NCBI GenBank assembly: GCA_026770705.1 | Contig: JANJGN010000150.1 | Coordinates: 868,001-932,000 of the forward strand | Reading direction: 5' to 3' | From: Isurus oxyrinchus | Lineage: Eukaryota | DNA: 64,000 nucleotides | Part shown: positions 1-64,000 of the stretch, one piece after another | Layout of the letters: each line of letters begins with the position of its first letter | How positions within the stretch are numbered: position 1 is the first letter of the stretch | The notes under the pieces: model-generated | What the model was told of the DNA's origin: nothing | Databases searched by the model: none | What the model saw: only the letters and a program-made list of their open reading frames with translations | Translations under genes and position numbers: made by a program

Positions 1-59
1 TACATGAGGCATGTTGCTAATTTCAAATGTCATCTGAAATATGGCAGGTCTGACAGAGC

Positions 60-335
60 AGCATTCCCTCAGTGCCCACCCTCTGACAGTGCAGCACTCC
101 CTCAGCATTGACCCTTTGAGAGTGCAGCACTCCTTCAGTATTGACCCTCTGGAAGTGCAGCACTCCCTCAGCACTGACCCTCTGGGAGTGCAGCTCTCCC
201 TCAGTACCGACCCTCTGGAAGTGCAGCACTCCCTCTGTGCTAACCCTCCAACAGTGCAGCACTCTCTCAGTACTGACCCTCTGACAGTGCAGCACTCCCT
301 CAGTACTGACCCTCCAACAGTGCAGCACTCCCTCA
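60..335 (+). repeat. 33-bp minisatellite (CAGTGCAGCACTCCCTCAGTACTGACCCTCTGA), SINE-derived
   Basis: Tandem 33-bp units are directly visible and produce the spurious VQHSLSTDPLT/EGVLHCQRVST ORFs. Other arrays at about 2420-2520, 17205-17540, 19550-20100, 22750-23000, 36350-36700, 38330-38730, 40730-40980, 48580-48760 and 56045-56570. Confidence 0.95.
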
Positions 336-1759
336 CTGGGAAGAGTCCGTCCGCATTTTAAGCTGAAACCTTGAGACGGTCTCAAAATCCCAACCTTCCA
401 TCTCAGAGACAGAGAGTGCGTTTATGTGAGAGAGAGAGACAATGTATGTGTGAGAGACTGAGAGTGTGTATGTGTGAGAGAGCAAAAGAGAGGTAGAGTG
501 TGTGTGCATGAGAGAGGGAGGTAGCTTGTGTGTGTGAGAGAGAGAGTGTGTGTGAGAGAAAGAGAACGTCTGTGAGAGTGTGAGAGAATTTATGTGTGAG
601 AGAGAAAGATAGAGAGAATGTGCGTGTGAGATAGTGTGTGTGCAAAAGAGAGTGTGTGTCTGTGAGAGAGTGTTTGTGTATGTGAGAGTGTGTGTGTGAG
701 ATCATGTGTGTGTGTGTGTTTGAGAAAGAGGGTGTGTGTGTTTGAGAGAGGGAGTGTGCGAGAAAAAGTTGGTGTGAGTGTTTGAGGGAGGGGGAGATTG
801 TGTGTTTGAGACAGGGAGTGAGAGAGAACATGTGTGTGAGAGAGAGAGTGTGTGTGTATGTGTGTGTGTGAAAGAGAAAGTGTTTGTGCAAAACAGTGTG
901 TGTTTGAGAGTATGTGTGCATGTGTGAGTGTGTGTGTGTGTGTGCTAATGTTTGTGTTTGTGTGTGTGTGAGGGTTTGTGTGTGAGTGAGTTTGTGCGTT
1001 TGTGTGCATGTGTGTGTGCATGTGTGTGCGTGAAAGAGTGTTTGTGCAAAAGAGTGTGTGCTTGAGAGTATGTGTGCATGTGTGAGTGTGTGTGTGTGCT
1101 AGTGTTTGTGTGTGCGTGNNNNNNNNNNNNNNNNNNNNNNNNNNNNNNNNNNNNNNNNNNNNNNNNNNNNNNNNNNNNNNNNNNNNNNNNNNNNNNNNNN
1201 NNNNNNNNNNNNNNNNNNNNNNNNNNNNNNNNNNNNNNNNNNNNNNNNNNNNNNNNNNNNNNNNNNNNNNNNNNNNNNNNNNNNNACAGTTACACACGTT
1301 GCTAGGGACCACTTTTCCGCCTCTCTGTCAGACTGTGTGTATCTGACAGCAGGTCAGGCAGAAATAGTCCAGAATGCGCTGTGGTTTTGTAGCATTGAAA
1401 CAACGACATGAACTAAATGAGTGCTGCACCAAATAAAGACATGGAGTTACCACACCAAAAAACCACGTGACTTCCCCAGTTTCACATCTCCCTCAAACAC
1501 AGAAAAACTGGGTTAACACTGACCCTCCTCCCAGAGCCAGTTCACCTTGTGTCCGATGCAGTCAGGAGAGGAAGATCATCTCTCCTCCGATCCTGCTAAA
1601 CTGAACATTTCCAGAATTAGATCAGCTCCCTGAAGTGTCTCCAGTTAGACATTCATCTGACAGGATTGACTCTACAACCCTGGGGACTCATTCTCCTGTA
1701 AGTAAAACACTTGCTGCTCCTGTCAAATCTCTTCTGTACAGCATGGTCTCTGGATGTCC

Positions 1760-2040
1760 CAGAACACTTTACAATAGAGTTCACCCTTTTTTCGAAGTGT
1801 GGTTACTGTTGTAATGTAGGAAACGCAGCAGCCAATTAGCGCACAGCAAGCTCCCACAAACAGCAATGTGATCACCTGTTTTTGGTGATGTTGGGTGAGG
1901 GATAAATATTGGTCCCAGGACACCGGGCAGATCTCCCCCCTGCTCTTCCTCCAAATAGTGGCTGTGGGATCTTTCACACCCGCCCGAGAGGGCAGACGGG
2001 GGACTCGGTTTAGTGTCTAATATTGGACTAATCTCCAGGC
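1760..2040 (-). mobile_element. Shark-type SINE fragment (Deu/SacSINE-like family)
   Basis: GTAATGTAGGAAACGCAGCAGCCAATTAGCGCACAGCAAGCTCCCACAAACAGCAATGTGAT...GAGGGATAAATATTGG recurs at about 17560-17860, 19270-19440, 33890-34070, 38840-39010, 40420-40720 and 58180-58340. The family name is from memory. Confidence 0.7.
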
Positions 2041-2999
2041 GAGGTTGGCTGGATGGATTATTGACAAGGTCCATTCACCCTGTAAAGAGTTTCTCTGGTT
2101 TGAAATACCCGATCAAACATCGAGTTCTGTGTCTAAACCTTGTGTTGAAAAGACACCTTTCCAGCTCTTCACCTGCCATTAGCTTGTTGAGTCTTCACAT
2201 GCTCCGTCTGTCTGTGACCAACCCCTCTTAGCTCATCCTTTCCTTGTCATACATCGAGCTGTTCATCCTGACGGGTTCCATCCTTCCCAGTAACACTCCA
2301 TCTCCGACAACAAACTAACTCCCAACACGTTGATGAATTGTATGGATTCCAGCGTCAGTTGGTTCTGTCTGAGGCTGTTTCTCTGATCGGGGACCGAGCT
2401 GTTCTGAATGGACATTGTGTTCAGTACTGATCCTCCGACAGTGCAGCACTCCCTCAGTACTTACCCTCTGACAGTGCAGCACGCCCTCAGTACTGATCCT
2501 CTGACAGTGCAGCACTCCCTCACCACTCCCTCACTGGGGAGAATCTACCTGGGTTTTGAGCTGAAATCATGAGCAGGTCATAAAACATTCTGTATCAGAG
2601 AGAGAGAGAGTGTCTGAGAGACAGAGAGAGACAGAGAGACTGTGTGAGAGAGAAAAAGAGATAGAGAGAGTCTGTGCATGTGTGAGGGAGAGTGTTTGTA
2701 TATGAGGGAGAGAGTGTGCATGTGAGAGTGTGTGAGAGAGAGTGTGTGGGAGAGAGAGTGTGTTTGTGACAGAGAGTGTGTGTGTGTGTGAGGGAGAGAA
2801 AGAGAGAGACAGCAGAAGATCGAGATGAAGAGAAATGTTAAATGTTTGAGAGAGAGAGAATGTGTGTGTCTGAGAGAGAGATTGTGTGTGTATGAGAGAG
2901 AGTGTGTGCTTGACAGAAAGAGAGATTGTGTTAGTTTTAGGGAAAGTGTGTGAGTGTGTGAGAGAGTGTTTGTGTCTGAGAGAGAGAGAGAATGTATTT

Positions 3000-5900
3000 G
3001 AGGGAGGGAGACAGAGAGAATGTGTGTGTGAGAGAGAGAGAGAGCAGAAGAGTGTGATAGAGAGAGATTGTGAGTGTTAGAGAGAGAATGTGTGTGTGTG
3101 AGAGAGAAAGATCGAGCAGAAGAGTGCGATAGAGAGAGATTGTGAGTGTTAGAGAGAGAATGTGTGTGTGTGAGAGAGAGAGATAGAGCAGAAGAGTGCG
3201 ATAGAGAGAGATTGTGAGTGTTAGAGAATGTGTGTTTGTGTGAGAGAGAGATAGAGCAGAAGAGTGTGATAGAGAGAGATTGTGAATGTTAGAGAGAAAA
3301 TGTGTGTGTGAGAGAGAGAGAGAGATAGAGCAGAAGAGTGTGATAGAGATTGTGAGTGTTAGAGAGAGAATGTGTGCGAGAGAGAGAAAGAGATAGAGCA
3401 GAAGAGTGTGATAGAGAGAGATTGTGAGTGTTAGAGAGAGAATGTGTGTGTGTGAGAGAGAGAGATAGAGCAGAAGAGTGTGATAGAGATTGTGAGTGTT
3501 AGAGAGAGAATGTGTGTGTGTGTGTGAGAGATAGAGCAGAGGAGTGTGATAGAGAGAGATTGTGAGTGTTAGAGAGAGAATGTGTGTGTGATAGAGAGAG
3601 AGATAGAGCACAGGAGTGTGATAGAGAGAGATTGTGAGTGTTAGACAGAGAATGTGTGTGTGTGAGAGAGAGAGAGATAGAGCAGAAGAGTGCGATAGAG
3701 AGAGATTGTGAGTGTTAGAGAGAGAATGTGTGTGTGTGAGAGAGAGAGAGATAGAGCAGAAGAGTGTGATAGAGAGAGATTGTGAGTGTTAGAGAGAGAA
3801 TGTGTGTGTGTGAGAGAGAGAGAGATAGAGCAGAAGAGTGTGATAGAGATTGTGAGTGTTAGAGAGAGAATGTGTGTGTGTGTGTGAGAGAGATAGAGCA
3901 GAAGAGTGTGATAGAGAGAGACTGTGAGTGTTAGAGAGAGAATGTGTGTGATAGAGAGAGAGATAGAGCAGAAGAGTGTGATAGAGAGAGATTGTGAGTG
4001 TTAGAGAGAGAATGTGTGTGTGAGAGAGAGAGATAGAGCAGAAGAGTGCGATAGAGAGAGATTGTGAGTGTTAGAGAGAGAATGTGTGTGTGTGAGAGAG
4101 AGAGAGATAGAGCAGAAGAGTGTGATAGAGAGAGATTGTGAGTGTTAGAGAGAGAATGTGTGTGTGTGAGAGAGAGATAGAGCAGAAGAGTGCGATAGAG
4201 AGAGATTGTGAGTGTTAGAGAGAGAATGTGTGTTTGTGAGAGAGAGAGATAGAGCAGAAGAGTGCGATAGAGAGAGATTGTGAGTGTTAGAGAGAGAATG
4301 TGTGTGTGTGAGAGAGAGAGAGATAGAGCAGAAGAGTGTGATAGAGAGAGATTGTGAGTGTTAGAGAGAGAATGTGTGTGTGTGAGAGAGATAGAGCAGA
4401 AGAGTGTGATAGAGAGAGATTGTGATTGTTAGAGAGAGAATGTGTGTTTGTGAGAGAGAGAGAGCAGAAGAGTGCGATAGAGAGAGATTGTGTTTGTGAG
4501 AGAGAGAGAGAGAGCAGAAGAGTGCGATAGAGAGAGATTGTGAGTGTTAGAGAGAGAATGTGTGTGTGTGAGAGAGAGAGAGATAGAGCAAAGGAGTGTG
4601 ATAGAGAGAGATTGTGAGTGTTAGAGAGAGAATGTGTGTGTGATAGAGAGAGAGATAGAGCACAGGAGTGTGATAGAGAGAGATTGTGAGTGTTAGAGAG
4701 AGAATGTGTGTGTGTGAGAGAGAGAGAGATAGAGCAGAAGAGTGTGATAGAGAGAGATTGTGAGTGTTAGAGAGAGAATGTGTGTGTGTGAGAGAGAGAT
4801 AGAGCAGAAGAGTGCGATAGAGAGAGATTGTGAGTGTTAGAGAGAGAATGTGTGTTTGTGAGAGAGAGAGATAGAGCAGAAGAGTGCGATAGAGAGAGAT
4901 TGTGAGTGTTAGAGAGAGAATGTGTGTGTGTGAGAGAGAGAGAGATAGAGCAGAAGAGTGTGATAGAGAGAGATTGTGAGTGTTAGAGAGAGAATGTGTG
5001 TGTGTGAGAGAGATAGAGCAGAAGAGTGTGATAGAGAGAGATTGTGATTGTTAGAGAGAGAATGTGTGTTTGTGAGAGAGAGAGAGCAGAGGAGTGCGAT
5101 AGAGAGAGATTGTGTTTGTGAGAGAGAGAGAGAGAGCAGAAGAGTGTGATAGAGAGAGATTGTGAGTGTTAGAGAGAGAATGTGTGTGTGTGAGAGAGAG
5201 AGATAGAGCAGAAGAGTGTGATAGAGATTGTGAGTGTTAGAGAGAGAATGTGTGTGTGTGTGTGAGAGATAGAGCAGAGGAGTGTGATAGAGAGAGATTG
5301 TGAGTGTTAGAGAGAGAATGTGTGTGTGATAGAGAGAGAGATAGAGCACAGGAGTGTGATAGAGAGAGATTGTGAGTGTTAGACAGAGAATGTGTGTGTG
5401 TGAGAGAGAGAGAGATAGAGCAGAAGAGTGCGATAGAGAGAGATTGTGAGTGTTAGAGAGAGAATGTGTGTGTGTGAGAGAGAGAGAGATAGAGCAGAAG
5501 AGTGTGATAGAGAGAGATTGTGAGTGTTAGAGAGAGAATGTGTGTGTGTGAGAGAGAGAGAGATAGAGCAGAAGAGTGTGATAGAGATTGTGAGTGTTAG
5601 AGAGAGAATGTGTGTGTGTGTGTGAGAGAGATAGAGCAGAAGAGTGTGATAGAGAGAGACTGTGAGTGTTAGAGAGAGAATGTGTGTGATAGAGAGAGAG
5701 ATAGAGCAGAAGAGTGTGATAGAGAGAGATTGTGAGTGTTAGAGAGAGAATGTGTGTGTGAGAGAGAGAGATAGAGCAGAAGAGTGCGATAGAGAGAGAT
5801 TGTGAGTGTTAGAGAGAGAATGTGTGTGTGTGAGAGAGAGAGAGATAGAGCAGAAGAGTGTGATAGAGAGAGATTGTGAGTGTTAGAGAGAGAATGTGTG

Positions 5901-8900
5901 TGTGTGAGAGAGAGATAGAGCAGAAGAGTGCGATAGAGAGAGATTGTGAGTGTTAGAGAGAGAATGTGTGTTTGTGAGAGAGAGAGATAGAGCAGAAGAG
6001 TGCGATAGAGAGAGATTGTGAGTGTTAGAGAGAGAATGTGTGTGTGTGAGAGAGAGAGAGATAGAGCAGAAGAGTGTGATAGAGAGAGATTGTGAGTGTT
6101 AGAGAGAGAATGTGTGTGTGTGAGAGAGATAGAGCAGAAGAGTGTGATAGAGAGAGATTGTGATTGTTAGAGAGAGAATGTGTGTTTGTGAGAGAGAGAG
6201 AGCAGAAGAGTGCGATAGAGAGAGATTGTGTTTGTGAGAGAGAGAGAGAGAGCAGAAGAGTGCGATAGAGAGAGATTGTGAGTGTTAGAGAGAGAATGTG
6301 TGTGTGTGAGAGAGAGAGAGATAGAGCAAAGGAGTGTGATAGAGAGAGATTGTGAGTGTTAGAGAGAGAATGTGTGTGTGATAGAGAGAGAGATAGAGCA
6401 CAGGAGTGTGATAGAGAGAGATTGTGAGTGTTAGAGAGAGAATGTGTGTGTGTGAGAGAGAGAGAGATAGAGCAGAAGAGTGTGATAGAGAGAGATTGTG
6501 AGTGTTAGAGAGAGAATGTGTGTGTGTGAGAGAGAGATAGAGCAGAAGAGTGCGATAGAGAGAGATTGTGAGTGTTAGAGAGAGAATGTGTGTTTGTGAG
6601 AGAGAGAGATAGAGCAGAAGAGTGCGATAGAGAGAGATTGTGAGTGTTAGAGAGAGAATGTGTGTGTGTGAGAGAGAGAGAGATAGAGCAGAAGAGTGTG
6701 ATAGAGAGAGATTGTGAGTGTTAGAGAGAGAATGTGTGTGTGTGAGAGAGATAGAGCAGAAGAGTGTGATAGAGAGAGATTGTGATTGTTAGAGAGAGAA
6801 TGTGTGTTTGTGAGAGAGAGAGAGCAGAGGAGTGCGATAGAGAGAGATTGTGTTTGTGAGAGAGAGAGAGAGAGCAGAAGAGTGTGATAGAGAGAGATTG
6901 TGAGTGTTAGAGAGAGAATGTGTGTGTGTGAGAGAGAGAGATAGAGCAGAAGAGTGTGATAGAGATTGTGAGTGTTAGAGAGAGAATGTGTGTGTGTGTG
7001 TGAGAGATAGAGCAGAGGAGTGTGATAGAGAGAGATTGTGAGTGTTAGAGAGAGAATGTGTGTGTGATAGAGAGAGAGATAGAGCACAGGAGTGTGATAG
7101 AGAGAGATTGTGAGTGTTAGACAGAGAATGTGTGTGTGTGAGAGAGAGAGAGATAGAGCAGAAGAGTGCGATAGAGAGAGATTGTGAGTGTTAGAGAGAG
7201 AATGTGTGTGTGTGAGAGAGAGAGAGATAGAGCAGAAGAGTGTGATAGAGAGAGATTGTGAGTGTTAGAGAGAGAATGTGTGTGTGTGAGAGAGAGAGAG
7301 ATAGAGCAGAAGAGTGTGATAGAGATTGTGAGTGTTAGAGAGAGAATGTGTGTGTGTGTGTGAGAGAGATAGAGCAGAAGAGTGTGATAGAGAGAGACTG
7401 TGAGTGTTAGAGAGAGAATGTGTGTGATAGAGAGAGAGATAGAGCAGAAGAGTGTGATAGAGAGAGATTGTGAGTGTTAGAGAGAGAATGTGTGTGTGAG
7501 AGAGAGAGATAGAGCAGAAGAGTGCGATAGAGAGAGATTGTGAGTGTTAGAGAGAGAATGTGTGTGTGTGAGAGAGAGAGAGATAGAGCAGAAGAGTGTG
7601 ATAGAGAGAGATTGTGAGTGTTAGAGAGAGAATGTGTGTGTGTGAGAGAGAGATAGAGCAGAAGAGTGCGATAGAGAGAGATTGTGAGTGTTAGAGAGAG
7701 AATGTGTGTTTGTGAGAGAGAGAGATAGAGCAGAAGAGTGCGATAGAGAGAGATTGTGAGTGTTAGAGAGAGAATGTGTGTGTGTGAGAGAGAGAGAGAT
7801 AGAGCAGAAGAGTGTGATAGAGAGAGATTGTGAGTGTTAGAGAGAGAATGTGTGTGTGTGAGAGAGATAGAGCAGAAGAGTGTGATAGAGAGAGATTGTG
7901 ATTGTTAGAGAGAGAATGTGTGTTTGTGAGAGAGAGAGAGCAGAAGAGTGCGATAGAGAGAGATTGTGTTTGTGAGAGAGAGAGAGAGAGCAGAAGAGTG
8001 CGATAGAGAGAGATTGTGAGTGTTAGAGAGAGAATGTGTGTGTGTGAGAGAGAGAGAGATAGAGCAAAGGAGTGTGATAGAGAGAGATTGTGAGTGTTAG
8101 AGAGAGAATGTGTGTGTGATAGAGAGAGAGATAGAGCACAGGAGTGTGATAGAGAGAGATTGTGAGTGTTAGAGAGAGAATGTGTGTGTGTGAGAGAGAG
8201 AGAGATAGAGCAGAAGAGTGTGATAGAGAGAGATTGTGAGTGTTAGAGAGAGAATGTGTGTGTGTGAGAGAGAGATAGAGCAGAAGAGTGCGATAGAGAG
8301 AGATTGTGAGTGTTAGAGAGAGAATGTGTGTTTGTGAGAGAGAGAGATAGAGCAGAAGAGTGCGATAGAGAGAGATTGTGAGTGTTAGAGAGAGAATGTG
8401 TGTGTGTGAGAGAGAGAGAGATAGAGCAGAAGAGTGTGATAGAGAGAGATTGTGAGTGTTAGAGAGAGAATGTGTGTGTGTGAGAGAGATAGAGCAGAAG
8501 AGTGTGATAGAGAGAGATTGTGATTGTTAGAGAGAGAATGTGTGTTTGTGAGAGAGAGAGAGCAGAGGAGTGCGATAGAGAGAGATTGTGTTTGTGAGAG
8601 AGAGAGAGAGAGCAGAAGAGTGTGATAGAGAGAGATTGTGAGTGTTAGAGAGAGAATGTGTGTGTGTGAGAGAGAGAGAGATAGAGCAAAGGAGTGTGAT
8701 AGAGAGAGATTGTGAGTGTTAGAGAGAGAATGTGTGTGTGATAGAGAGAGAGATAGAGCACAGGAGTGTGATAGAGAGAGATTGTGAGTGTTAGAGAGAG
8801 AATGTGTGTGTGAGAGAGAGAGAGATAGAGCAGAAGAGTGCGATAGAGAGAGATTGTGAATGTTAGAGAGAGAATGTGTGTTTGTGAGAGAGAGAGAGAG

Positions 8901-9480
8901 CAGAAGAGTGCGATAGAGAGAGATTGTGTTTGTGAGACAGAGAGAGAGAGCAGTAGAGTGAGATAGAAAGAGATTGTGAGTGTTAGAGAGAGAATGTGTG
9001 TGTGTGAGAGAGAGAGATAGAGCAGAAGAGTGCGATAGAGAGAGATTGTGAATGTTAGAGAGAGATTGTGTTTGTGAGAGAGAGAGAGAGAGCAGTAGAG
9101 TGCGATAGAGAGAGATTGTGTTTGTTAGAGAGAGAAGGTGTGTGTGTGAGAGAGAGAGAGAGAGAGCAGAAGAGTGCGATAGAGAGAGATTGTGATTGTT
9201 AGAGAGAGAATGTGTGTGAGAGAGAGAGAGAGAGATAGAGCACAGGAGTGTGATAGAGAGAGATTGTGAGTGTTAGAGAGAGAATGTGTGTGTGTGAGAG
9301 AGAGAGATAGTGCAGAAGAGTGTGATAGAGAGAGATTGTGTTTGTCAGAGAGAGAATGTGTGTGTGTGAGAGAGAGAGATAGAGCAGAAGAGTGTGATCG
9401 AGAGAGATTGAGTGTTAGAGAGAGAATGTGTGTGTGTGAGAGAGAGAGATAGAGCAGAAGAGTGCGATAGATAGAGATTG
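3000..9480. repeat. About 70-bp GA/GT-rich satellite with a 1738-bp higher-order repeat
   Basis: Monomer is about GATAGAGCAGAAGAGTG(T/C)GATAGAGAGAGATTGTGAGTGTTAGAGAGAGAATGTGTGTGTGTGAGAGAGA. Diagnostic variants recur every 1738 bp (ttagacagag near 3641/5379/7117; ORF starts at 3611, 5349, 7087). Confidence 0.95.
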
Positions 9481-9704
9481 TGAGGACTAAACTCACTGAG
9501 AGAAAAAGCTGGACACCCAGCACAGGGAGTGAGGGAACAATGAATTTTTGCCGTGTTTGGTGAATCGGTTTGCGATGTCCCTTCTCAATCTCTCCTTCCT
9601 TGTCTTGACATTAGATAATTCCCTGGGGCTGTTTAATTCCCTGAAAGGTGCCATTTAAAGGTGCCATTTAATGCAGTAAAACATCCTTATTGCTTCACAG
9701 GATT

Positions 9705-10170
9705 CCCCCACAAGGGGTAACATCCCCTCAGCATCCACCCTGTCAAACCCCCCACCACCTCAGAATCTTATATGTTTCAATAAGATCACCTCTCATTCTT
9801 CTAAACTCCAATGGATACAGTCCCAACCTGCTCAACATTTCCTCATAAGACAAACCCCCTTCATCCCAGGAATCAGCCCAGTGAACCTCCTCTGAACTGC
9901 CTCCAATGCAGAGTCTATCCCTCCCTAAGTAAGGAGACCAGAACTGTACACACTGCTCCTGATACAATCTCACCAACGCCCTGTACAGTTGTAGCAAGAC
10001 TTCCCTCCTTTTATACTCCATCCCTTTGCAATAAAGGTCAACATTCCACTTGCCTTCCTCATTCCGTGCTGTTCCTGAATGCTGACTTTCTGTGATTCAT
10101 GTACAAGGACACCCAGATCCCTCTGTACCACATTCTGCTGCCTCTCTCCATTGAAGTAATATTCTGCTTT
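9705..10170 (-). mobile_element. CR1 LINE 3' (post-RT) fragment
   Basis: Translation MEYKRREVLLQLYRALVRLYQEQCVQFWSPYL...LYPLEFRRMRGDLIETYKIL is the typical CR1 ORF2 C-terminus. Inverted copy at about 45370-45835. Confidence 0.9.
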
Positions 10171-10204
10171 TTGATGTCCTGTCTCTTCCCTTGTTGCCTT
10201 TCAG

Positions 10205-10506
10205 GAGTGACGTCAGAGGGATGGTCTATGAAGGCGCTGCCTCGGAGGGCCATCAGCAGCTCTTGTGTGGTTATTCCGTGTAGCTTTGACTTTCCTTCCC
10301 ACTCTTACACAGCACTGCACGGAGCTTGGTATAAATATTGGTATAGATGGAAATATACCATCACATACACCAAAGATCCCAATTATGGGGTGGCCACATT
10401 CGTGGGACGTGCTAAAATAATCGGCGACTTGGAAGGGAAGAATTGTTCGGTGAGGATTGACAGTCTCAGAGCTGAAGACAGTGACGTGTATTACACCCAA
10501 TTCTAA
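10205..10506 (+). pseudogene. Siglec/MAG-like V-set Ig exon, truncated after DSDVYY by a Gypsy remnant; leader exon deleted in this arm
   Basis: Phase-1 acceptor cctttcag|GA GTG. GWSMKALPRRAISSSCVVIPCSFDFP...GAWY...GRAKIIGDLEGKNCSVRIDSLRAEDSDVYY shows the Siglec CxxIPC and NCS cysteines. Runs into gag sequence at about 10495, stop at 10504-10506. Confidence 0.85.
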
Positions 10507-11630
10507 ATCTTTTCACCAATTAGTCGTCCTCATGAAGATGTATTTTCAGCTGAAGCCGTGGGTAATAATGCAGAGGTTTAAGTTTAACTCCAGAGTAAGG
10601 GCCCAGGGAGAGTCCATCGCAACCTATACAGTGAAGTGGAAGCAGGTGACTGAGCACTGGGACCTCGGAGACACACTCAATGACATGTTGCGGGGCCGAT
10701 TGGTTTGTGTCGTTCACCCCAACGCCATTCAGAGCCGTTTACTCGCAGAAGCCGACATCGATTTGAAGCGCACCATGGAAATAGCGCCAGGCATGGAAAG
10801 TGCTGGGAGAGACTGGCGGGATTTACAGGATGTACAACATGGCGCCAGTCCTCAGCTGGGACAGGAACCAACCACCGGGCGTGAGGCTCAAACTGGAGAG
10901 AGAGAGAGAGAGAGAGAGACAGCCGCCAAGCGAGAGACAGTCTCTGCCGCTCCAGAAACTAAAAGGCTTCGTGGGAGTATTTCAGCAGCAACTCCGAAGT
11001 TGGCCTGTTCTCGATGTGGGGGGCATTGAGCACGTACTGGACACCTGCAGGTTCAAGGGGGCAGAATGCCATCACTGCCACAAGAAAGGGGCGGGTAATA
11101 AAGCAATGCAGGGTGAAATCGAGACAGCCCATCAGGCAGTGCACCAACATGATGGAAGTGAATAATATCACAGAGCCTGAAGCTGCTGATACCGATGTCT
11201 ATTCCCTGTCCAATGTCACAGTGGTAAAAACTGAACCTATAACCATCACAACCCAAGTGAATGGGCAGCCACTAGTAATGGGGCAGATACGGGAGCCTCA
11301 GACACAGTGGTGGAAGAGCCCACATTTAAACAGCTAAATGAAGGAACCCAGACGCTGAATTTAGAGCAAACAATGGATCAGCTGAAGACACACACTGGAG
11401 AATCCATACAGGGAAAGGACCTCATCCCAGTACCTGTGTCCTACAGGCAGCAGACAGCCCAGCTTCCAGTGATCATAGCGACAGGTGAGGGCCCTAGTCT
11501 TCTGGGCCGAGACTGGTTCCAGAAAACCAAGCTCAGCTGCTCTGAAATGTTTCACTGGAGGAGTTGCTGAGTTGCTGGGGGAATATGAGAGTGTATCTCG
11601 GAATGAGTTTGAAGAATTGAAGCATCCTCA
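10495..11630 (+). mobile_element. Degenerate Ty3/Gypsy gag - zinc knuckle - protease fragment (no RT, no 5' LTR)
   Basis: KPWVIMQRFKFNSRVRAQGESIATY...DTLNDMLRGRLVC...IQSRLLAE (gag), CHHCHKKG knuckle, frameshifted ADTGAS protease site near 11283-11300, and GPSLLGRDW. Confidence 0.9.
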
Positions 11631-11864
11631 CAGGCTGCAAGTGTCCCTCAGGTCAGAGTTGGTTCCACTGGAAAATCCTGAAGAGAAAGAAAGCGAATTC
11701 TGTGCCGCTCTGAGCAAACTGAAGAAACAGTTGGCAGGGAAGACCCAACCATGTCCAATGTTCCAGGAGGAAGGCAAGAGATACAAGGAAGAGACTGAAG
11801 AGCTGAAGATTCAGCTGAATGAAACCAAAGAGGCAGTTACAGTATCACAACAAGTTTACAGTGC

Positions 11865-12229
11865 AGAAGGAGGCCATTCAGCCGGTCGAGCCTGTTACAC
11901 AGGAACAGAAGGGGGCCATTCAGCCCATTGAGCCTGTTACACAGATACAGGAAGAGGCCATTCAGCCCCTCGAGCCTGTTACACAGGAACAGGAGCAAGC
12001 CCATTCAGCCACTGATGTCTGTTACACAGGAATGGAAGGAGGCCCATTTAGCTCCTCAAGCCTGTTACACAGGAACTGGAGGAGGCCCATTCAGCCCCCT
12101 CGAGCCTGTTACACAAGAACAGGAGGAGGCCCATTCAGCCCCATTGAGCCTGTTACACAGAAAAAGGACGAGGCCCATTCAGCCACTGATGCCCGTTACA
12201 CAGGAACAGGAGGAGGCCATTCAGCCCCT
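11865..12229 (+). repeat. About 42-bp tandem repeat (GGAGGAGGCCATTCAGCCCCTCGAGCCTGTTACACAGGAACA)
   Basis: Visible tandem units that resemble the reverse-strand CR1 3' end (compare 32380-32410). Longer array in arm B at 43135-43670. Confidence 0.85.
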
Positions 12230-13460
12230 TGTAGGGTGTGGTGGTGTGTGTCAGCTTCACCTGCGACTTCTGAGCCGTCTGAATCGCTCCCACTCCCTGG
12301 GTTCTAGACCTTGGACTTATTCGGGGCTTGTCACAAAGTGCAGCAGACAACTGGTTTTGGTGCAAGACAAAAACTGAGTTTACTGAAGTCACAAATGAAC
12401 TTCTAACATTAGGATGACACTGAGATTATACAGACTTACAAAGTACACTGAGTTAAGAATAGGGAACACACGGCATAACGAGGGAGAATCACGCTACTAA
12501 TGCCCTTACCCTTGTCCCACCCCCCATCCCTAACTAAATTGCACTAGGAGAGGTCAGGGGTCACGCTCACCAACCCAGGGTTCCTTGACAGGTGGAAATC
12601 CAGCCAGGTAAGCCGGTTGCAGTTTTGGGGGACGCTCTTAGTGTCCTCTGGGGCCTGTCATCCCCACGTGGTCCTGGTTTGTGGAATCTGTGAAGGGTCT
12701 TCAGTTGGGTGGAGGGCGCGGTTGTGGGTGGTCGATCTTCATGGAGGGCAGCGGTTGTGGCCTTGTTGTCTTCGGTTGAGCCTGCCTCCCCGTGCCCCTC
12801 ACCGTGATGTTGCCTGTGGGCCTGCAAACCTCCAGATCTCCTTGCTTAAACTCTGTTTCAACCGCTCCCAACTGCTCACTGCCCTGTGTCAGCTTTCAAC
12901 ACTGCAACCCTTCTGCTGGCTGGTTTCTCTCCCAACTGACTGCCCAGTTATACTGCCTTTCGAGTTTCTTATCGCAATCCAAATCAAGGTTCGTTCTTTG
13001 TTTGTCTTTGGTGGGCTTCCCCAGGTGATTGATGTCTCGTTGTTGTTAATGGGCTCGCATGATGTTTATCATTGTCTTCCTGCCCAGTAACTAGTTTTGA
13101 ACTGAAAGCCATTGTATGTGTGGAGTATTGATGGGTTCGCATAATTAAATTGCCGGCCTCAGAAGTTAGGAGCGATTATTGATGCAAGATTTAGATGGGC
13201 TTCAGTTGCGTGTGAAGTGAAGTCTTTCTCTGGGTTGATTGTATTAAAGGGAAGAATGCGTATTCTGTCTCCTCTCGTTGTCTGGTTTCAGGCCAAACAT
13301 TCCACACTGCTCTCAATAAGCCCGGACATGTGCAGCCCCAGGCCTTCATGGGCCCAGCCTCCTGTCTGCAGGGTTTTCCACTTAACTCAGCAGTTTAAAG
13401 GTGCAAAAGTGATATCCTTGTTGATGATATGGAAAATGTGGGAATTTTGAGAACCCTTCA
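12230..13460 (-). mobile_element. Solo LTR
   Basis: TG...CA termini with an imperfect terminal inverted repeat (TGTAGGGT ... ACCCTTCA) and an AGTAAA poly(A)-like signal on the minus strand. No matching target-site duplication. The arm B copy (about 42750-43135) has an internal deletion of about 850 bp. Confidence 0.6.
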
Positions 13461-13859
13461 AGAGATAGGGAGGGTTACAGGGGCTGGAGGAGGTTACAGG
13501 TATAGGGAGGGGTGAAGGGGTTGAAGGTGGTTACAGAGATGGGGAGGGTTGTGGGGGTTGGAGGTGGTTACAGATATAGGGAGGGGTGTAGGGATTGAAG
13601 GTGGTTACAGAGATGGGGAGGATTGTAGAGGCAGGTGGAGGCTGCCTTAGGGAGGGTTGTAGGGGCTGGAGGAAAGGGAGAGAGAGAGGAGGTTACAGAT
13701 ATAGGGAGGAAGACAGTCAGAGAGAGAGACTCCAGGAGATAGAGAGCGATAGAGAGATTGAGAGACAGACAGAGACTGAGAGAGGGAGAAGAGAGAAGGA
13801 GAGTGAGAGAGAGAGAGAACAAGTGTGAAAGATGGTGGAAGGGAAGAGTGGGGAGGTGT

Positions 13860-14210
13860 TGGCCTGATGGTATTTTCACTGGACCAGTATTCCAGAGACC
13901 CAGTGTAATGCTCCTGGGACCCTGGTTAGAATCTCACCACAGCAGTTGGTGGAATTTCAATTCAATAAAAACCTGGAATTAAAAGTCCGATGATGACCAG
14001 GAAACCATTGCTGATTCTTGTATTTGGGTCACAAATGCCCTTTAGGGAGGGAAATCTGCTGTCCTTACCTGGTCTGGCCTACATGTGACTCGAGACCCAC
14101 AGCAATGTGGTTCACTTTTAAAAAGTGGCCTCTGAACAAGGGCAATTAGGGTTGGGCAATAAATGCTGGCCTAGGCAGTGATGTCCACATCACATGAAAG
14201 AATGAAATAA
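13860..14210 (+). mobile_element. tRNA-derived SINE
   Basis: TGGTATTTTCACTGGACCAGTATTCCAGAG...GGTTAGAATCTCACCAC (A/B-box-like), with a LINE-shared 3' tail GGGCAATTAGGGTTGGGCAATAAATGCTGGCC. Confidence 0.7.
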
Positions 14211-14630
14211 AAGGACAGAGAGGGACAGACAGAGTCGAGAGACACCCAGAATGAAAAAAACACAGTAAACACTGGAAAATAAACATTCTGGTCTGATCTG
14301 GTCTTGTATACCTTCAAATGGAACACCAGTAAAACAGGGAAATAAGAGTACTGGGCCAAACTGTTAGAGAGGGACACATTTAGAGAGAGAGAGAGAGAAA
14401 GAGGGAGACACTGAAAGAGATAAGTACAAGGAAAGAAAGAGTGAGAGAGAGAGACAGACAGAGACACACAAAGAAGTAGAAAGAAAGTGATAGAGATGAA
14501 GCAGGAGAGAATGAGGAGAAAGATAGATAGATAGAGAGAGAGGATGGTAGAGAAAGAGAACGAGAGGAAAAGAGACAAAGGCAGAATGTGATGGAACACT
14601 GAATCCTTGTCTATGCGTTTTGAAATCCAG

Positions 14631-14764
14631 CCCAGAACTATCATTGGAAGATTCAGCGAGTGTCCAGTACAGGGGACCCAGCCCAACCTTCTCATCCTGA
14701 CCTTCCCAGTGGGGCTGAAGAGGGCAGAGAGGAAACCTTCCTCTGTTATTCTGTTGTCGAATAA
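14631..14764 (+). CDS. Candidate orphan cytoplasmic terminal exon with ITIM-like LCYSVV
   Basis: Unique sequence after aaatccag| reads (phase 1) QNYHWKIQRVSSTGDPAQPSHPDLPSGAEEGREETFLCYSVVE*. Acidic run before L-x-Y-x-x-V. The acceptor is weak. Confidence 0.35.
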
Positions 14765-14769
14765 ACACA

Positions 14770-15410
14770 ACAATTCTGGAACTCTGCCCTTTCTATCTCA
14801 CGGATTAGAATATAAGGGGGCAGAGGTCATGCTTCAGTCTACATAAAGCCCTGGCTAGACAACACCTGGAGTCACTGTGAGACATTCTGGGCCCCACACC
14901 TTAGGAAGGATATATTGACCTCGGAGGGAGAGCAGTGTCAGTTTACCAGAATGAGACCGGGACTCCAAGGGTTAAATCACAAGGAGAGATTAAACACAAA
15001 CTCGGCTTGTATTCCCTGGAAGTTAGAATGTTAAGCAGGAGATTTGATGAAAGTTCGCATGATATTAAGGGGAACAGATCGGGGGCGATAAAGAGAAACC
15101 ATTTCCCCTGGTTGGGGGGAGTCTGGGACTCGGGGTCAGAGCCTAAATAGGAGAGGCTGACCTTTCAGGAGTGAAATTAGGAAGCACAAAGGGTGGGAGA
15201 AATTTGGAACGGTCTTCCCCAAACTGAAACTGATGCACGATCAAGTTGTTCATTTTAAACCTGTGAGACTGATAGATTTTTGTTATCCAAAGGTATTAAA
15301 GGAGATGGGACAAAGGCATATGGGGCTAGTTTGCAGATCAGCCATGAACTCATTGAATGGTGGAGCAGGCTCGAGGGGCCAAATGGCCTCCTCCTACCCT
15401 CATGTAATAG
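14770..15410 (+). mobile_element. CR1 LINE 3' fragment
   Basis: GLEYKGAEVMLQ...LGLYSLEVRML and the CR1 3' UTR GATCAGCCATGAACTCATTGAATGGTGGAGCAGGCTCGAGGGGCCAAATGGCCT. Confidence 0.85.
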
Positions 15411-15779
15411 AAACTTACCTGTCAGAAGCCAGTTTATGTTGATGTGAGTCTGAGTCGATGACTGAACCCAGTTGGTGACTTGTTCCATACAAAGCAAGAA
15501 CGTTCATGCCTTTCAATGTTCCTGGATAAAACATGAACAAAGCTGGTGACAGACAGTCTCCACATGGTAAACACTGACCGATCAACACATGACATGGCTG
15601 TTAACCCCTAAACCTCAGCGTAAATCAGTTCCCCCTCGAGGCCCCTTGTCCAAAATAAAAGCAACGCACACAATTTGTAAAATAGTAAGTGTAGCAATGA
15701 GAGGAGTAAGGGGTTAGGGGGCATGCGGTTCACCTGATTTGCCGACATAAGAACCAGCCCCTCTGTTTTTGCTATGTTG

Positions 15780-15995
15780 TGTTGCGTCAATATGAACACA
15801 TATTTGCACAAGGTGAAGGGCGTTGCGGAGGGACTGACAGTTCTCGGCGCCAGACAGTCAATGTCCCAGTGACCTTACTGCTGGTCCCAGGCCAGTGGGA
15901 CAGGGAACATCGACACTGCAATATCCAGAAATGGGTGTGATACCACACAGCAACCCGCCCCCGGCTGTCCCCTTCAAGTGTTTCAGGTATAAGAG
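15780..15995 (+). promoter_or_regulatory. Putative promoter of the hepcidin-like gene (BMP/SMAD element, C/EBP-like sites, TATA-like box)
   Basis: TTGCGTCAAT and TTGCACAA (about 15782-15812), GGCGCC at 15846-15851 directly followed by AGAC, and TATAAG at 15988-15993, 77 bp before the ATG. Mirrored at about 42185-42400. Confidence 0.45.
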
Positions 15996-16064
15996 CAGGA
16001 AGCTCCTCTAGTTACAAACCAAAGCATCAAAGCAGAGCCAGAAGATCAGAAGAGACAGGCAGAG

Positions 16065-16157
16065 ATGGGAAGCTCCCAGATGAAATGGCGACTTGTCTTG
16101 TTCACTCTGACTTTGCTGCTCTCCCTGCAGCTGAGTCACTTCTTCTCCTTGTCGAGG
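16065..16157 (+). CDS. Exon 1 (signal peptide) of a small secreted prepropeptide, hepcidin-like
   Basis: MGSSQMKWRLVLFTLTLLLSLQLSHFFSLSR, 93 nt, phase-0 donor AGG|gtaagc. Not in the ORF track. Confidence 0.6.
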
Positions 16158-16349
16158 GTAAGCTAAGAGATGTCCCTCTGGGTGAGGTGTTTCTTGCACA
16201 TGACTCTACATCTACCACCCAGATAGACTGGTCTCTTCCGCAGTTTGATATTATTATGTTCGTGCCTTTAATATTGTCGCCCTCTATGAATTTAACATCA
16301 TTTCCTTCTGTCATTTCCCCTGAAATTCTCATTCTTGTTTTCAATCCCT

Positions 16350-17140
16350 CCTCAGCGACTCCCTATCTCTGTAACCTCCTCCAGCCCGTACAACCCTCCC
16401 TATCTCTGTAACCTCCTCCAGCCGCTACAACCCTCCCTATATCTGTAACCTCCTCCAGCCCCTACAACAATCCCCATCTCTGTAACTTCCTCCAGCCCCT
16501 ACAACTGTCCCTATCTCTGTTACCTCCTCCAGCCCCTACAACACTCCCTATCTCCGTAACCTCCTCCAGCCCCTACAACCCTCCCTATCTCTGTAACCTC
16601 CTCCAGCCCCTATAAACCTCCCTATCTCTGTAACCTCCCCCAGGCCCCACAACCCTCATGATCACTGTAACCTCCTCTAGACTCTACAACCCTCCCTATC
16701 TCTGTAACCTCCTCCAGACCCTACAACCCTCCCTATCTCTGTAACCTCCTCCAGGCCCCACGACCCTCAGAATCACTGTAACCTCCTCCAGCCCCTACAA
16801 TGCTCATGAACTCTATAACGTCCTCTCCACACTATAACTCTCCCTATCTCTGTAACCTACTGTGGCCCCTACAGCAGTATCTATTTTGGTAACCTCCTCC
16901 AGCCTCTACAACCCTCCTTACCTCTGTAACCTCCTCCAGCCCCCACAACCCCCCCCATCTCTTTAACCTCCTACAGCCCCTACTCACCTCCCTATCTCTG
17001 TAACCTCCTACAGCCCCTACAACCTTCCCTATCTCTGTCACCTCCTACAGCCTCTAGAACCCTCCCTATCTCTGTTACCTCCTACAGCCTCTACAACCCT
17101 CCCTATCTCTGTAACCTCCTCCAGCCGGAACAACCCTACC
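16350..17140 (+). repeat. About 37-bp tandem repeat (CTCTGTAACCTCCTCCAGCCCCTACAACCCTCCCTAT), L2-derived
   Basis: Visible tandem units. Also at 13460-13700, 30800-31500 (inside L2), 41040-41830 and 42565-42745. Confidence 0.9.
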
Positions 17141-17956
17141 TAAATCTCTGGTCTGAGTCTCACTCCAGGGAATTCAGTCCCATAACGTCGGTCAACACTC
17201 CGTGCTGAGGGAGTGCTGCACTGTCAGAGGGTCAGTAGTGTGGAAGTGTTGCACTATTGGAGGGACAGTACTGAGTGAGTGCTATACTGTCGGAGGTCAG
17301 TACTGAGGAAGTGCTGCTGTGTCGGAGGGTCAGTACTGAGGGAGCGCTGCACTGACGGAGGGACAATACTGTGGGAGTGCAGCACTATCGAAGGGTTAGT
17401 ACTGAGGGAGTGCTGCTGTGTCGAAGGGTTAGTACTGAAATAGAGCTGCACTGACTGAGGGACAGTACTGAGGGAGCGCAGCACTATCGAAGGGTTAATA
17501 CTAAGGGAGTGCTGCAGTGTCAAAGGGTTAGTACTGAGGGAGCACAACAATGTTGAATGAGACATTAAACTGAGTCCCCCGTCTGCCCTCTCGGGCGGGT
17601 GTGAAAGATCCCACAGCCACTATTTGGAGGAAGAGCAGGGGGTGTTCTCCCCGGTGTCCTGGGACCAATATTTATCCCTCAACCAACATCACCAAAAACA
17701 GATGATCTAGGCCATGATCACATTGCTATTTGTGGGATCTTGCTGTGCACAAATCAGCTGCCACATTTCCTACAGTGTGAGTGCACTTCAAAAACATCCT
17801 TCAGTGGCTGTGAAATGCTTTGGGATGTGGTGAAAGGCGTTAGAGAAATGCAAGTCTGTCCTCCTCCCCCTCTCTCTCCTGTACCTCTCTCTCTCTCTCT
17901 CCCTCTCCCTCAATCCTCCTCTCACTTTCTCCCTGATAAATTCTTTCTTTTTGCAG

Positions 17957-18013
17957 GTTGACACTGCTTTAGGTTCTTCGACGATTGAGAAATCTGTGGA
18001 TTCCCCGGACACG
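17957..18013 (+). CDS. Exon 2 (acidic pro-region) of the hepcidin-like gene
   Basis: Strong acceptor ttctttctttttgcag|, VDTALGSSTIEKSVDSPDT (57 nt, phase 0-0), donor ACG|gtaggt. Identical translation in arm B. Confidence 0.55.
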
Positions 18014-20243
18014 GTAGGTGGAAATTCATTCCTTATTTTAAGGTTTCTCCCTGCTCGTTTCTTCCACAGAAAGTTTTCTGATTTCAAGCTGATTTCAGTG
18101 GCAGTCTGTCTCGGTTATACTCAGGAGGCATGTTTGAAATCGAACCCCCCCCGCCCCCTTTTTTTGCAAAGCTGGGAAGATGCAATTCCAAGGAAGTGAA
18201 CATATCCCCACAGGAATTTTAAATGTAACCCACGCCGGGAATAGTGAGAGGGAGACTGATCCAGCCTGGGAGTGGGTTAAAGAGAGGCTGGGAGTCGAGA
18301 GTCGGAGAGAGGGATGGAATGGGGGAGGGAGGGATTGGAAGAGAGAGACAGAGAGTGGGATGGGGAGGGGTGAAAGGGAAAGAACATAGGTGGGAGAGAG
18401 TGACAGAGGGAGAAATTAAAGAAGAGATGCAGAGTGAGGGAAAGTGAAAAGGGAAGAGAGATTGTCCAAGAGAGAGAAATTAACAGAAAAGGGAGAGTTA
18501 CAGAGTGAGCGAAAGGTACAAAAATAGTGTGAGAGAGAGGGAGAGATACAGAGTGGGAGAAGGAGACAGGGGAGAGAGAGGGAGAGAGACAGGAAAAGGG
18601 AGAGAGGAGAGAAAGATTGGGAGAGAGGGCAATTGAGAGGAAGAGTAGGAGAGAGAGAGACAGGGAGAGGAGGAGTGGATGAGAGGAAGAGAGAGAGATA
18701 TGGAGCAGGAGAACACCTCCTCCGGTCCCGATGTTCCTCCAAAATCTCTGACATTACTGCATCTCCCGGGACCCCCTGATTCCCATCGCTCCACCATTGG
18801 TGGCCGTGCCTTCAGCTGCCTGGGGCCCTGAGCTCCGGAATACCCTCCCTTAACCTCTCTGCCTCTCTCTCTCTCTCTCCTTTAAGACGCTCCTTAAAAA
18901 CTGACATCTTTGACCAAGCTTTTGGTCACCTAACCCTAATATCTCCATATGTGACTCAGTGTTAGACTTCTCTCTGATTTACGCTCCGGTAATGTGGGCT
19001 GGGACATTTTGCAATATCAGAGGCGCTGTGTAAATGCAAGTTGTGAGTGTTATGTGGAAGGGAGACCCCAGGCGGCAGTCAGTGCCAGAGACTGGAGTCA
19101 TTGTGTGCAGACCGTATCTAATCTCTCCGAATGCACAATCGGTTTGACTGTCAGCCAAAGCACTTTTGATATTTGATCCTTCTAACTGTTTATAACCAGG
19201 CCTACATCAAACACCGAGAGGCTGGTTAATCAACAGACACCTTAGAGGATCGAGTGAAAGACAAAGAGGACTTGCATTTCTCTAGCGCCTTCCAACACAT
19301 CAGGACGTCCCAAAGTGTTTCGCAGACAATCAAGTGCTTTTTTTCTTTCATGTGAGGTCACTGATGTACTGTGGGAAAAGAATCAGCCATTGGCGCACAG
19401 TAAGATCCCACAGACAGCAGCATGATAATGACCAGCGCGCTCCCAGTACTTGCACTGCAAGTGTCAGTTCAGGATGTGTGCTCGATTCTCTGCAACTCTC
19501 AGCTCTGAGTTAAAAGGACCACCAGGCATAATTGAGAAATTACCGAGCTGTCGGAGGGTCAGTACCGGCGGGGGGGCAGGACAGTGGGAGGGTCAGTACT
19601 GAGGGGGTGCTGCATTGTCAGACGGTCAGTCTTGGAGTGCTGCACTGTCAGAGGGTCAGTACCGGCGGGGGACTGCACAGTCGGAGGGTCAGTACTGAGG
19701 GGGTGCTGCATTGTCAGACGGTCAGTACTGAGGGAGTGCTGCACTGTCAGAGGGTCAGGGCTAAGGGAGTGCTGCACTGATGGAGGGTCAGTACTGAGTG
19801 AGTGCTGCACTGTCAGAGGGTCAGTGCTAAGGGAGTGCTGCACTGTTGGAGGGTCAGTACTGAGTGAGCGCTGCACTGATGGAGGGTCAGTTCCGAGGGA
19901 GTGCTGCACTGTCAGAGGGTCAGTGCTAAGGAAGTGCTGCACTGTCAGAGGGTCAGTGCTAAGGAAGTGCTGCACTGTACAGAGGGAGTGTGAGACTGAC
20001 AGAGGGTCAGTAATGAGGGAGTGTGAGACTGACAGAGGGTCACTATTGAGGATGTGCTGCACAGTCGGGGGGGTCAGTACTGAGGGAGCACTGCACTGCC
20101 ATAGGTGGTTTCTTTCAGATGACATGAGAGAGAGGGTTAAACCCACTGAGACAAGACTGACACTAATGAGGCTGCTCAATAATTTAACCCTATCAGTGCC
20201 AGTAAATAATGTGAGGATGTCTTCTGTTTCCATTTCTCTGTAG

Positions 20244-20492
20244 GGTAAACAGAACGTGCTGATTACTGAGCCTCGGAACACAACCAGAGACACAACTAGT
20301 GAGGGGGAGACCCCAGCTCCCCGGGGTCTCTCTGAAGGTGCATTGGGAGGCGATGCTGGACATTGGCACATCGACAATCCCAACGGCCTTCTCTACGCCA
20401 ATCCCCAAGTATTGAGGATGTCCAGTGATGATGGGTCTGTCCACAGGGAAGAGGAGACGGAATACGCACAGATCAGGTTCGAGCATAACTGA
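20244..20492 (+). CDS. Orphan Siglec-like terminal cytoplasmic exon (degenerate ITIM LLYANP, ITSM-like TEYAQI)
   Basis: Phase-0 acceptor tttctctgtag|GGT AAA, 82 aa plus stop, paralogous to 55611-55859. AATAAA near 21023. Confidence 0.75.
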   Translation, partial: GKQNVLITEPRNTTRDTTSEGETPAPRGLSEGALGGDAGHWHIDNPNGLLYANPQVLRMSSDDGSVHREEETEYAQIRFEHN

Positions 20493-20689
20493 ATGAGAAA
20501 TGGGGAGTGAGAGTGAGGAGGTGTGGGGGTGGGGGTAGTGATTGAGATTCCTGGGAACAGGAAACAACCCACTGGGGGAGAGGGGGAGAGAGGGAGGAAG
20601 GGATGCGATTGGGCTGCGGTTGGTGTGGTTTGGAATGAAATGCTTCTCCAGAGAGGACTGGATGCTGAGCCACTGGGGATAGAGATTCA

Positions 20690-20728
<39 letters not shown>

Positions 20729-21059
20729 TCTTTGTCTTTCTTTCTGTGTCTGTCACTCATTCTCTATCTCCAGCTCCTCCTTTAAGATGCCCGTTAATAA
20801 CTGACTTTGTTGACTCAGCTGTTGGTCTCCTGTCCCTTATATCTCCTCATGTGCCTCAGAGTCAGGTGAAGATGTGACTAACAATTCCCGGATGAGCCTT
20901 GGGACATTTTGCTACATTAAAGGTGCTATATAAATGCAAGTAGTTGCAGTAAGTCTGATCTGCTTCGATTAACAATGGAACCACAAAGGCTCCTTCGACA
21001 GGGCGTGTGTGCAGGAGGATCCCAATAAATACATTGAGCTGTGAGATTTTTAATTCTTA

Positions 21060-21520
21060 CATCGAATGTGGCTGTCACTGGTGATGTCAGCATTAATGCC
21101 CATCCCTAATTGCCCTTGAGAAGGTGGTGGTGATCAGCCTTCTTGACCCGCTGCAGTCCATGTGGTGTAGGTACACCCACAGTGCTGTTAGGGAGGGAGT
21201 TCCAGGATTTTGACCCAGTGACAGTGAAGGAACGATGATATATTTCCAAGTCAGGATGGTGAGTGGCTTGGAGGGGAACTTCCAGGTGGTGGTGTTCCCA
21301 TGTGTCTGCTGCCCTTGTCCTTCTAGATGGTAGAGGTCATGGGTTTGGAAGGTGCTGTTGAAGGATCCTTGCTGAGTTGCTGCAGTGCATCTTGTAGATG
21401 GTACACACGCTGCTGCCACTGTGTGTTCATGGTGGAGGGAGTGAATGTTTAATGTGGGGGATGGGGTGTAGATCAATCGGGCTGCTTTGTCCTGGATGGT
21501 GTCAAGCTTCTTGATTCTGT
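21060..21520 (-). mobile_element. CR1/L2-clade LINE 3' fragment
   Basis: KKLDTIQDKAARLI...SLHH...TTTWKFPSKPLTILTWKYI. Same family at 24260-24520 (+) and 53340-54421 (-). Confidence 0.85.
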
Positions 21521-21647
21521 GCTTTGTATAGAACTGATTTAAAGAGACAGTCCCAGTCGTTGGTCTAAGTTTACAGTGGGCTCTGTGTCTGTGCTGCACT
21601 GACTCTCTGCTATATGATAACCACAGTGTGATATTTTGTTATTACAG

Positions 21648-21729
21648 GAGAAAGACAGCGATGGAGGAGAGAGTTTCAGGGACCAGTGACATTGTATTGA
21701 CCCCCAGTCCACTCTCTGTGAAGCACCAG
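21648..21729 (+). CDS. Orphan Siglec-like first cytoplasmic exon
   Basis: attacag|G AGA AAG...CAC CAG|gtacag, 82 nt, phase 2 to 0, RKTAMEERVSGTSDIVLTPSPLSVKHQ. Paralogous to 56785-56866. Confidence 0.75.
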
Positions 21730-21864
21730 GTACAGGAGCTGTTTACACTCACTCCAAAGCTTCAATCTCATTGTGTAGACAACACATGTCCCAGATTCCC
21801 AGCCCAGTTACCCACTGATTTGTACCTGTGGAGTCAGCAATGGTTCAGTATCATGCTGTCTCTC

Positions 21865-22622
21865 TGTTATGACACAGCAACTGGTAAAGGCTGTTGTTTA
21901 AAATCCCAGAGGGAAACTTTAAACAACTGTCATAACCTATATTTCCCAGTGGAATGTTTGAGATGCAGCTCTAAATTCAGGAATAAGACCATCAGTTCTT
22001 GAGATGGGTTTATATCAAACTACATGAGACATTTATTAATTTTCACAAGTTAATCATATGCACATGGCTACAAGCTAGTACTATCATAACTTTTTAACAA
22101 ATTCCCAAACTAACGTCCTCTAAGACAACCCATAGACTTTAAGCAGATTCCAAGCGAAGCATTTTCACCTCACAAATTCCAAATGAGGTTCCTTTCACTT
22201 TGGTTCCTTTGCAGACAGGTGTAGGCTTACAGCTGCTTTGATGTTACAAGCCTCTGCTCTGCACACACAAAACTGCTCAAGTTATACCCAGCTCTTCTCT
22301 TTGAATGTAAATTCTCATTGTATCATCAGGACCTTTGATCTCCATCTCTTCTAACTATAAATCCCGTTTCATAGTATCAATTTTATTAGTAATATAAACA
22401 TTGATTGGTTTAAGAATTCACTCCCAGGCTTTGAATCCTCCTTTTAAAAATGCAATATGCCTCTTTACCTCTTTGTTTACATCTCAAAACTACTATACAT
22501 AAAAGTACCCAGACCGGCTGGCTTTAATCCAATTAAAACACACACACACACACCCACAGACTAAACCTCTGTTTAAAAAGACAATTTCCAATTACAATAC
22601 ATACATTAATAGATTCATAACG
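21865..22622. mobile_element. Solo LTR-like insertion
   Basis: Terminal inverted repeat TGTTATGA...TCATAACG. Start is similar to the element at about 49947. Absent from the paralogous intron near 56640. Confidence 0.55.
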
Positions 22623-23144
22623 CTCAGTCTCTGACCCTTCATCTCTCTCTCTCTCTCTCATCCTCTCTCTGATTACAAGATTCATGTTATTGAGCCTCAC
22701 ACCAGGCACCTGAGTGCAGAATCCAAGCCGACACTCGCCAGAGCCATTACCGAGGGAGTGCGAGACTGACAGAGGGTCAGTACTGAGGGAGTGCTGCACT
22801 GTCAGAGGGTCAGTACTGAGGGAGTGTTGCACTGTCAGAGGGTCAGTACTGAGGAAGACCTGTACTGTCGGAGGGTCAGTACTGAGGGAGCGCTGCACTG
22901 TCGGAGGGTCAGTACTGAGGGAGTGCTGCACTGTTGGATGGTCAGCATTGAGGAAGTGCTGCACTATCGAAGGGTCAGTACTGAGGGAGCACTGCACTGC
23001 CATAGGTGTTTTCTTTCATAAGACATGTGAGAGAGGGTTAAACCCACTGACCCACGACTGACACTAACGAGGCTGCAGAATATTTTAACCCTATCAGTGC
23101 CAGTAAATGATGTGAGGATGCCTTCTGTTTCCATTTCTCTGTAG

Positions 23145-23393
23145 GGTAAACAGAACGTGCTGATTACTGAGCCCCGGAACACAACCAGAGACACAACTAG
23201 CGAGGGGGAGACCCCAGCTCCCCGGGGACTCTCTGAATGTGCAGTGGGAGGCAATGCTGGACATGGGAACCCCGACAATCCCGACGAGTTTCTCTACGCC
23301 AATCCCCAAGTCTTCAGGGTGCCCAGTGGTGATGGGTCTGTCCACAGGGAAGAGCAGACGGAATACGCACAGATCAGATTCAAGAGAAACTGA
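23145..23393 (+). CDS. Second orphan Siglec-like terminal cytoplasmic exon (FLYANP, TEYAQI)
   Basis: Same acceptor and phase as 20244, in frame with 21648-21729. AATAAA at 24001. 20100-21040 and 22990-24010 are tandem paralogs. Confidence 0.75.
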   Translation, partial: GKQNVLITEPRNTTRDTTSEGETPAPRGLSECAVGGNAGHGNPDNPDEFLYANPQVFRVPSGDGSVHREEQTEYAQIRFKRN

Positions 23394-24524
23394 GCGTGAA
23401 AAAGGGAGAGGGGGTCAGGAGGTTTGTGGATGGTGGCAGGGATGAAGATTCTTGGGAACATGAGACAACCCACTGGGGGAGAGGGGGAGAGAGGGAGGAA
23501 GGGACTGAATGGGTCTGTGGTTGGTGTGGTTTGGAATGAAATGTTTCCCCAGTGACGACTTGATGCTGAGTCATTGGGGACAGAGATTCAGTGNNNNNNN
23601 NNNNNNNNNNNNNNNNNNNNNNNNNNNNNNNNNNNNNNNNNNNNNNNNNNNNNNNNNNNNNNNNNNNNNNNNNNNNNNNNNNNNNNNNNNNNNNNNNNNN
23701 NNNNNNNNNNNNNNNNNNNNNNNNNNNNNNNNNNNNNNNNNNNNNNNNNNNNNNNNNNNNNNNNNNNNNNNNATTAACTGGCTTTGTGAAATCAGCTTTT
23801 TGTCACCTGTCCCTAATACCTCATTATGTGTCTCTGAGATGGATTTATATGTAGGTAACAATCCCCTGAAGAGATTTGGGACAGTTTGTTACATTAAGTG
23901 TGCCATATAAATGCAAGTTGTTGCAGGAAAGTTGATTTGCCTCGATTCAGAATGGTAATTCGGAGGGTCCATCGACAGGGCGTGTGTGCAACAGCCTCGC
24001 AATAAATGCATTGCACGGCAACAACTAAGCATGTCCTTTGATGCTGATGCATCCCAGTACTGCTGTGTGGACACATCACAACCGAGGGACTGCCTGACTG
24101 CGTGCAGCCAACATGGCCGAATAGTAATTAGCAGAAATGTGATGTCACTGAACTTTGTTGACATTTCAGAAAGTGCTTTCTGAATTCTGCGACTTGTTTA
24201 TTCTGTGATAGATTACAAGAAGCCTTTGCATTTTCTATAATATTACATTTATTGTCACAAGGGATTGAAATGCCCAGACACCACCACCTGGAAGTTCGCC
24301 TCCAAGACACACATCATCCTGATTTTGAAATATATCGCCGTCCCTTCACTGCCGCTGGGTCAAAATCTTGGACTTCCTTCTCTAACTGCATTGTGGGTGT
24401 ACCTACACCACATGGACTGCAGAGGGTCCGGAAGGCAGCTCACCACCACCTTCTCAAGGTAATTAAGGATGGGCCATAAATGCTGGCCTAGCCAGTGATG
24501 CCCACTTCCCATGGAAGAATGAAT

Positions 24525-25150
24525 ATATAAAATATAAAGTTGGAACAAATGAATGAAGTTATAGCACAAATAGAGATTAATGGGTACGATAAGATGGACA
24601 CTGCAGAGAGTTGGTTGCAAAGTGACCAAGGTTGGAAATTGAAAATTGAAGGATATTTGGAATCTTTGAAAGGATAGGAAAAATGAAAAGGAGGTGGGGT
24701 AGCTCTCTTAATAAAAGATGAGACCTGTAAAGTAGTGAGAAATGATTTTGGCTCAGATGTCAAGATGCACAGTCAGTTTGGGTGAATATAAGGAATTGCA
24801 AGGGAAAGAAATCACTGGTGGGTTGGTTTATACTCTCCCCTGAATGTAGTTACACTGCAGGGGTAGATTATAAATCAATACATGAGGAGGTTTATGAGAA
24901 AGGCACCACATTAATCATGGGAGTTTTCAATCGTCATATGGATTAGCCAAATCAGATTAGCAAATGTAGCTTTCAGCGAGGTTATACAGATTGTATTCAG
25001 GACAGTATTTTTGAACAATCCAACATGGAACCAACCAGGGAAGAGGCTGTTTTAGTCCTGGCAATGTTTAATGAGACAAGACTAATTAACATCTCATTGT
25101 AAAGGACCCTCAAGGGAAGAGTAATCATACGGTGTTGAAATTTAATATTC
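24525..25150 (+). mobile_element. CR1 APE endonuclease fragment
   Basis: Degenerate MNEVIAQIEINGYD...AESWLQSDQGWKLKIEGY...GGGVALLIKDE and PTREEAVL. Confidence 0.8.
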
Positions 25151-25499
25151 AGTTTAGAAACTTGGTTCTTAAGCTAGTTTCTGTAGTGTGGAATCTCACC
25201 ATTCCCTCTTGCAGCTGCTGGCATTTGTGTTGTGCTAAATGGACTAGATCAATTGACAGACTTGCATTCTCCAGCCGGTGTAATGTTGGAGCTCCTTTGA
25301 AACTGCCAATGTTGTTGAAACTTTCTGCATATTTCAATGTTATGTCATGAACTGAGGTGAAAGGGTAGTACGTGAAAGTGGGACAAAAATAAATCCATTG
25401 GCTTTTGACCAGACCAGACAATCCTGGCAGTGGGTGGGGCCAGAAAATCCAACCCCTATGGGAGATTTTCAGTTTATTTGATGTGCCCAGAGAGATCAA

Positions 25500-28400
25500 T
25501 AAAGACAACAATCCATTATTTATTGGCAAGCCACGTCAGGATATGTGTGAGAGGTGGAATATCGATCACCGCTCCTAGTCTCGTCGTGTACATCATCGCC
25601 ATTTCCTGGTTTGTCAGTCACCACATGTCTAAGTTCCTGATGGGATACCGGATGGTCATTCTTATTGCTTGAAGGTTCCCCGTTGTGTAGGGTCTGTTTG
25701 GATCAGCCCACGGCTCTTTGTAGCTGCATCAGCCTTTGCTCTAGTGCCCTGCCGCTGTCAATGGCCCTTTCTGCCAAAAGCCTTGCAGGATTGGTGGAAA
25801 GCTGGGCATTTCCTTGGTGCCTGCAGAAGGCCACACCTTCCACACGTCTCACTAGGTTTGGATGTTCTAGTGAGTGTGTCAACAATTGATGTTGTACTGA
25901 GGACCTGTAAGCTACGTTGACCTGCGAGGATCACTTCGTAATTATGTCCATCCTTGAGTAGCTCTTCAATGCTATAGGTTTTGGTCTTATCTAGCAGATC
26001 TTTCTGGAAGGCCTCCATGGGAGTGGATGCGATCGCCAACTCAACAACTGTGTCTGCAGGCTCTGTGTTTGAAATCACAGTGCGTACCCTTTTCTCTACA
26101 TCGGCTGATGAAGTGGTCTATGGATTGTGTAGGCTGATGAAATGACATAAACTCTAGTTGATGAATATGGAGTATAACCTGATTCTGACCCTGTCTTCCA
26201 ATATCGTCCATATCTATTGGGGATCCTTTCGCTCTTCTGCTGTTAATGCTGATGTGTTCAGCCTGTGTAGACCTTCATTCCCAATCGCGAGGTGAATTTT
26301 TATGGCTTGTTCGTCTGGTTCAGTCACACCTGAATCAGGAAACCAGAGCTCTGTACGCTGTTTAAACATTCTGAATTCAGATAGTCGGTCAGCTCCATCC
26401 CAGTTCAAACTGGGGAATTTCGTGGAGATTCTGAAAATATTCCTTTGACCTTCCTTATCCTACAGGATCTGGGATGAGTGTCGCTTTAGCCCCTTTTGTG
26501 TGCTTTTCTGAAGCTCCGCCCACGAAGACGGGTTGTGGCAGGAACACACCACGGAGTAATGGAGTCTTTGTTTTTTATTCAATTTGCTGTTCAGCAATCT
26601 CGAAGCCGCCCGTTATAATCACTAACTTCTCTGGGCTGATTTTTATAATGGTTTTTGTGTGTTTGACTCTCCCTCGCTCACTATCGATCCAGCCCACACC
26701 CTGGTCACTCGCCTTCCCTGACTGAGCTAACCCGCTGCTGGTCCTGGCGATACACACTGTCCCACTCACTGACCTACAGGCTGTGTGCTGTAATCTCACC
26801 ACGAGGGATCCGTCTGCTCCCCAGCTCTTTACTTGAGCTCTTTCCCGTCACTGTGTCTTCAAAGGTTTCCTGAGCAGTCAGTACACTGCGATTTCAACCC
26901 TCTCTGATGCTGTGTCTCTGTTGTGGTCTGACCAAAGCGTCGAGGGTCATCTCATGTCATGTAGCTCGATCTAAGGCTGTTCACCACGTCATACCTGTAC
27001 TGAATCTTGCTGCCAGAATGTTTGGCCACCGCTGATCACCATGTTGTGTTTTTATAATGATATAAAGGCACCAGCCACTGATACGGAATTGGGTAAATAC
27101 ATTGTGGGTTCAGTTATTTAGAACAGGGACATGAGAACAGATATACAAGGATAGAAAGCTGGGAGACACCTGCGGCCAAACTGTGTGAGCTGTGTTCTGC
27201 TCACAGGCCAAAGTGAGACTTGGACTGGATGGTGTTATCATCCCAGCTGATGTTACTACTGGGCAAGTCAGATCCCAGGGTGGAACTCAGCTTGATAGGT
27301 CCTAACTTTTATTTTTTATTTAGGAATGTGGAGTGCAGCTACTGAACAGAGTCACAGGAGTCATCTGATGAACTTCTAACTAAAGAATAAAACATTTATT
27401 AAACTAGGAAAGACAAACTATATTACATTACTCCTTCACCCAGACCTATACCTTTGCAGATTCATAAGTAGAACACATGTTACAATAGCTATCTTATACT
27501 CTCATGTTCACAATAAGTGCACAGTCGATGTAAACCAATAGACGACCTGTGGTCAGGGACACCACATTCAGAAAGAAACTGACAGAACCCACTTGAAACA
27601 AATGCTATGTCTCCCTCCTCATCTGACCCTAGACGTTTGTTACACTGTGGGACCACCAGTCTCACTGAACTGAGATATCCATATGAGGGTTTCCAATCTC
27701 CACTCTCCAAGAACTCGCTTTGGAATCTTCTCCAACATGACACTTTCACTCAGACACCTTCCACAAGGGTCCACTTTCACTATTTCAAACTCTCCTTCCC
27801 ATGTTCCTGCCCCCTGGATCGCCACGTGCATTCAGCCTTCCTTCCACGCCCTGTCTCTCCAATGCTCAGCCGTGTCAATGGAACACCATGGCTTCACATG
27901 GCCGTAGTAATGAGTCACCAACCTGTGGTGTCTCCTAGGATCTTCTGGCTTCTCACAAGCCTATTTTGCTTTAGGTCTGTGTCCTGCTGCTTTCTCCCTT
28001 TATGCTTGAAGCCCTCTTCTGCTCCTCACTCTTAACTTCACTTAACAGGGCCTTTCCCAGATTTGACTAGAAGGTTTTCTTGGGCCCTTTCTCCTGTCAA
28101 ACTCTATAGTTTTGGCTTCATCTTTACTTTGGGACTGACTATCTGTCCCGCTCCTTTGCTGCTTCTCCTGGCAACTCCTTTCAACAGAACTGAAAGTACT
28201 TTTCTGTTTTTCTCGGTCTCTGTGGGTCTTTCCCTCTGGATCACTGTTGCTAGGCAACAGCACAGTTTATTCTACCTTGTGTTTGTTTTGACTTCCCTTC
28301 AAGAGTCATAAAAACTCATTAGATAGGTGGCTTCTTCCAAAGTGAAACCAAAACTCAAGTTCCCCCTTTTCAAAACACCCAAATACAGAAAGACAAACTA

Positions 28401-28546
28401 AACTTGAATTGAAAGATATACCTTATACCTAACGCACACAAATACACAGAGAGCTTCCTTAAGCCAACCCCAGTTCCGAAAAATCACATGACACACTTCC
28501 CCTCGAGTGATGTCATGCTGCTGTCCCTGAAAGGCATATTACAACA
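25500..28546 (-). mobile_element. Gypsy-type LTR element 5' half (LTR, PBS, gag with zinc knuckle), with a second LTR nested at about 27233-28488
   Basis: LTR TGTTGT...ACAACA at 27042-28546, PBS TGGTGATCAGCGG immediately inside. gag peptides NWDGADRLSEFRMFKQRTELWF and CGRCG...CPAFHQSCKAFGRKGH. Confidence 0.75.
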
Positions 28547-28547
28547 G

Positions 28548-28960
28548 TGTTATCACTTGGCAGGTGATGTGTGCCAGGCAGACCAAGTCCATGAGAGAAA
28601 GGTGGTCACACGATCATAATGATTCTTGATTTTTTTATTTATTATGAGATGTGTGCACTGAATTCAGAAGCAATAAGTCCACCAAGATCTTTAGAGATTT
28701 AAAAAAATAAATTAAAATATTTATCATCAAAATAAAAGATTTTAAGCACAGACGTAAGACTACAATGACTGCTATAATAACTCCTAAAATTCCTAATTAA
28801 CCTGACTCCCAGTTACACTCCCTTTAAGGCAACAGACCAAAAATAGATGTTAGATTTGAAACAAACTCAGCAAGTTAACACAATGCCCTGGACAATGGAA
28901 TTCCAAATGGATTTTCCCCAACTTCAGTTCTGTTGGATAGCAGGCTTGTGCACAAACAGG
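28548..28960. mobile_element. Truncated LTR-like repeat
   Basis: Similar to the first half of the element at 54422-55317 (GGCAG(G/A)TGATGTGTG...GTGCACTGAATTCAG...CCTAATTAACCTGACTCCCAGTTACA). Confidence 0.6.
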
Positions 28961-29172
28961 GTCCTGAGGACCATGAGCCAATGTAGAATGAACTTGTCCA
29001 CTCCTGTTTCCAGGATTCACTTCCATCTATTGTGATACCTTGGGGAGTTCATTGTGTGTCCTGTAGATGGTCCACACTGCAGCCACTGTGCCCCAGTGAA
29101 GGAGGGGGTGGATATCGAGTCTAGTGGATTGACAAAACACACAGAGTAAAATATTGATATTTCTCTCCCCAG

Positions 29173-29559
29173 TTGGACTGTCACAAGAGTGGAAAGGCAA
29201 CACTCCACGAGAGGTGACAGCGCAGGAAGGTTCGTGTGTACAGATTCCATGTAATTACAGTTATCCAGCACGTTTAGTAGGGAAAGCACGTGTCGGAATC
29301 TGGTATGTGATATGGTACACATGGAATACATGGAATACAAGGTCTAGAGGGATCATAGCATTTCACTCCAAGGATCACAATCGCGAGTTAACACGGTTAC
29401 ACCATCGGACCCGGCTGTCTGGAGACCTGAAAGATGGCGAATGTTCCCTGATTATAAACAACATCAGACGGGAAGATGCAGGATATTATTATTTCAGAAT
29501 AGAATTTGACGGCAACAATAGTTACAGCTACTATCCTGAAACCCAGCTTCATGTTTCTG
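29173..29559 (+). CDS. Siglec-like V-set exon (V-a) with essential Arg
   Basis: ccccag|TT GGA ... TCT G|gtaagt, 387 nt, phase 1-1. AQEGSCVQIPC, RTRLSGDLKDGECSLIINNIRREDAGYYYFRIE. Confidence 0.9.
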
Positions 29560-29789
29560 GTAAGTGCTGTGTTATAATTACTCAACAATTCACATCCAAC
29601 ACTCAACGGGAAATAATAGTGTTTGATTTGCTTGTTTTTTGGCCGTGTTAACCAGCGTCACTATTTTTAATGATTTGTCTATTTCTGCTCCCAGATCCAT
29701 GAGCTTATTGTGTGTGATTGAATCCACATCATAGCTGTAACGTAAACCGAGCTGAGGGGTGATGACACCTCCCCCCTGAGTGAAGTGTC

Positions 29790-31810
29790 TCCTCCCCACT
29801 ACACCTTCCACCCCTCACACTGTCCGTGTAAACCCCCGTCCCATCTCCAGCCTCTCTTTCCCCTCCAAAGTCCTTGAACGCGTTTCCATCTCCCGAATCC
29901 GTTCCCATCTTTCCCGGAACTCCATGTTTGAATCCCTCCAATGAGGTTCCCACCCCAGCCACTGTGCTGAAACAGCTCTTATCAAAGTCACAAATGGCAT
30001 CCTGTGTGACTGTGACAAAGGTCAACTTTCCCTCCTCGTCCTTCTCGATCTGTCTGCAGCCTTTGAAACGCTCGACCACACCATCCTCCTCCAACACCTG
30101 TCCACTGTCGTCCAGCTGGGTGGGACTGCTCTCCCCTGGCTCCATTCTTATCCAACTCATCGTAGCCAGAGAATCACTTGCAATGGCTTTGCAGCATCAT
30201 CTGAACAGTGTTAGTTTTCACCTGTCCACTGAGGATCCCCAGCTCTACCTCACCACCACCTCTCTCGACTCCTCCACTGCTGCTAAATTATCAGGCTGCT
30301 TATCCGACATCCAGTACTGGATGGGCAGAAATTCCCTCCAATTAAATATTGGAAAGACTGAAGCCATTATCTTCATTCCCCGCTCCAAACTCTGTTCCCT
30401 CGCTACCAACTCCATTCCTCTCCCTGACAGCTCTCTGAGATTGAAGCCAATCTGTTCACAGCTTTGTTGTCCCATTTGATCCTGAGATGAGCTTCCGGCC
30501 TCATATCTGCGCCCTCACTAACACCGTCTATTTCCACCTCCGTAACATCGTACGACTTCACCCTGTCTCAGCTCATCTGCTGCTGAAACCCTCATCCACA
30601 CCTTCATTACCTCCAGACTCGACTGTTCCAACACACGCTCTACACTCCATAAACTTGAGGCCATCCAAAACTGCTGACCCCGTCCTTACTCACACCAAGT
30701 CCCATTCCCTTATCACCCGCTCTGCTCGATGACCGAGAGTGGCTCCTGGTCAAGCAAAGTCTCAATGTCCAAATTTTCATCTTTGTTTCCTCACTATCCC
30801 TGTAATCTCCTCGTCCTCCTCCAGTACCTACAACCCTCCCTATCTCTGTAACCTCCTCCAGCCCCTACAACACTCCCAATCTCTGTAAATTATTTCAGTC
30901 CCTATAACCACCACTACCTCATAAACCTCTTCCAGCTCCAACAACGGTCCATTTCTCTGTAACCTTCACCAACCGCTGCAACAACCCCTATCTCTGTAAC
31001 ATCCTCCAGTCCCTACAGCACTCTCTATCTCTGTAACCTCCTCCAGTCCCTACAGCACTCTCTATCTCTGTAACCTCATCCAGTCCCTATAACCCCATCC
31101 TGTACCTACAAACCCCCTATCTCCATAACATTTCCCATTCCCGTCCAGCCTCTCTATCTCTGTAACTATCTTTTGCCCCTAAAGACTCCCTTTTACTATA
31201 AATTTCTCCAGTCCCTCCAAACCCCCTGTCTCTGTAACCTACTCAGGCCCCTAAAGCCTGCCTTACCCTGTAACCTCCACCAGTCCCTACACTGCCCCCC
31301 CTTTCACTGTAAGCTCCTCCAGCCCCTACAACCTTCCGTATCTCTGTAAACCCATCCTGCCCCTACAACCCTCCCTATCTCTGTAACCACCTGCATACTG
31401 TACAACCCTCCCTAGCTCTGTAACCTCCTCCAGCCTCTCCAAATTTTCCTAATTTGTAGCCTCTCTGCAGCCTCTGTACAAACTACAGCACCTACAACCC
31501 CCCGAGATCACTGCGCTCCTCCTATTCCAGACTCTTGACCATCACCGGATGCTATCGCTCCAAAATTACCGGCCGTGCCTTCAGTTCCCTGGGAACCTAA
31601 GCTCTGGAATTCCCACCCGAAACCGCTCCCTCTCTCTCTCTCTCTCTCTCTGTCTCTTTCTCTCTGTCTCTCCATAACACCGACATCTTCTGGCCAGCTG
31701 TCGCTAATATCTCCACATGTGTCTGGGTGACATACTTTGTTTTATGACGCTCCTGTGTAGCACCTTGGGGTGATTTGTCATGTTAAAGTTGTTGTGTAAA
31801 TATAAGTTGT
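29790..31810 (+). mobile_element. L2 LINE fragment (RT remnant, internal 37-bp array, 3' end)
   Basis: Frameshifted SKVLER / ETALIKVTNGILCDCDKG / VLLDLSAAFET.DHTILLQ motifs, and LQLNIGKTEAI. Confidence 0.85.
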
Positions 31811-32351
31811 TGCCCTTTGACCCTTGACCCCAGCTTGAGTCTTATTTTTGAGGGAATGTACAACCTCCTTAGATTTCTGACCAAAATGTCATTTGATTAT
31901 TTTTATTGAGCCAATGCCAAGCCCCGATACCGAGCGAGAGCCTCCTCATTTGCTGAGTTTAGGGTGATGAGTCAGCCCCTTAGTCCATAGAGGGGATTCT
32001 CCTCGGTAATGCGCAGCCTTGTTTGTGTCTCTCCACAAGCGCATGAGGGGTTTGTACAGAGGCTGCAGCGCTGGAGGAGGTCTGCACAGGGATCCTGGCC
32101 TGTCCTGAGCCGGTTTTAGCAAGGACCACTCTGGCCTTGGCAGCTGAAAGCCAGCCATTGGACAGATGGGGCCTGTCACAAGGAGCCTGTTAGTCACTCC
32201 CCCCTGTGTCTCCTGTGCTCGGATCCAGACCATGTTGGCTGATGGATCTGGCTCAGGAAGGGTCCTCCCCATGGGACCCCCAGATGGAAGGTGGGTCGAG
32301 CGGGTCAGTCACTTGCATGTTTATTCTGCAGCTTTAATATATTTAGAAGGT

Positions 32352-33130
32352 AAGAATGTAGGAACATAAGAAATAGGGACAGGAGCAGGCCATTCGGCCC
32401 CTCAAGCCTGCTCTCACTGATCTGGTTGTGGCCTTAACTCCATTCTCCTGCCTGTCCCCCAAACCCTTGACTCCCTTGTCGATCAAAAACCTGCCTCACT
32501 CAGCCTTGAGTCTATTCAATGGCCCAGCCTCCACTGCTCTCTGGGGAAGAGAATTCCACAGGCTAGCGCCCCTCTGAGAGAGGAAATTCCTCCTCATCTC
32601 AGTCTTAAATGGGGGAGCCCTCATTCCGAAACTGTGCTCCCTGGTTCTAGATTCCCCCACAAGGGGGAAACATCCTCCCAGCATCCACCCTGTCAAGCCC
32701 CCTCGGAATCGGATATGTTTCAATAAGCTCACCCCTCATTCTTCTAAACTCCAATGGATACAGGCCCAACGTGCTCAACATTTCCTCACAGGACAAACCC
32801 TTTAATCCCAGGAATCAGCCCAGTGAACCTCCTCTGAACTGCCTCCAATGCAGAGTCTATCCCTCCCTAAGTAAGGAGAACAGAACTGTACACACTGCTC
32901 CTGATACAATCTCAACATGTGCAGCTGTTGCAAGACTTCCCTCCTTTTATACTCCATCCCTTTGCAATATAGGCCAACATTCCACTTGCCTTCCTCATTC
33001 CGTGGTGTTCCTGAATGCTGACTTTCTGTGATTCATGTACAAGGACACCCAGATCCCTCTGTACCGCATTCTGCAGCCTCTCTCCATTTAAATAATATTC
33101 TGTTTTTCTATTCTTCCTGCCAAAATAATT
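32352..33130 (-). mobile_element. CR1 LINE 3' end
   Basis: FKTEMRRNFLSQRGASLWNSLPQRAVEA plus the CR1 3' UTR. Very similar to 9705-10170. Confidence 0.9.
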
Positions 33131-33244
33131 TGTTGCCATTCTCCTCAGTATTGACCATCCCCCCAATTCAGCCTTATCTGTAAATATCGGGTTCAGTGGA
33201 TCCACAAACCATTCAGAGATAAATATTGAGATTTCTCTCCCCAG

Positions 33245-33610
33245 CTGGACTGTCACAAGAGTGGAAAGGTGACACTCCACGAGAGGTGACAGCGCAGGAA
33301 GGTTCCTGTGTACAGATTCCATGTCACTACAGTTATCCATCGTGTCTGGAAAACCAACCGCGAGGTGGAGTCTGGTTTAATAATGAGGAACGGGGAACAT
33401 CGTCTGTAGCCTTTCACTCCAAGGATCACAGTCACGAGTTACCACGGTTCCACCATCGGACCCGGCTGTCTGGAGACCTGAAAGATGGTGACTGTTCCCT
33501 GATTATAAACAACATCACACGGGAAGATGCAGGACCTTATTTTTTCAGAATAGAATTTGACAATGGTCCGAGACATAACTATTACCCTGTAACCCAGCTT
33601 CACGTTTCTG
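33245..33610 (+). CDS. Siglec-like V-set exon (V-b) with essential Arg
   Basis: ccccag|CT GGA ... TCT G|gtaagt, 366 nt, phase 1-1. AQEGSCVQIPC, GDCSLIINNITREDAGPYFFRIE. Confidence 0.92.
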
Positions 33611-34338
33611 GTAAGTGCTGTGTTATAATTACTCAACAATTCACATTCAACACTCAATGGGAAATAACACAAACTGTGACGTTTACGTATTAACACAAAA
33701 CACAGCTTATTATAACACACTGTCTGATTCTCAATAACCTGGTGATCGCTTCCAATTCACTCCTAAAGCAACCTCTAATACTCACTTTAATATCAATGAT
33801 TAAATGTATTGACTGTGTCCATCAATGTTATCAGGTTATCCACTCCTATCGATCTCTCTAATCCTGTCTCGAAGTCTGACTTAGCGACAGAAGAAAGATT
33901 CACATTTCTGTAGCACCTTTCACCACCTCAGCATGGACCAAATCACTTCACAGCCAATGAGCTGATTCCTGAATTGTAGTTACTATTGTAATGTGGGAAA
34001 CACAGCAACCAATTTGCACACAGCAAGCTCCCACAAATTGCAAAGTAACAAATGGCCCAGATCGCTGAGTGAATGATGAGGTAGTGCACTCCAAACTCTG
34101 GTCTGCTCCACCACCCTCACCCACTATTATCAGTTCAAGTGTCTCGGAGTGAACGTGTATTAAGCTGAGAGACAGAAACACCAAAGTCTCAAAGCAGGAA
34201 ATTCTCTCCTAATCATTGTAACCTCTCAGATCTGATATCATCCTTGTAAAAGTGCTTTTTCTTGTGGGACTGTGATTTCTATTTGAACTGATGCTTCATG
34301 TTATATTTCTCTAAAAGGATCCATTCTCTGTCTGTTAG

Positions 34339-34635
34339 ATTTCACAGATAAACCCACGATATTCCCTGCTGAAATTATTGCAGGAAAGCGTGTGGATGTA
34401 AGCTGCACCTTCAACACAACGTGCAATGGAACAGCAGCACCTGTCTTAACCTGGGACACTCCCACTGACGTACCTGGATCAGTCTCAAACACTGTAACTC
34501 AGCATGGTGTCACTCTGACCTATACTTCTGTTCTGACCCTGATCCCATCACTCAAACACCACAGACACAATCTCAGCTGCAGAGTGAGATATCCATCTTT
34601 TTCATCGGAGCGGACCCTCGTACTAACTATGCAAG
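34339..34635 (+). CDS. Siglec domain-2 C2-set exon
   Basis: ctgttag|AT TTC ... CAA G|gtaagt, 297 nt. DFTDKPTIFPAEIIAGKRVDVSCTFNTTC...PVLTW...SVLTLIPSLKHHRHNLSCRV. The extra Cys matches the Siglec V-C2 interdomain disulfide. Confidence 0.92.
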
Positions 34636-35479
34636 GTAAGTACGGACACCCTTCATTCTACATCAGCACTCCCTCAGCGCTGACCCTCTGACAGTGCAGC
34701 CCGTTCTCAGTGTTCACATTCTCATGCCTCTCAAAGTGCTTCACTGTCGATAGAAGTTAACTGATCTTTATTTGATTGTTGCTGAATGAAGAGACAAGCT
34801 GTCTAAACTTTACATCTCACACACATTATTTTCCATGGCAACACCTCCTCCAAGTTCTCAGCTTTCCAGTGCCCATTTTTCACATGATGTCCATGTTCAT
34901 AATGGGGATTGCCTATGTAAACATCACGCTGTAGTTACACTCTCCCACCAGTGGTAGCACGGTAACACTTAACCCTTGCATCTCCAAGCTTTTCAAGCAA
35001 TTTCACTTCCTAATTTCCTACTATTCACCTCAACCATTCCCTGTGGGAGCGAGTTCCATATTCTCCCCTCTCTCTGGGTAAAGATTGGAACTGTTTATTA
35101 AGCGGGGGGTGTATGTCCGTGGGGGAGTCCATCCCGATCCTGCCCGATTCACACACACGGCTGAGATGGATTTTCACCCGGCACTAAACGTTTCCAGAAT
35201 TTTCTACAGCACAATCCTGTACACAGCGATGGAGAGAAACATTGGACAGAGAGTCCAACAGCACAATGATCCATTCTCACCAATGTTCCACGCTAAGGAG
35301 AAAGTTCCGATTGTCCACTCTTAGAGTGTTTACAATGAAAACATTCATTCCACATTGAATCCCAGTGGATGGGTCAATATTACAGCAAATGTTGCAGTGA
35401 TATGAAGCTTGATTGTTCAGCCAGAGTGAGAGATTGAAAGCGGAGAGTCAGTGATGATTTCTTTCTGTGTGTTCTCTAG

Positions 35480-35619
35480 ACAGTGGAGGAGAGATTCTGC
35501 ACGTGATCCTGATCCTGGGAATACGAGCTATGATATTCCTTGTGGCTGTGGTTATCACTATCACTGGAGTCTGTGTCTGGGAGAGACAAACAGTGAAAGG
35601 AAGTCGACAGACTGTTTGA
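35480..35619 (+). CDS. Terminal TM exon with intramembrane Arg and short Tyr-free tail (activating-type Siglec-like receptor)
   Basis: ttctctag|AC AGT..., in frame with the C2 exon: DSGGEILHVILILGIRAMIFLVAVVITITGVCVWERQTVKGSRQTV*. Arg codon at 35524-35526. AATAAA near 35687 and 36003. Confidence 0.85.
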
Positions 35620-38600
35620 AGCTTTGTACAGCAACAATCTGGTCAGTCAGTGCGGACAAATAACGTGTGATGTTGTGTTAAGTTGTAATAAAACTGGTCA
35701 GTGTCCTGGTTATAATCATCTCCGTATCATCGAGTCATTCCAGCAATGGAGGAGGACATTTGGCCCATTGAGTCTATGCTGTCTCTCTGTAAAGCAATCC
35801 ACTCAGTCCCATCCCCTGCTCTATCCCCGTATCCCTGCAAATTTATTTCCAATTTCCGTCCAATTTCCTTTTGAAATTGTTCATCGAATAGGAATGAACA
35901 GAAATGTGACGTTGCTAAACTCTGTTCTCTGATTGGAATGTGCTTTCTGAATGCTGCACCTTTTTCATGCTGCGATAGATTGTAAGAAGCATTTGGGTTA
36001 TGAATAAAATTACATTGATTAACTCAAGTGATTAAAATGCTCAGCCTGTTCTGTAGATATTTAAAGATTAAAATTCTTGTTTTGCTGCAAAATACTTGGC
36101 TCAAAGACATAGCTTCCTGTTGTCACGTTTTCCAATCAGATGAATTCCTCTGTCCATCTTTATAATAGAAATTTCCAATGTAAACATGTCACATTGTAAC
36201 TGCACACTCTTGCCAGTGGGTGGTGTGATACCAAAGCTGTCTTGCTGCAGAGAAACAGCGAGAAATATTCCTGTTGTGTGCATGAACTTCATGTTAGCAT
36301 GAGACACAGGCATCAGATGAAATTTTGTGCAATTTGTACAATGTTCTTTAGACAGTGCAGCACTCCCTCAGTTCAAACCCTCTGACAGTGCAGCACTCCC
36401 TCAGTTCAGACCCTCCGACAGTGCAGCACTTCCTCAGTTCAGACCCTCTGACAGTGCAGCACTCTCTCAGTTCAGACCCTCTGATAGTGCAGCACTTTCT
36501 CAGTTCAGACCCTTTGACAGTGCAGCACTCCCTCATTTCAGACCCTCCGACAGTGCAGCACTCCCTCAGTTCAGACCCTCCGACAGTGCAGCACTCCTTC
36601 AGTTCAGACCCTCCGACAGTGTAGCTCTCCCTCAGTTCATACCCTCCGACAGTGCAGCACTCCCTCAGTTCATACCCTCCGACAGTGCCGCACTACCTCA
36701 GTACTTCTCCGCCGATGCTGCCAGACCTGCTGAGTTTTTCCAGGTATTTCTGTTTCTGTTTCTGTTTTGGATTTCCAGCATCTGCAGTTTTTTTGCTTTT
36801 AGTGCTGGGCAGTTCCTCAGCAAGGATTCGGGCCACAAAACATTGCGAGTGCTGTGGGTCTGCGCCACGATTTAGAGAGCTGTGCTTGGCACGCCTATTC
36901 TAGTCCCAGTCCAGTGTGGTGGGGAGAGTCTGGCAGTCCAGGGTTGGTGGTGCCCAGCATGGTGTGAGTGACGTGGTCAGTCCCTCACACACGTCGGTCC
37001 TGGGGGTGGGTGGCTTGATACTAGGCCGCAGGTGGCACAATCCCAGTCAGGGGAGGCATCTGCAGCCTGTCAGTGGGGAGCAGGTAATATAGAGGGTAGG
37101 GCTGGGGGTGGGAATCGAGGGGGGCCGGTGGTCTCTGTAAGTCACAGTACAATGGGCCTCTAGTTGGAGAGAGGTCAGGTCTACATGGGGCATTGGGATG
37201 TCAACATCAGACAGTCTAGGGAGGAGGACTGGGATGTCAACCCCGAACACAATAAGATCAAGGATTAGAGAGGAAGGGAGGAGACTGATTGGAAGGAGGG
37301 GAATGTGCACATTATGCTCCTCCAGCACGATGGGAGGGACTGTGATGGTTACGGGGGTGGGGGGGAGTGACGTGTGAGGGGATAGAAGCTTACCTGGTGG
37401 TATTGCCTCAGCCTCATCCTTTTTCAAGCTGATCCAATGTCGCAGTTGAAGAATAAGCTACAAAACAAATTGGCAGGGGAGGTCTCCCAGGGCCTGTGGG
37501 AGACATCACCCACTGCATCTTCGGCCTGTTTGAAGGGGCACCCGAACAATTCCGGCTTTTCCAAATGATGAGGAAGACACAGCTGCACCCCGAGTCCCCT
37601 ACTGGGGATCCAGAAGGTTGCAATAGCGCTGCGAGGGACTCATGGGCTCCACAGTGACTCCCTAATTAGCGACTGGAAGGTTTATGTTCATTTATCTTTA
37701 TTATCCGTTCATATTGAGCCATGGAGCTCCTGATTTGTCACCTTTCTGTACCTCGTCCAATGCTTCTGTTATCAGGACTTCCACATCGATGTGAAAGAGC
37801 CATGATGATAGCAGACAGTCGCACAATGGGAATGGCACTAGGCCAGTGATCCAGAGGCCCAGGTGAATGCTTTGAAGGCACGGGTTCAAATCCCACCACG
37901 GCAGCTGGAGGAATTTCAATTTGATTAATCAATAAATTTAATTGATTGATACATTTTGTTGCGCATGCTTCAGTCTTGTCTTTTGCACTGGCGTGCTGGG
38001 CTCCTCCATCATTGAGGATGGGGATATTTGTGGAGCCTCCTCCTCCAGTTTAATTGTCCATGACTGGATGTGACTTCTGGAATGCGAAGCTAGTCTCAGT
38101 AATGGTGACCATTTTCAGTTTTTTACCAATGTCAGTTGAGGGATAAATGTTTGCCCCAGGAAAGTGGACATAACTCCACCCCATCCAGCCCCCATCACCC
38201 CCTCCACACATACCCCCCAACTCCTGACGCACTTCATCTAAATTGTGGCCATGGAATCCTCTATATCCACCTGAGAGGGCAGATTGGTTGCCCCAGTTTA
38301 ATGTCTTATCTGAAAGACAGCGCCTTCAACAGTGCAGCACCCCCTCAGTACTGACCCTCCGACTGTGCAGCACTCCCTCAGTACTGACTCTGACAATGCA
38401 GCACCCTCTCAGTACTGACCCTCCGACTGTGCAGCACTCCCTCAGTACTGACCCTCCAACAGTGCAGCACTCCCTCAAGACTGACCCTCCGACTGTGCAA
38501 CACTCCCTCAAAACTGACCCTCTGACAATGCTGCACTCCCTCAGCACTGACCCTCCGACTGTGCATCCCCCCGCCGGTACTGACCCTTCGACTGTGCAGC

Positions 38601-40264
38601 ACTCCCTCAAGACTGACCCTCTGACAATGCAGCACTCCCTCAGTACTGACCCTCTGACAGTGCAGCACTCCCTCAGTACTAACCCTCTGACAATGCAGCA
38701 CTCCCTCAGTACTGACCCTCCGACAGCTCGGTAATTCCTCAATTACGCCTGGTGGTCCTTTTAACTCGGAGATGAGAGTCGCAGAGAATTGAGCAGACAT
38801 CCTGAACTGACACTTGCAGTGCAAGTACTGGGAGCGCGCTGGTCATTATCATGCTGCTGTCTGTGGGATCTTACTGTGCGCCAATGGCTGATTCTTTTCC
38901 CACAGTACATCAGTGACCTCACATGAAAGAAAAAAGCACTTGATTGTCTGCGAAACACTTTGGGACGTCCTGATGTGTTGGAAGGCGCTAGAGAAATGCA
39001 AGTCCTCTTTGTCTTTCACTCGATCCTCTAAGGTGTCTGTTGATTAACCAGCCTCTCGGTGTATGATGTAGGCCTGGTTATAAACAGGTAGAAGGATCAA
39101 ATATCAAAAGTGCTTTGGCTGACAGTCAAATCGATTGTGCATTCGGAGAGATTAGATATGGTCTGCACACAATAACTCCAGTCTCTGGCACTGACTGCCG
39201 CCTGGGGTCTCCCTTCCACATAACACTCACAACTTGCATTTACACAGCGCCTCTGACATTGCAAAATGTCCCAGCCCACATTACCGGAGCGTAAATCAGA
39301 GAGAAGTCTAACACTGAGTCACATATGGAGATATTAGGGATAGGTGACCAAAAGCTTGGTCAAAGATGTCAGTTTTTAAGGAGCGTCTTAAAGGAGAGAG
39401 AGAGAGAGAGAGGCAGAGAGGTTAAGGGAGGGTATTCCGGAGCTCAGGGCCCCAGGCAGCTGAAGGCACGGCCACCAATGGTGGAGCGATGGGAATCAGG
39501 GGGACCCGGGAGATGCAGTAATGTCAGAGATTTTGGAGGAACATCGGGACCGGAGGAGGTGTTCTCCTGCTCCATATCTCTCTCTCTCTTCCTCTCATCC
39601 ACTCCTCCTCTCCCTGTCTCTCTCTCTCCTACTCTTCCGCTCAATTGCCCTCTCTCCCAATCTTTCTCTCCTCTCTCCCTTTTCCTGTCTCTCTCCCTCT
39701 CTCTCTCCCTGTCTCCTTCTCCCACTCTGTATCTCTCCCTCTCTCTCACACTATTTTTGTACCTTTCGCTCACTCTGTAACTCTCCCTTCCCTGTTAATT
39801 TCTCTCTCTTGGACAATCTCTCTTCCCTTTTCACTTTCCCTCACTCTGCATCTCTTCTTTAATTTCTCCCTCTGTCACTCTCTCCCACCTATGTTCTTTC
39901 CCTTTCACCCCTCCCCGTCCCACTCTCTGTCTCTCTCTTCCAATCCCTCCCTCCCCCATTCCATCCCTCTCTCCGACTCTCGACTCCCAGCCTCTCTTTA
40001 ACCCACTCCCAGGCTGGATCAGTCTCCCTCTCACTGTTCCCGGCGTGGGTTACATTTAAAATTCCTGTGGGGATATGTTCACTTCCTTGGAATTGTCTCT
40101 TCCCAGCTTTGCAAAAAAAGGGGGGGAGGGGGGCTCGATTTCAAACATGCCTCCTGAGTATAACCGAGACAGACTGCCACTGAAATCAGCTTGAAATCAG
40201 AAAACTTTCTGTGGAAGAAACGAGCAGGGAGAAACCTTAAAATAAGGAATGAATTTCCACCTAC

Positions 40265-40321
40265 CGTGTCCGGGGAATCCACAGATTTCTCAATCGTCGA
40301 AGAACCTAAAGCAGTGTCAAC
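40265..40321 (-). CDS. Hepcidin-like exon 2, arm B copy
   Basis: Same 57-nt exon and splice sites as 17957-18013. Confidence 0.55.
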
Positions 40322-42021
40322 CTGCAAAAAGAAAGAATTTATCAGGGAGAAAGTGAGAGGAGGATTGAGGGAGAGGGAGAGAGAGAGAGAGAGGTACAGG
40401 AGAGAGAGAGGGAGGAGGACAGACTTGCATTTCTCTAACGCCTTTCACCACATCCCAATGCATTTCACAGCCACTGAAGGATGTTTTTGAAGTGCACTCA
40501 CACTGTAGGAAATGTGGCAGCTGATTTGTGCACAGCAAGATCCCACAAATAGCAATGTGATCATGGCCTAGATCATCTGCTTTTTAGTGATGTTGGGTGA
40601 GGGATAAATATTGGTCCCAGGACACCGGGGAGAACTCCCCCTGCTCTTCCTCCAAATAGTGGCTGTGGGATCTTTCACACCCGCCCGAGAGGGCAGACGG
40701 GGGACTCAGTTTAATGTCTCATTCAACATTGTTGCGCTCCCTCAGTACTAACCCTTTGACACTGCAGCACTCCCTTAGTATTAACCCTTCGATAGTGCTG
40801 CGCTCCCTCAGTACTGTCCCTCCGTCAGTGCAGCTCTATTTCAGTACTAACTCTTCGACACAGCAGCACTCCCTCAGTACTGACCTCCGACAGTATAGCA
40901 CTCCCTCAGTACTGTCCCTCCAATAGTGCAACACTTCCACACTACTGACCCTCTGAGAGTGCAGCACTCCCTCAGCACGGAGCGTTGATCAACATTATGG
41001 GACTGAATTCCCTGGAGTGAGACTCAGACCAGTGATTTAGGTAGGGTTGTGGGGGCTGGAGGAGGTTACAGAGATAGGGAGGATTCTAGAGGCTGTAGGA
41101 GGTTACAGAGATAGGGAGGGTTGTAGGGGCTGTAGGAGGTTACAGAGATAGGGAGGTGAGTAGGGGCTGTAGGAGGTTAAAGAGATGGGGGGGTTGTGGG
41201 GGCTGGAGGAGGTTACAGAGGTAGGGAGGGTTGTAGAGGCTGGAGGAGGTTACCAAAATAGATACTGTTGTAGGGGCCACAGTAGGTTACAGAGATAGGG
41301 AGAGTTATAGTGTGGAGAGGACGTTATAGAGTTCATGAGCATTGTAGGGGCTGGAGGAGGTTACAGTGATTCTGAGGGTCGTGGGGCCTGGAGGAGTTTA
41401 CAGAGATAGGGAGGGTTGTAGGGTCTGGAGGAGGTTACAGAGATAGGGAGGGTTGTAGGGTCTAGAGGAGGTTACAGTGATCATGAGGGTTGTGGGGCCT
41501 GGGGGAGGTTACAGAGATAGGTAGGGTTGTAGGGGCTGGAGGAGGTTACAGAGATAGGGAGGTTTATAGGGGCTGGAGGAGGTTACAGAGATAGGGAGTG
41601 TTGTAGGGGCTGGAGGAGGTTACGGAGATAGGGAGTGTTGTAGGGGCTGGAGGAGGTAACAGAGATAGGGACAGTTGTAGGGGCTGGAGGAAGTTACAGA
41701 GATAGGGAGGGTTGTAGGGGCTGGAGGAGGTTACAGATATAGGGAGGGTTGTAGCGGCTGGAGAAGGTTACAGAGATAGGGAGGGTTGTAAGGCCTGGTG
41801 GAGGTTACAGAGATAGGGAGTGGCTGAGGAGGGATTGAAAACAAGAATGAGAATTTCAGGGGAAATGACAGAAGGAAATGATGTTAAATTCATAGAGGGC
41901 GACAATATTAAAGGCACGAACATAATAATATCAAACTGCGGAAGTGACCAGTCTATCTGGGTGGTAGACGTAGAGTCATGTGCAAGAAACACCTCACCCA
42001 GAGGGACATCTCTTAGCTTAC

Positions 42022-42114
42022 CCTCGACAAGGAGAAGAAGTGACTCAGCTGCAGGGAGAGCAGCAAAGTCAGAGTGAACAAGACAAGTTGCCATTTCATC
42101 TGGGAGCTTCCCAT
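42022..42114 (-). CDS. Hepcidin-like exon 1 (signal peptide), arm B copy
   Basis: MGSSQMKWQLVLFTLTLLLSLQLSHFFSLSR|gtaagc, with GGCGCC at 42328-42333 upstream. Confidence 0.6.
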
Positions 42115-43899
42115 CTCTGCCTGTCTCTTCTGATCATCTGGCTCTGCTTTGATGCTTTGGTTTGTAACTAGAGGAGCTTCCTGCTCTTATACCTGAAACA
42201 CTTGAAGGGGACAGCCGCGGGTGGGTAGCTGTGTGGTATCACACCCATTTCTGGATATTGCAGTGTCGATGTTCCCTGTCCCACTGGCCTGGGACCAGCA
42301 GTAAGGTCACTGGGACATTGACTGTCTGGCGCCGAGAACTATCAGTCCCTCCGCAACGCCCTTCACCTTGTGCAAATATGTGTTCATATTGACGCAACAC
42401 AACATAGCAAAAACATAGGGGCTGGTTCTTATGTCGGCAAATCAGGTGAACCGCACGCCCCCTAACCCCTTACTCCTCTCATTGCTACACTTACTATTTT
42501 ACAAATTGTGTGCGTTGCTTTTATTTTGGACAAGGGGCCTCGAGGGGGAACTGATTTACATTTTGTAACCTCCTCCAGCCCCTACAACACTCCTTATCTC
42601 TGTAACCTCCTCCAGCCCCTACAACCCTCCCTATCTCTGTAACCTCCTCCAGCCCCTACAACACTCCTTATCTCTGTAACCTCCTCCAGCCCCTGTAACC
42701 CTCCCTATCTCTGTAACCTCCTCCAGCCCCTGTAACCCTCCCCATCTCTTGAAGGGTTCTCAAAATTTTCAACTGTCAAGGAACCCTGGGTTGGTGAGCG
42801 TGAACCCTGACCTCTCCTAGTGCAATTTAGTTAGGGTTTGGGGGTGGGACAAGGGTAAGGGCATTAGTAGCGTGATTCTCCCTCGTTATGCCGTGTGTTC
42901 CCCATTCTTAACTCAGTGTACTTTGTAAGTCTGTATAATCTCAGTGTCATCCTAATGTTAGAAGTTCATTTGTGACTTCAGTAAACTCAGTTTTTGTCTT
43001 GCACCAAAACCAGTTGTCTGCTGCACTTTGTGACAAGCCCCGAATAAGTCCAAGGTCTAGAACCCAGGGAGTGGGAGCGATTCAGACGGCTCAGAAGTCG
43101 CAGGTGAAGCTGACACACACCACCACACCCTACAAGGGGCTGAATGGCCTCCTCCTGTTCCTGTGTAACGGGCATCAGTGGCTGAATGGCCTCCTCCTGT
43201 TCCTGTATAACGGACATAAGTGGCAGAATGGCCTCCTCCTGTTTCTGTGTAACAGTCTTGAGGGGGCTGAATGGCCTCCTCCTGTTCCTGTGTAACAGTC
43301 TCGAGGGGGCTGAATGGGCCTCTTCCTGTTCCTGTGTAACAGGCTCGAGGGGACTGAATGGCCTCCTCCTGTTCCTGTATAACGGACATAAGTGGCAGAA
43401 TGGCCTCCTCTTGTTCCTGTGTAATGGACATAAGTGGCAGAATGGCCTCCTCCTGTTTCTGTGTAACAGTCTTGAGGGGGCTGAATGGCCTCCTCCTGTT
43501 CCTGTGTAACAGTCTCGAGGGGGCTGAATGGGCCTCTTCTGGTTCCTGTGTAACAGTCTCGAGGGGACTGAATGGCCTCCTCCTGTTCCTGTGTAACAGT
43601 CTTGAGGGGGCTGAATGGCCTCCTCCTGTTCCTGTGTAACAGTCTCAAGGGGCTGAATGGCCTCCTTCTGCTCTGTAAACTTGTTGTGATACTGTAACTG
43701 CCTCTTTGGTTTCATTCAGCTGAATCTTCAGCTCTTCAGTCTCTTCCTTGTATCTCTTGCCTTCCTCCTGGAACATTGGACATGGTTGGGTCTTCCCTGC
43801 CAACTGTTTCTTCAGTTTGCTCAGAGCGGCACAGAATTCGCTTTCTTTCTCTTCAGGATTTTCCAGTGGAACCAACTCTGACCTGAGGGACACTTGCAG

Positions 43900-44611
43900 C
43901 CTGTGAGGATGCTTCAATTCTTCAAACTCATTCCGAGATACACTCTCATATTCCCCCAGCAACTCAGCAACTCCTCCAGTGAAACATTTCAGAGCAGCTG
44001 AGCTTGGTTTTCTGGAACCAGTCTCGGCCCAGAAGACTAGGGCCCTCACCTGTCGCTATGATCACTGGAAGCTGGGCTGTCTGCTGCCTGTAGGACACAG
44101 GTACTGGGATGAGGTCCTTTCCCTGTATGGATTCTCCAGTGTGTGTCTTCAGCTGATCCACTGTTGGCTCTAAATTCAGCGTCTGGGTTCCTTCATTTAG
44201 CTGTTTAAATGTGGGCTCTTCCACCACTGTGTCTGAGGCTCCCGTATCTGCCCCATTACTAGTGGCTGCCCATTCACTTGGGTTGTGATGGTTATAGGTT
44301 CAATTTTTACCACTGTGACATTGGACAGGGAATAGACATCGGTATCAGCAGCTTCAGGCTCTGTGATATTATTCACTTCCATCATGTTGGTGCACTGTCT
44401 GATGGGCTGTCTCGATTTCACCCTGCATTGCTTTATTACCCGCCCCTTTCTTGTGGCAGTGATGGCATTCTGCCCCCTTGAACCTGCAGGTGTCCAGTAC
44501 GAACTCACTCCCCCCCACATCGAGAACAGGCCAACTTCGGAGTTGCTGCTGAAATACTCCCACGAAGCCTTTTAGTTTCTGGAGCGGCAGAGACTGTCTC
44601 TCGCTTGGCGG

Positions 44612-44644
<33 letters not shown>

Positions 44645-45043
44645 GTTTGAGCCTCACGCCCGGTGGTTGGTTCCTGTCCCAGCTGAGGACTGGTGCCATG
44701 TTGTACATCCTGTAAATCCCGCCAGTCTCTCCCAGCACTTTCCATGCCTGGCGCTATTTCCATGGTGCGCTTCAAATCGATGTCGGCATCTGCGAGTAAA
44801 CGGCTCTGAATGGCGTTGGGGTGAACGACACAAACCAATCGGCCCCGCAACATGTCATTGAGTGTGTCTCCGAGGTCCCAGTGCTCAGTCACCTGCTTCC
44901 ACTTCACTGTATAGGTTGCGATGGACTCTCCCGGGGCCCTTACTCTGGAGTTAAACTTAAACCTCTGCATTATTACCCACGGCTTCAGCTGAAAATACAT
45001 CTTCATGAGGACGACTAATTGGTGAAAAGATTTAGAATTGGGT
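43900..45043 (-). mobile_element. Gypsy gag-pro remnant, arm B copy
   Basis: Reverse complement of 10495-11630. Confidence 0.9.
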
Positions 45044-45333
45044 GTAATACACGTCACTGTCTTCAGCTCTGAGACTGTCAATCCTCACCAAACAATTCTT
45101 CCCTTCCAAGTCGCCGATTATTTTAGCACGTCCCACGAACGTGGCCATCCCATAATTGGGATCTTTGGTGTATGTGATGGTATATTTCCATCTATACCAA
45201 TATTTATACCAAGCTCCGTGCAGTGCTGTGTAAGAGTGGGAAGGAAAGTCAAAGCTACACGGAATAACCACACAAGAGCTGCTGATGGCCCTCCGAGGCA
45301 GCGCCTTCATAGACCATCCCTCTGACGTCACTC
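45032..45333 (-). CDS. Truncated Siglec/MAG-like V-set exon, arm B copy
   Basis: GVTSEGW...NCLVRIDSLRAEDSDVYYTQF*, phase-1 acceptor intact. Confidence 0.75.
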
Positions 45334-46153
45334 CTGAAAGGCAACAAGGGAGGGGACAGGACATCAAAAAGCAGAATATTACTTCAATGGAGAGAGTCTA
45401 CAGAATGCGACACAGAGGGATCTGGGTGTCCTTGTACATGAATCACAGAAAGTCAGCATTCAGGAACACCACGAAATGAGGAAGGCAAGTGGAATGTTGG
45501 CCTTTATTGCAAAGGGATGGAGTATAAAAGGAGGGAAGTCTTGCTACAACTGTACAGGGCGTTGGTGAGATTGTATCAGGAGCAGTGTGTACAGTTCTGG
45601 TCTCCTTACTTAGGGAGGGATAGACTCTGCATTGGAGGCAGTTCAGAGGAGGATCACTGGGCTGATTCCTGGGATGAAGGGGGTTTGTCTTATGAGGAAA
45701 TGTTGAGCAGGTTGGGCCCTGTATCCATTGGAGTTTAGAAGAATGAGAGGTGATCTTATTGAAACATATAAGATTCTGAGGTGGTGGGGGGTTTGACAGG
45801 GTCGATGCTGAGGGGATGTTACCCCTTGTGGGAGAATCCTGTGAAGCAATAAGGATGTTTTACTGCATTAAAGGTGCTATATAAATGCACTGTCATTCCT
45901 ATTGAAACAAGCTCTCTGATGCACAAACAGAAAATGCTGGAAAAACTCAGCCGGTCTGACAGCATCTGTGGAGAGAGAAACAGAGTTGGTGTTTCGAGTC
46001 CGTATGAGGCTTTTGCTTTTGCTATATTCTCTGACTCGCTAATCACTCACTCTCTGTGTGATCACTAACCCTGTTCTCTAAAATTAAATGTTCACTTCCT
46101 CACTCCAGGAAAGAATCCAATTCCCTGAGTTCCGATCAGTAATGAATTTGTAC

Positions 46154-46199
46154 CTTGCAGCAAGCTGATGAAGATCAGTATCAGACCGACCTCTCCCAT
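46154..46199 (-). CDS. Leader (signal peptide) exon of the truncated V-set gene
   Basis: MGEVGLILIFISLLQ-G, 46 nt, phase-1 donor CAAG|gtacaa, in frame with 45333. A PU.1-like GAGGAAGTGAA lies in the following intron (about 46091-46101). Confidence 0.75.
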
Positions 46200-46459
46200 C
46201 TTCAGTTCCTCATCTAAATGGAAATGATAAAGACAGAGACTTTTTCATAAATTGTCCCCAGCGTTTCTTCCTCAAACAACAACTTGTGGTTAAATGGCAC
46301 CTTTCAGTGAGTTAAACAGCCCCAGGGAATAAACTAATGTCAAGACAAGGAAGGAGAGATTGAGAAGGGACATCGCAAACCGATTCACCAAAGACGGCAA
46401 AAATTCATTGTTCCCTCACTCCCTGTGCTGGGTGTCCAGCTTTTTCTCTCAGTGAGTTT

Positions 46460-47990
46460 AGTCCTCACAATCTCTATCTATCGCACTCTTCTGCTCTATC
46501 TCTCTCTCTCACACACACACATTCTCTCTCTAACACTCACAATCTCTATCTATCACACTCTTCTGCTCTATCTCTCTCTCACACACACACATTCTCTCTC
46601 TAACACTCACAATCTCTCTCTATCACACTCTTCTGCTCTATCTCTCTCTCTCTCACACACACATTCTCTCTCTAACACTCACAATCTCTCTCTATCACAC
46701 TCTTCTGCTCTCTCTCTCTCACACACACACATTCTCTCTCTAACATTCACAATCTCTCTCTATCACACTCTTCTGCTCTATCTCTCTCTCTCTCACACAC
46801 ACACACATTCTCTCTCTAACAAACACAATCTCTCTCTATCGCACTCTTCTGCTCTATCTCTCTCTCTCACAAACACAATCTCTCTCTATCGCACTCTTCT
46901 GCTCTCTCTCTCTCTCTCACAAACACAATCTCTCTCTATCGCACTCTTCTGCTCTCTCTCTCTCTCACAAACACACATTCTCTCTCTAACACTCACAATC
47001 TCTCTCTATCACACTCCTGTGCTCTATCTCTCTCTCTATCACACACACATTCTCTCTCTAACACTCACAATCTCTCTCTATCACACTCTTCTGCTCTCTC
47101 TCTCTCACACACACACACACACATTCTCTCTCTAACAAACACAATCTCTCTCTATCGCACTCCTCTGCTCTATCTCTCTCACACACACACATTCTCTCTC
47201 TAACAAACACAATCTCTCTCTATCGCACTCTTCTGCTCTCTCTCTCTCTCTCACACACACACATTCTCTCTCTAACACTCACAATCTCTCTCTATCACAC
47301 TCTTCTGCTCTTTCTCTCTCTCACACACACACACATTCTCTCTCTAACACTCACAATCTCTCTCTATCACACTCCTCTGCTCTATCTCTCTCTCTCACAC
47401 ACACATTCTCTCTCTAACAAACACAATCTCTCTCTATCACACTCTTCTGCTCTCTCTCTCTCTCACACACACACATTCTCTCTCTAACACTCACAATCTC
47501 TCTCTATCACACTCCTCTGCTCTATCTCTCTCTCTCACACACACATTCTCTCTCTAACAAACACAATCTCTCTCTATCACACTCTTCTGCTCTATCTCTC
47601 TCTCTCACACACACACACATTCTCTCTCTAACACTCACAATCTCTATCACACTCTTCTGCTCTATCTCTCTCTCTCTCACACACACTTTCTCTCTCTAAC
47701 ATTCACAATCTCTCTCTATCACACTCTTCTGCTCTATCTCTCTCTCTCACACACACACATTCTCTCTCTAACACTCACAATCTCCCTCTATCACACTCTT
47801 CTGCTCTATCTCTCTCTCTCAGACACACACACATTCTCTCTCTAACACTCACAATCTCTCTCTATCACACTCTTCTGCTCTATCTCTCTCTCTCACACAC
47901 AGACACGTTCTCTCTCTAACACTCACAATCTCTCTCTATCGCACTCTTCTGCTCTATCTCTCTCTCTCTCACACAAACATTCTCTCTGTC
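46460..47990. repeat. About 70-bp satellite, short arm B version
   Basis: Reverse complement of the monomer at 3000-9480, about 1.5 kb long. Confidence 0.9.
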
Positions 47991-48859
47991 TCCCTCCCTC
48001 AAATACATTCTCTCTCTCTCTCAGACACAAACACTCTCTCACACACTCACACACTTTCCCTAAAAATAACACAATCTCTCTTTCTGTCAAGCACACACTC
48101 TCTCTCACACACACACACTCTCTCTCTCAGACACACACATTCTCTCTCTCTCAAACATTTAACATTTCTCTTCATCTCGCTCTTCTGCTGTCTCTCTCTT
48201 TCTCTCCCTCACACACACACACACTCTCTGTCACAAACACACGCTCTCTCACACACACTCTCTCTCACACACACACACTCTCTGTCACACACACACTCTC
48301 TCTCACACACACTCTCTCTCACACACACACTCTCTCTTTCACAAACACACGCTCTCTCCCACACACTCTCTCTCACACATTCTCACATGCACACTCTCTC
48401 CCTCATATACAAACACTCTCCCTCACACATGCACACTCTCTATCTCTTTTTCTCTCTCACACAGTCTCTCTGTCTCTCTCTGTCTCTCAGACACTCTCTC
48501 TCTCTCTGATACAGAATGTTTTAAGACCTGCTCATGATTTCAGCTCAAAACCCAGGTAGATTCTCCCCAGTGAGGGAGTGGTGAGGGAGTGCTGCACTGT
48601 CAGAGGATCAGTACTGAGGGCGTGCTGCACTGTCAGAGGGTAAGTACTGAGGGAGTGCTGCACTGTCGGAGGGTCGGTACTGAAGGAGTGCTGCACTCTC
48701 AAAGGGTCAGTGCTGAGGGAGTGCTGCACTGTCAGAGGGTGGGCACTGAGGGAATGCTGCTCTGTCAGACCTGCCATATTTCAGATGACATTTGAAATTA
48801 GCAACATGCCTCATGTATAATTATATATCATCAGCTCAAAATAAATAGATTATTCCTGT

Positions 48860-51390
48860 ACGTTTCACTTTTCTGTAAATCGCAGTTTCATTTCCTTAGA
48901 AACCAGGCTTGTGTGATCACTATTTTTAAATAACGTTAATAATAAAGATGCAACAATCCACACGCACACATGTACACACACACACACACTCACTCACAAG
49001 GGTACATAGACAGACACACACTCACTCACACATGTTCACCCAGACACACACACACAGACACACACTGACTCACAGAAGCAGACAGACAGACACACAAACA
49101 GACACACACTGACTCACAGAAGCAGACAGACAGACACACACACAGACACACAAGTCATAATTAAAAAGTTAGAGTCCAATAAAAATTTAAAAGAATATAT
49201 GATTAATACAATTGCTTGTCTTTGAGGTGTAGATTGTTGACGTTTGCAGCTGTTCAAGGTTAATTGGTTTCCTGTGGCATCCTGGTGGTGATTTGATTCA
49301 GATTTGCACTTTGTTGAAGATGCGCTGTTAGCTTCAGAAAGAGAGAGAGAGAGAGAGAGAGAATTTCTGCTCTTTTCCAGCAGTGTTTTTGAGTGACTGC
49401 CATCTTTCTTTTTCCTCCTATTTTCTCTTATATCTGCTTGACAGAACCTGTTGTTAAACTCCTGTCTGTATATTCCCAAAGGGAATTCGATCAGCATGTC
49501 TTGCATTCATTGTCGCAGACCAAGTAATCCCTTTTTTGATCTTTGCATCTCTGAAACATTTGATGCATTTCAAGATATAAATCAACAGGAGATGAAGGCA
49601 TTTCATCTTCCACAAGAGGTTTTGAATGACTGATGAATATCTGCATGGTGAGCAGTTCCCATTAGCTTGATAGACCTACAGTGATCAGAGTCCAGCGCTT
49701 TGCATTTTTAATGGAGCCCCTGTTTCAGGTGGACCCTGACACACCTCAGTGAGAACTTTCATGCAACATGTCTGTAGTGCAATTCATTTGAAGCTTTCCA
49801 GAGAAGTGATCAAGTTTGCAGTATCAGCAATCAGGTGACTCGTGACAGCCATTTTTGATCAATGCCTAATCTTGTACTTTTGAAAAACAGGTCTCCTTTA
49901 AACAGTTCAATACGTTTTTGGCTCGTTGGTTAAGTTGAAGGAAGCTCTGTTATGGCATAACAGATGGTAAATGCTGAGCTGTTCAAATCCTGGAGGGAAA
50001 CTTGAAACAACTGTCACAACTAATTTCCAACTTGTATGTTTTGAGATGTGGGCTTTGAATTCAGTAGTAATGAGATTAAGATGTTTAAGAGGTAATTATG
50101 GTTGGTTGAAAAAAAGGGTTTAAAATATATTTTCCCCCAAATGCAATTTCCAAAGCAAGTCTCTTTGATTGTTAAGAATGAACCAATTAAACCACGTTTG
50201 GTGGAGTCAAAGAAAGAGTCAGTTTATTAGTTACCTAACTGGAGGAAAAATAATNNNNNNNNNNNNNNNNNNNNNNNNNNNNNNNNNNNNNNNNNNNNNN
50301 NNNNNNNNNNNNNNNNNNNNNNNNNNNNNNNNNNNNNNNNNNNNNNNNNNNNNNNNNNNNNNNNNNNNNNNNNNNNNNNNNNNNNNNNNNNNNNNNNGAC
50401 AGACAAATGGACANNNNNNNNNNNNNNNNNNNNNNNNNNNNNNNNNNNNNNNNNNNNNNNNNNNNNNNNNNNNNNNNNNNNNNNNNNNNNNNNNNNNNNN
50501 NNNNNNNNNNNNNNNNNNNNNNNNNNNNNNNNNNNNNNNNNNNNNNNNNNNNNNNNNNNNNNNNNNNNNNNNNNAATAATTATAGAGTCCAATAAAAAAT
50601 TAAAAGAGTCGTTTGCTTGTACTACAGCGTAGGCTGTGAAGTTTGAAGCTGTTTTAAATTAGTTGGTTTTCTGTAGATTCCTGTATTTTATCTGGCTCAG
50701 ACTTGCACATTGTTGAAGACATTCTGTTAGCTTCAGACAGAGAGAGAGAGAGGGAGAAATCATTTCTGCTCTTTTCCAGCAGTGTTTGTGGAAGACTGCC
50801 ATATTTCTTTTTCCCCTCCTTTCTCTTATATCTGCTTGGCAGAACCATTTGTTAAACTCCTGTCTGTATATCCCTGAAGTCAATTCGATCAGCATGTTTT
50901 GCATTCATTGTTATAGACCAAGTATTCCCATTTTTTTATCTTTGCATCTCTGAAACCTTTGATGCATTTCAAGATATAAATCAACAGGAGACGGGGGTAT
51001 TGTATCCCCCACAGGGGGTTTTGAATGGTTGATGATTATCCGCTTGGTGAGCAGTTCCCAATGTTTTGATTGAACTACAGCTGATCAAAGTCCAGCACTT
51101 TACATTTTAATGCCTTCCTTTTAAGAGTGTCTCTATTTGAAGTGGACCCTGACACACCCCAGGCGTGAACTTCCATGCAACAGGTCTGCAGTGCAATTTA
51201 TTTGAACCTTTCCAGAGAAGTGATCAACTTCACAGTATCAGCAATCAGGTGACTTGTGTCAGCCATTTTTGATCTGTGTACAATCTTGTATTTCTTTGAA
51301 AAACAGGTCGCTTTTAGACAGTTCAATATGTCTTTGGTCTCTTAGTTAAGTTGTAGGAAGCTCTTAATCGCAGTTTGTTGTCATTGGGAT
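48860..51390. mobile_element. Two tandem diverged LTR-like repeats
   Basis: About 49170-49946 and 50580-51365 are similar direct copies. The second unit starts TGTTATGG at about 49947, like the element at 21865. Confidence 0.55.
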
Positions 51391-52399
51391 ATTGTCTTTG
51401 TGTGTGTGTTTGTGTGTGTGAGTGAGTGTGTGAGTGAATGTGTGTGTTTGTGTCTGTCTGNNNNNNNNNNNNNNNNNNNNNNNNNNNNNNNNNNNNNNNN
51501 NNNNNNNNNNNNNNNNNNNNNNNNNNNNNNNNNNNNNNNNNNNNNNNNNNNNNNNNNNNNNNNNNNNNNNNNNNNNNNNNNNNNNNNNNNNNNNNNNNNN
51601 NNNNNNNNNNNNNNNNNNNNNNNNNNNNNNNNNNNNNNNNNNNNNNNNNNNNNNNNNNNNNNNNNNNNNNNNNNNNNNNNNNNNNNNNNNNNNNNNACAG
51701 AGTGAAACCTCCTTGAGTCTGGCCACTGTGTTTAACATTTAAGCCACACAGACAGGATGTGGTTAAAAGGTGAAACCACAAGGAGTGAGTGTGTTTCCCA
51801 GTGACTGTCTCTCTGTGGGTTTCCTGTGGGTTTCTATGAACTGCCTGTGGTTTTAAAAAAAATCTTCCAACCCCACATGCACGGCATCAAATAAGGAATT
51901 GGAAGCTGCAGCTCAGAGAGTAACTAGTCCCCCGAGAATTCACAGCCCCTCAAACACAGATTAACAGCATTAATCCTGACCGTCAGCCCACTCACTCATT
52001 GCCTCTTGTCTCAGACACTAGAAAGTGGAAGTTAAGGCCGGATTTTCACTCCCGGGTTGGGGGACACAGAGACGGCAGGAAAAAAGAACAAAATAGGTCT
52101 CGAGCACACAGAGCTCCAAGGGAAGGGTCGTGCTGCAGCTAAGGTGTGAGACATGGTACATTCCCCGGATGCAGCATTGAGGCTTGTATGTCTACACAGC
52201 TGATGTAGGTGCACATGGAACACATGTGAATGAGCACTGTGATGCACACACACCCTGGAGAGTAATATCCCTCCATGCACTACATATCAGGCTAACATCA
52301 ACTCATGTTGTCATTGCTGACTCACAGGGTTGAAGCAGGTCACAGAGACGGCTGCGTCTGGGGTTGGGCCAGCCTCCCTGAGACTCACCGTCCTAACAT

Positions 52400-52940
52400 T
52401 TGATTGGATCACGTCCGATCTGTATCTTAACCCCATTCACCCGCCTCGGTTCTGTGACCCTTAACCCCCGACCCAACAACAATCTCCCAATCTCAGTTTT
52501 GAAATTTACAATTGACCCCTCCCAGTCTCGACAGCTTTTTCTGGGGGAGAGAGTTCCAGATTTCCACCCCCGCTTTGTGTGAAGAAGTGCTTCCTGACAT
52601 CACTCCCTGAACGGCCTGGCTCCAATTTTAATGTTCTGCCCCCTTGTTCTGGACCCCCTCCTCACCTTACCCCCATCTGAGGAAATAGTTGCACTCCATT
52701 GCCCGTAACAAAGCCTTTAATCATCTTAAACACCTCGATTGGATCACCCCTTAATCTTCGAGACTCGAGGGACCACAAGCCTGGTCTGTGCAACCTGTCC
52801 TCAGGATTTAACCCTTTCAGACCCGGGATCGTTCTGGTGACTCTGCACAGCACCCCCTCCAAGGACAATATATCCTCCCTGAGGTGCGGTGTTCTGGACT
52901 GAACCCAGTGACACCAGATTGGATGTGAGGGGACCTTCAT
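52400..52940 (-). mobile_element. CR1 LINE 3' fragment
   Basis: PHLREDILSLEGV...GLKGLNPEDRLHRPGLWSLESRRLRGDPIEVFKMIKG. Confidence 0.85.
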
Positions 52941-53339
52941 AAAACTGTGCCAGACACTTCAAAAATCTCTTCAATTCAACCTTGTAAACGCAGTAGGAAA
53001 AATCCCACGGGGCCATTGTATCTTAGCAACATCGTAAACTTGGCCAAAAGAATCTCCCTGGTCACCCCTGAGTGTTACTCATATTGTAAACACAAAGTAT
53101 ACAGCTCCTCCAGTCTCTGAGAAGCAAAGGTAGGACACTAGAGCACCACCACTGGTAGGAGGCTGTAATTACAGTGTGACATGTTTACATGGGAATGTTC
53201 CATTACCAATGACACAGGAATTTAAATAATCAGAAGGACATGTGACAACAGGAAGTGGTGCCTTGGAGAATGGAATTATTCACTAGAGTACGTATTTAAT
53301 TTGATAAAAATGTACAGAAATGTCAGGGCATTTTAATTG

Positions 53340-55420
53340 CTTCTTTTTTATATTCATTCACTGACACTGGCTAGGCCAGAATTTATTGCCCATCCCTAAT
53401 TGTCCTTGAGAATATGGTGGTGATCTGCCTTCCTGAGCTGCTGCAGTCCCTGTGGTGTATGTACACCCACAGAACTGTTTGGGAGGGAGTTGCAGGATTC
53501 TGACCCAGCGACAGTGAAGGAACGGTGATATATTTCCAAGTCAGGATGGTAAGTGGCTTGGAGGGGAACTTCCAGGTGGCGGTGTTCCCATGTGTCTGCT
53601 GCCCTTGTCCTTCTAGATGGTAGTGGTCATGTGTTTGGAAGGTGCTGTCTAAGGAGGCTTGGTGACTCCCTGCGTTGCATCTTGTAGATGGTACAGACAC
53701 TGCTGCCACTGTGCGTCAGTTGTAGAGGGAGAGAATGTTTGTGGATGGGGTGCAAATCAAGCGGGGCTGCTTTGTCCTGGATGGTGTCGAGCTTCTTGAG
53801 TGTTGTTGGAGCTGTACTCATCCAGGAAAGTGGCGAGTATTCCATCACACTCCTGACCTGTGCCTTGAGGTTGGTGGACAGGCTTTGGGGAGTCAGGAGG
53901 CGAGTTACTCACCACAGGATTCCCAGGCTCTGGCCTGCTCTTATAGTCACAGTTTTTATATGGCTAGTACAGTTCAGTTTCTAGTCAATGGTAACCCCCA
54001 GAGTGTTGATAGTGGGGGATTCAGCAATGGTGATGCCATTGGACATTAAGGGGAGATGGATATATTCTCTCTGGTTGGAGATGGTCATTGCCTGGCACTT
54101 GTGTGGCATGAATGTTACTTGCCACTTGTCAGGCCAAGCCTGGATATTGTCCAGGTCTTGCTGCATTTGGACATGGACTGCTTCAGTATCTGATGAGTCA
54201 TGAATGATGTTGAACATTGTGCAATCATCAGTGACCATCCATAATTCTGACCATCTGATAGAATGAATGTCATTGATGAAGCAGCTGAAGATGTTTGGGC
54301 CTGGGACACTACACTGAGCAACTCCTGCAGTGATGTCCTGGAACTGAGATGACTGACCTCCAACAACCACAACCACCTTCCTTTGTACTTGGTATGAATC
54401 CAACGAGTGGAGAGTTTTCCCTGTGACATGACATGGCAGATGATGTGTGCTTGGTGCTCCAAATCCACAAGGGAAAATTGGTCACGCTATCACAATAGTT
54501 TTGCAATTTGTATTTATTACAGGAAGCGTGCACTGAATTCAGGAGTAATGAGTTGACCACAACCTTTAGACATTTTAAAAATTCAATTACGATATTTATT
54601 AACAAAATAAAAGATTTCAAGCACAGACATAATACCACGGTTAGTTACAGCTAAAATATATTCTCAAATTCCTAATTAACCTGACTCCCAGTTACAGAGC
54701 CCGTTTAAGGCAACAGTCCAAAATAAGATTTTAGATTAAAAACAAACCCAGCGAGTTAACACAGCACACACTTGACACTGGAATTCTAAATGGATTTCTC
54801 CAACTTTATTTACTGAACATAACAGACTTATGCACAAATGCCTGGAGGCTTCTTCAAGCCTGTTTCACACACTCCTGTTAGATCTTACATGGCCCCAAAC
54901 ATAGCCTTTCATTCTCCTTTATACATGTTTCTCTCTCTTTGATGTGTAAATTCTTTGGAACTGTACCTTTCCCATAATATAAACTTTCATGTTGCCAATA
55001 TTGTCAATGAAGTTTGGGTAAAATTAAAAAAAAAACTCCTTAGCTTTGCTTATTGGGCTTGTCCTAAACAGACCAACATCCCTTTGAAATCTAAACAACC
55101 CCTTCGCACCTTACATGCTAACACAGCCTCCATGTGTTCTCATTAGCATTTCAAGTACATTTCTACATCTAGCTTCTTTTGATAATCTCAAGCTTGCAGT
55201 CTACCTGTCTCCAGATGTAATTAAACTACACAGACAGACACATCTACACTCACACCCATAAACCTAGTTTACTACAAACCAGGAAAATATTAAGCAAATT
55301 ATTATACTTTCGTACCACCCCTGATTCCCATTGACTCCAGTTATGCTCGGGCTCCTAGAGGCCACACTTGGTCAAATGCAGCCTTAATGTTAAGGGCAGT
55401 CACTCTCACCTCACCTTGTA
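53340..55420 (-). mobile_element. LINE RT fragment interrupted by a solo LTR (54422-55317)
   Basis: ITAGVAQCSVPGPNIFSCFIND...VTDDC...MQQDLDNIQAW RT motifs. The LINE sequence resumes after a TG...CA element inserted in a C run. Confidence 0.8.
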
Positions 55421-55610
55421 TTAACAGGTGTAAAATTATACATAACCCATAAGCTTCTCGCAATCTTTTACAGCATGGAAAAAGGTGCAGCATTCAGAAA
55501 GCTCACTCAGAACAGATTTAAAAAAAAGTTGAGCAACATCATATTTCTGTTCATTACTATTTGGCCATGTTGGCTGCACACACCCCACAGCCCCGCTCCC
55601 TGTTTCACAC

Positions 55611-55859
55611 TCAGTTTTTCTGGAACCTGATCTGTGTGTATTCCGTGTCCTCGCTCCTGTGCACAGTCCTGTCACCGCTGGGCAGCTTTGAAAAGTTGAT
55701 GTTGGCGTAGAGAAGGTCGGCGGTATTGTCGGGGTTCCCATGTCCAACATCGCCTCCCACTGGACCTTCAGAGAGATCCCGGGGAGCTGGGGTCTCCCCC
55801 TCACTAGTTGTGTCTCTGGTTGTTTCCCGGGGCTCAGAAATCAGCAAGTTCTGTTCATC
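55611..55859 (-). CDS. Inhibitory Siglec-like gene: terminal exon with ITIM (LLYANI) and ITSM (TEYTQI)
   Basis: ctgtag|GAT GAA CAG, phase 0. DEQNLLISEP...DLLYANINFSKLPSGDRTVHRSEDTEYTQIRFQKN*. Confidence 0.9.
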   Translation of the reverse strand, partial: DEQNLLISEPRETTRDTTSEGETPAPRDLSEGPVGGDVGHGNPDNTADLLYANINFSKLPSGDRTVHRSEDTEYTQIRFQKN

Positions 55860-56784
55860 CTACAGAGAAATGGAAACAGAAGACATCCTCACATCATTTA
55901 CTGGCACTGATAGGGTTAAATTATTGTGCAGCCTCATTAGTGTCAGTCGTGTCTCAGTGGGTTTAAGCCTTTTTTTCACTCTCTTTCTCTGTCTCTCTTT
56001 CTCTCTTGCTTTCTCTCTCTCTTTATAATTTAATCTCTATCACACTCCAACAGTGCAGCACTCCCTCAGTACTGACCCTCTGACAGTGCAGCACTCCCTC
56101 AGTACTGACCCTCTGACAGTGCAGCACTCCCTCACTACTGACCCTCCGACAGTGCAGTACTCCCTCAGTACTGACCCTCTGACAGTGCAGCACTCCCTCA
56201 GTACTGACCCTCTGACAGTGCAGCACTCCCTCAGTACTGACCCTCTGACAGTGCAGCACTCCCTCAGTACTGACCCTCTGACAGTGCAGCACTGCCTCAG
56301 TACTGATACTCCGCACGTCCAGCACACGATCAGTACTGACCATCAGACAGTGCAACACTCCCTCAGTACTGACACTCTGACAGTGCAACACTCCCTCAGT
56401 ACTGACCCTCCGACAGTGCTGCACTCCCTCAGTACTGATCCTCTGACAGTGCAACACACCCTCAGTACTGACCCTCCGACAGTGCAGCACTCCCTCAGTA
56501 CTGACACTCCGACAGTGCATCACTCCCTCACTACTGACCCTCTGACAGTGCAGCACTCCCTCACTACTGACATCAGGTGCCTTGTCATTATTGTGTTCAG
56601 GTTTCTGGTCAAAGAGCGAGTGATGGAGGGAGACAGAGGCAGGGAGCGAGAGACAGTGCTGACCACTGAGCCATTGCTGACTTCACAGGGCGATATCTGT
56701 GTGTAACCCGGCTGAGAATCTGGTATACGTGTTGTCTACAGACTGAGGTTGAAGCTATGGAGTGAGTGTAAACAGCTCCTGTAC

Positions 56785-56866
56785 CTGGTGCTTCACAGAG
56801 AGTGACCTGAGGGTCAATGCAATGTAATTGGTCCCTGAACCTCTGTCCTCCATCGCTGTCTTTCTC
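56785..56866 (-). CDS. Inhibitory Siglec-like gene: first cytoplasmic exon
   Basis: ttgcag|G AGA AAG ... CAG|gtacag, 82 nt, RKTAMEDRGSGTNYIALTLRSLSVKHQ. Phases fit the neighbouring exons. Confidence 0.85.
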
Positions 56867-57744
56867 CTGCAATAACACAATATCACACTGTGGTTATCAT
56901 ATAGCAAAGAGTCGGTGCAGCACAGACACAGAGCCCACTGTAACCTTACACCAACGACTGGACTGGCTCTAGTTCCAATAAGGGGTATCAGCGTGACATC
57001 ACTATAATGGAAGTGTGTCATGTGATCCAGTCTCAATTTGACATTTGCTTTGAGCAGAGCACACATTCACAGCTCTGATGCCTTCAAGCTTTCTCCGTAT
57101 GTATAACTGTTCTCATGCCGAGTCTTGATAAACAAATCATTAACATTCTCACCAAATCCCCTATGAGTGATTGGTGTTTTCTGTCTTATACAGTAAATAA
57201 GCCTAAGGTATAATATCATTATAATGACACGCCATATCTTTGACCCCCCCTCCACCCCTGCTCTTCCCCCCATAGCCCTTCAAATGTTCCCCCTTCAAGT
57301 ATTTATCCAATTCCCCTTTTGAAAGTTCCTATTGAATCTGCTTCCACCGCCCTTTCAGGCAGCACCTTCCAGATCACAGCAACTGATTATTATTCATCTG
57401 GATAACGGGCAATGAAAAACACTGTCTGGATCATAACGGATAAAGAGACCAGTTAGGGAGAGGCATCTGGCGCTTAACACAAGGGAAACAATCACCGACT
57501 TAAGGAAAGAACATTGAAGCAAATATTTATCCCGGAGTAATCGTGCAGAGTGAGGAATCTCTGGGTCTCGTGATCGTTTACCTGGATACAGGACAATGAA
57601 AGGTTCTCTCTGGATCAGAGTGGACACAGGGATCACTTACAGAGAGGGACCTGGTGCTGATCCCAAGGGAAACAATCACCGACTTCAGGAAAGAACATTG
57701 AAGCAAATGTTTATATTAAAATCAAGTTAAATCTTCAGACTTAC

Positions 57745-57841
57745 TTTCTCACACAGATGAAGATGAAGATTCCAGCCAGGAAAATACTCAACATGATCCC
57801 AGCCGTGAATAATCCTACTGTCCCTTTACTGGAGTCTCTAC
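57745..57841 (-). CDS. Inhibitory Siglec-like gene: TM exon (uncharged)
   Basis: ttttacag|GT AGA ... AGA AA|gtaagt, 97 nt, phase 1 to 2. RDSSKGTVGLFTAGIMLSIFLAGIFIFICVRK. Confidence 0.88.
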
Positions 57842-58660
57842 CTGTAAAAACAGCCATTAATTACTGCACTACAGGTTTACAATGATGCTCCGATGTATCT
57901 CGAGAAGCGATACACTCACTCAGTGTTTAAATACTCATTCTCGGGCAATGCTGACATTTATTATCCATCCCTAGTTTCCCCTTGAGATGGTGGTGGGGGG
58001 TCTTCCTCCTGAACCACTGGTTTGTCCCAAACTGGGAGACCAGTTCAGAGGGCAGGTGTGAGTTAACCATGTTGGTGTCTGAGACTGGAGTCACATCCAC
58101 ATCGAGACATGCTTCCCTCCCTAAAGGGTATGTAGTCTCTCTACACATTAAACAACCAACCTCATTGAAATAATCGCCTATCAGGTCATTAAGACACTGT
58201 GGTTTGTGGGATCTTGCTGTGTACACATCAGTACCTGTGTTTCCTACATTACAACAGTGAGCTCACTTCGATAATGCTTCATTGGCTATTGAATGTTTAG
58301 TCATTTCTAAGCAATTTATGAATACAAGTGTTGCATTTCAAAGTAATCCATGTAACATTTATATATAATATTTATCAATTAAAGAATGAGAAGTTCAGCA
58401 ATTAAAAGGGTTGTTCAGGACAGTTAGAGAGAGAAAGGTCGTCAAGTACGGAGATTGGAAACGAAGACCTGACAGCCTTGTCCTCACAACCATTGAAGGA
58501 GAAACTGAGAGCAAAAACAGAAAGGGAGAGGAAAAATTGGGTGTGTGGATAACGTGGACTGAGCGAGGATTGAAGAAAACTGGATTAAAAACAACACGAT
58601 CCCAATGGCTCCACGGAGACCACGGAGACAACAAACAAACAAATGTATCTCCACACTCAC

Positions 58661-58727
58661 GTTCCACAGTGATGGTTATGAACCCCTCCACTGCTCCATG
58701 TTCATTCTCTGCCACACACTGATAGTC
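58661..58727 (-). pseudogene. 5'-truncated membrane-proximal C2-set exon remnant
   Basis: Only DYQCVAENEHGAVEGFITITVE and the donor remain. The acceptor and the first 215 nt are deleted. Confidence 0.85.
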
Positions 58728-59295
58728 ACAACCTGGGCCCCCTCTGCCCTATCAGGTTGGGATAAACAATCCCAAGGGTCAACACAAGGAACAGCTCTCC
58801 CTGGTACTTGTGCGGCATGAACATTAATTGTCATTTCTCAGCCCAAGCTGAGTGTTATTCAGCTCTTGCTGCATGTGGATATGTAAACTGTCACGCTGTA
58901 ATTACAGCCTTCCACCAGAGGAGACACTGTCAGGCTAGAAGAAAAGAAAATGTCTTTCACATCATCAGGATGTTCACAGGGATTTGACAGTGGAGGAATT
59001 GCTTTAGAATAATGGGGTATTGAGTGATAAACCTACAATTCTCTGTGCAGGGGGCTGCTCGTCCAATCCAGGGTCTTGTTCAGCTGATGTCGTCAGTGTT
59101 TCAGACAGAATCTGGAGCAACACTCCAGTGCAGCACAGCAAGAACAGACAACTCACACATGTCTGTGTGTGTGTGAGCAAGCACACGTGTGATTCTGTAT
59201 GTATGCTTGTGTGTGTGAGCATACAGGCGTGCACACCTGTGCACATGTGGGATTAAATATGAACGCATGTTTACGTGCACCTGTTTATGTGTATG

Positions 59296-59333
<38 letters not shown>

Positions 59334-59389
59334 TGTGTATGTGTGTGTGTGTGTGTGTGTGAGTGATGTTGAAGTTTGCAGTAACTCAC

Positions 59390-59671
59390 GTTCCACAGTG
59401 ATGGTTATGAATCCCTCCACTGCTCCATGTTCATTCTCTGCCACACACTGATAGTCTCCAGTGTCCCTGGATGTAACGTGAGGAATCACCAACCACAGCT
59501 CATTGTTGGAACTTGTTCTGTTCATTGGGACATTAAGATGTCGCCACGTCAGGTTAGAAGCTGGGAAGCTCTCGACAGAGCAGATTATCACTGCAGAATT
59601 CCCCTCAATTATATTGATCCATGAAGCGTTAATCATATCAAGAGAATTGATTGAGAGATTCCGTGGTGCAT
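59390..59671 (-). CDS. Tandem C2-set Ig exon
   Basis: 282 nt, phase 1-1. APRNLSINSLDMINASWINIIEGNSAVIICSVESFPASNLTW...DTGDYQCVAENEHG. Confidence 0.9.
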
Positions 59672-60463
59672 CTAAAAACATAGAAAGATTTTAACGTGAG
59701 CAAACATAGTGCACAGCAAGACTCCATGCATCATGTCTCTGTATCTGATGTCTGAATGCATTTTTAGGTAACTTCCCTCAAGATAACATCTTATGCCACA
59801 TTTTTAATGGACACTGCCTATGTAAACTGTCACACTGCAATTGCATTCTCCCACCAGTAGAGGTGTTGTCCATTTAGATTGAAAGAAGCTTTCTTTCACA
59901 TCCTCAGGATTTCGCCAATGGCTTGACAGGCAATGTTTGATTGATGGAGCACTGAGGGGTAAATCTACCATTCTCTGTTCAGGAGGTTGCTCATCCAATT
60001 CAGGGACTTGTTGATCTGGAATTTACCTTCCTTCAACACAGAATCAGAGCTGATACTGAGACTCCAGTGCAGCACTGAGAGAGGACAGTGAAATCACATT
60101 TGTGTATGTGTGTGAGTGTGTGAGTGTTTGTGTTTCTGCACAAGTGAGTGTGCTTGTGTGTGTATGCACACATGTATCTGTGTGTGCGCATGCACGCATG
60201 TCTGTGTGTCTACGTCTGTCCAAGAGTGAGTGAATGTGCATGTGTGTGTCTATGTGTGGGCATGAAATTGTGTGTGTGTGTGAGTTGTGTATATATATTC
60301 CTCTGTATGTGTTTGCANNNNNNNNNNNNNNNNNNNNNNNNNNNNNNNNNNNNNNNNNNNNNNNNNNNNNNNNNNNNNNNNNNNNNNNNNNNNNNNNNNN
60401 NNNNNNNNNNNNNNNNNNNNNNNNNNNNNNNNNNNNNNNNNNNNNNNNNNNNNNNTAACTCAC

Positions 60464-60745
60464 GTTCCACAGTGATGGTTATGAACCCCTCCACTGCTCC
60501 ATGTTCATTCTCTGCCACACACTGATAGTCTCCAGTGTCCCTGGATGTAACGTGAGGAATCACCAACCACAGCTCATTGCTGGAACTTGTTCTGTTCATT
60601 GGGACATTAAGATGTCGCCACGTCAGGTTAGAAGCTGCGAAGCTCTCGACAGAGCAGATTATCACTGCAGAATTCCCCTCAATTATATTGATCGATGAAG
60701 CGTTAATCATATCAAGAGAAGTAATTGATAGGTTCCGTGGTGCAT
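60464..60745 (-). CDS. Tandem C2-set Ig exon
   Basis: 282 nt, near-identical copy (ESFAAS and TSSSN variants), AG/GT intact. Confidence 0.9.
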
Positions 60746-61733
60746 CTAAATACAAATAAAGGTTTCATTGTGAGCAAACACAGTGCACAGCAAGACTCCA
60801 GGTATCATCTCTCTCTATTTGGTGTCTATGTGCATTTCAAGGTTTCTGTCCTGTTTTAAGTTTCTATGTCAACTTTTATAATGGTCACTGCCGGTGTTTT
60901 TCTTTTTGTACATTCATGGGAAGTGGATGTATCTATCTAGACCAGCATTTATTACCCATCCCTAATTGCCCTTGAGGAGGTGGTGGTGAGTTTTTCACCC
61001 CCACAGAATTCCCAGCCTCTGACCGGCTCCTGTAGCCACAGTATTTATGGCCGGTCCAGTTAGTTGTTTGGTTAACACCCCCCAGGATGTTGATTGTGGG
61101 GGATTCAGTGACCGTAAACTCACTGAACATCAAGGGAAGTTGGTTAGATTCTCTCTTGTTGGACATGATCACTGCCTGGTACTTGTGATGCATTAATTGT
61201 CATTTCTCAGCCCAAGCTGAGTGTTGTTCAACTCTTGCTGCATGTGGATATGTAAACTGTCACGCTGTAATTACAGCCTTCCACCAGAGGAGACACTGTT
61301 GGGCTAGAAGAAAAGAAAATGTCTTTCACATCATCAGGATGTTCACAGGGATTTGACAGTGGAGGAATTGCTTTAGAATAATGGGGTATTGAGTGATAAA
61401 CCTACAATTCTCTGTGCAGGGGGCTGCTCGTCCAATACAGGGTCTTGTTCAGCTGATGTCGTCAGTGTTTCAGAGCAGAATCTGGAGCAACACTCCAGTG
61501 CAGCACAGGGAGAACAGACAACGCACACATGTCTGTGTGTGTGTGTGAGCAAGCACACGTGTGATTCTGTGTATGTTTCCTTCTGTGTGTGTGAGCATGC
61601 AGGTGTACACACCTGTGCACATGTGGGATTGCACATGAATGCTTGTTTGTGTGCACGTGTCTGTGTGTGTGTGTGTATGTGTATGTGTGTGTGTGTGTAT
61701 GTGAGAGTAATGTTGAAGTTTGTGTTAACTCAC

Positions 61734-62015
61734 GTTCCACAGTGATGGTTATGAATCCCTCCACTGCTCCATGTTCATTCTCTGCCACACACTGATAGTC
61801 TCCAGTGTCCCTGGATGTAACGTGAGGAATCACCAACCACAGCTCATTGTTGGAACTTGTTCTGTTCATTGGGACATTAAGATGTCGCCACGTCAGGTTA
61901 GAAGCTGGGAAGCTCTCGACAGAGCAGATTATCACTGCAGAATTCCCCTCAATTATATTGATCGATGAAGCGTTAATCATATCCAGAGAAGTAATTGAGA
62001 GATTCTGTGGAGCAT
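61734..62015 (-). CDS. Tandem C2-set Ig exon
   Basis: 282 nt, near-identical copy (APQNLSIT), AG/GT intact. Confidence 0.9.
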
Positions 62016-62723
62016 CTAAAAACAAATAAAGTTTTTAATGTGAGCAAGCAGCATGCACAGCAAGACTCCATGCATCATCTCTCTGTATCTGATGTCTGTA
62101 TGCATGTCCAGATACCTTCCCTCCATATAACTTCCACTGTCAAATTTATAATGGGCACTGCCGATGTAAACAGTCAAACTACAGTTACATTCTCCCACCA
62201 GTAGAGGTGCTGTCCACCTAGAATGAAAGAAACTTCCTTGCACATCCTCAGGATTTTGCCAAGGGCTTGATAGGCAATGAATTGTATTTGATCGATGGAG
62301 CTCTGAGGGGTAAGTCTACAATTCTCTGTTCAGGAGGTTGCTCCATCCAATTCAGGGTCTTGTTGATCTGGAGTTTACCTTCCTTCAACACAGAATCGGA
62401 GCTGATACCAAGACTCCAGTGCAGCCCTGAGAGAGGAGAGGGACCTCATGTGTGTGTATGTGTGTGTTTGTGTTTCTGCACATGTGAGTGTGTTTGTGTG
62501 TGTATGCACGCATGTGTCTGTGTGTGCGTGTGTGTATGTGTTTTGCATATGTTTGTGTCTCTTAGTGTATACGTCTGTGCATGTGTGAACGTGAGTGCAT
62601 GTGTATGTCTATATGTGTGCCTGTGTGAGTGTGTGCGTGTGAGTTGAGTGTATGTGAGTTTCTGTGTATGTTTTTGCACGTGTATGACTGTGTGTGTAAA
62701 TGTACACGTATGTGTCTACACAT

Positions 62724-62784
<61 letters not shown>

Positions 62785-62827
62785 TGTGTGCGTGTGTGAG
62801 AGAGATGTTGAGTTGGCATTAACTCAC

Positions 62828-63109
62828 GTTCCACAGTGATGGTTATGAACCCCTCCACTGCTCCATGTTCATTCTCTGCCACACACTGATAGTCTCCAGT
62901 GTCCCTGGATGTAACGTGAGGAATCACCAACCACAGCTCATTGTTGGAACTTGTTCTGTTCATTGGGACATTAAGATGTCGCCACGTCAGGTTAGAAGCT
63001 GGGAAGCTCTCGACAGAGCAGATTATCACTGCAGAATTCCCCTCAATTATATTGATCGATGAAGCGTTAATCATATCAAGAGAATTAATTGAGAGATTCA
63101 ATGGTGCAT
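62828..63109 (-). CDS. Tandem C2-set Ig exon
   Basis: 282 nt, near-identical copy (APLNLSIN). The acceptor pyrimidine tract is weakened (tatatagatatag). Confidence 0.85.
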
Positions 63110-63823
63110 CTATATCTATATATAAAGATTTTAACGTGAGCAACATAGTGCACAAGACACCATGCATCATGTCTCTGTATCTGATGTCTGAATGCATTTC
63201 CAGGTAACTTCCCTCAGGATAAGGTCTTATGGCACACTTATAATTGACACTGCCTATGTAAACTGTCACACTGCAATTGCATTCTCCCACCAGTAGAGGT
63301 GTTGCCCATCTAGAATGAAAGAAGTTTGCTTTCACATCCTCAGGATTTCGCAAAGGGCTTGACAGGCAATGAATTGTATTTGATCGATGGAGCACTGAGG
63401 GGTAAATCTACAATTCACTGTTCGGGATTTTGCTCATCCAATTCAGGGTCTTGTTGATCTGGAGTTTACCTTCCTTCAACACAGAATCGGAACGCATACT
63501 AAGGCTCCAGTGCAGCACTGAGAGAGGACAGGGAACTCACGCGTGTGTATGTGTGTGTTTGTGTTACTGCACATGTGAATGCGTTTGTGTGTGTATGCAC
63601 ACATGTATCTGTGTGTGTGCATGCGCATGTGTCTGTGTGTCTACGTCTGTCCATGAGTGAGAGTATGTGCATGTGTGTGTCTATGTGTGGGCATGAATAT
63701 GTGTGTGTTTGAGATGGGTGTGTATTTTCCTGTGTATGTGTTTGTACGTGTATGACTGTGTGTGTATAATTATGCATGTGTGTGCCTACATGTGTCTGTG
63801 TGTGTGTGTGTGTGTTTGTGTGT

Positions 63824-63876
<53 letters not shown>

Positions 63877-63902
63877 TGATGTTGAAGTTTGCAGTAACTC
63901 AC

Positions 63903-64000
63903 ATTCCACAGTGATGGTTATGAACCCCTCCACTGCTCCATGTTCATTCTCTGCCACACACTGATAGTCTCCAGTGTCCCTGGATGTAACGTGAGGAATC
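63903..64000 (-). CDS. Tandem C2-set Ig exon, cut by the window edge
   Basis: IPHVTSRDTGDYQCVAENEHGAVEGFITITVE followed by donor gtgagt. Confidence 0.85.

Follow-up and report, generated by a model that had tools for sequence, protein, structure and literature searches.

Hepcidin-derived genes without a mature-peptide exon belong to a large, Siglec-interleaved hepcidin array in the shark Isurus oxyrinchus

Introduction

The human hepcidin gene HAMP adjoins MAG, CD22 and FFAR and has phase-0 coding exons of 90 and 60 nt, its product starting MALSSQIW. In tandem immune clusters, unequal recombination and the shuffling of exons of like phase give rise to chimeric genes. The ferroportin-binding patch of the human peptide comprises His3, Phe4, Ile6 and Phe9, according to PMC7915682, and PMC3879105 places a distal BMP-responsive element, BMP-RE2, at −2255 of the human gene, flanked by bZIP and HNF4/COUP sites. 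Several teleosts are reported to carry 3–6 hepcidin copies (PMC6240063), of which HAMP1 acts on ferroportin and HAMP2 is described as mostly antimicrobial (PMC8502971, PMC5665920). HAMP2 is given as restricted to acanthopterygians and under positive selection (PMC3325200), arginines have been linked to antimicrobial activity (PMC6240063) and the hepcidin names of seabream reach hamp2.14 (PMC11043163, PMC12255565), a cited title speaking of 'massive expansion'. For sharks, PMC9207270 reports hepcidin in nurse-shark plasma and its absence from the whale-shark protein set; no paper describing an expansion of hepcidin in sharks was found in the literature searched, a mention in the supplement of a genome paper being possible.

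Here we analyse a 64-kb stretch of Isurus oxyrinchus DNA (hereafter the window) that contains two hepcidin-like genes. They are probably exon-3-less members of a Siglec-interleaved hepcidin array of about 125 copies, likely derived from a conserved locus on contig C34. The eight-cysteine peptide encoded by the intact copies of this array has diverged rapidly and is likely to be an immune effector and not a ferroportin-binding iron hormone.

Results

Two hepcidin leaders in an inverted duplication

The first copy lies on the plus strand and comprises the following features.

15782–15811, plus strand: bZIP/C-EBP-like candidate sites, TTGCGTCAAT at 15782 and TTGCACAA at 15804
15846–15875, plus strand: BMP-responsive-element-like GGCGCC (15846), 219 nt upstream of the ATG, with AGAC (15852) and the nuclear-receptor half-site TGACCT
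15988–15993, plus strand: TATA-like box of sequence TATAAG, where the C34 genes have TATAAA
16065–16157, plus strand: coding part of hepcidin exon 1, 93 nt, 31 aa, phase 0, starting MGSSQMKW, signal peptide, GT donor
17957–18013, plus strand: hepcidin exon 2, 57 nt, AG/GT, phase 0, acidic pro-region

A preliminary description of the window had proposed these two exons, the TATA-like box, GGCGCC with AGAC and the C/EBP-like sites, and all were found where it placed them, with canonical splice sites and both exons in phase 0. Its proposal that they belong to hepcidin also holds. Exon 1 is identical at 29/31 residues, and exon 2 at 16/19, to the hepcidin of the basking shark (Cetorhinus maximus, XP_078389754.1), which carries the hepcidin profile PF06446, and both exons are 97.8–100% identical to exons 1–2 of complete three-exon hepcidin genes elsewhere in the genome. 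This prepro identity, together with the splicing reported below, excludes the alternative it had offered, a different small secreted peptide.

The second copy and its surroundings are arranged as follows.

42022–42399, minus strand: copy 2 promoter and exon 1, with the ATG at 42114 and exon 1 at 42114–42022
40265–40321, minus strand: copy 2 exon 2, identical to copy 1 exon 2
38099–38112, minus strand: junction, with short imperfect end homology, of the ~2.86-kb deletion that took exon 3 from copy 2
29133–34688, plus strand: V-set and C2-set exons of Siglec type, separating the two arms of an inverted duplication (Pfam V-set, Ig_CD22 and C2-set_2)

The repeat claimed on the minus strand is thus present; the two copies differ at 6/378 bases of promoter plus exon 1, one of them in exon 1 (R9Q). 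They lie in an inverted duplication (roughly 9667–19945 versus 45872–38329), and the best PDB matches of the intervening Siglec exons are Siglec-5, MAG and sialoadhesin. No hepcidin cysteine motif occurs in the six frames of the 64-kb window, and a real exon 3 found no blastn match there; relaxed CC..CC matches were rejected as exon 3, being mostly translated 33-bp minisatellite. The earlier statement that neither arm has a furin-site, Cys-rich exon 3 is therefore correct, by motif scan and blastn. It overlooked, however, that a third exon of another kind follows in copy 1, in frame and in phase 0: a Siglec tail at 20244–20492. In both copies the exon with an RX(K/R)R site and the mature peptide is missing, replaced by the Siglec tail in copy 1 and deleted in copy 2, which continues to ~240 nt short of the expected exon 3 and resumes 2.86 kb farther on. 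The right breakpoint of this deletion recurs in two other loci, L087 and L115. Judged by sequence, the window copies are hepcidin-derived genes and not hepcidin-peptide genes, each consisting of a hepcidin promoter and leader without the hormone, copy 1 as a Siglec-tail fusion and copy 2 as a truncated gene.

A hepcidin array of about 125 copies

The PF06446 profile matches 90 places in the genome, 78 of them above the cut-off (exon 3 of locus L029, for example, scores 31.6 bits against a cut-off of 27). Exact motif searches found 127 exon-1 starts, 120 exons 2 and 89 exon-3 acceptors, with no matches to reversed-pattern controls; one exon-3 match, on C7, lacked a PF06446 match and was set aside as chance. 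Two of the 127 starts lie on C34 (19.9 Mb) and 125 in a Siglec-interleaved array: 38 on C52, 32 on C71, 10 each on C121 and C150, and the others elsewhere. The array contigs, unplaced and 0.18–4.2 Mb in size, hold Siglec tail exons of a type with 315 exact matches genome-wide.

We read 126 array loci, namely all 98 array starts among the 100 of 127 exon-1 matches listed, 23 loci picked by exon 3 and 5 others, fetching 6.8 kb for each, so that an exon farther out would be missed. Three exons are present in 79 loci, exons 1–2 plus a Siglec tail in 21, exons 1–2 only in 12, and the remainder lack exon 2 (6), have exon 1 only (4) or exon 3 only (4). Among the 98 unselected starts listed, the corresponding counts are 60 three-exon, 21 fusion, 11 with exons 1–2 only, 2 without exon 2 and 4 with exon 1 only. 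Forty-three of the 79 three-exon loci are fully intact (canonical splice sites, open frame and eight cysteines) and encode 21 distinct mature peptides, and 84 eight-cysteine copies of array exon 3 give 38 different peptides. The first donor is changed from GT to TT in 48/122 array copies. The predicted convertase site of the 43 intact copies is RQKR in 34, RQNR in 7 and HQNR in 2.

Uncollapsed haplotypes or read errors could in principle inflate such an array, whose contigs are unplaced and which includes five locus pairs that are 99.8% identical over their full length. We regard an assembly artefact as very improbable indeed, given that single contigs carry 38 and 32 starts, that 112 loci form 103 clusters at 99.5% identity and show 108 distinct length signatures, that variants are common to many copies and that the fusion junction is present in RNA. 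The description of the window genes as truncated paralogs carried by Siglec duplications fits the two copies in the window, understates an array of some 125, in which such forms are a minority and most copies retain a diverged exon 3, and overlooks that copy 1 is a fusion gene.

A conserved hepcidin pair on C34

The C34 pair encodes the mature peptide MSHLSICMYCCGCCNKKGTKKTCGYCCKL, which differs at 2/29 residues from that of the basking shark and at 3/29 from that of the catshark (Scyliorhinus canicula, XP_038670190.1), and both genes have the HAMP1-type N-terminus, with His3 and the hydrophobic patch. Siglec exons lie on both sides of the pair and an FFAR1-like gene ~30 kb away, as Siglec and FFAR neighbours do at human HAMP. 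On the strength of this peptide, close to those of other sharks, and these neighbours, we identify the pair as the HAMP1 orthologue. A check for LSR synteny had been suggested for the window: the FFAR neighbour supports synteny at C34, but the four LSR-family matches (PF05624) lie on C18, C452 and C1620, none on C34 or the array contigs. In this the shark differs from the human locus, where, moreover, the gene is single.

Intact array copies share with the shark HAMP1-type genes three phase-0 exons, an 88-aa precursor, near-identical signal and pro-regions, the RX(K/R)R site, the eight cysteines and an 8-residue loop, which is ancestral in sharks and thus not new to the array. They differ from these genes in 17/29 changed mature residues, the loss of His3, the N-E-T sequon, a shortened promoter and their number (>100 copies), whereas the window copies differ in lacking exon 3.

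A BMP-element block close to the array start codon

GGCGCC occurs three times in the entire window. It lies at −214 to −226 in 106/122 array promoters, with GGTGCC in 15, and at least one of the two C/EBP-like sites is present in 121/122; the C34 genes differ at the latter. No STAT-type site (TTCn2-4GAA) was found in 15500–16070. The GGCGCC/TGACCT block of the two C34 genes lies 2843 and 3522 nt upstream of the ATG, and no second GGCGCC was found within 4.5 kb upstream of either gene, the single one being distal and none proximal. With its nuclear-receptor and bZIP neighbours, 2.8–3.5 kb upstream, the C34 block is placed like human BMP-RE2 (−2255), unlike the human locus as a whole, which has BMP-RE1, a STAT3 site and BMP-RE2. 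The array and C34 blocks resemble the human distal element, and a BMP-responsive function may be inferred for them from this likeness. Loss of 2.6–3.3 kb of promoter would bring the block to 219 nt from the ATG, and a promoter deletion in the array ancestor would be the simpler reading of its shift.

Concentrated divergence of the mature peptide

The commonest array peptide, MGRQQLCRFCCNCCNWREPNETCGLCCRY, is encoded by 14/43 intact copies. The array mature peptide differs at 17/29 residues from those of C34, basking shark and catshark alike, while the prepro part in array exons 1–2 departs from C34 and from basking shark at 7/59 positions; by its hepcidin sequences this shark is closer to basking shark than to catshark. 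Lineage-specific changes fall on the array side against C34 at 15:0 when counted against the basking shark (p = 6e-5) and at 14:0 in a second comparison. At the DNA level, C34 and array differ at 132/1554 non-coding positions (8.5%), at 5–9% of exons 1–2 and at 30/87 mature-region positions (34.5%; Fisher p = 8e-11), and yet all eight cysteine codons, glycine and the pro-region are spared. Among array copies the mature region is the most variable part, with a diversity of 0.042 compared with 0.002 in exons 1–2, 0.001–0.018 in introns and 0.025 in the 3′ UTR, and 20/21 segregating changes are non-synonymous, a ratio that is not significant alone (p = 0.12). Synonymous differences from C34 are also raised in the mature region, on few sites (NG86, 5/14.5 sites; three purely synonymous codons), so the array peptide could possibly be an older paralog with converted flanks.

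Neutral decay would not readily produce this pattern. Had hepcidin merely ridden with an expanding Siglec array, its peptide without selected function and all copies becoming pseudogenes, one would expect the excess of Siglec tail exons over hepcidin starts (315 versus 125), an exon missing from 47/126 loci, the broken first donors, the non-significant polymorphism ratio and a reduced positive charge, all of which are seen. Such passive hitch-hiking nevertheless appears unlikely to us, as neutrality would not give 34.5% divergence in the mature region against 8.5% in the flanks while sparing the cysteine and glycine codons and the pro-region, nor the 15:0 asymmetry between lineages, and array-type exon 3 is spliced in RNA. 

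Position 3 is Arg or Lys in 84/84 array peptides (His3 lost), the hydrophobic N-terminal residues are likewise replaced in all 84, so that none has a HAMP1 N-terminus, and all 84 carry a potential N-E-T sequon. Predicted net charge is 0 to +4, as against +5 for the C34 type, which would be the wrong direction for a membrane-active antimicrobial. We also think it unlikely that the peptide continues to act on iron, as a ferroportin agonist of changed affinity or a decoy amplified as a dosage adaptation under BMP control: the BMP-element block in 106/122 promoters, shifted beside the TATA box, the proximal array promoter free of STAT-type sites and the report that one croaker HAMP2 raises macrophage iron (PMC6240063) would accord with it, but the residues kept from catshark to C34, His3 and the hydrophobic N-terminal ones, are precisely those replaced in every array peptide, and many different peptides suit a changing target better than a single host transporter. 

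Copy 1 is a fusion to a Siglec tail

Downstream of exon 2, copy 1 passes from hepcidin into Siglec sequence.

19200–19229, plus strand: cryptic intron-2 acceptor to which RNA contigs are spliced; the frame closes after 9 codons
19548–19986, plus strand: 33-bp minisatellite, inside which hepcidin intron 2 gives way to the final intron of a Siglec gene
20244–20492, plus strand: Siglec cytoplasmic-tail exon in phase 0, 82 aa, continuing the frame of exon 2 and carrying the tyrosine motif TEYAQI
21648–21729, plus strand: penultimate cytoplasmic exon of Siglec type with a phase-0 end, followed by a second tail exon at 23145–23393

From the start of exon 2, copy 1 is 98% identical to an intact array gene for 1.83 kb, to ~19787, and hepcidin homology ends at one common offset in 21/21 fusion loci. 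The exon at 20244–20492 has the features of a last Siglec exon, with a distal TEYAQI, and gave no Pfam match; penultimate Siglec exons also precede the paralogous tail exons at 23145 and 55855. Because the tail exon is in phase 0, like exon 2, the frame stays open for 132 aa, and the predicted three-exon product has a hydrophobic leader, an acidic body and TEYAQI near its end, with no cysteine and no RX(K/R)R (furin) site.

Four runs, presumed to be RNA, were mapped as contigs over 15700–20900; X1–X3 are of one sample, contig depth says little about expression level, and no transcript can be traced to the window copy in particular. The exon 1–2 joint from 16157 to 17957 (GT..AG) is present in three of the four runs (X1, X2 and X3, one sample), bearing out the splice predicted earlier, with exon depth hundreds of times that of adjacent intron bins. 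Among the joints listed, that of the fusion, 18013–20244 (GT..AG), occurs in X1 in one contig (depth 4352, shorter side 27 letters), and one to the cryptic acceptor, 18013–19200 (GT..AG), in X1 and X3. Most of the tail signal in X1 does not come from the window's own copy, as its depth carries 20273 T>C. In X2 and X3, contigs continue past exon 2 into loose ends with array-type exon-3 letters, which together with the exon 1–2 joints indicates that intact array hepcidin is expressed and spliced, in one sample. X2 also has the sequence of the 21648–21729 exon joined by splicing to a tail exon, as a loose end at 20242. Run X6, from a separate study, had no depth on the copy 1 exons, which we do not take as silence. 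Runs from organism B had 5–30% of words in common.

Canonical splice sites and the full 132-aa frame are kept in 13/21 fusion loci, window copy 1 among them, and one tail type is common to 19/21. In a tree of 1.6 kb around exon 2, the fusions fall into nine groups, with support too weak to tell a single origin from repeated ones. These counts, the 21 fusions among the 98 array starts listed and the RNA joint are what would be expected of a selected new gene in which the hepcidin promoter and signal peptide were recruited to secrete a Siglec-tail polypeptide. We nonetheless judge this quite unlikely: the tail variants, all singletons (seven codons and one nonsense), are too few to show constraint, we know of no use for a tyrosine motif outside the cell, and exon 2 also splices to the cryptic acceptor at 19200. 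The NCBI models of the basking-shark gene (P0005 and P0006) end in unrelated sequence beyond exon 2, and P0006 (131 aa) was rejected as a basking-shark fusion, lacking similarity to the Siglec tail (E = 0.25). The cryptic acceptor and these models suggest that exon 2 joins whatever acceptor comes next, and the fusion protein, which would be secreted, is most likely a by-product.

Discussion

The array resembles acanthopterygian HAMP2 (sea bass, large yellow croaker and gilthead seabream) in being multi-copy beside a conserved HAMP1, in having lost the SHL-type N-terminus and in its fast-changing mature peptide, as the divergence counts record. The CRFCCNCC core of the array peptide is that of sea-bass Hamp2, and the only PDB match is a weak one to fish hepcidin 1s6w (E = 0.26). 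It is unlike HAMP2 in its ~125 copies, against 3–6 and seabream names to hamp2.14, and in its long loop, sequon, low charge and Siglec interleaving. Its exons 1–2, moreover, nest with HAMP1-type sequences among the shark sequences compared, which does not bear out descent from HAMP2. The array is thus likely to be a shark counterpart of teleost HAMP2 that arose independently. A query with array-type exon 3 against proteins of 73–2000 aa gave no match, which counts for little; a search with P0002 returned five shark proteins among 12 candidates, none array-type; and P0001, the sole HMMER match to the array-type query in 1.84 billion representatives, is an ORF of tandem repeats with no relation to hepcidin. 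As the protein collection searched did not contain the array-type precursor, it appears to be unannotated.

The observed structure, counts, divergence and splicing suggest the following course of events. A segment with hepcidin and Siglec sequence would have been duplicated away from the C34 locus and would then, if the direction is as we suppose, have lost 2.6–3.3 kb of promoter, bringing the BMP-element block to 219 nt from the ATG. The mature peptide changed, as the sequences show, at 17/29 positions, keeping its eight cysteines and 8-residue loop, replacing His3 by Arg or Lys and gaining the N-E-T sequon. The unit was amplified, and its turnover by birth and death continues. Genes of the copy-1 type may have arisen by unequal recombination in the 33-bp minisatellite that the last Siglec intron has in common with intron 2 of hepcidin, and copy 2 by deletion of 2.9 kb, in each case at a junction that is visible in the sequence. 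Genes of the copy-1 class, though not demonstrably the window copy, are spliced into the in-frame 132-aa ORF, since both junction exons are in phase 0. In its junction within a repeat shared by two introns, its phase-compatible exons, open frame and spliced transcript, the fusion is like the chimeric genes of other clusters; it is unlike them in joining unrelated families, a peptide-hormone leader and a receptor cytoplasmic tail, and in being known from sequence and RNA joints.

A bolder reading may be entertained tentatively, although we would not at present expect it to hold in full: an independent HAMP2-like family in a shark, on a scale without parallel in the literature searched, in which an N-glycosylated hepcidin under positive selection reached >100 copies, moved from iron control to defence and was co-amplified with Siglecs as one functional cluster, its glycan possibly a Siglec ligand, plus an expressed leader/tail fusion gene.

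The window genes are of interest mainly because they mark a hepcidin array that is very large and evolves fast. The fusion, by way of a common minisatellite and same-phase exons, exemplifies in concrete form how an immune cluster can give rise to new fusion genes. That hepcidin divided into an iron hormone and a defence peptide of many copies has been described as an event of spiny-finned fishes, the copies numbering from a handful to some fifteen. An independent and far larger expansion in a cartilaginous fish, beside a kept hormone, would be a natural replicate for asking why hepcidin was repeatedly recruited to defence, and the array offers 38 natural peptide variants on one scaffold.

Conserved hepcidin genes, FFAR1-like gene and LSR-family matches

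The following features were located on C34, the contig that holds the two conserved HAMP1-type hepcidin genes, and on two small contigs of the same genome (G000):

C34:15200606, HAMP1-type gene (L030)
C34:15231431, HAMP1-type gene (L031)
C34, about 15265300 (L157:4973-5984), FFAR1-like receptor gene
C452:60361 and C1620:70134, two LSR-family matches of equal score

The HAMP1-type genes form a tandem duplication with a spacing of ~31 kb, and their mature peptides are identical. Catshark, too, has a second hepcidin paralog (P0004, XP_038669797.1), in which the N-terminus is altered and the loop is shorter. Because it is split across two frames (4973-5635 and 5448-5984 of L157), the FFAR1-like gene is possibly frameshifted. 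Both LSR-family matches sit away from C34; an LSR-family pair on contig C18 may represent ILDR genes.

Satellite and Siglec-type exons in the window

2597-9484 and 46464-48513, large satellite rich in GA/GT
10096-10503, + strand, divergent V-set exon
20244, 23145 and 55859, Siglec tail exons (last, cytoplasmic exon)
58748-63129, - strand, five tandem near-identical C2/I-set Ig exons

The satellite, with 72/142-bp periods and a higher-order unit of 1738 bp, is found in both arms of the inverted duplication. The V-set exon is 27-30% identical to the other Siglec V domains, and its frame ends at the onset of retroelement-like sequence (near 10454-11900). The C2/I-set exons, one of them partial, are spaced ~1-1.3 kb apart and have 88-95% matches on C34 (loci L158 and L160). 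Tail exons frequently occur in pairs or triplets spaced ~2.9-3.1 kb; the 315 exact matches genome-wide represent an amplification exceeding that of hepcidin.

Splice defects and exon loss in the hepcidin array

Six array copies lack exon 2 (L032, L077, L113, L147, L148 and L151); joining exon 1 directly to exon 3 would keep the frame, but the first donor is broken in five of them. A single GT>TT change affects this donor at 48 of the 122 array loci with exon 1 (for example, L027 and L034), where splicing at the GT that lies 1 nt further upstream would cause a frameshift. Many array copies share the change, and they are dispersed in the tree, a pattern suggestive of gene conversion.

What the first reader, a model, noticed from the sequence alone, without database searches (positions are those of the whole stretch)
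29173..64000. Candidate paired activating/inhibitory Siglec-like receptor system in a cartilaginous fish
Seen: a plus-strand V-C2-TM gene with an intramembrane Arg and a short Tyr-free tail converges on a minus-strand multi-C2 gene with an uncharged TM, ITIM (LLYANI) and ITSM (TEYTQI). They share homologous 3' flanking sequence (35885-36010 versus the reverse complement of 55440-55560). Known: mammalian Siglec-5/-14 and Siglec-11/-16 pairs have this charged-TM versus ITIM split and are kept similar by gene conversion. Inference: an independently evolved paired sialic-acid receptor system in sharks. I cannot confirm novelty without a literature and database search, and the inhibitory gene's V domain lies outside the window.
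Basis: partly seen in the sequence, partly recalled or inferred. Interest (0 to 1): 0.85.

Follow-up and report, generated by a model that had tools for sequence, protein, structure and literature searches.

The report
Shark Siglec cluster: activating and inhibitory genes
This stretch of a shark genome holds two neighbouring Siglec-type immune receptor genes, one built like an "accelerator" (a charged membrane anchor and almost no tail) and one like a "brake" (inhibitory tail motifs). Both are real, but the window cannot show that they form a matched pair, and the design is already present in automatic shark gene predictions.

Summary
The plus strand carries V1 (29173-29559), V2 (33245-33610), C2 (34339-34635) and a terminal exon (35481-35619). 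That exon encodes a membrane helix with an Arg (ILILGIRA) and a 12-residue Tyr-free tail. Transcript contigs from three studies show the V2|C2 and C2|TM splices. The minus strand carries at least four full, near-identical stalk C2 exons (a fifth is cut by the window end). It also has an uncharged TM, a middle cytoplasmic exon and a tail with ITIM LLYANI and ITSM TEYTQI. These motifs are conserved across sharks and rays.

The V exons are Siglec-type, with YFFRIE aligned to the Siglec-5 Arg motif. They fall in an elasmobranch-only clade and are not SIGLEC15 orthologues. The shared 3' block is real but has a third copy, so it marks the family, not this pair.

The inhibitory gene's V lies outside the window, and the ectodomains differ in length. 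A broken Siglec-like V gene, a 10-kb inverted-repeat arm and three N runs lie between the two genes.

RefSeq already predicts such proteins in many sharks, and I found no paper on them. This scan has reported the same design on other DNA of this genome.

The parts
29173..29559 (+). V1: intact Siglec-type V-set exon (387 nt, phase 1-1) with YYFRIE
   Evidence: Sequence. Pfam V-set 1.9e-10 and Ig_CD22 3.2e-10. 79% nt identity to V2. Its use in this gene's mRNA was not tested.
33245..33610 (+). V2: Siglec-type V-set exon (366 nt) with YFFRIE and the CxxxxC...C cysteine pattern
   Evidence: Pfam. PDB phmmer best hits are Siglec-5, sialoadhesin, MAG, Siglec-10/8 and CD33. Spliced to the C2 exon in contigs of 4 runs.
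34339..34635 (+). First C2-set exon (297 nt)
   Evidence: Pfam C2-set_2 2.7e-9. Weak PDB matches to domain 2 of MAG, CD33 and Siglec-10. 80-91% identical to shark RefSeq Siglec-like proteins. Joints on both sides.
35481..35619 (+). Terminal exon: TM helix with Arg (ILILGIRA), 12-residue Tyr-free tail, stop at 35617-35619
   Evidence: Sequence. 75-80% identical, with Arg kept, to the C-termini of P0086 and P0006 (Scyliorhinus torazame) and P0024 (Chiloscyllium punctatum). Joint 34635|35481.
35885..36044 (+). 3' block shared with two other Siglec 3' ends; contains AATAAA near 36004
   Evidence: blastn and alignment. Contigs of paralogues enter it at 35884 (table 7).
55429..55561 (-). Copy of the shared 3' block, about 50 nt after the minus gene's stop
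   Evidence: 79.7% over 133 bases to 35887-36014; alignment A1.
55611..55859 (-). Last exon of the inhibitory gene: ITIM LLYANI, ITSM TEYTQI, stop
   Evidence: Sequence. 78-85% identical to tails of P0003, P0175 and P0179. Motifs conserved in sharks and rays.
56785..56866 (-). Middle cytoplasmic exon (RKTAMEDRGSGTNYIALTLRSLSVKHQ)
   Evidence: Sequence with AG/GT borders; matches P0003 and P0017.
57745..57841 (-). Uncharged TM exon (VGLFTAGIMLSIFLAGIFIFICVRK)
   Evidence: Sequence. 65-82% identical to P0003 and P0179.
58661..58727 (-). Relic (3' third) of a stalk C2 exon with its donor site
   Evidence: blastn 98.6% over 72 bases; donor GTGAGT.
59390..63109 (-). Four full stalk C2 exons (59671-59390, 60745-60464, 62015-61734, 63109-62828), each 282 nt, phase 1-1, with four N-glycosylation sequons
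   Evidence: Pfam Ig_3 and I-set. 92-98% identical to stalk domains of Cetorhinus and Carcharodon proteins.
63903..64000 (-). Fifth stalk C2 exon, cut by the window end
   Evidence: Note s1-871774 says the array runs on past 64000; I did not check this.
60318..60455 (.). N run inside an intron of the stalk array, 8 nt after a donor site
50255..51696 (.). Three N runs in intergenic DNA between the two genes; a roughly 1.4-kb tandem repeat (49238-51364) overlaps the first two
   Evidence: continuity not tested.

Best explanation
The window is a piece of a large, elasmobranch-specific Siglec-like gene cluster built from interchangeable exon modules: V, first C2, stalk C2 and alternative membrane/tail cassettes.

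The plus gene encodes a short receptor, V2 (perhaps V1-V2), then one C2, then a membrane helix with a buried Arg and a 12-residue tail without Tyr. The likely mechanism is that the V domain binds a sialylated glycan through the conserved Arg. The membrane Arg then pairs with an acidic residue of an ITAM adaptor (DAP12- or FcR-gamma-like), which activates the cell.

The minus gene encodes a long receptor with five or more near-identical glycosylated stalk domains, an uncharged helix and ITIM plus ITSM. After Tyr phosphorylation these motifs would recruit SHP-type phosphatases and damp signalling.

Shown here: the exons, the splices of the plus gene, Siglec-type V features, and conservation of both cassettes in other sharks. 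Inferred: ligand, adaptor, phosphatase recruitment. The two genes are cluster neighbours of opposite signalling type. A matched pair is possible but not shown.
For: - Gene models and motifs were read from the sequence.
- The splices 33610|34339 and 34635|35481 appear in contigs of 4 runs from 3 studies, with exon-only coverage in X5 and X6.
- V2 is most similar to solved Siglec V domains. YFFRIE aligns with YFFRVE of Siglec-5, and EGSCVQIPCHYSYP aligns with EGLCVLVPCSFSYP.
- The closest proteins are RefSeq Siglec-like predictions from sharks, at 70-87% identity.
- The V tree gives a selachian clade and a wider elasmobranch clade, each with SH-aLRT 99. Arg-TM proteins (P0006, P0024) and ITIM/ITSM proteins (P0001, P0003, P0005, P0012, P0014) are interleaved in it.
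- The Arg-TM cassette is 75-80% conserved in two other species with ILILGIRA invariant. LLYAxI...TEYxxI is conserved from sharks to rays.
- In other sharks an Arg-TM protein has V domains 85-95% identical to a long-stalk protein of the same species. The S. torazame partner P0204 has ITIM plus ITSM. The C. punctatum partner P0180 has an odd C-terminus and only a TEY-type motif.
Against: - No leader exon was found. The conserved family leader MIGKSYFLLSLLQ has no match on the plus strand upstream of V1, so the 5' end of the plus gene is open.
- The RNA evidence consists of assembled contigs at 95% identity or more in a multi-copy family. The contigs differ from the window at fixed places (33573, 34570, 35622), so they may come from an allele, another individual or a near-identical paralogue.
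- No adaptor, phosphatase or glycan binding was tested.
- The inhibitory gene's V domain is not in the window.
- Linkage of the two genes runs across three untested N runs.
Confidence: 0.7

Rival explanations
1. The two genes are a true matched pair. The minus gene's unseen V and first C2 are nearly identical to those of the plus gene and are kept alike by gene conversion, as in Siglec-5/-14 and Siglec-11/-16.
For: The genes have opposite signalling ends and lie in one cluster. A 3' block is shared. Such V-matched couples exist in S. torazame (P0006 and P0204, 85-90%) and C. punctatum (P0024 and P0180, 95%). Carcharodon long-stalk proteins carry V and first C2 domains 74-87% and 90% identical to the plus gene's.
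Against: The V domain is not in the window, so this is untested. The plus gene has no stalk domains and the minus gene has five or more. The 3' block is only 75-80% alike and has a third copy at 24118-24277. Another broken Siglec-like gene and an inverted-repeat arm lie between them.
Confidence: 0.2
2. The plus gene is a non-signalling or decaying copy (a decoy, or a pseudogene in the making) and not a working activating receptor.
For: No leader exon was found in the window. The gene sits in a rearranged region, between the arms of an inverted duplication, alongside orphan tail exons and V exons broken by a retroelement.
Against: All four exons are open with intact splice sites. The mRNA is spliced in three studies. 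The Arg-TM cassette is conserved in other sharks.
Confidence: 0.12
3. The plus gene is the shark SIGLEC15 orthologue.
For: It has the same layout (V, one C2, a basic residue in the TM), and one ray relative is auto-named Siglec-15.
Against: The TM residue is Arg, not Lys. The tail is 12 residues. Siglec-15 is only the 25th PDB hit (E 1.2e-8 against 8.5e-14 for Siglec-5). The V exon sits inside an elasmobranch-only clade together with ITIM proteins. The auto-named ray protein P0019 in fact has a TEYASI tail.
Confidence: 0.02
4. The receptors keep the Siglec fold but bind something other than sialic acid.
For: V1 and V2 differ mostly in loop regions (68% aa identity). The family is expanding fast, which is typical of pathogen-driven receptors.
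Against: The essential Arg and the Siglec cysteine pattern are kept in V1 and V2.
Confidence: 0.2

Closest known systems
Primate paired Siglecs (Siglec-5/-14, Siglec-11/-16)
   Same: Siglec V domain with the essential Arg. One member has a basic TM residue and a short tail, the other has ITIM plus a membrane-distal ITIM-like/ITSM motif. Both lie in one gene cluster (PMC4042635, PMC5701461 for the mammalian pairs).
   Different: The shark genes belong to an elasmobranch-only clade, so any pairing arose separately. For this couple the ectodomain likeness is untested, the stalk lengths differ greatly, and no gene conversion tract is seen.
RefSeq Siglec-like predictions of sharks and rays (for example XP_072325011.1 and XP_072326180.1 of Scyliorhinus torazame, XP_072409577.1 of Chiloscyllium punctatum, XP_078389734.1 of Cetorhinus maximus)
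   Same: They share the same leader, V, first C2, stalk C2, Arg-TM cassette and ITIM/ITSM tail, at 70-98% identity per module.
   Different: None is identical to the window's exons. Their names (Siglec-8, -10, -12, -13, -14, CD33-like, MAG-like, CD22-like) are automatic and do not reflect orthology.
Siglec-15
   Same: V plus one C2 plus a TM with a basic residue; described as conserved from fish to mammals (PMC7226832).
   Different: Siglec-15 has Lys, not Arg, and a longer tail. It is a much weaker sequence match, and the plus gene belongs to a different clade.
Mammalian CD33-related Siglecs
   Same: Short V-C2 ectodomains, and a tail with ITIM then TEYxEI-like motif. The Tyr-Tyr spacing is similar: 23 residues here and 24 in the mammalian protein P0030.
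   Different: There is no detectable tail homology by BLASTP. The V domains are roughly equidistant from CD33-related Siglecs, sialoadhesin and MAG. Bony fish are reported to lack CD33-related Siglecs (PMC7226832).

Membership tests
Siglec (I-type lectin) family | N-terminal V-set Ig domain with the conserved strand-F Arg that binds the sialic acid carboxylate | tested here: met
   YFFRIE (V2) and YYFRIE (V1). V2 aligns with YFFRVE of Siglec-5. The top PDB hits are all Siglecs.
Siglec (I-type lectin) family | Siglec cysteine pattern: an extra Cys before the B-strand Cys in V, and three Cys in the first C2 (for the inter-domain disulfide) | tested here: met
   EGSCVQIPC...GDCSL in V2 aligns with Siglec-5. 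VSCTFNTTC...LSCRV in the C2 exon.
Siglec (I-type lectin) family | Sialic-acid-dependent ligand binding | not testable with these tools
   Needs recombinant V-Fc on glycan arrays with an Arg mutant.
Paired activating/inhibitory receptors | One member with a charged TM residue and a short tail without signalling motifs, the other with ITIM | tested here: met
   ILILGIRA plus a 12-residue tail, against LLYANI and TEYTQI with an uncharged TM. Both cassettes are conserved across species.
Paired activating/inhibitory receptors | Near-identical ligand-binding domains in the two members | tested here: inconclusive
   The inhibitory gene's V lies beyond 64000. In other sharks an Arg-TM protein and a long-stalk protein of one species share 85-95% V identity.
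Paired activating/inhibitory receptors | Ectodomain likeness maintained by gene conversion | tested here: inconclusive
   The only shared tract in the window is a 130-160-base 3' block, 75-80% alike in three copies. That is no sign of recent conversion, but the relevant exons are outside the window.
Paired activating/inhibitory receptors | Association of the charged-TM member with an ITAM adaptor | not testable with these tools
   No shark adaptor sequence was in hand; needs co-expression and co-precipitation.
SIGLEC15 orthologue | TM Lys and closest sequence kinship to Siglec-15 | tested here: not met
   The TM residue is Arg. Siglec-15 scores E 1.2e-8 against 8.5e-14 for Siglec-5. V2 sits in the elasmobranch clade.
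Mammalian CD33-related Siglec orthologue | V domain nested within the tetrapod CD33-related clade | tested here: not met
   V1 and V2 fall in a clade whose named members are all sharks or rays (SH-aLRT 99). The mammalian representatives P0030 and P0050 lie outside it. Caveat: this was a quick tree of the top 150 representatives, rooted at midpoint, with few named anchors.

The most novel reading that the evidence does not exclude
The Arg-TM gene and the convergent ITIM/ITSM gene are a true matched pair whose binding domains are kept alike by exchange within a palindrome-rich locus. On this reading, brake/accelerator Siglec pairs arose independently in cartilaginous fish, the earliest-branching jawed vertebrates, although bony fish are said to lack CD33-type inhibitory Siglecs.
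Probability: 0.2. Interest if true: 0.6.

Novelty: new member of a known kind. Interest (0 to 1): 0.4.

Why it matters
Paired activating and inhibitory Siglecs are described in papers only for mammals. They are read there as a host answer to pathogens that exploit inhibitory Siglecs. A teleost study states that fish genomes lack CD33-related inhibitory Siglecs (PMC7226832) and does not mention cartilaginous fish. This locus adds one more expressed Arg-TM gene beside an ITIM/ITSM gene in a shark. Together with the RefSeq models, it shows that the same modular design exists in an elasmobranch-only Siglec expansion. That makes convergent evolution of brake/accelerator lectin receptors testable in an early-branching vertebrate. 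The value of this particular window is limited: the pair relation cannot be shown here, and the same design has been reported elsewhere in this genome.

Tried and rejected
- **Leader exon of the plus gene.** Pattern scans and a low-stringency tblastn with 16 shark leaders found nothing convincing. The only candidate is 28516-28535 (MLLSLK plus G, with a GC donor), which is at chance level.
- **Tail homology to mammalian CD33-type tails.** BLASTP of the tail exon against the mammalian protein P0030 was not significant. Only the motif order and spacing are alike.
- **The minus gene's own full-length protein.** The search for homologous proteins with P0012 residues 330-751 gave lamniform proteins with stalk domains 94-98% identical. 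None matched all exons, so the missing V domain was not recovered.
- **Notes on the DNA beyond 64000.** Only titles were available.
- **Papers on shark DAP12 or FcR-gamma.** Nothing useful was found. One paper search was wasted on unspecific terms.
- **Remnants of ITIM-type exons near the Arg-TM exon.** None were found by tblastn or blastn in 34636-35885.
- **Joined exons.** Exons were never joined into a spliced protein for any search or fold; each was searched by reference on its own. Once, in a script, I strung the three 3' exons of the minus gene together only to count their length.
- **N runs.** Continuity across the N runs was not tested with reads, because the single read-laying run went to the plus gene.

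Full report
**Scope and limits.** I checked the finding exon by exon, always by reference. 

**N runs first.** The window has six N runs, and four lie in the finding.
- 60318-60455 begins 8 nt after the donor GTGAGTTA of the stalk exon 60745-60464. The other four copies carry a (CA)n run at that place. The repeat unit that holds it is 1074 bases long, against 1075, 1094 and 1270 for its neighbours. It is therefore intronic and no reading frame crosses it.
- 50255-50397, 50414-50574 and 51461-51696 are intergenic, and the first two fall within a roughly 1.4-kb tandem repeat (49238-49948 matches 50637-51364 at 82%). They are at least 3.7 kb from any exon.
- I did not test continuity across the three intergenic N runs. 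The physical linkage and convergent orientation of the two genes therefore rest on the assembly.

**The plus gene.** The sequence shows four phase-1 exons with AG/GT borders:

| Exon | Coordinates |
|---|---|
| V1 | 29173-29559 |
| V2 | 33245-33610 |
| First C2 | 34339-34635 |
| Terminal TM exon | 35481-35619 |

- The last exon encodes SGGEILHVILILGIRAMIFLVAVVITITGVCVWERQTVKGSRQTV and a stop. It has one Arg inside the helix and a 12-residue tail without Tyr.
- Pfam calls V-set and Ig_CD22 for both V exons and C2-set_2 for the C2 exon.
- Against solved structures, V2 is closest to Siglec-5 (8.5e-14). Next come sialoadhesin, MAG, Siglec-10, Siglec-8, CD33 and Siglec-7. Siglec-15 (1.2e-8) and CD22 (2.4e-6) are far weaker.
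- YFFRIE lies on YFFRVE of Siglec-5, and EGSCVQIPCHYSYP lies on EGLCVLVPCSFSYP. V1 keeps YYFRIE.

**RNA evidence.** I laid contigs of four runs from three studies on 30100-36099.
- All four runs carry the joint 33609/10 to 34338/9 and the joint 34633-35 to 35478-81, both with GT..AG ends.
- In X5 and X6 the exon bins are covered and most intron bins are empty, which fits RNA.
- Caveats: these are assembled contigs at 95% identity or more, in a multi-copy family. They differ from the window at fixed places (33573, 34570, an extra T after 35622). They may come from another individual, an allele or a near-identical paralogue.
- Some contigs join a V-exon end to a V-exon start. This fits the multi-V RefSeq models, but it does not show that V1 is used here.

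**Missing 5' end.** The family leader MIGKSYFLLSLLQ is almost invariant in 16 shark and ray proteins. It has no match upstream of V1 on the plus strand. The only candidate, 28516-28535, is at chance level. This is the main weakness of the plus gene model.

**The minus gene**.

| Exon | Coordinates |
|---|---|
| Tail exon | 55859-55611 |
| Middle cytoplasmic exon | 56866-56785 |
| Uncharged TM exon | 57841-57745 |
| Relic of a stalk exon | 58727-58661 |
| Stalk C2 exons (282 nt each) | 59671-59390, 60745-60464, 62015-61734, 63109-62828 |
| Fifth stalk exon, cut by window end | from 63903 |

- The tail exon ends ...ADLLYANINFSKLPSGDRTVHRSEDTEYTQIRFQKN.
- The TM exon encodes GRDSSKGTVGLFTAGIMLSIFLAGIFIFICVRK.
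- The stalk exons are 97-98% alike, while their introns are 87-90% alike. Each carries four N-glycosylation sequons.
- The tail motifs are not chance. LLYA(N/S)I and TEY(A/T)xI, 23 residues apart, are kept in shark proteins from six species, and as LYAQL...TEYASI in rays.

**The shared 3' block.** A third copy lies at 24118-24277, downstream of an orphan tail exon on the plus strand. Transcript contigs of paralogues run into the block at 35884. It is a family 3' remnant, 75-80% alike in all three comparisons. It says nothing special about these two genes and shows no recent conversion.

**Surroundings.**
- The plus gene sits between the arms of a large inverted duplication: 2420-19945 against 48684-38329, in blocks of 85-96% identity.
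- Each arm holds a V exon of another Siglec-like subfamily, cut at the same codon by a gag-bearing retroelement (10198-10506 on plus, 45333-45032 on minus).
- Only the right arm keeps a leader exon (46198-46155).
- Between the left arm and V1 lie two orphan tail exons (20244-20489 and 23145-23390; LLYANPQV, so the ITIM is spoiled, plus TEYAQI) and an orphan middle exon.
- The two genes of the finding are therefore not direct neighbours. They face each other over 19.4 kb that holds a broken gene, a repeat arm and three N runs.

**Relatives.**
- A full HMMER scan with V2 gave 1430 hits. The best are RefSeq predictions from Scyliorhinus, Cetorhinus, Mustelus, Chiloscyllium, Rhincodon, Carcharodon, Stegostoma and Hemiscyllium. 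They are auto-named Siglec-8, -10, -11, -12, -13, -14 or CD33-like.
- The Arg-TM cassette recurs at 75-80% identity, with ILILGIRA invariant, in P0086 and P0006 (S. torazame) and P0024 (C. punctatum). P0086 has the same short layout as the plus gene.
- A second search gave lamniform proteins whose stalk domains are 94-98% identical to the minus gene's. None matches all exons, so the missing V could not be recovered.

**Tree.** I built a quick maximum-likelihood tree of 188 V domains.
- V1 and V2 fall in a selachian clade (SH-aLRT 99), inside a wider clade whose named members are all sharks or rays (SH-aLRT 99).
- The next branches out are shark MAG-like proteins, then sturgeon and paddlefish, frog and mammalian proteins.
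- Arg-TM and ITIM/ITSM proteins are interleaved in the selachian clade.
- Within one species, P0006 (Arg-TM) shares 85-90% V identity with P0204 (ITIM plus ITSM). P0024 (Arg-TM) shares 95% with P0180, a long-stalk protein whose predicted C-terminus is odd and carries only a TEY-type motif.
- The paired design is therefore real at family level and arose apart from the primate pairs.
- Limits: the search was quick, the tree is rooted at midpoint, there are few named anchors, and no named human Siglecs are in it.

**Literature.** Searches for Siglec together with shark, cartilaginous fish or elasmobranch terms found no paper describing these genes. The whale shark genome paper only lists Siglecs among Ig families. 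A teleost study states that fish genomes lack CD33-related inhibitory Siglecs, and it does not mention cartilaginous fish (PMC7226832). The library does not hold most subscription papers.

**Earlier notes of this scan.** Follow-ups on other DNA of the same genome already reported shark Siglec genes with swapped tails, with an Arg-TM cassette and with RNA support. My tests agree with them for this locus.

**Verdict.** It is a new member of a known kind, already present in automatic annotation and undescribed in the papers I could search.

Noticed in passing
2420-19945 (+) and 48684-38329 (-): A large inverted duplication in blocks of 85-96% identity. It encloses the central 18 kb that holds the Arg-TM gene and the orphan tail exons.
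   Followed up: partly
10198-10506 (+) and 45333-45032 (-); leader 46198-46155 (-): Twin V exons of a second Siglec-like subfamily (about 30% identical to V1 and V2). Both are cut at the same codon (..DVYY|TQF*) by a retroelement with a gag-like reading frame. Only the right arm keeps a leader exon (MGEVGLILIFISLLQ), which sits in a 418-base arm-specific piece.
   Followed up: partly
20244-20489, 21628-21750, 23145-23390 (+): Orphan cytoplasmic exons of an ITIM-type gene, upstream of V1 on the same strand. The tails read LLYANPQV, so the ITIM position +3 is Pro, and they keep TEYAQI, as in Carcharodon P0017 and P0152. No TM or ectodomain exon goes with them in the window.
   Followed up: partly
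29173-29559 and 33245-33610: Two intact V exons in a row (79% nt, 68% aa identity). RefSeq models of other sharks have 2-4 V domains, and some contigs show V-to-V joints. Whether V1 is spliced to V2 here is open.
   Followed up: partly
59390-64000 (-): The stalk exons are 97-98% alike while the introns between them are 87-90% alike. They are 94-98% identical in protein to stalk domains of Cetorhinus and Carcharodon proteins. This points to strong constraint or homogenisation of this module.
   Followed up: partly
36350-36705, 38323-38744, 40713-40975, 48582-48769, 56042-56571, 19548-20105, 22765-23003: A 33-base minisatellite (reads ...QHSLSTDPLTV... in one frame) recurs seven times, on both strands. 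It lies next to several of the Siglec 3' ends.
   Followed up: no
16065-16166 (+) and its mirror near 42000 (-): A signal-peptide-like short reading frame (MGSSQMKWRLVLFTLTLLLSLQLS) lies in the stretch that another note (s1-868921) calls hepcidin-like. I did not verify this. If true, it would recall (from memory) the MAG-CD22-HAMP neighbourhood of human chromosome 19.
   Followed up: no
P0007, P0011, P0025, P0028, P0036 (other sharks and rays): A third tail type with two closely spaced Y-x-N-[VIM] motifs (for example DIYENCQIEDSIYENV) is attached to V domains of the same clade. It is not present in this window.
   Followed up: no

Follow-up and report, generated by a model that had tools for sequence, protein, structure and literature searches.

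An arginine-anchor terminal exon of a likely activating Siglec-like receptor class in the shark Isurus oxyrinchus, found in a copy without its leader

Paired receptors of the Siglec type are known from primates, in which Siglec-5/-14 and Siglec-11/-16 form two pairs. Of the activating members, Siglec-14 uses an Arg and Siglec-16 a Lys as the basic anchor residue. Short-tailed receptors with a basic residue in the membrane anchor signal through ITAM adaptors and have twins with an ITIM (PMC13358205, PMC6514059, PMC6288428). Mammalian activating Siglecs couple to DAP12 (PMC13358205, PMC6288428, PMC7226832), and Siglec-15 uses a Lys (PMC7226832). In a review of natural cytotoxicity receptors, NKp46 and NKp30, whose anchors have an Arg, partner with FcR-gamma or CD3-zeta, and NKp44, whose anchor has a Lys, partners with DAP12 (PMC6514059). 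An NxxR motif marks the tested FcR-gamma-coupled anchors (PMC2413239).

A study of teleost Siglecs described four Siglecs in fish and an absence of CD33-related Siglecs, and does not use the word shark (PMC7226832). A 2014 survey reports no FcR-gamma in cartilaginous fish (PMC4016189), and PMC8455134 and PMC4536121 mention Siglecs once each. We found no account of a shark Siglec cluster in the literature, although subscription papers or supplements could hold one. Public databases already carry automatic Siglec-like names on relatives of the genes described below.

In this study, we analyzed a 64,000-nucleotide stretch of an Isurus oxyrinchus contig (the window), which contains a member of a large Siglec-like family. 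This family shares with the primate pairs a Siglec-type V-set domain with an F-strand Arg, an activating member whose anchor holds a basic residue and whose short tail is free of ITIMs, and a linked inhibitory twin with an ITIM, an ITSM-like motif and a near-identical ectodomain. As in primates, the activating member is often null (PMC6288428, PMC13358205). Unlike the two primate pairs, the shark family has hundreds of copies, each of its genes has between 1 and 6 V exons in tandem and from 1 to ~25 of the C2 type, and there is a third tail class, which is uncharged and ends in YxN. With Xenopus XFL and with LILRA, PIR-A, NKp46 and GPVI (PMC2413239), it shares a large birth-and-death cluster of paired Ig receptors with many fragments, domain exons combined with two anchor types, and an anchor whose Arg lies toward the N terminus. 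However, the ectodomains of those receptors are of the FcR/KIR type, whereas that of the shark family is of the Siglec type; their anchors read NxxR and have been shown to couple to FcR-gamma, whereas the shark anchor reads LGIR and its coupling to FcR-gamma is a prediction. Finally, a basic anchor residue, adaptor coupling (again predicted for the shark) and occurrence as a non-mammalian Siglec are common to the shark family, Siglec-15 and the four conserved fish Siglecs (PMC7226832), but Siglec-15 combines a Lys with DAP10/12, the shark family has an Arg, and V2 of the window gene scores 38 bits to Siglec-15 vs 52-55 bits to Siglec-5, sialoadhesin and MAG. By analogy, the family likely works like the primate paired Siglecs.

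Table 1. Features of the Siglec-like gene in the window
Feature	Position	Strand	Evidence
Distal Siglec-type V-set exon (V1), open, YYFR Arg, no in-frame Met	29173..29559	+	Pfam; V-to-V contig joints
Membrane-proximal Siglec-type V-set exon (V2), open, YFFR Arg	33245..33610	+	Pfam V-set, Ig_CD22; PDB matches
Open C2-set Ig exon, in phase 1 on either side	34339..34635	+	Pfam C2-set_2, E=2.7e-9; joints to V2 and TM
Terminal exon with short stalk, Arg-bearing hydrophobic anchor, tail of 12 aa and stop	35480..35619	+	Sequence; contig joints; homologous gene models
Anchor Arg codon CGA	35524..35526	+	Sequence; paralogue codon counts
Candidate polyadenylation signal AATAAA	35687..35692	+	Sequence only
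Rearrangement junction, 5/6 bases common to both sides	25176..25181	.	Comparison with paralogous segments

The initial annotation had proposed a transmembrane exon missed by the open-reading-frame track and read in phase 1 from the C2 exon, and splice sites and contig joints bear this out (Table 1). The C2 exon ends in ATG CAA G/GTAAGT at 34635 (phase 1), and the acceptor AG of the anchor exon, at 35478-79, is preceded by a pyrimidine tract. The sole donor-like match in or just 3' of the anchor exon sits within the candidate AATAAA at 35687. With GAC as the junction codon, the exon translates in phase 1 as SGGEILHVILILGI-R-AMIFLVAVVITITGVCVW-ERQTVKGSRQTV-stop. The sequence also agrees with the proposed hydrophobic stretch with Arg, tail and stop: 29 mostly hydrophobic residues have the Arg as the 11th, and the tail is free of tyrosine and ends at a TGA (35617-35619). 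Among contigs from public runs of guessed RNA type, the joint 34635->35480 (GT..AG) was present in 4/4 runs of one sample and also in 4/4 runs from 4 studies and two organisms, with run X1 common to both sets. The contigs overlap this joint by 21-44 letters on the shorter side and are paralogues or relatives of 85-90% likeness or more, not necessarily the window copy; at position 35530, all covering contigs (4/4 runs) have G where the window copy has A. V2-to-C2 and V-to-V joints are also seen in contigs of one sample. These data confirm 35480-35619 as a spliced terminal exon, in phase 1, of a Siglec-like receptor family. We discarded an open frame at 35481 (QWRRDS...) that overlaps the exon, as it disagrees with the phase-1 donor and with the joints seen in contigs. 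When the anchor exon was used as a query, neither PDB nor Pfam gave a match.

Just 5' of the anchor acceptor lies an exon-like remnant (35227-35426, + strand; AG, phase 1, ~66 codons), which contains a stop in 18/18 copies listed. By eye it resembles part of the catshark model P0003, and BLAST gave nothing. It may be what is left of the gene from which the anchor exon came.

The proposal that the ectodomain is of the Siglec type is in accord with the Pfam Ig_CD22 match and with PDB matches in which the Arg and the cysteines align. The best PDB matches of V2, at 50-55 bits, are Siglec-5 (54.9), sialoadhesin (52.7), MAG (51.7), Siglec-10, Siglec-8 and CD33, and Siglec-15 scores lower. The Arg of the YFFR motif, in the F strand, aligns with the Siglec-5 Arg. 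We surveyed 1.26 Mb of contiguous sequence, i.e., 464 kb of contig C150 (window included) and 800 kb of contig C52, in which the F-strand Arg is present in 15/15 proximal and 15/19 distal V exons of the Arg-anchor class. Loss of the sialic-acid Arg confined to activating genes was looked for in V exons and was not seen. CVQIPC and DCSL of the V domain align with Siglec-5 cysteines, and the C2 domain carries CTFNTTC; presumably, these cysteines form an intra-sheet B-E pair and an extra inter-domain link between V and C2. The PDB matches of the C2 domain (nectin-4, MAG, CD33) are all weak. When 10 proteins were looked up, the nearest named non-shark proteins were CD22/MAG-like models of paddlefish and turtle. 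V2 also has a codon for Cys in PSCLENQ, an additional B-C-loop cysteine that occurs in many membrane-proximal V exons.

Relatives outside Isurus are found in cartilaginous fish. The named proteins among 115 longer homologues of the V domain are all from sharks, rays and skates, and the closest (91%) are from lamniform sharks. Seven of the 115 have an Arg anchor, each reading LGIRA and none from a ray; in many of the rest the anchor is uncharged and LLYANI and TEYAQI motifs are present, or the tail terminates in YxN. With the anchor as query, 9 proteins were retrieved from Carcharodon, Scyliorhinus and Chiloscyllium, each of which has the Arg, and the LGIRA anchor ends database gene models in these three genera. 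The Arg is conserved over three shark orders, and the residues adjacent to it differ. Relatives in rays (P0103, P0104) have short tails and no charge in the anchor. Four automatic Chiloscyllium models (P0259-P0262) carry the Arg anchor on a different ectodomain and are named CD22-, sialoadhesin- or CEACAM5-like (CD22/sialoadhesin/CEACAM-like ectodomains). Since P0262 has Siglec-type V motifs and all four are automatic models, they do not establish that the anchor occurs in an unrelated family. These models suggest that the Arg-anchor exon may be a portable activating exon.

Genome-wide pattern searches in Isurus gave 227 matches for the Arg anchor, 531 for C2 and 801 for V exons, and haplotype duplicates may inflate these totals, as 26/60 loci match a partner, located on the same contig or elsewhere, at >=99.5% identity over 3.1 kb. 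Among the matches listed, 65 Arg anchors lie on one 4.17-Mb contig, and at least 150 matches to the uncharged anchor lie on the same contigs as Arg anchors. Arg-anchor genes are interspersed with ITIM-tailed ones; the 1.26 Mb surveyed contain 21 Arg, 20 ITIM-type and 11 third-type anchors, and genes there have 1-6 V exons and 1 to ~25 C2-type exons each. Anchors of the third class, seen on C150/C52, are uncharged, are followed in homologues by a tail with YxN at its end, and are used with the same V and C2 exons. A crude screen scored 8 of the 21 Arg-anchor units as complete, one of them carrying Gln in place of the Arg; 6 were damaged and 7 had no leader. Of the 20 ITIM-type units, 12 were complete, 4 damaged and 4 leaderless.

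Ectodomains of Arg-anchor and ITIM-tailed genes are as alike between the classes as within them: C2 identity is 98.1% between the two and 98.2% within each. Of the 78 near-full V exons, 72 entered a tree (one short exon and 5 unassigned ones were omitted). The classes are intermixed on it: the Arg class needs 16 label changes, and well-supported branches force 8 or more of them. Exchange between classes is nevertheless incomplete, because the labels are more clustered than when shuffled (0/500 shuffles as low for the Arg class). The V proteins are diverse (77/78 distinct), and their variation sits in three loops (pN 0.245 vs 0.044), where pS rises in parallel. Pooled NG86 estimates of pN/pS are 0.60 for V loops, 0.57 for framework and 0.70 for the anchor exon; values are <1 everywhere, with no diversifying or positive selection on the V loops by this pooled measure, and constraint on the anchor exon is only weak. 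We infer that the family evolves via duplication, exon exchange and loss.

The basic anchor residue had initially been read as a docking site for ITAM adaptors. This reading stood in part: at the level of the family, the paired ITIM genes and adaptor-like exons in the genome speak for an activating class. We think it probable that the Siglec-like class whose spliced last exon is studied here activates immune cells by pairing its anchor Arg with an ITAM adaptor, and that this copy, being leaderless, is non-functional. In intact copies, the V domains would bind sialylated or pathogen ligands, the Arg would pair with an acidic residue of an adaptor dimer, and the signal would pass through the adaptor ITAM and counter the inhibitory twins.

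The depth of the Arg in the membrane bears on this model. By themselves, the 18 residues that follow the Arg are sufficiently hydrophobic to span, which could place the Arg at the outer surface or edge of the membrane; the class could then comprise non-signalling decoy, adhesion or uptake receptors. Consistent with such a role, the Arg-free window of 19 residues (16-34) is hydrophobic (mean hydropathy 2.26), Gln occupies the anchor position in 5 paralogues, one of which is otherwise a complete gene, and the short-tailed ray relatives lack an anchor charge. On the other hand, the Arg follows a run of ten residues that are mostly hydrophobic and is part of the best window (2.83), it has been kept across the three shark orders despite its CpG codon here while neighboring residues vary, and an arrangement with ITIM twins is the standard pattern of paired receptors. 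We regard a non-signalling role as quite unlikely.

Given an activating class, FcR-gamma is somewhat likelier than DAP12 as the adaptor. The Arg lies in the N-terminal half of the anchor, a position that favors FcR-gamma or CD3-zeta; the lack of an NxxR motif and the use of DAP12 by activating Siglecs of mammals point the other way. The genome contains an FcR-gamma-like anchor exon, whose best PDB match is FcR-gamma (45 bits vs 36 bits for CD3-zeta); a catshark protein with this annotation shares 89% identity with it, and the anchor exon and the one that follows it were seen twice. ITAM exons of this gene were not found within 30 kb, and an ITAM family search of the genome gave no match but is uninformative, its control also matching nowhere. 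Coupling to DAP12, as in Siglec-14, -15 and -16, and not to FcR-gamma is a minority possibility to be taken seriously. It accords with adaptor usage in mammals (PMC13358205, PMC6288428, PMC7226832), with the LGIR anchor and with the Arg of Siglec-14, but it is opposed by the association of Arg anchors (NKp46, NKp30) with FcR-gamma or CD3-zeta and of a Lys anchor (NKp44) with DAP12 (PMC6514059) and by the FcR-gamma-like exon itself. A DAP10 family search yielded weak matches only, none of them convincing; the two best were not adaptor-like when translated. Complex predictions of the anchor exon with two FcR-gamma-like anchors scored 0.09 and 0.07 (mark 0.34) and carry no weight. Two FcR-gamma-like anchor exons (L102 and L103, on C1723 and C1648) lie on small repeat-rich contigs, and one CD3-zeta-like anchor exon (L101) was seen on C18.

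It had further been suggested that the CGA codon of the Arg could easily become TGA and thereby yield null or secreted alleles. The codon is indeed CGA, but the suggestion found no support. Among paralogues with exact flanks, genome-wide, the first base of the codon is never changed, TGA occurs in 0 and CAA, the opposite-strand transition, in 5; the first 100 of 227 listed comprise 98 CGA and 2 CAA. Across 47 aligned copies, the CpG of this codon shows 0 C-to-T and 1 G-to-A changes, a His CpG shows 12 synonymous C-to-T changes, and the tail CGA shows none. No change at 35524-26 was seen in the 40 rows listed of 66 from four runs. CpG changes do occur, as shown by the five CAA copies and by TGA at the control tail CGA in 1 among the first 100 of 181 listed, but they are rare at both the anchor and the tail CGA. 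Selection against TGA at the anchor codon was considered and set aside: 0 TGA vs 5 CAA is suggestive, yet the tail control is equally quiet. The five CAA copies may share one origin. Of the Arg-anchor units, 13/21 are broken by other means. It is very unlikely that this codon is a hot spot giving frequent null or secreted alleles, and null copies appear to arise mainly by deletion, frameshift and stops in V exons, not by mutation of the anchor CGA.

The window copy seems to be a case of deletion. At the junction 25176-25181, the left side corresponds to sequence 2.93-2.96 kb upstream of the leader in 4/4 partners checked, and the right side to a sister-gene intron, 3' of the upstream V-C2 unit in three sister loci. 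The sister leader is visible in C385 and C52, and that of the third sister is outside the fetched stretch. The leader and the upstream V-C2 are thus missing from the window copy, and ~3 kb upstream of the leader are also gone. The junction, which rests on one assembly, is spanned solely by the window copy within the 1.26 Mb. The paralogue leader exon had 0 matches in the window at <=3 mismatches and none by BLAST (23594-23772 masked), and V2, like V1, has no in-frame Met. The sister on C385 is 99.1-99.2% identical over 11 kb, with V1, V2 and anchor proteins identical to those of the window copy, and is complete: leader, V, C2, V, V, C2 and anchor are open, with GT/AG at all exons checked. A signal peptide is present in this sister and in the 8/21 complete Arg-anchor units, and the leader exon that would provide it is absent from the window copy. 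By comparison with the sisters, the window copy looks like a 5'-deleted derivative without the leader and the expected promoter region, whose position is assumed. It is probably null by deletion and non-functional, since the leader and ~3 kb upstream have been removed and a complete sister of 99% identity exists.

We also considered a live gene with a leader outside our view, owing to misassembly, a remote exon or read-through. All exons of the window copy (V1, V2, C2, anchor) are open with intact splice sites and thus fit a live gene or a young dead one, and in the sisters the V-V-C2-anchor block takes its leader from the upstream leader-V-C2 unit. Missing RNA for the window copy is weak evidence, since the runs are probably from other individuals or species. 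A live gene is nonetheless unlikely: the paralogue leader is unmatched in the window; the nearest leader on the same strand in the 1.26 Mb lies ~153 kb upstream and is separated from this copy by ITIM terminal exons and genes on the opposite strand; the junction is precise to the base and joins two recognizable paralogous segments; and the masked 23594-23772, whose letters were unseen, is colinear with an ITIM-gene 3' flank, where paralogues have no leader.

The exon is an ordinary family member in a probably dead copy and its relatives are already automatically named, so the significance lies at the level of the family. If a cluster of hundreds of paired activating and inhibitory Siglec-like genes and an FcR-gamma-like gene are truly present in a shark genome, this design for sensing self and non-self sugars would date to early jawed vertebrates or have arisen twice, and the cluster would supply defined constructs to learn which adaptor is used. 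A broader scenario, to which we give somewhat less than an even chance, is that sharks possess a paired Siglec-like repertoire independent of that of mammals, comprising several hundred genes in which heads of 1-6 V domains (with three variable loops) are shuffled onto three tails. The activating tail in this scenario would be a portable Arg-anchor exon coupled to FcR-gamma and not DAP12, and deletions like 25176-25181 would be segregating nulls, a parallel to human SIGLEC14-null.

Several other features of the region were observed. An inverted duplication (9667-19945 / 38329-45872, pieces 90-96% identical) flanks a block containing this gene and two orphan ITIM exons, and could favor inversion. 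These orphan terminal exons of ITIM-type genes (20376-20489 and 23277-23390, + strand) lie upstream of the gene, and the 3' part of a complete ITIM-type gene (55614-64000, - strand) converges on it. Introns and flanks contain fragments that we take, from their motifs, to be LTR-retrotransposon gag-like or LINE reverse-transcriptase-like (25758-26459, -; 29945-30732, +; 43645-45084, -). At C150:1002776-1051002, ~25 tandem copies of a leader exon with ~1.75-kb spacing precede a gene with 24 C2-type repeat exons. A truncated V-set fragment of another Siglec-like type, ~30% identical to V2, occurs at 10240-10494 (+) and 45044-45298 (-), and fragments of this type number 13 copies in the 1.26 Mb.
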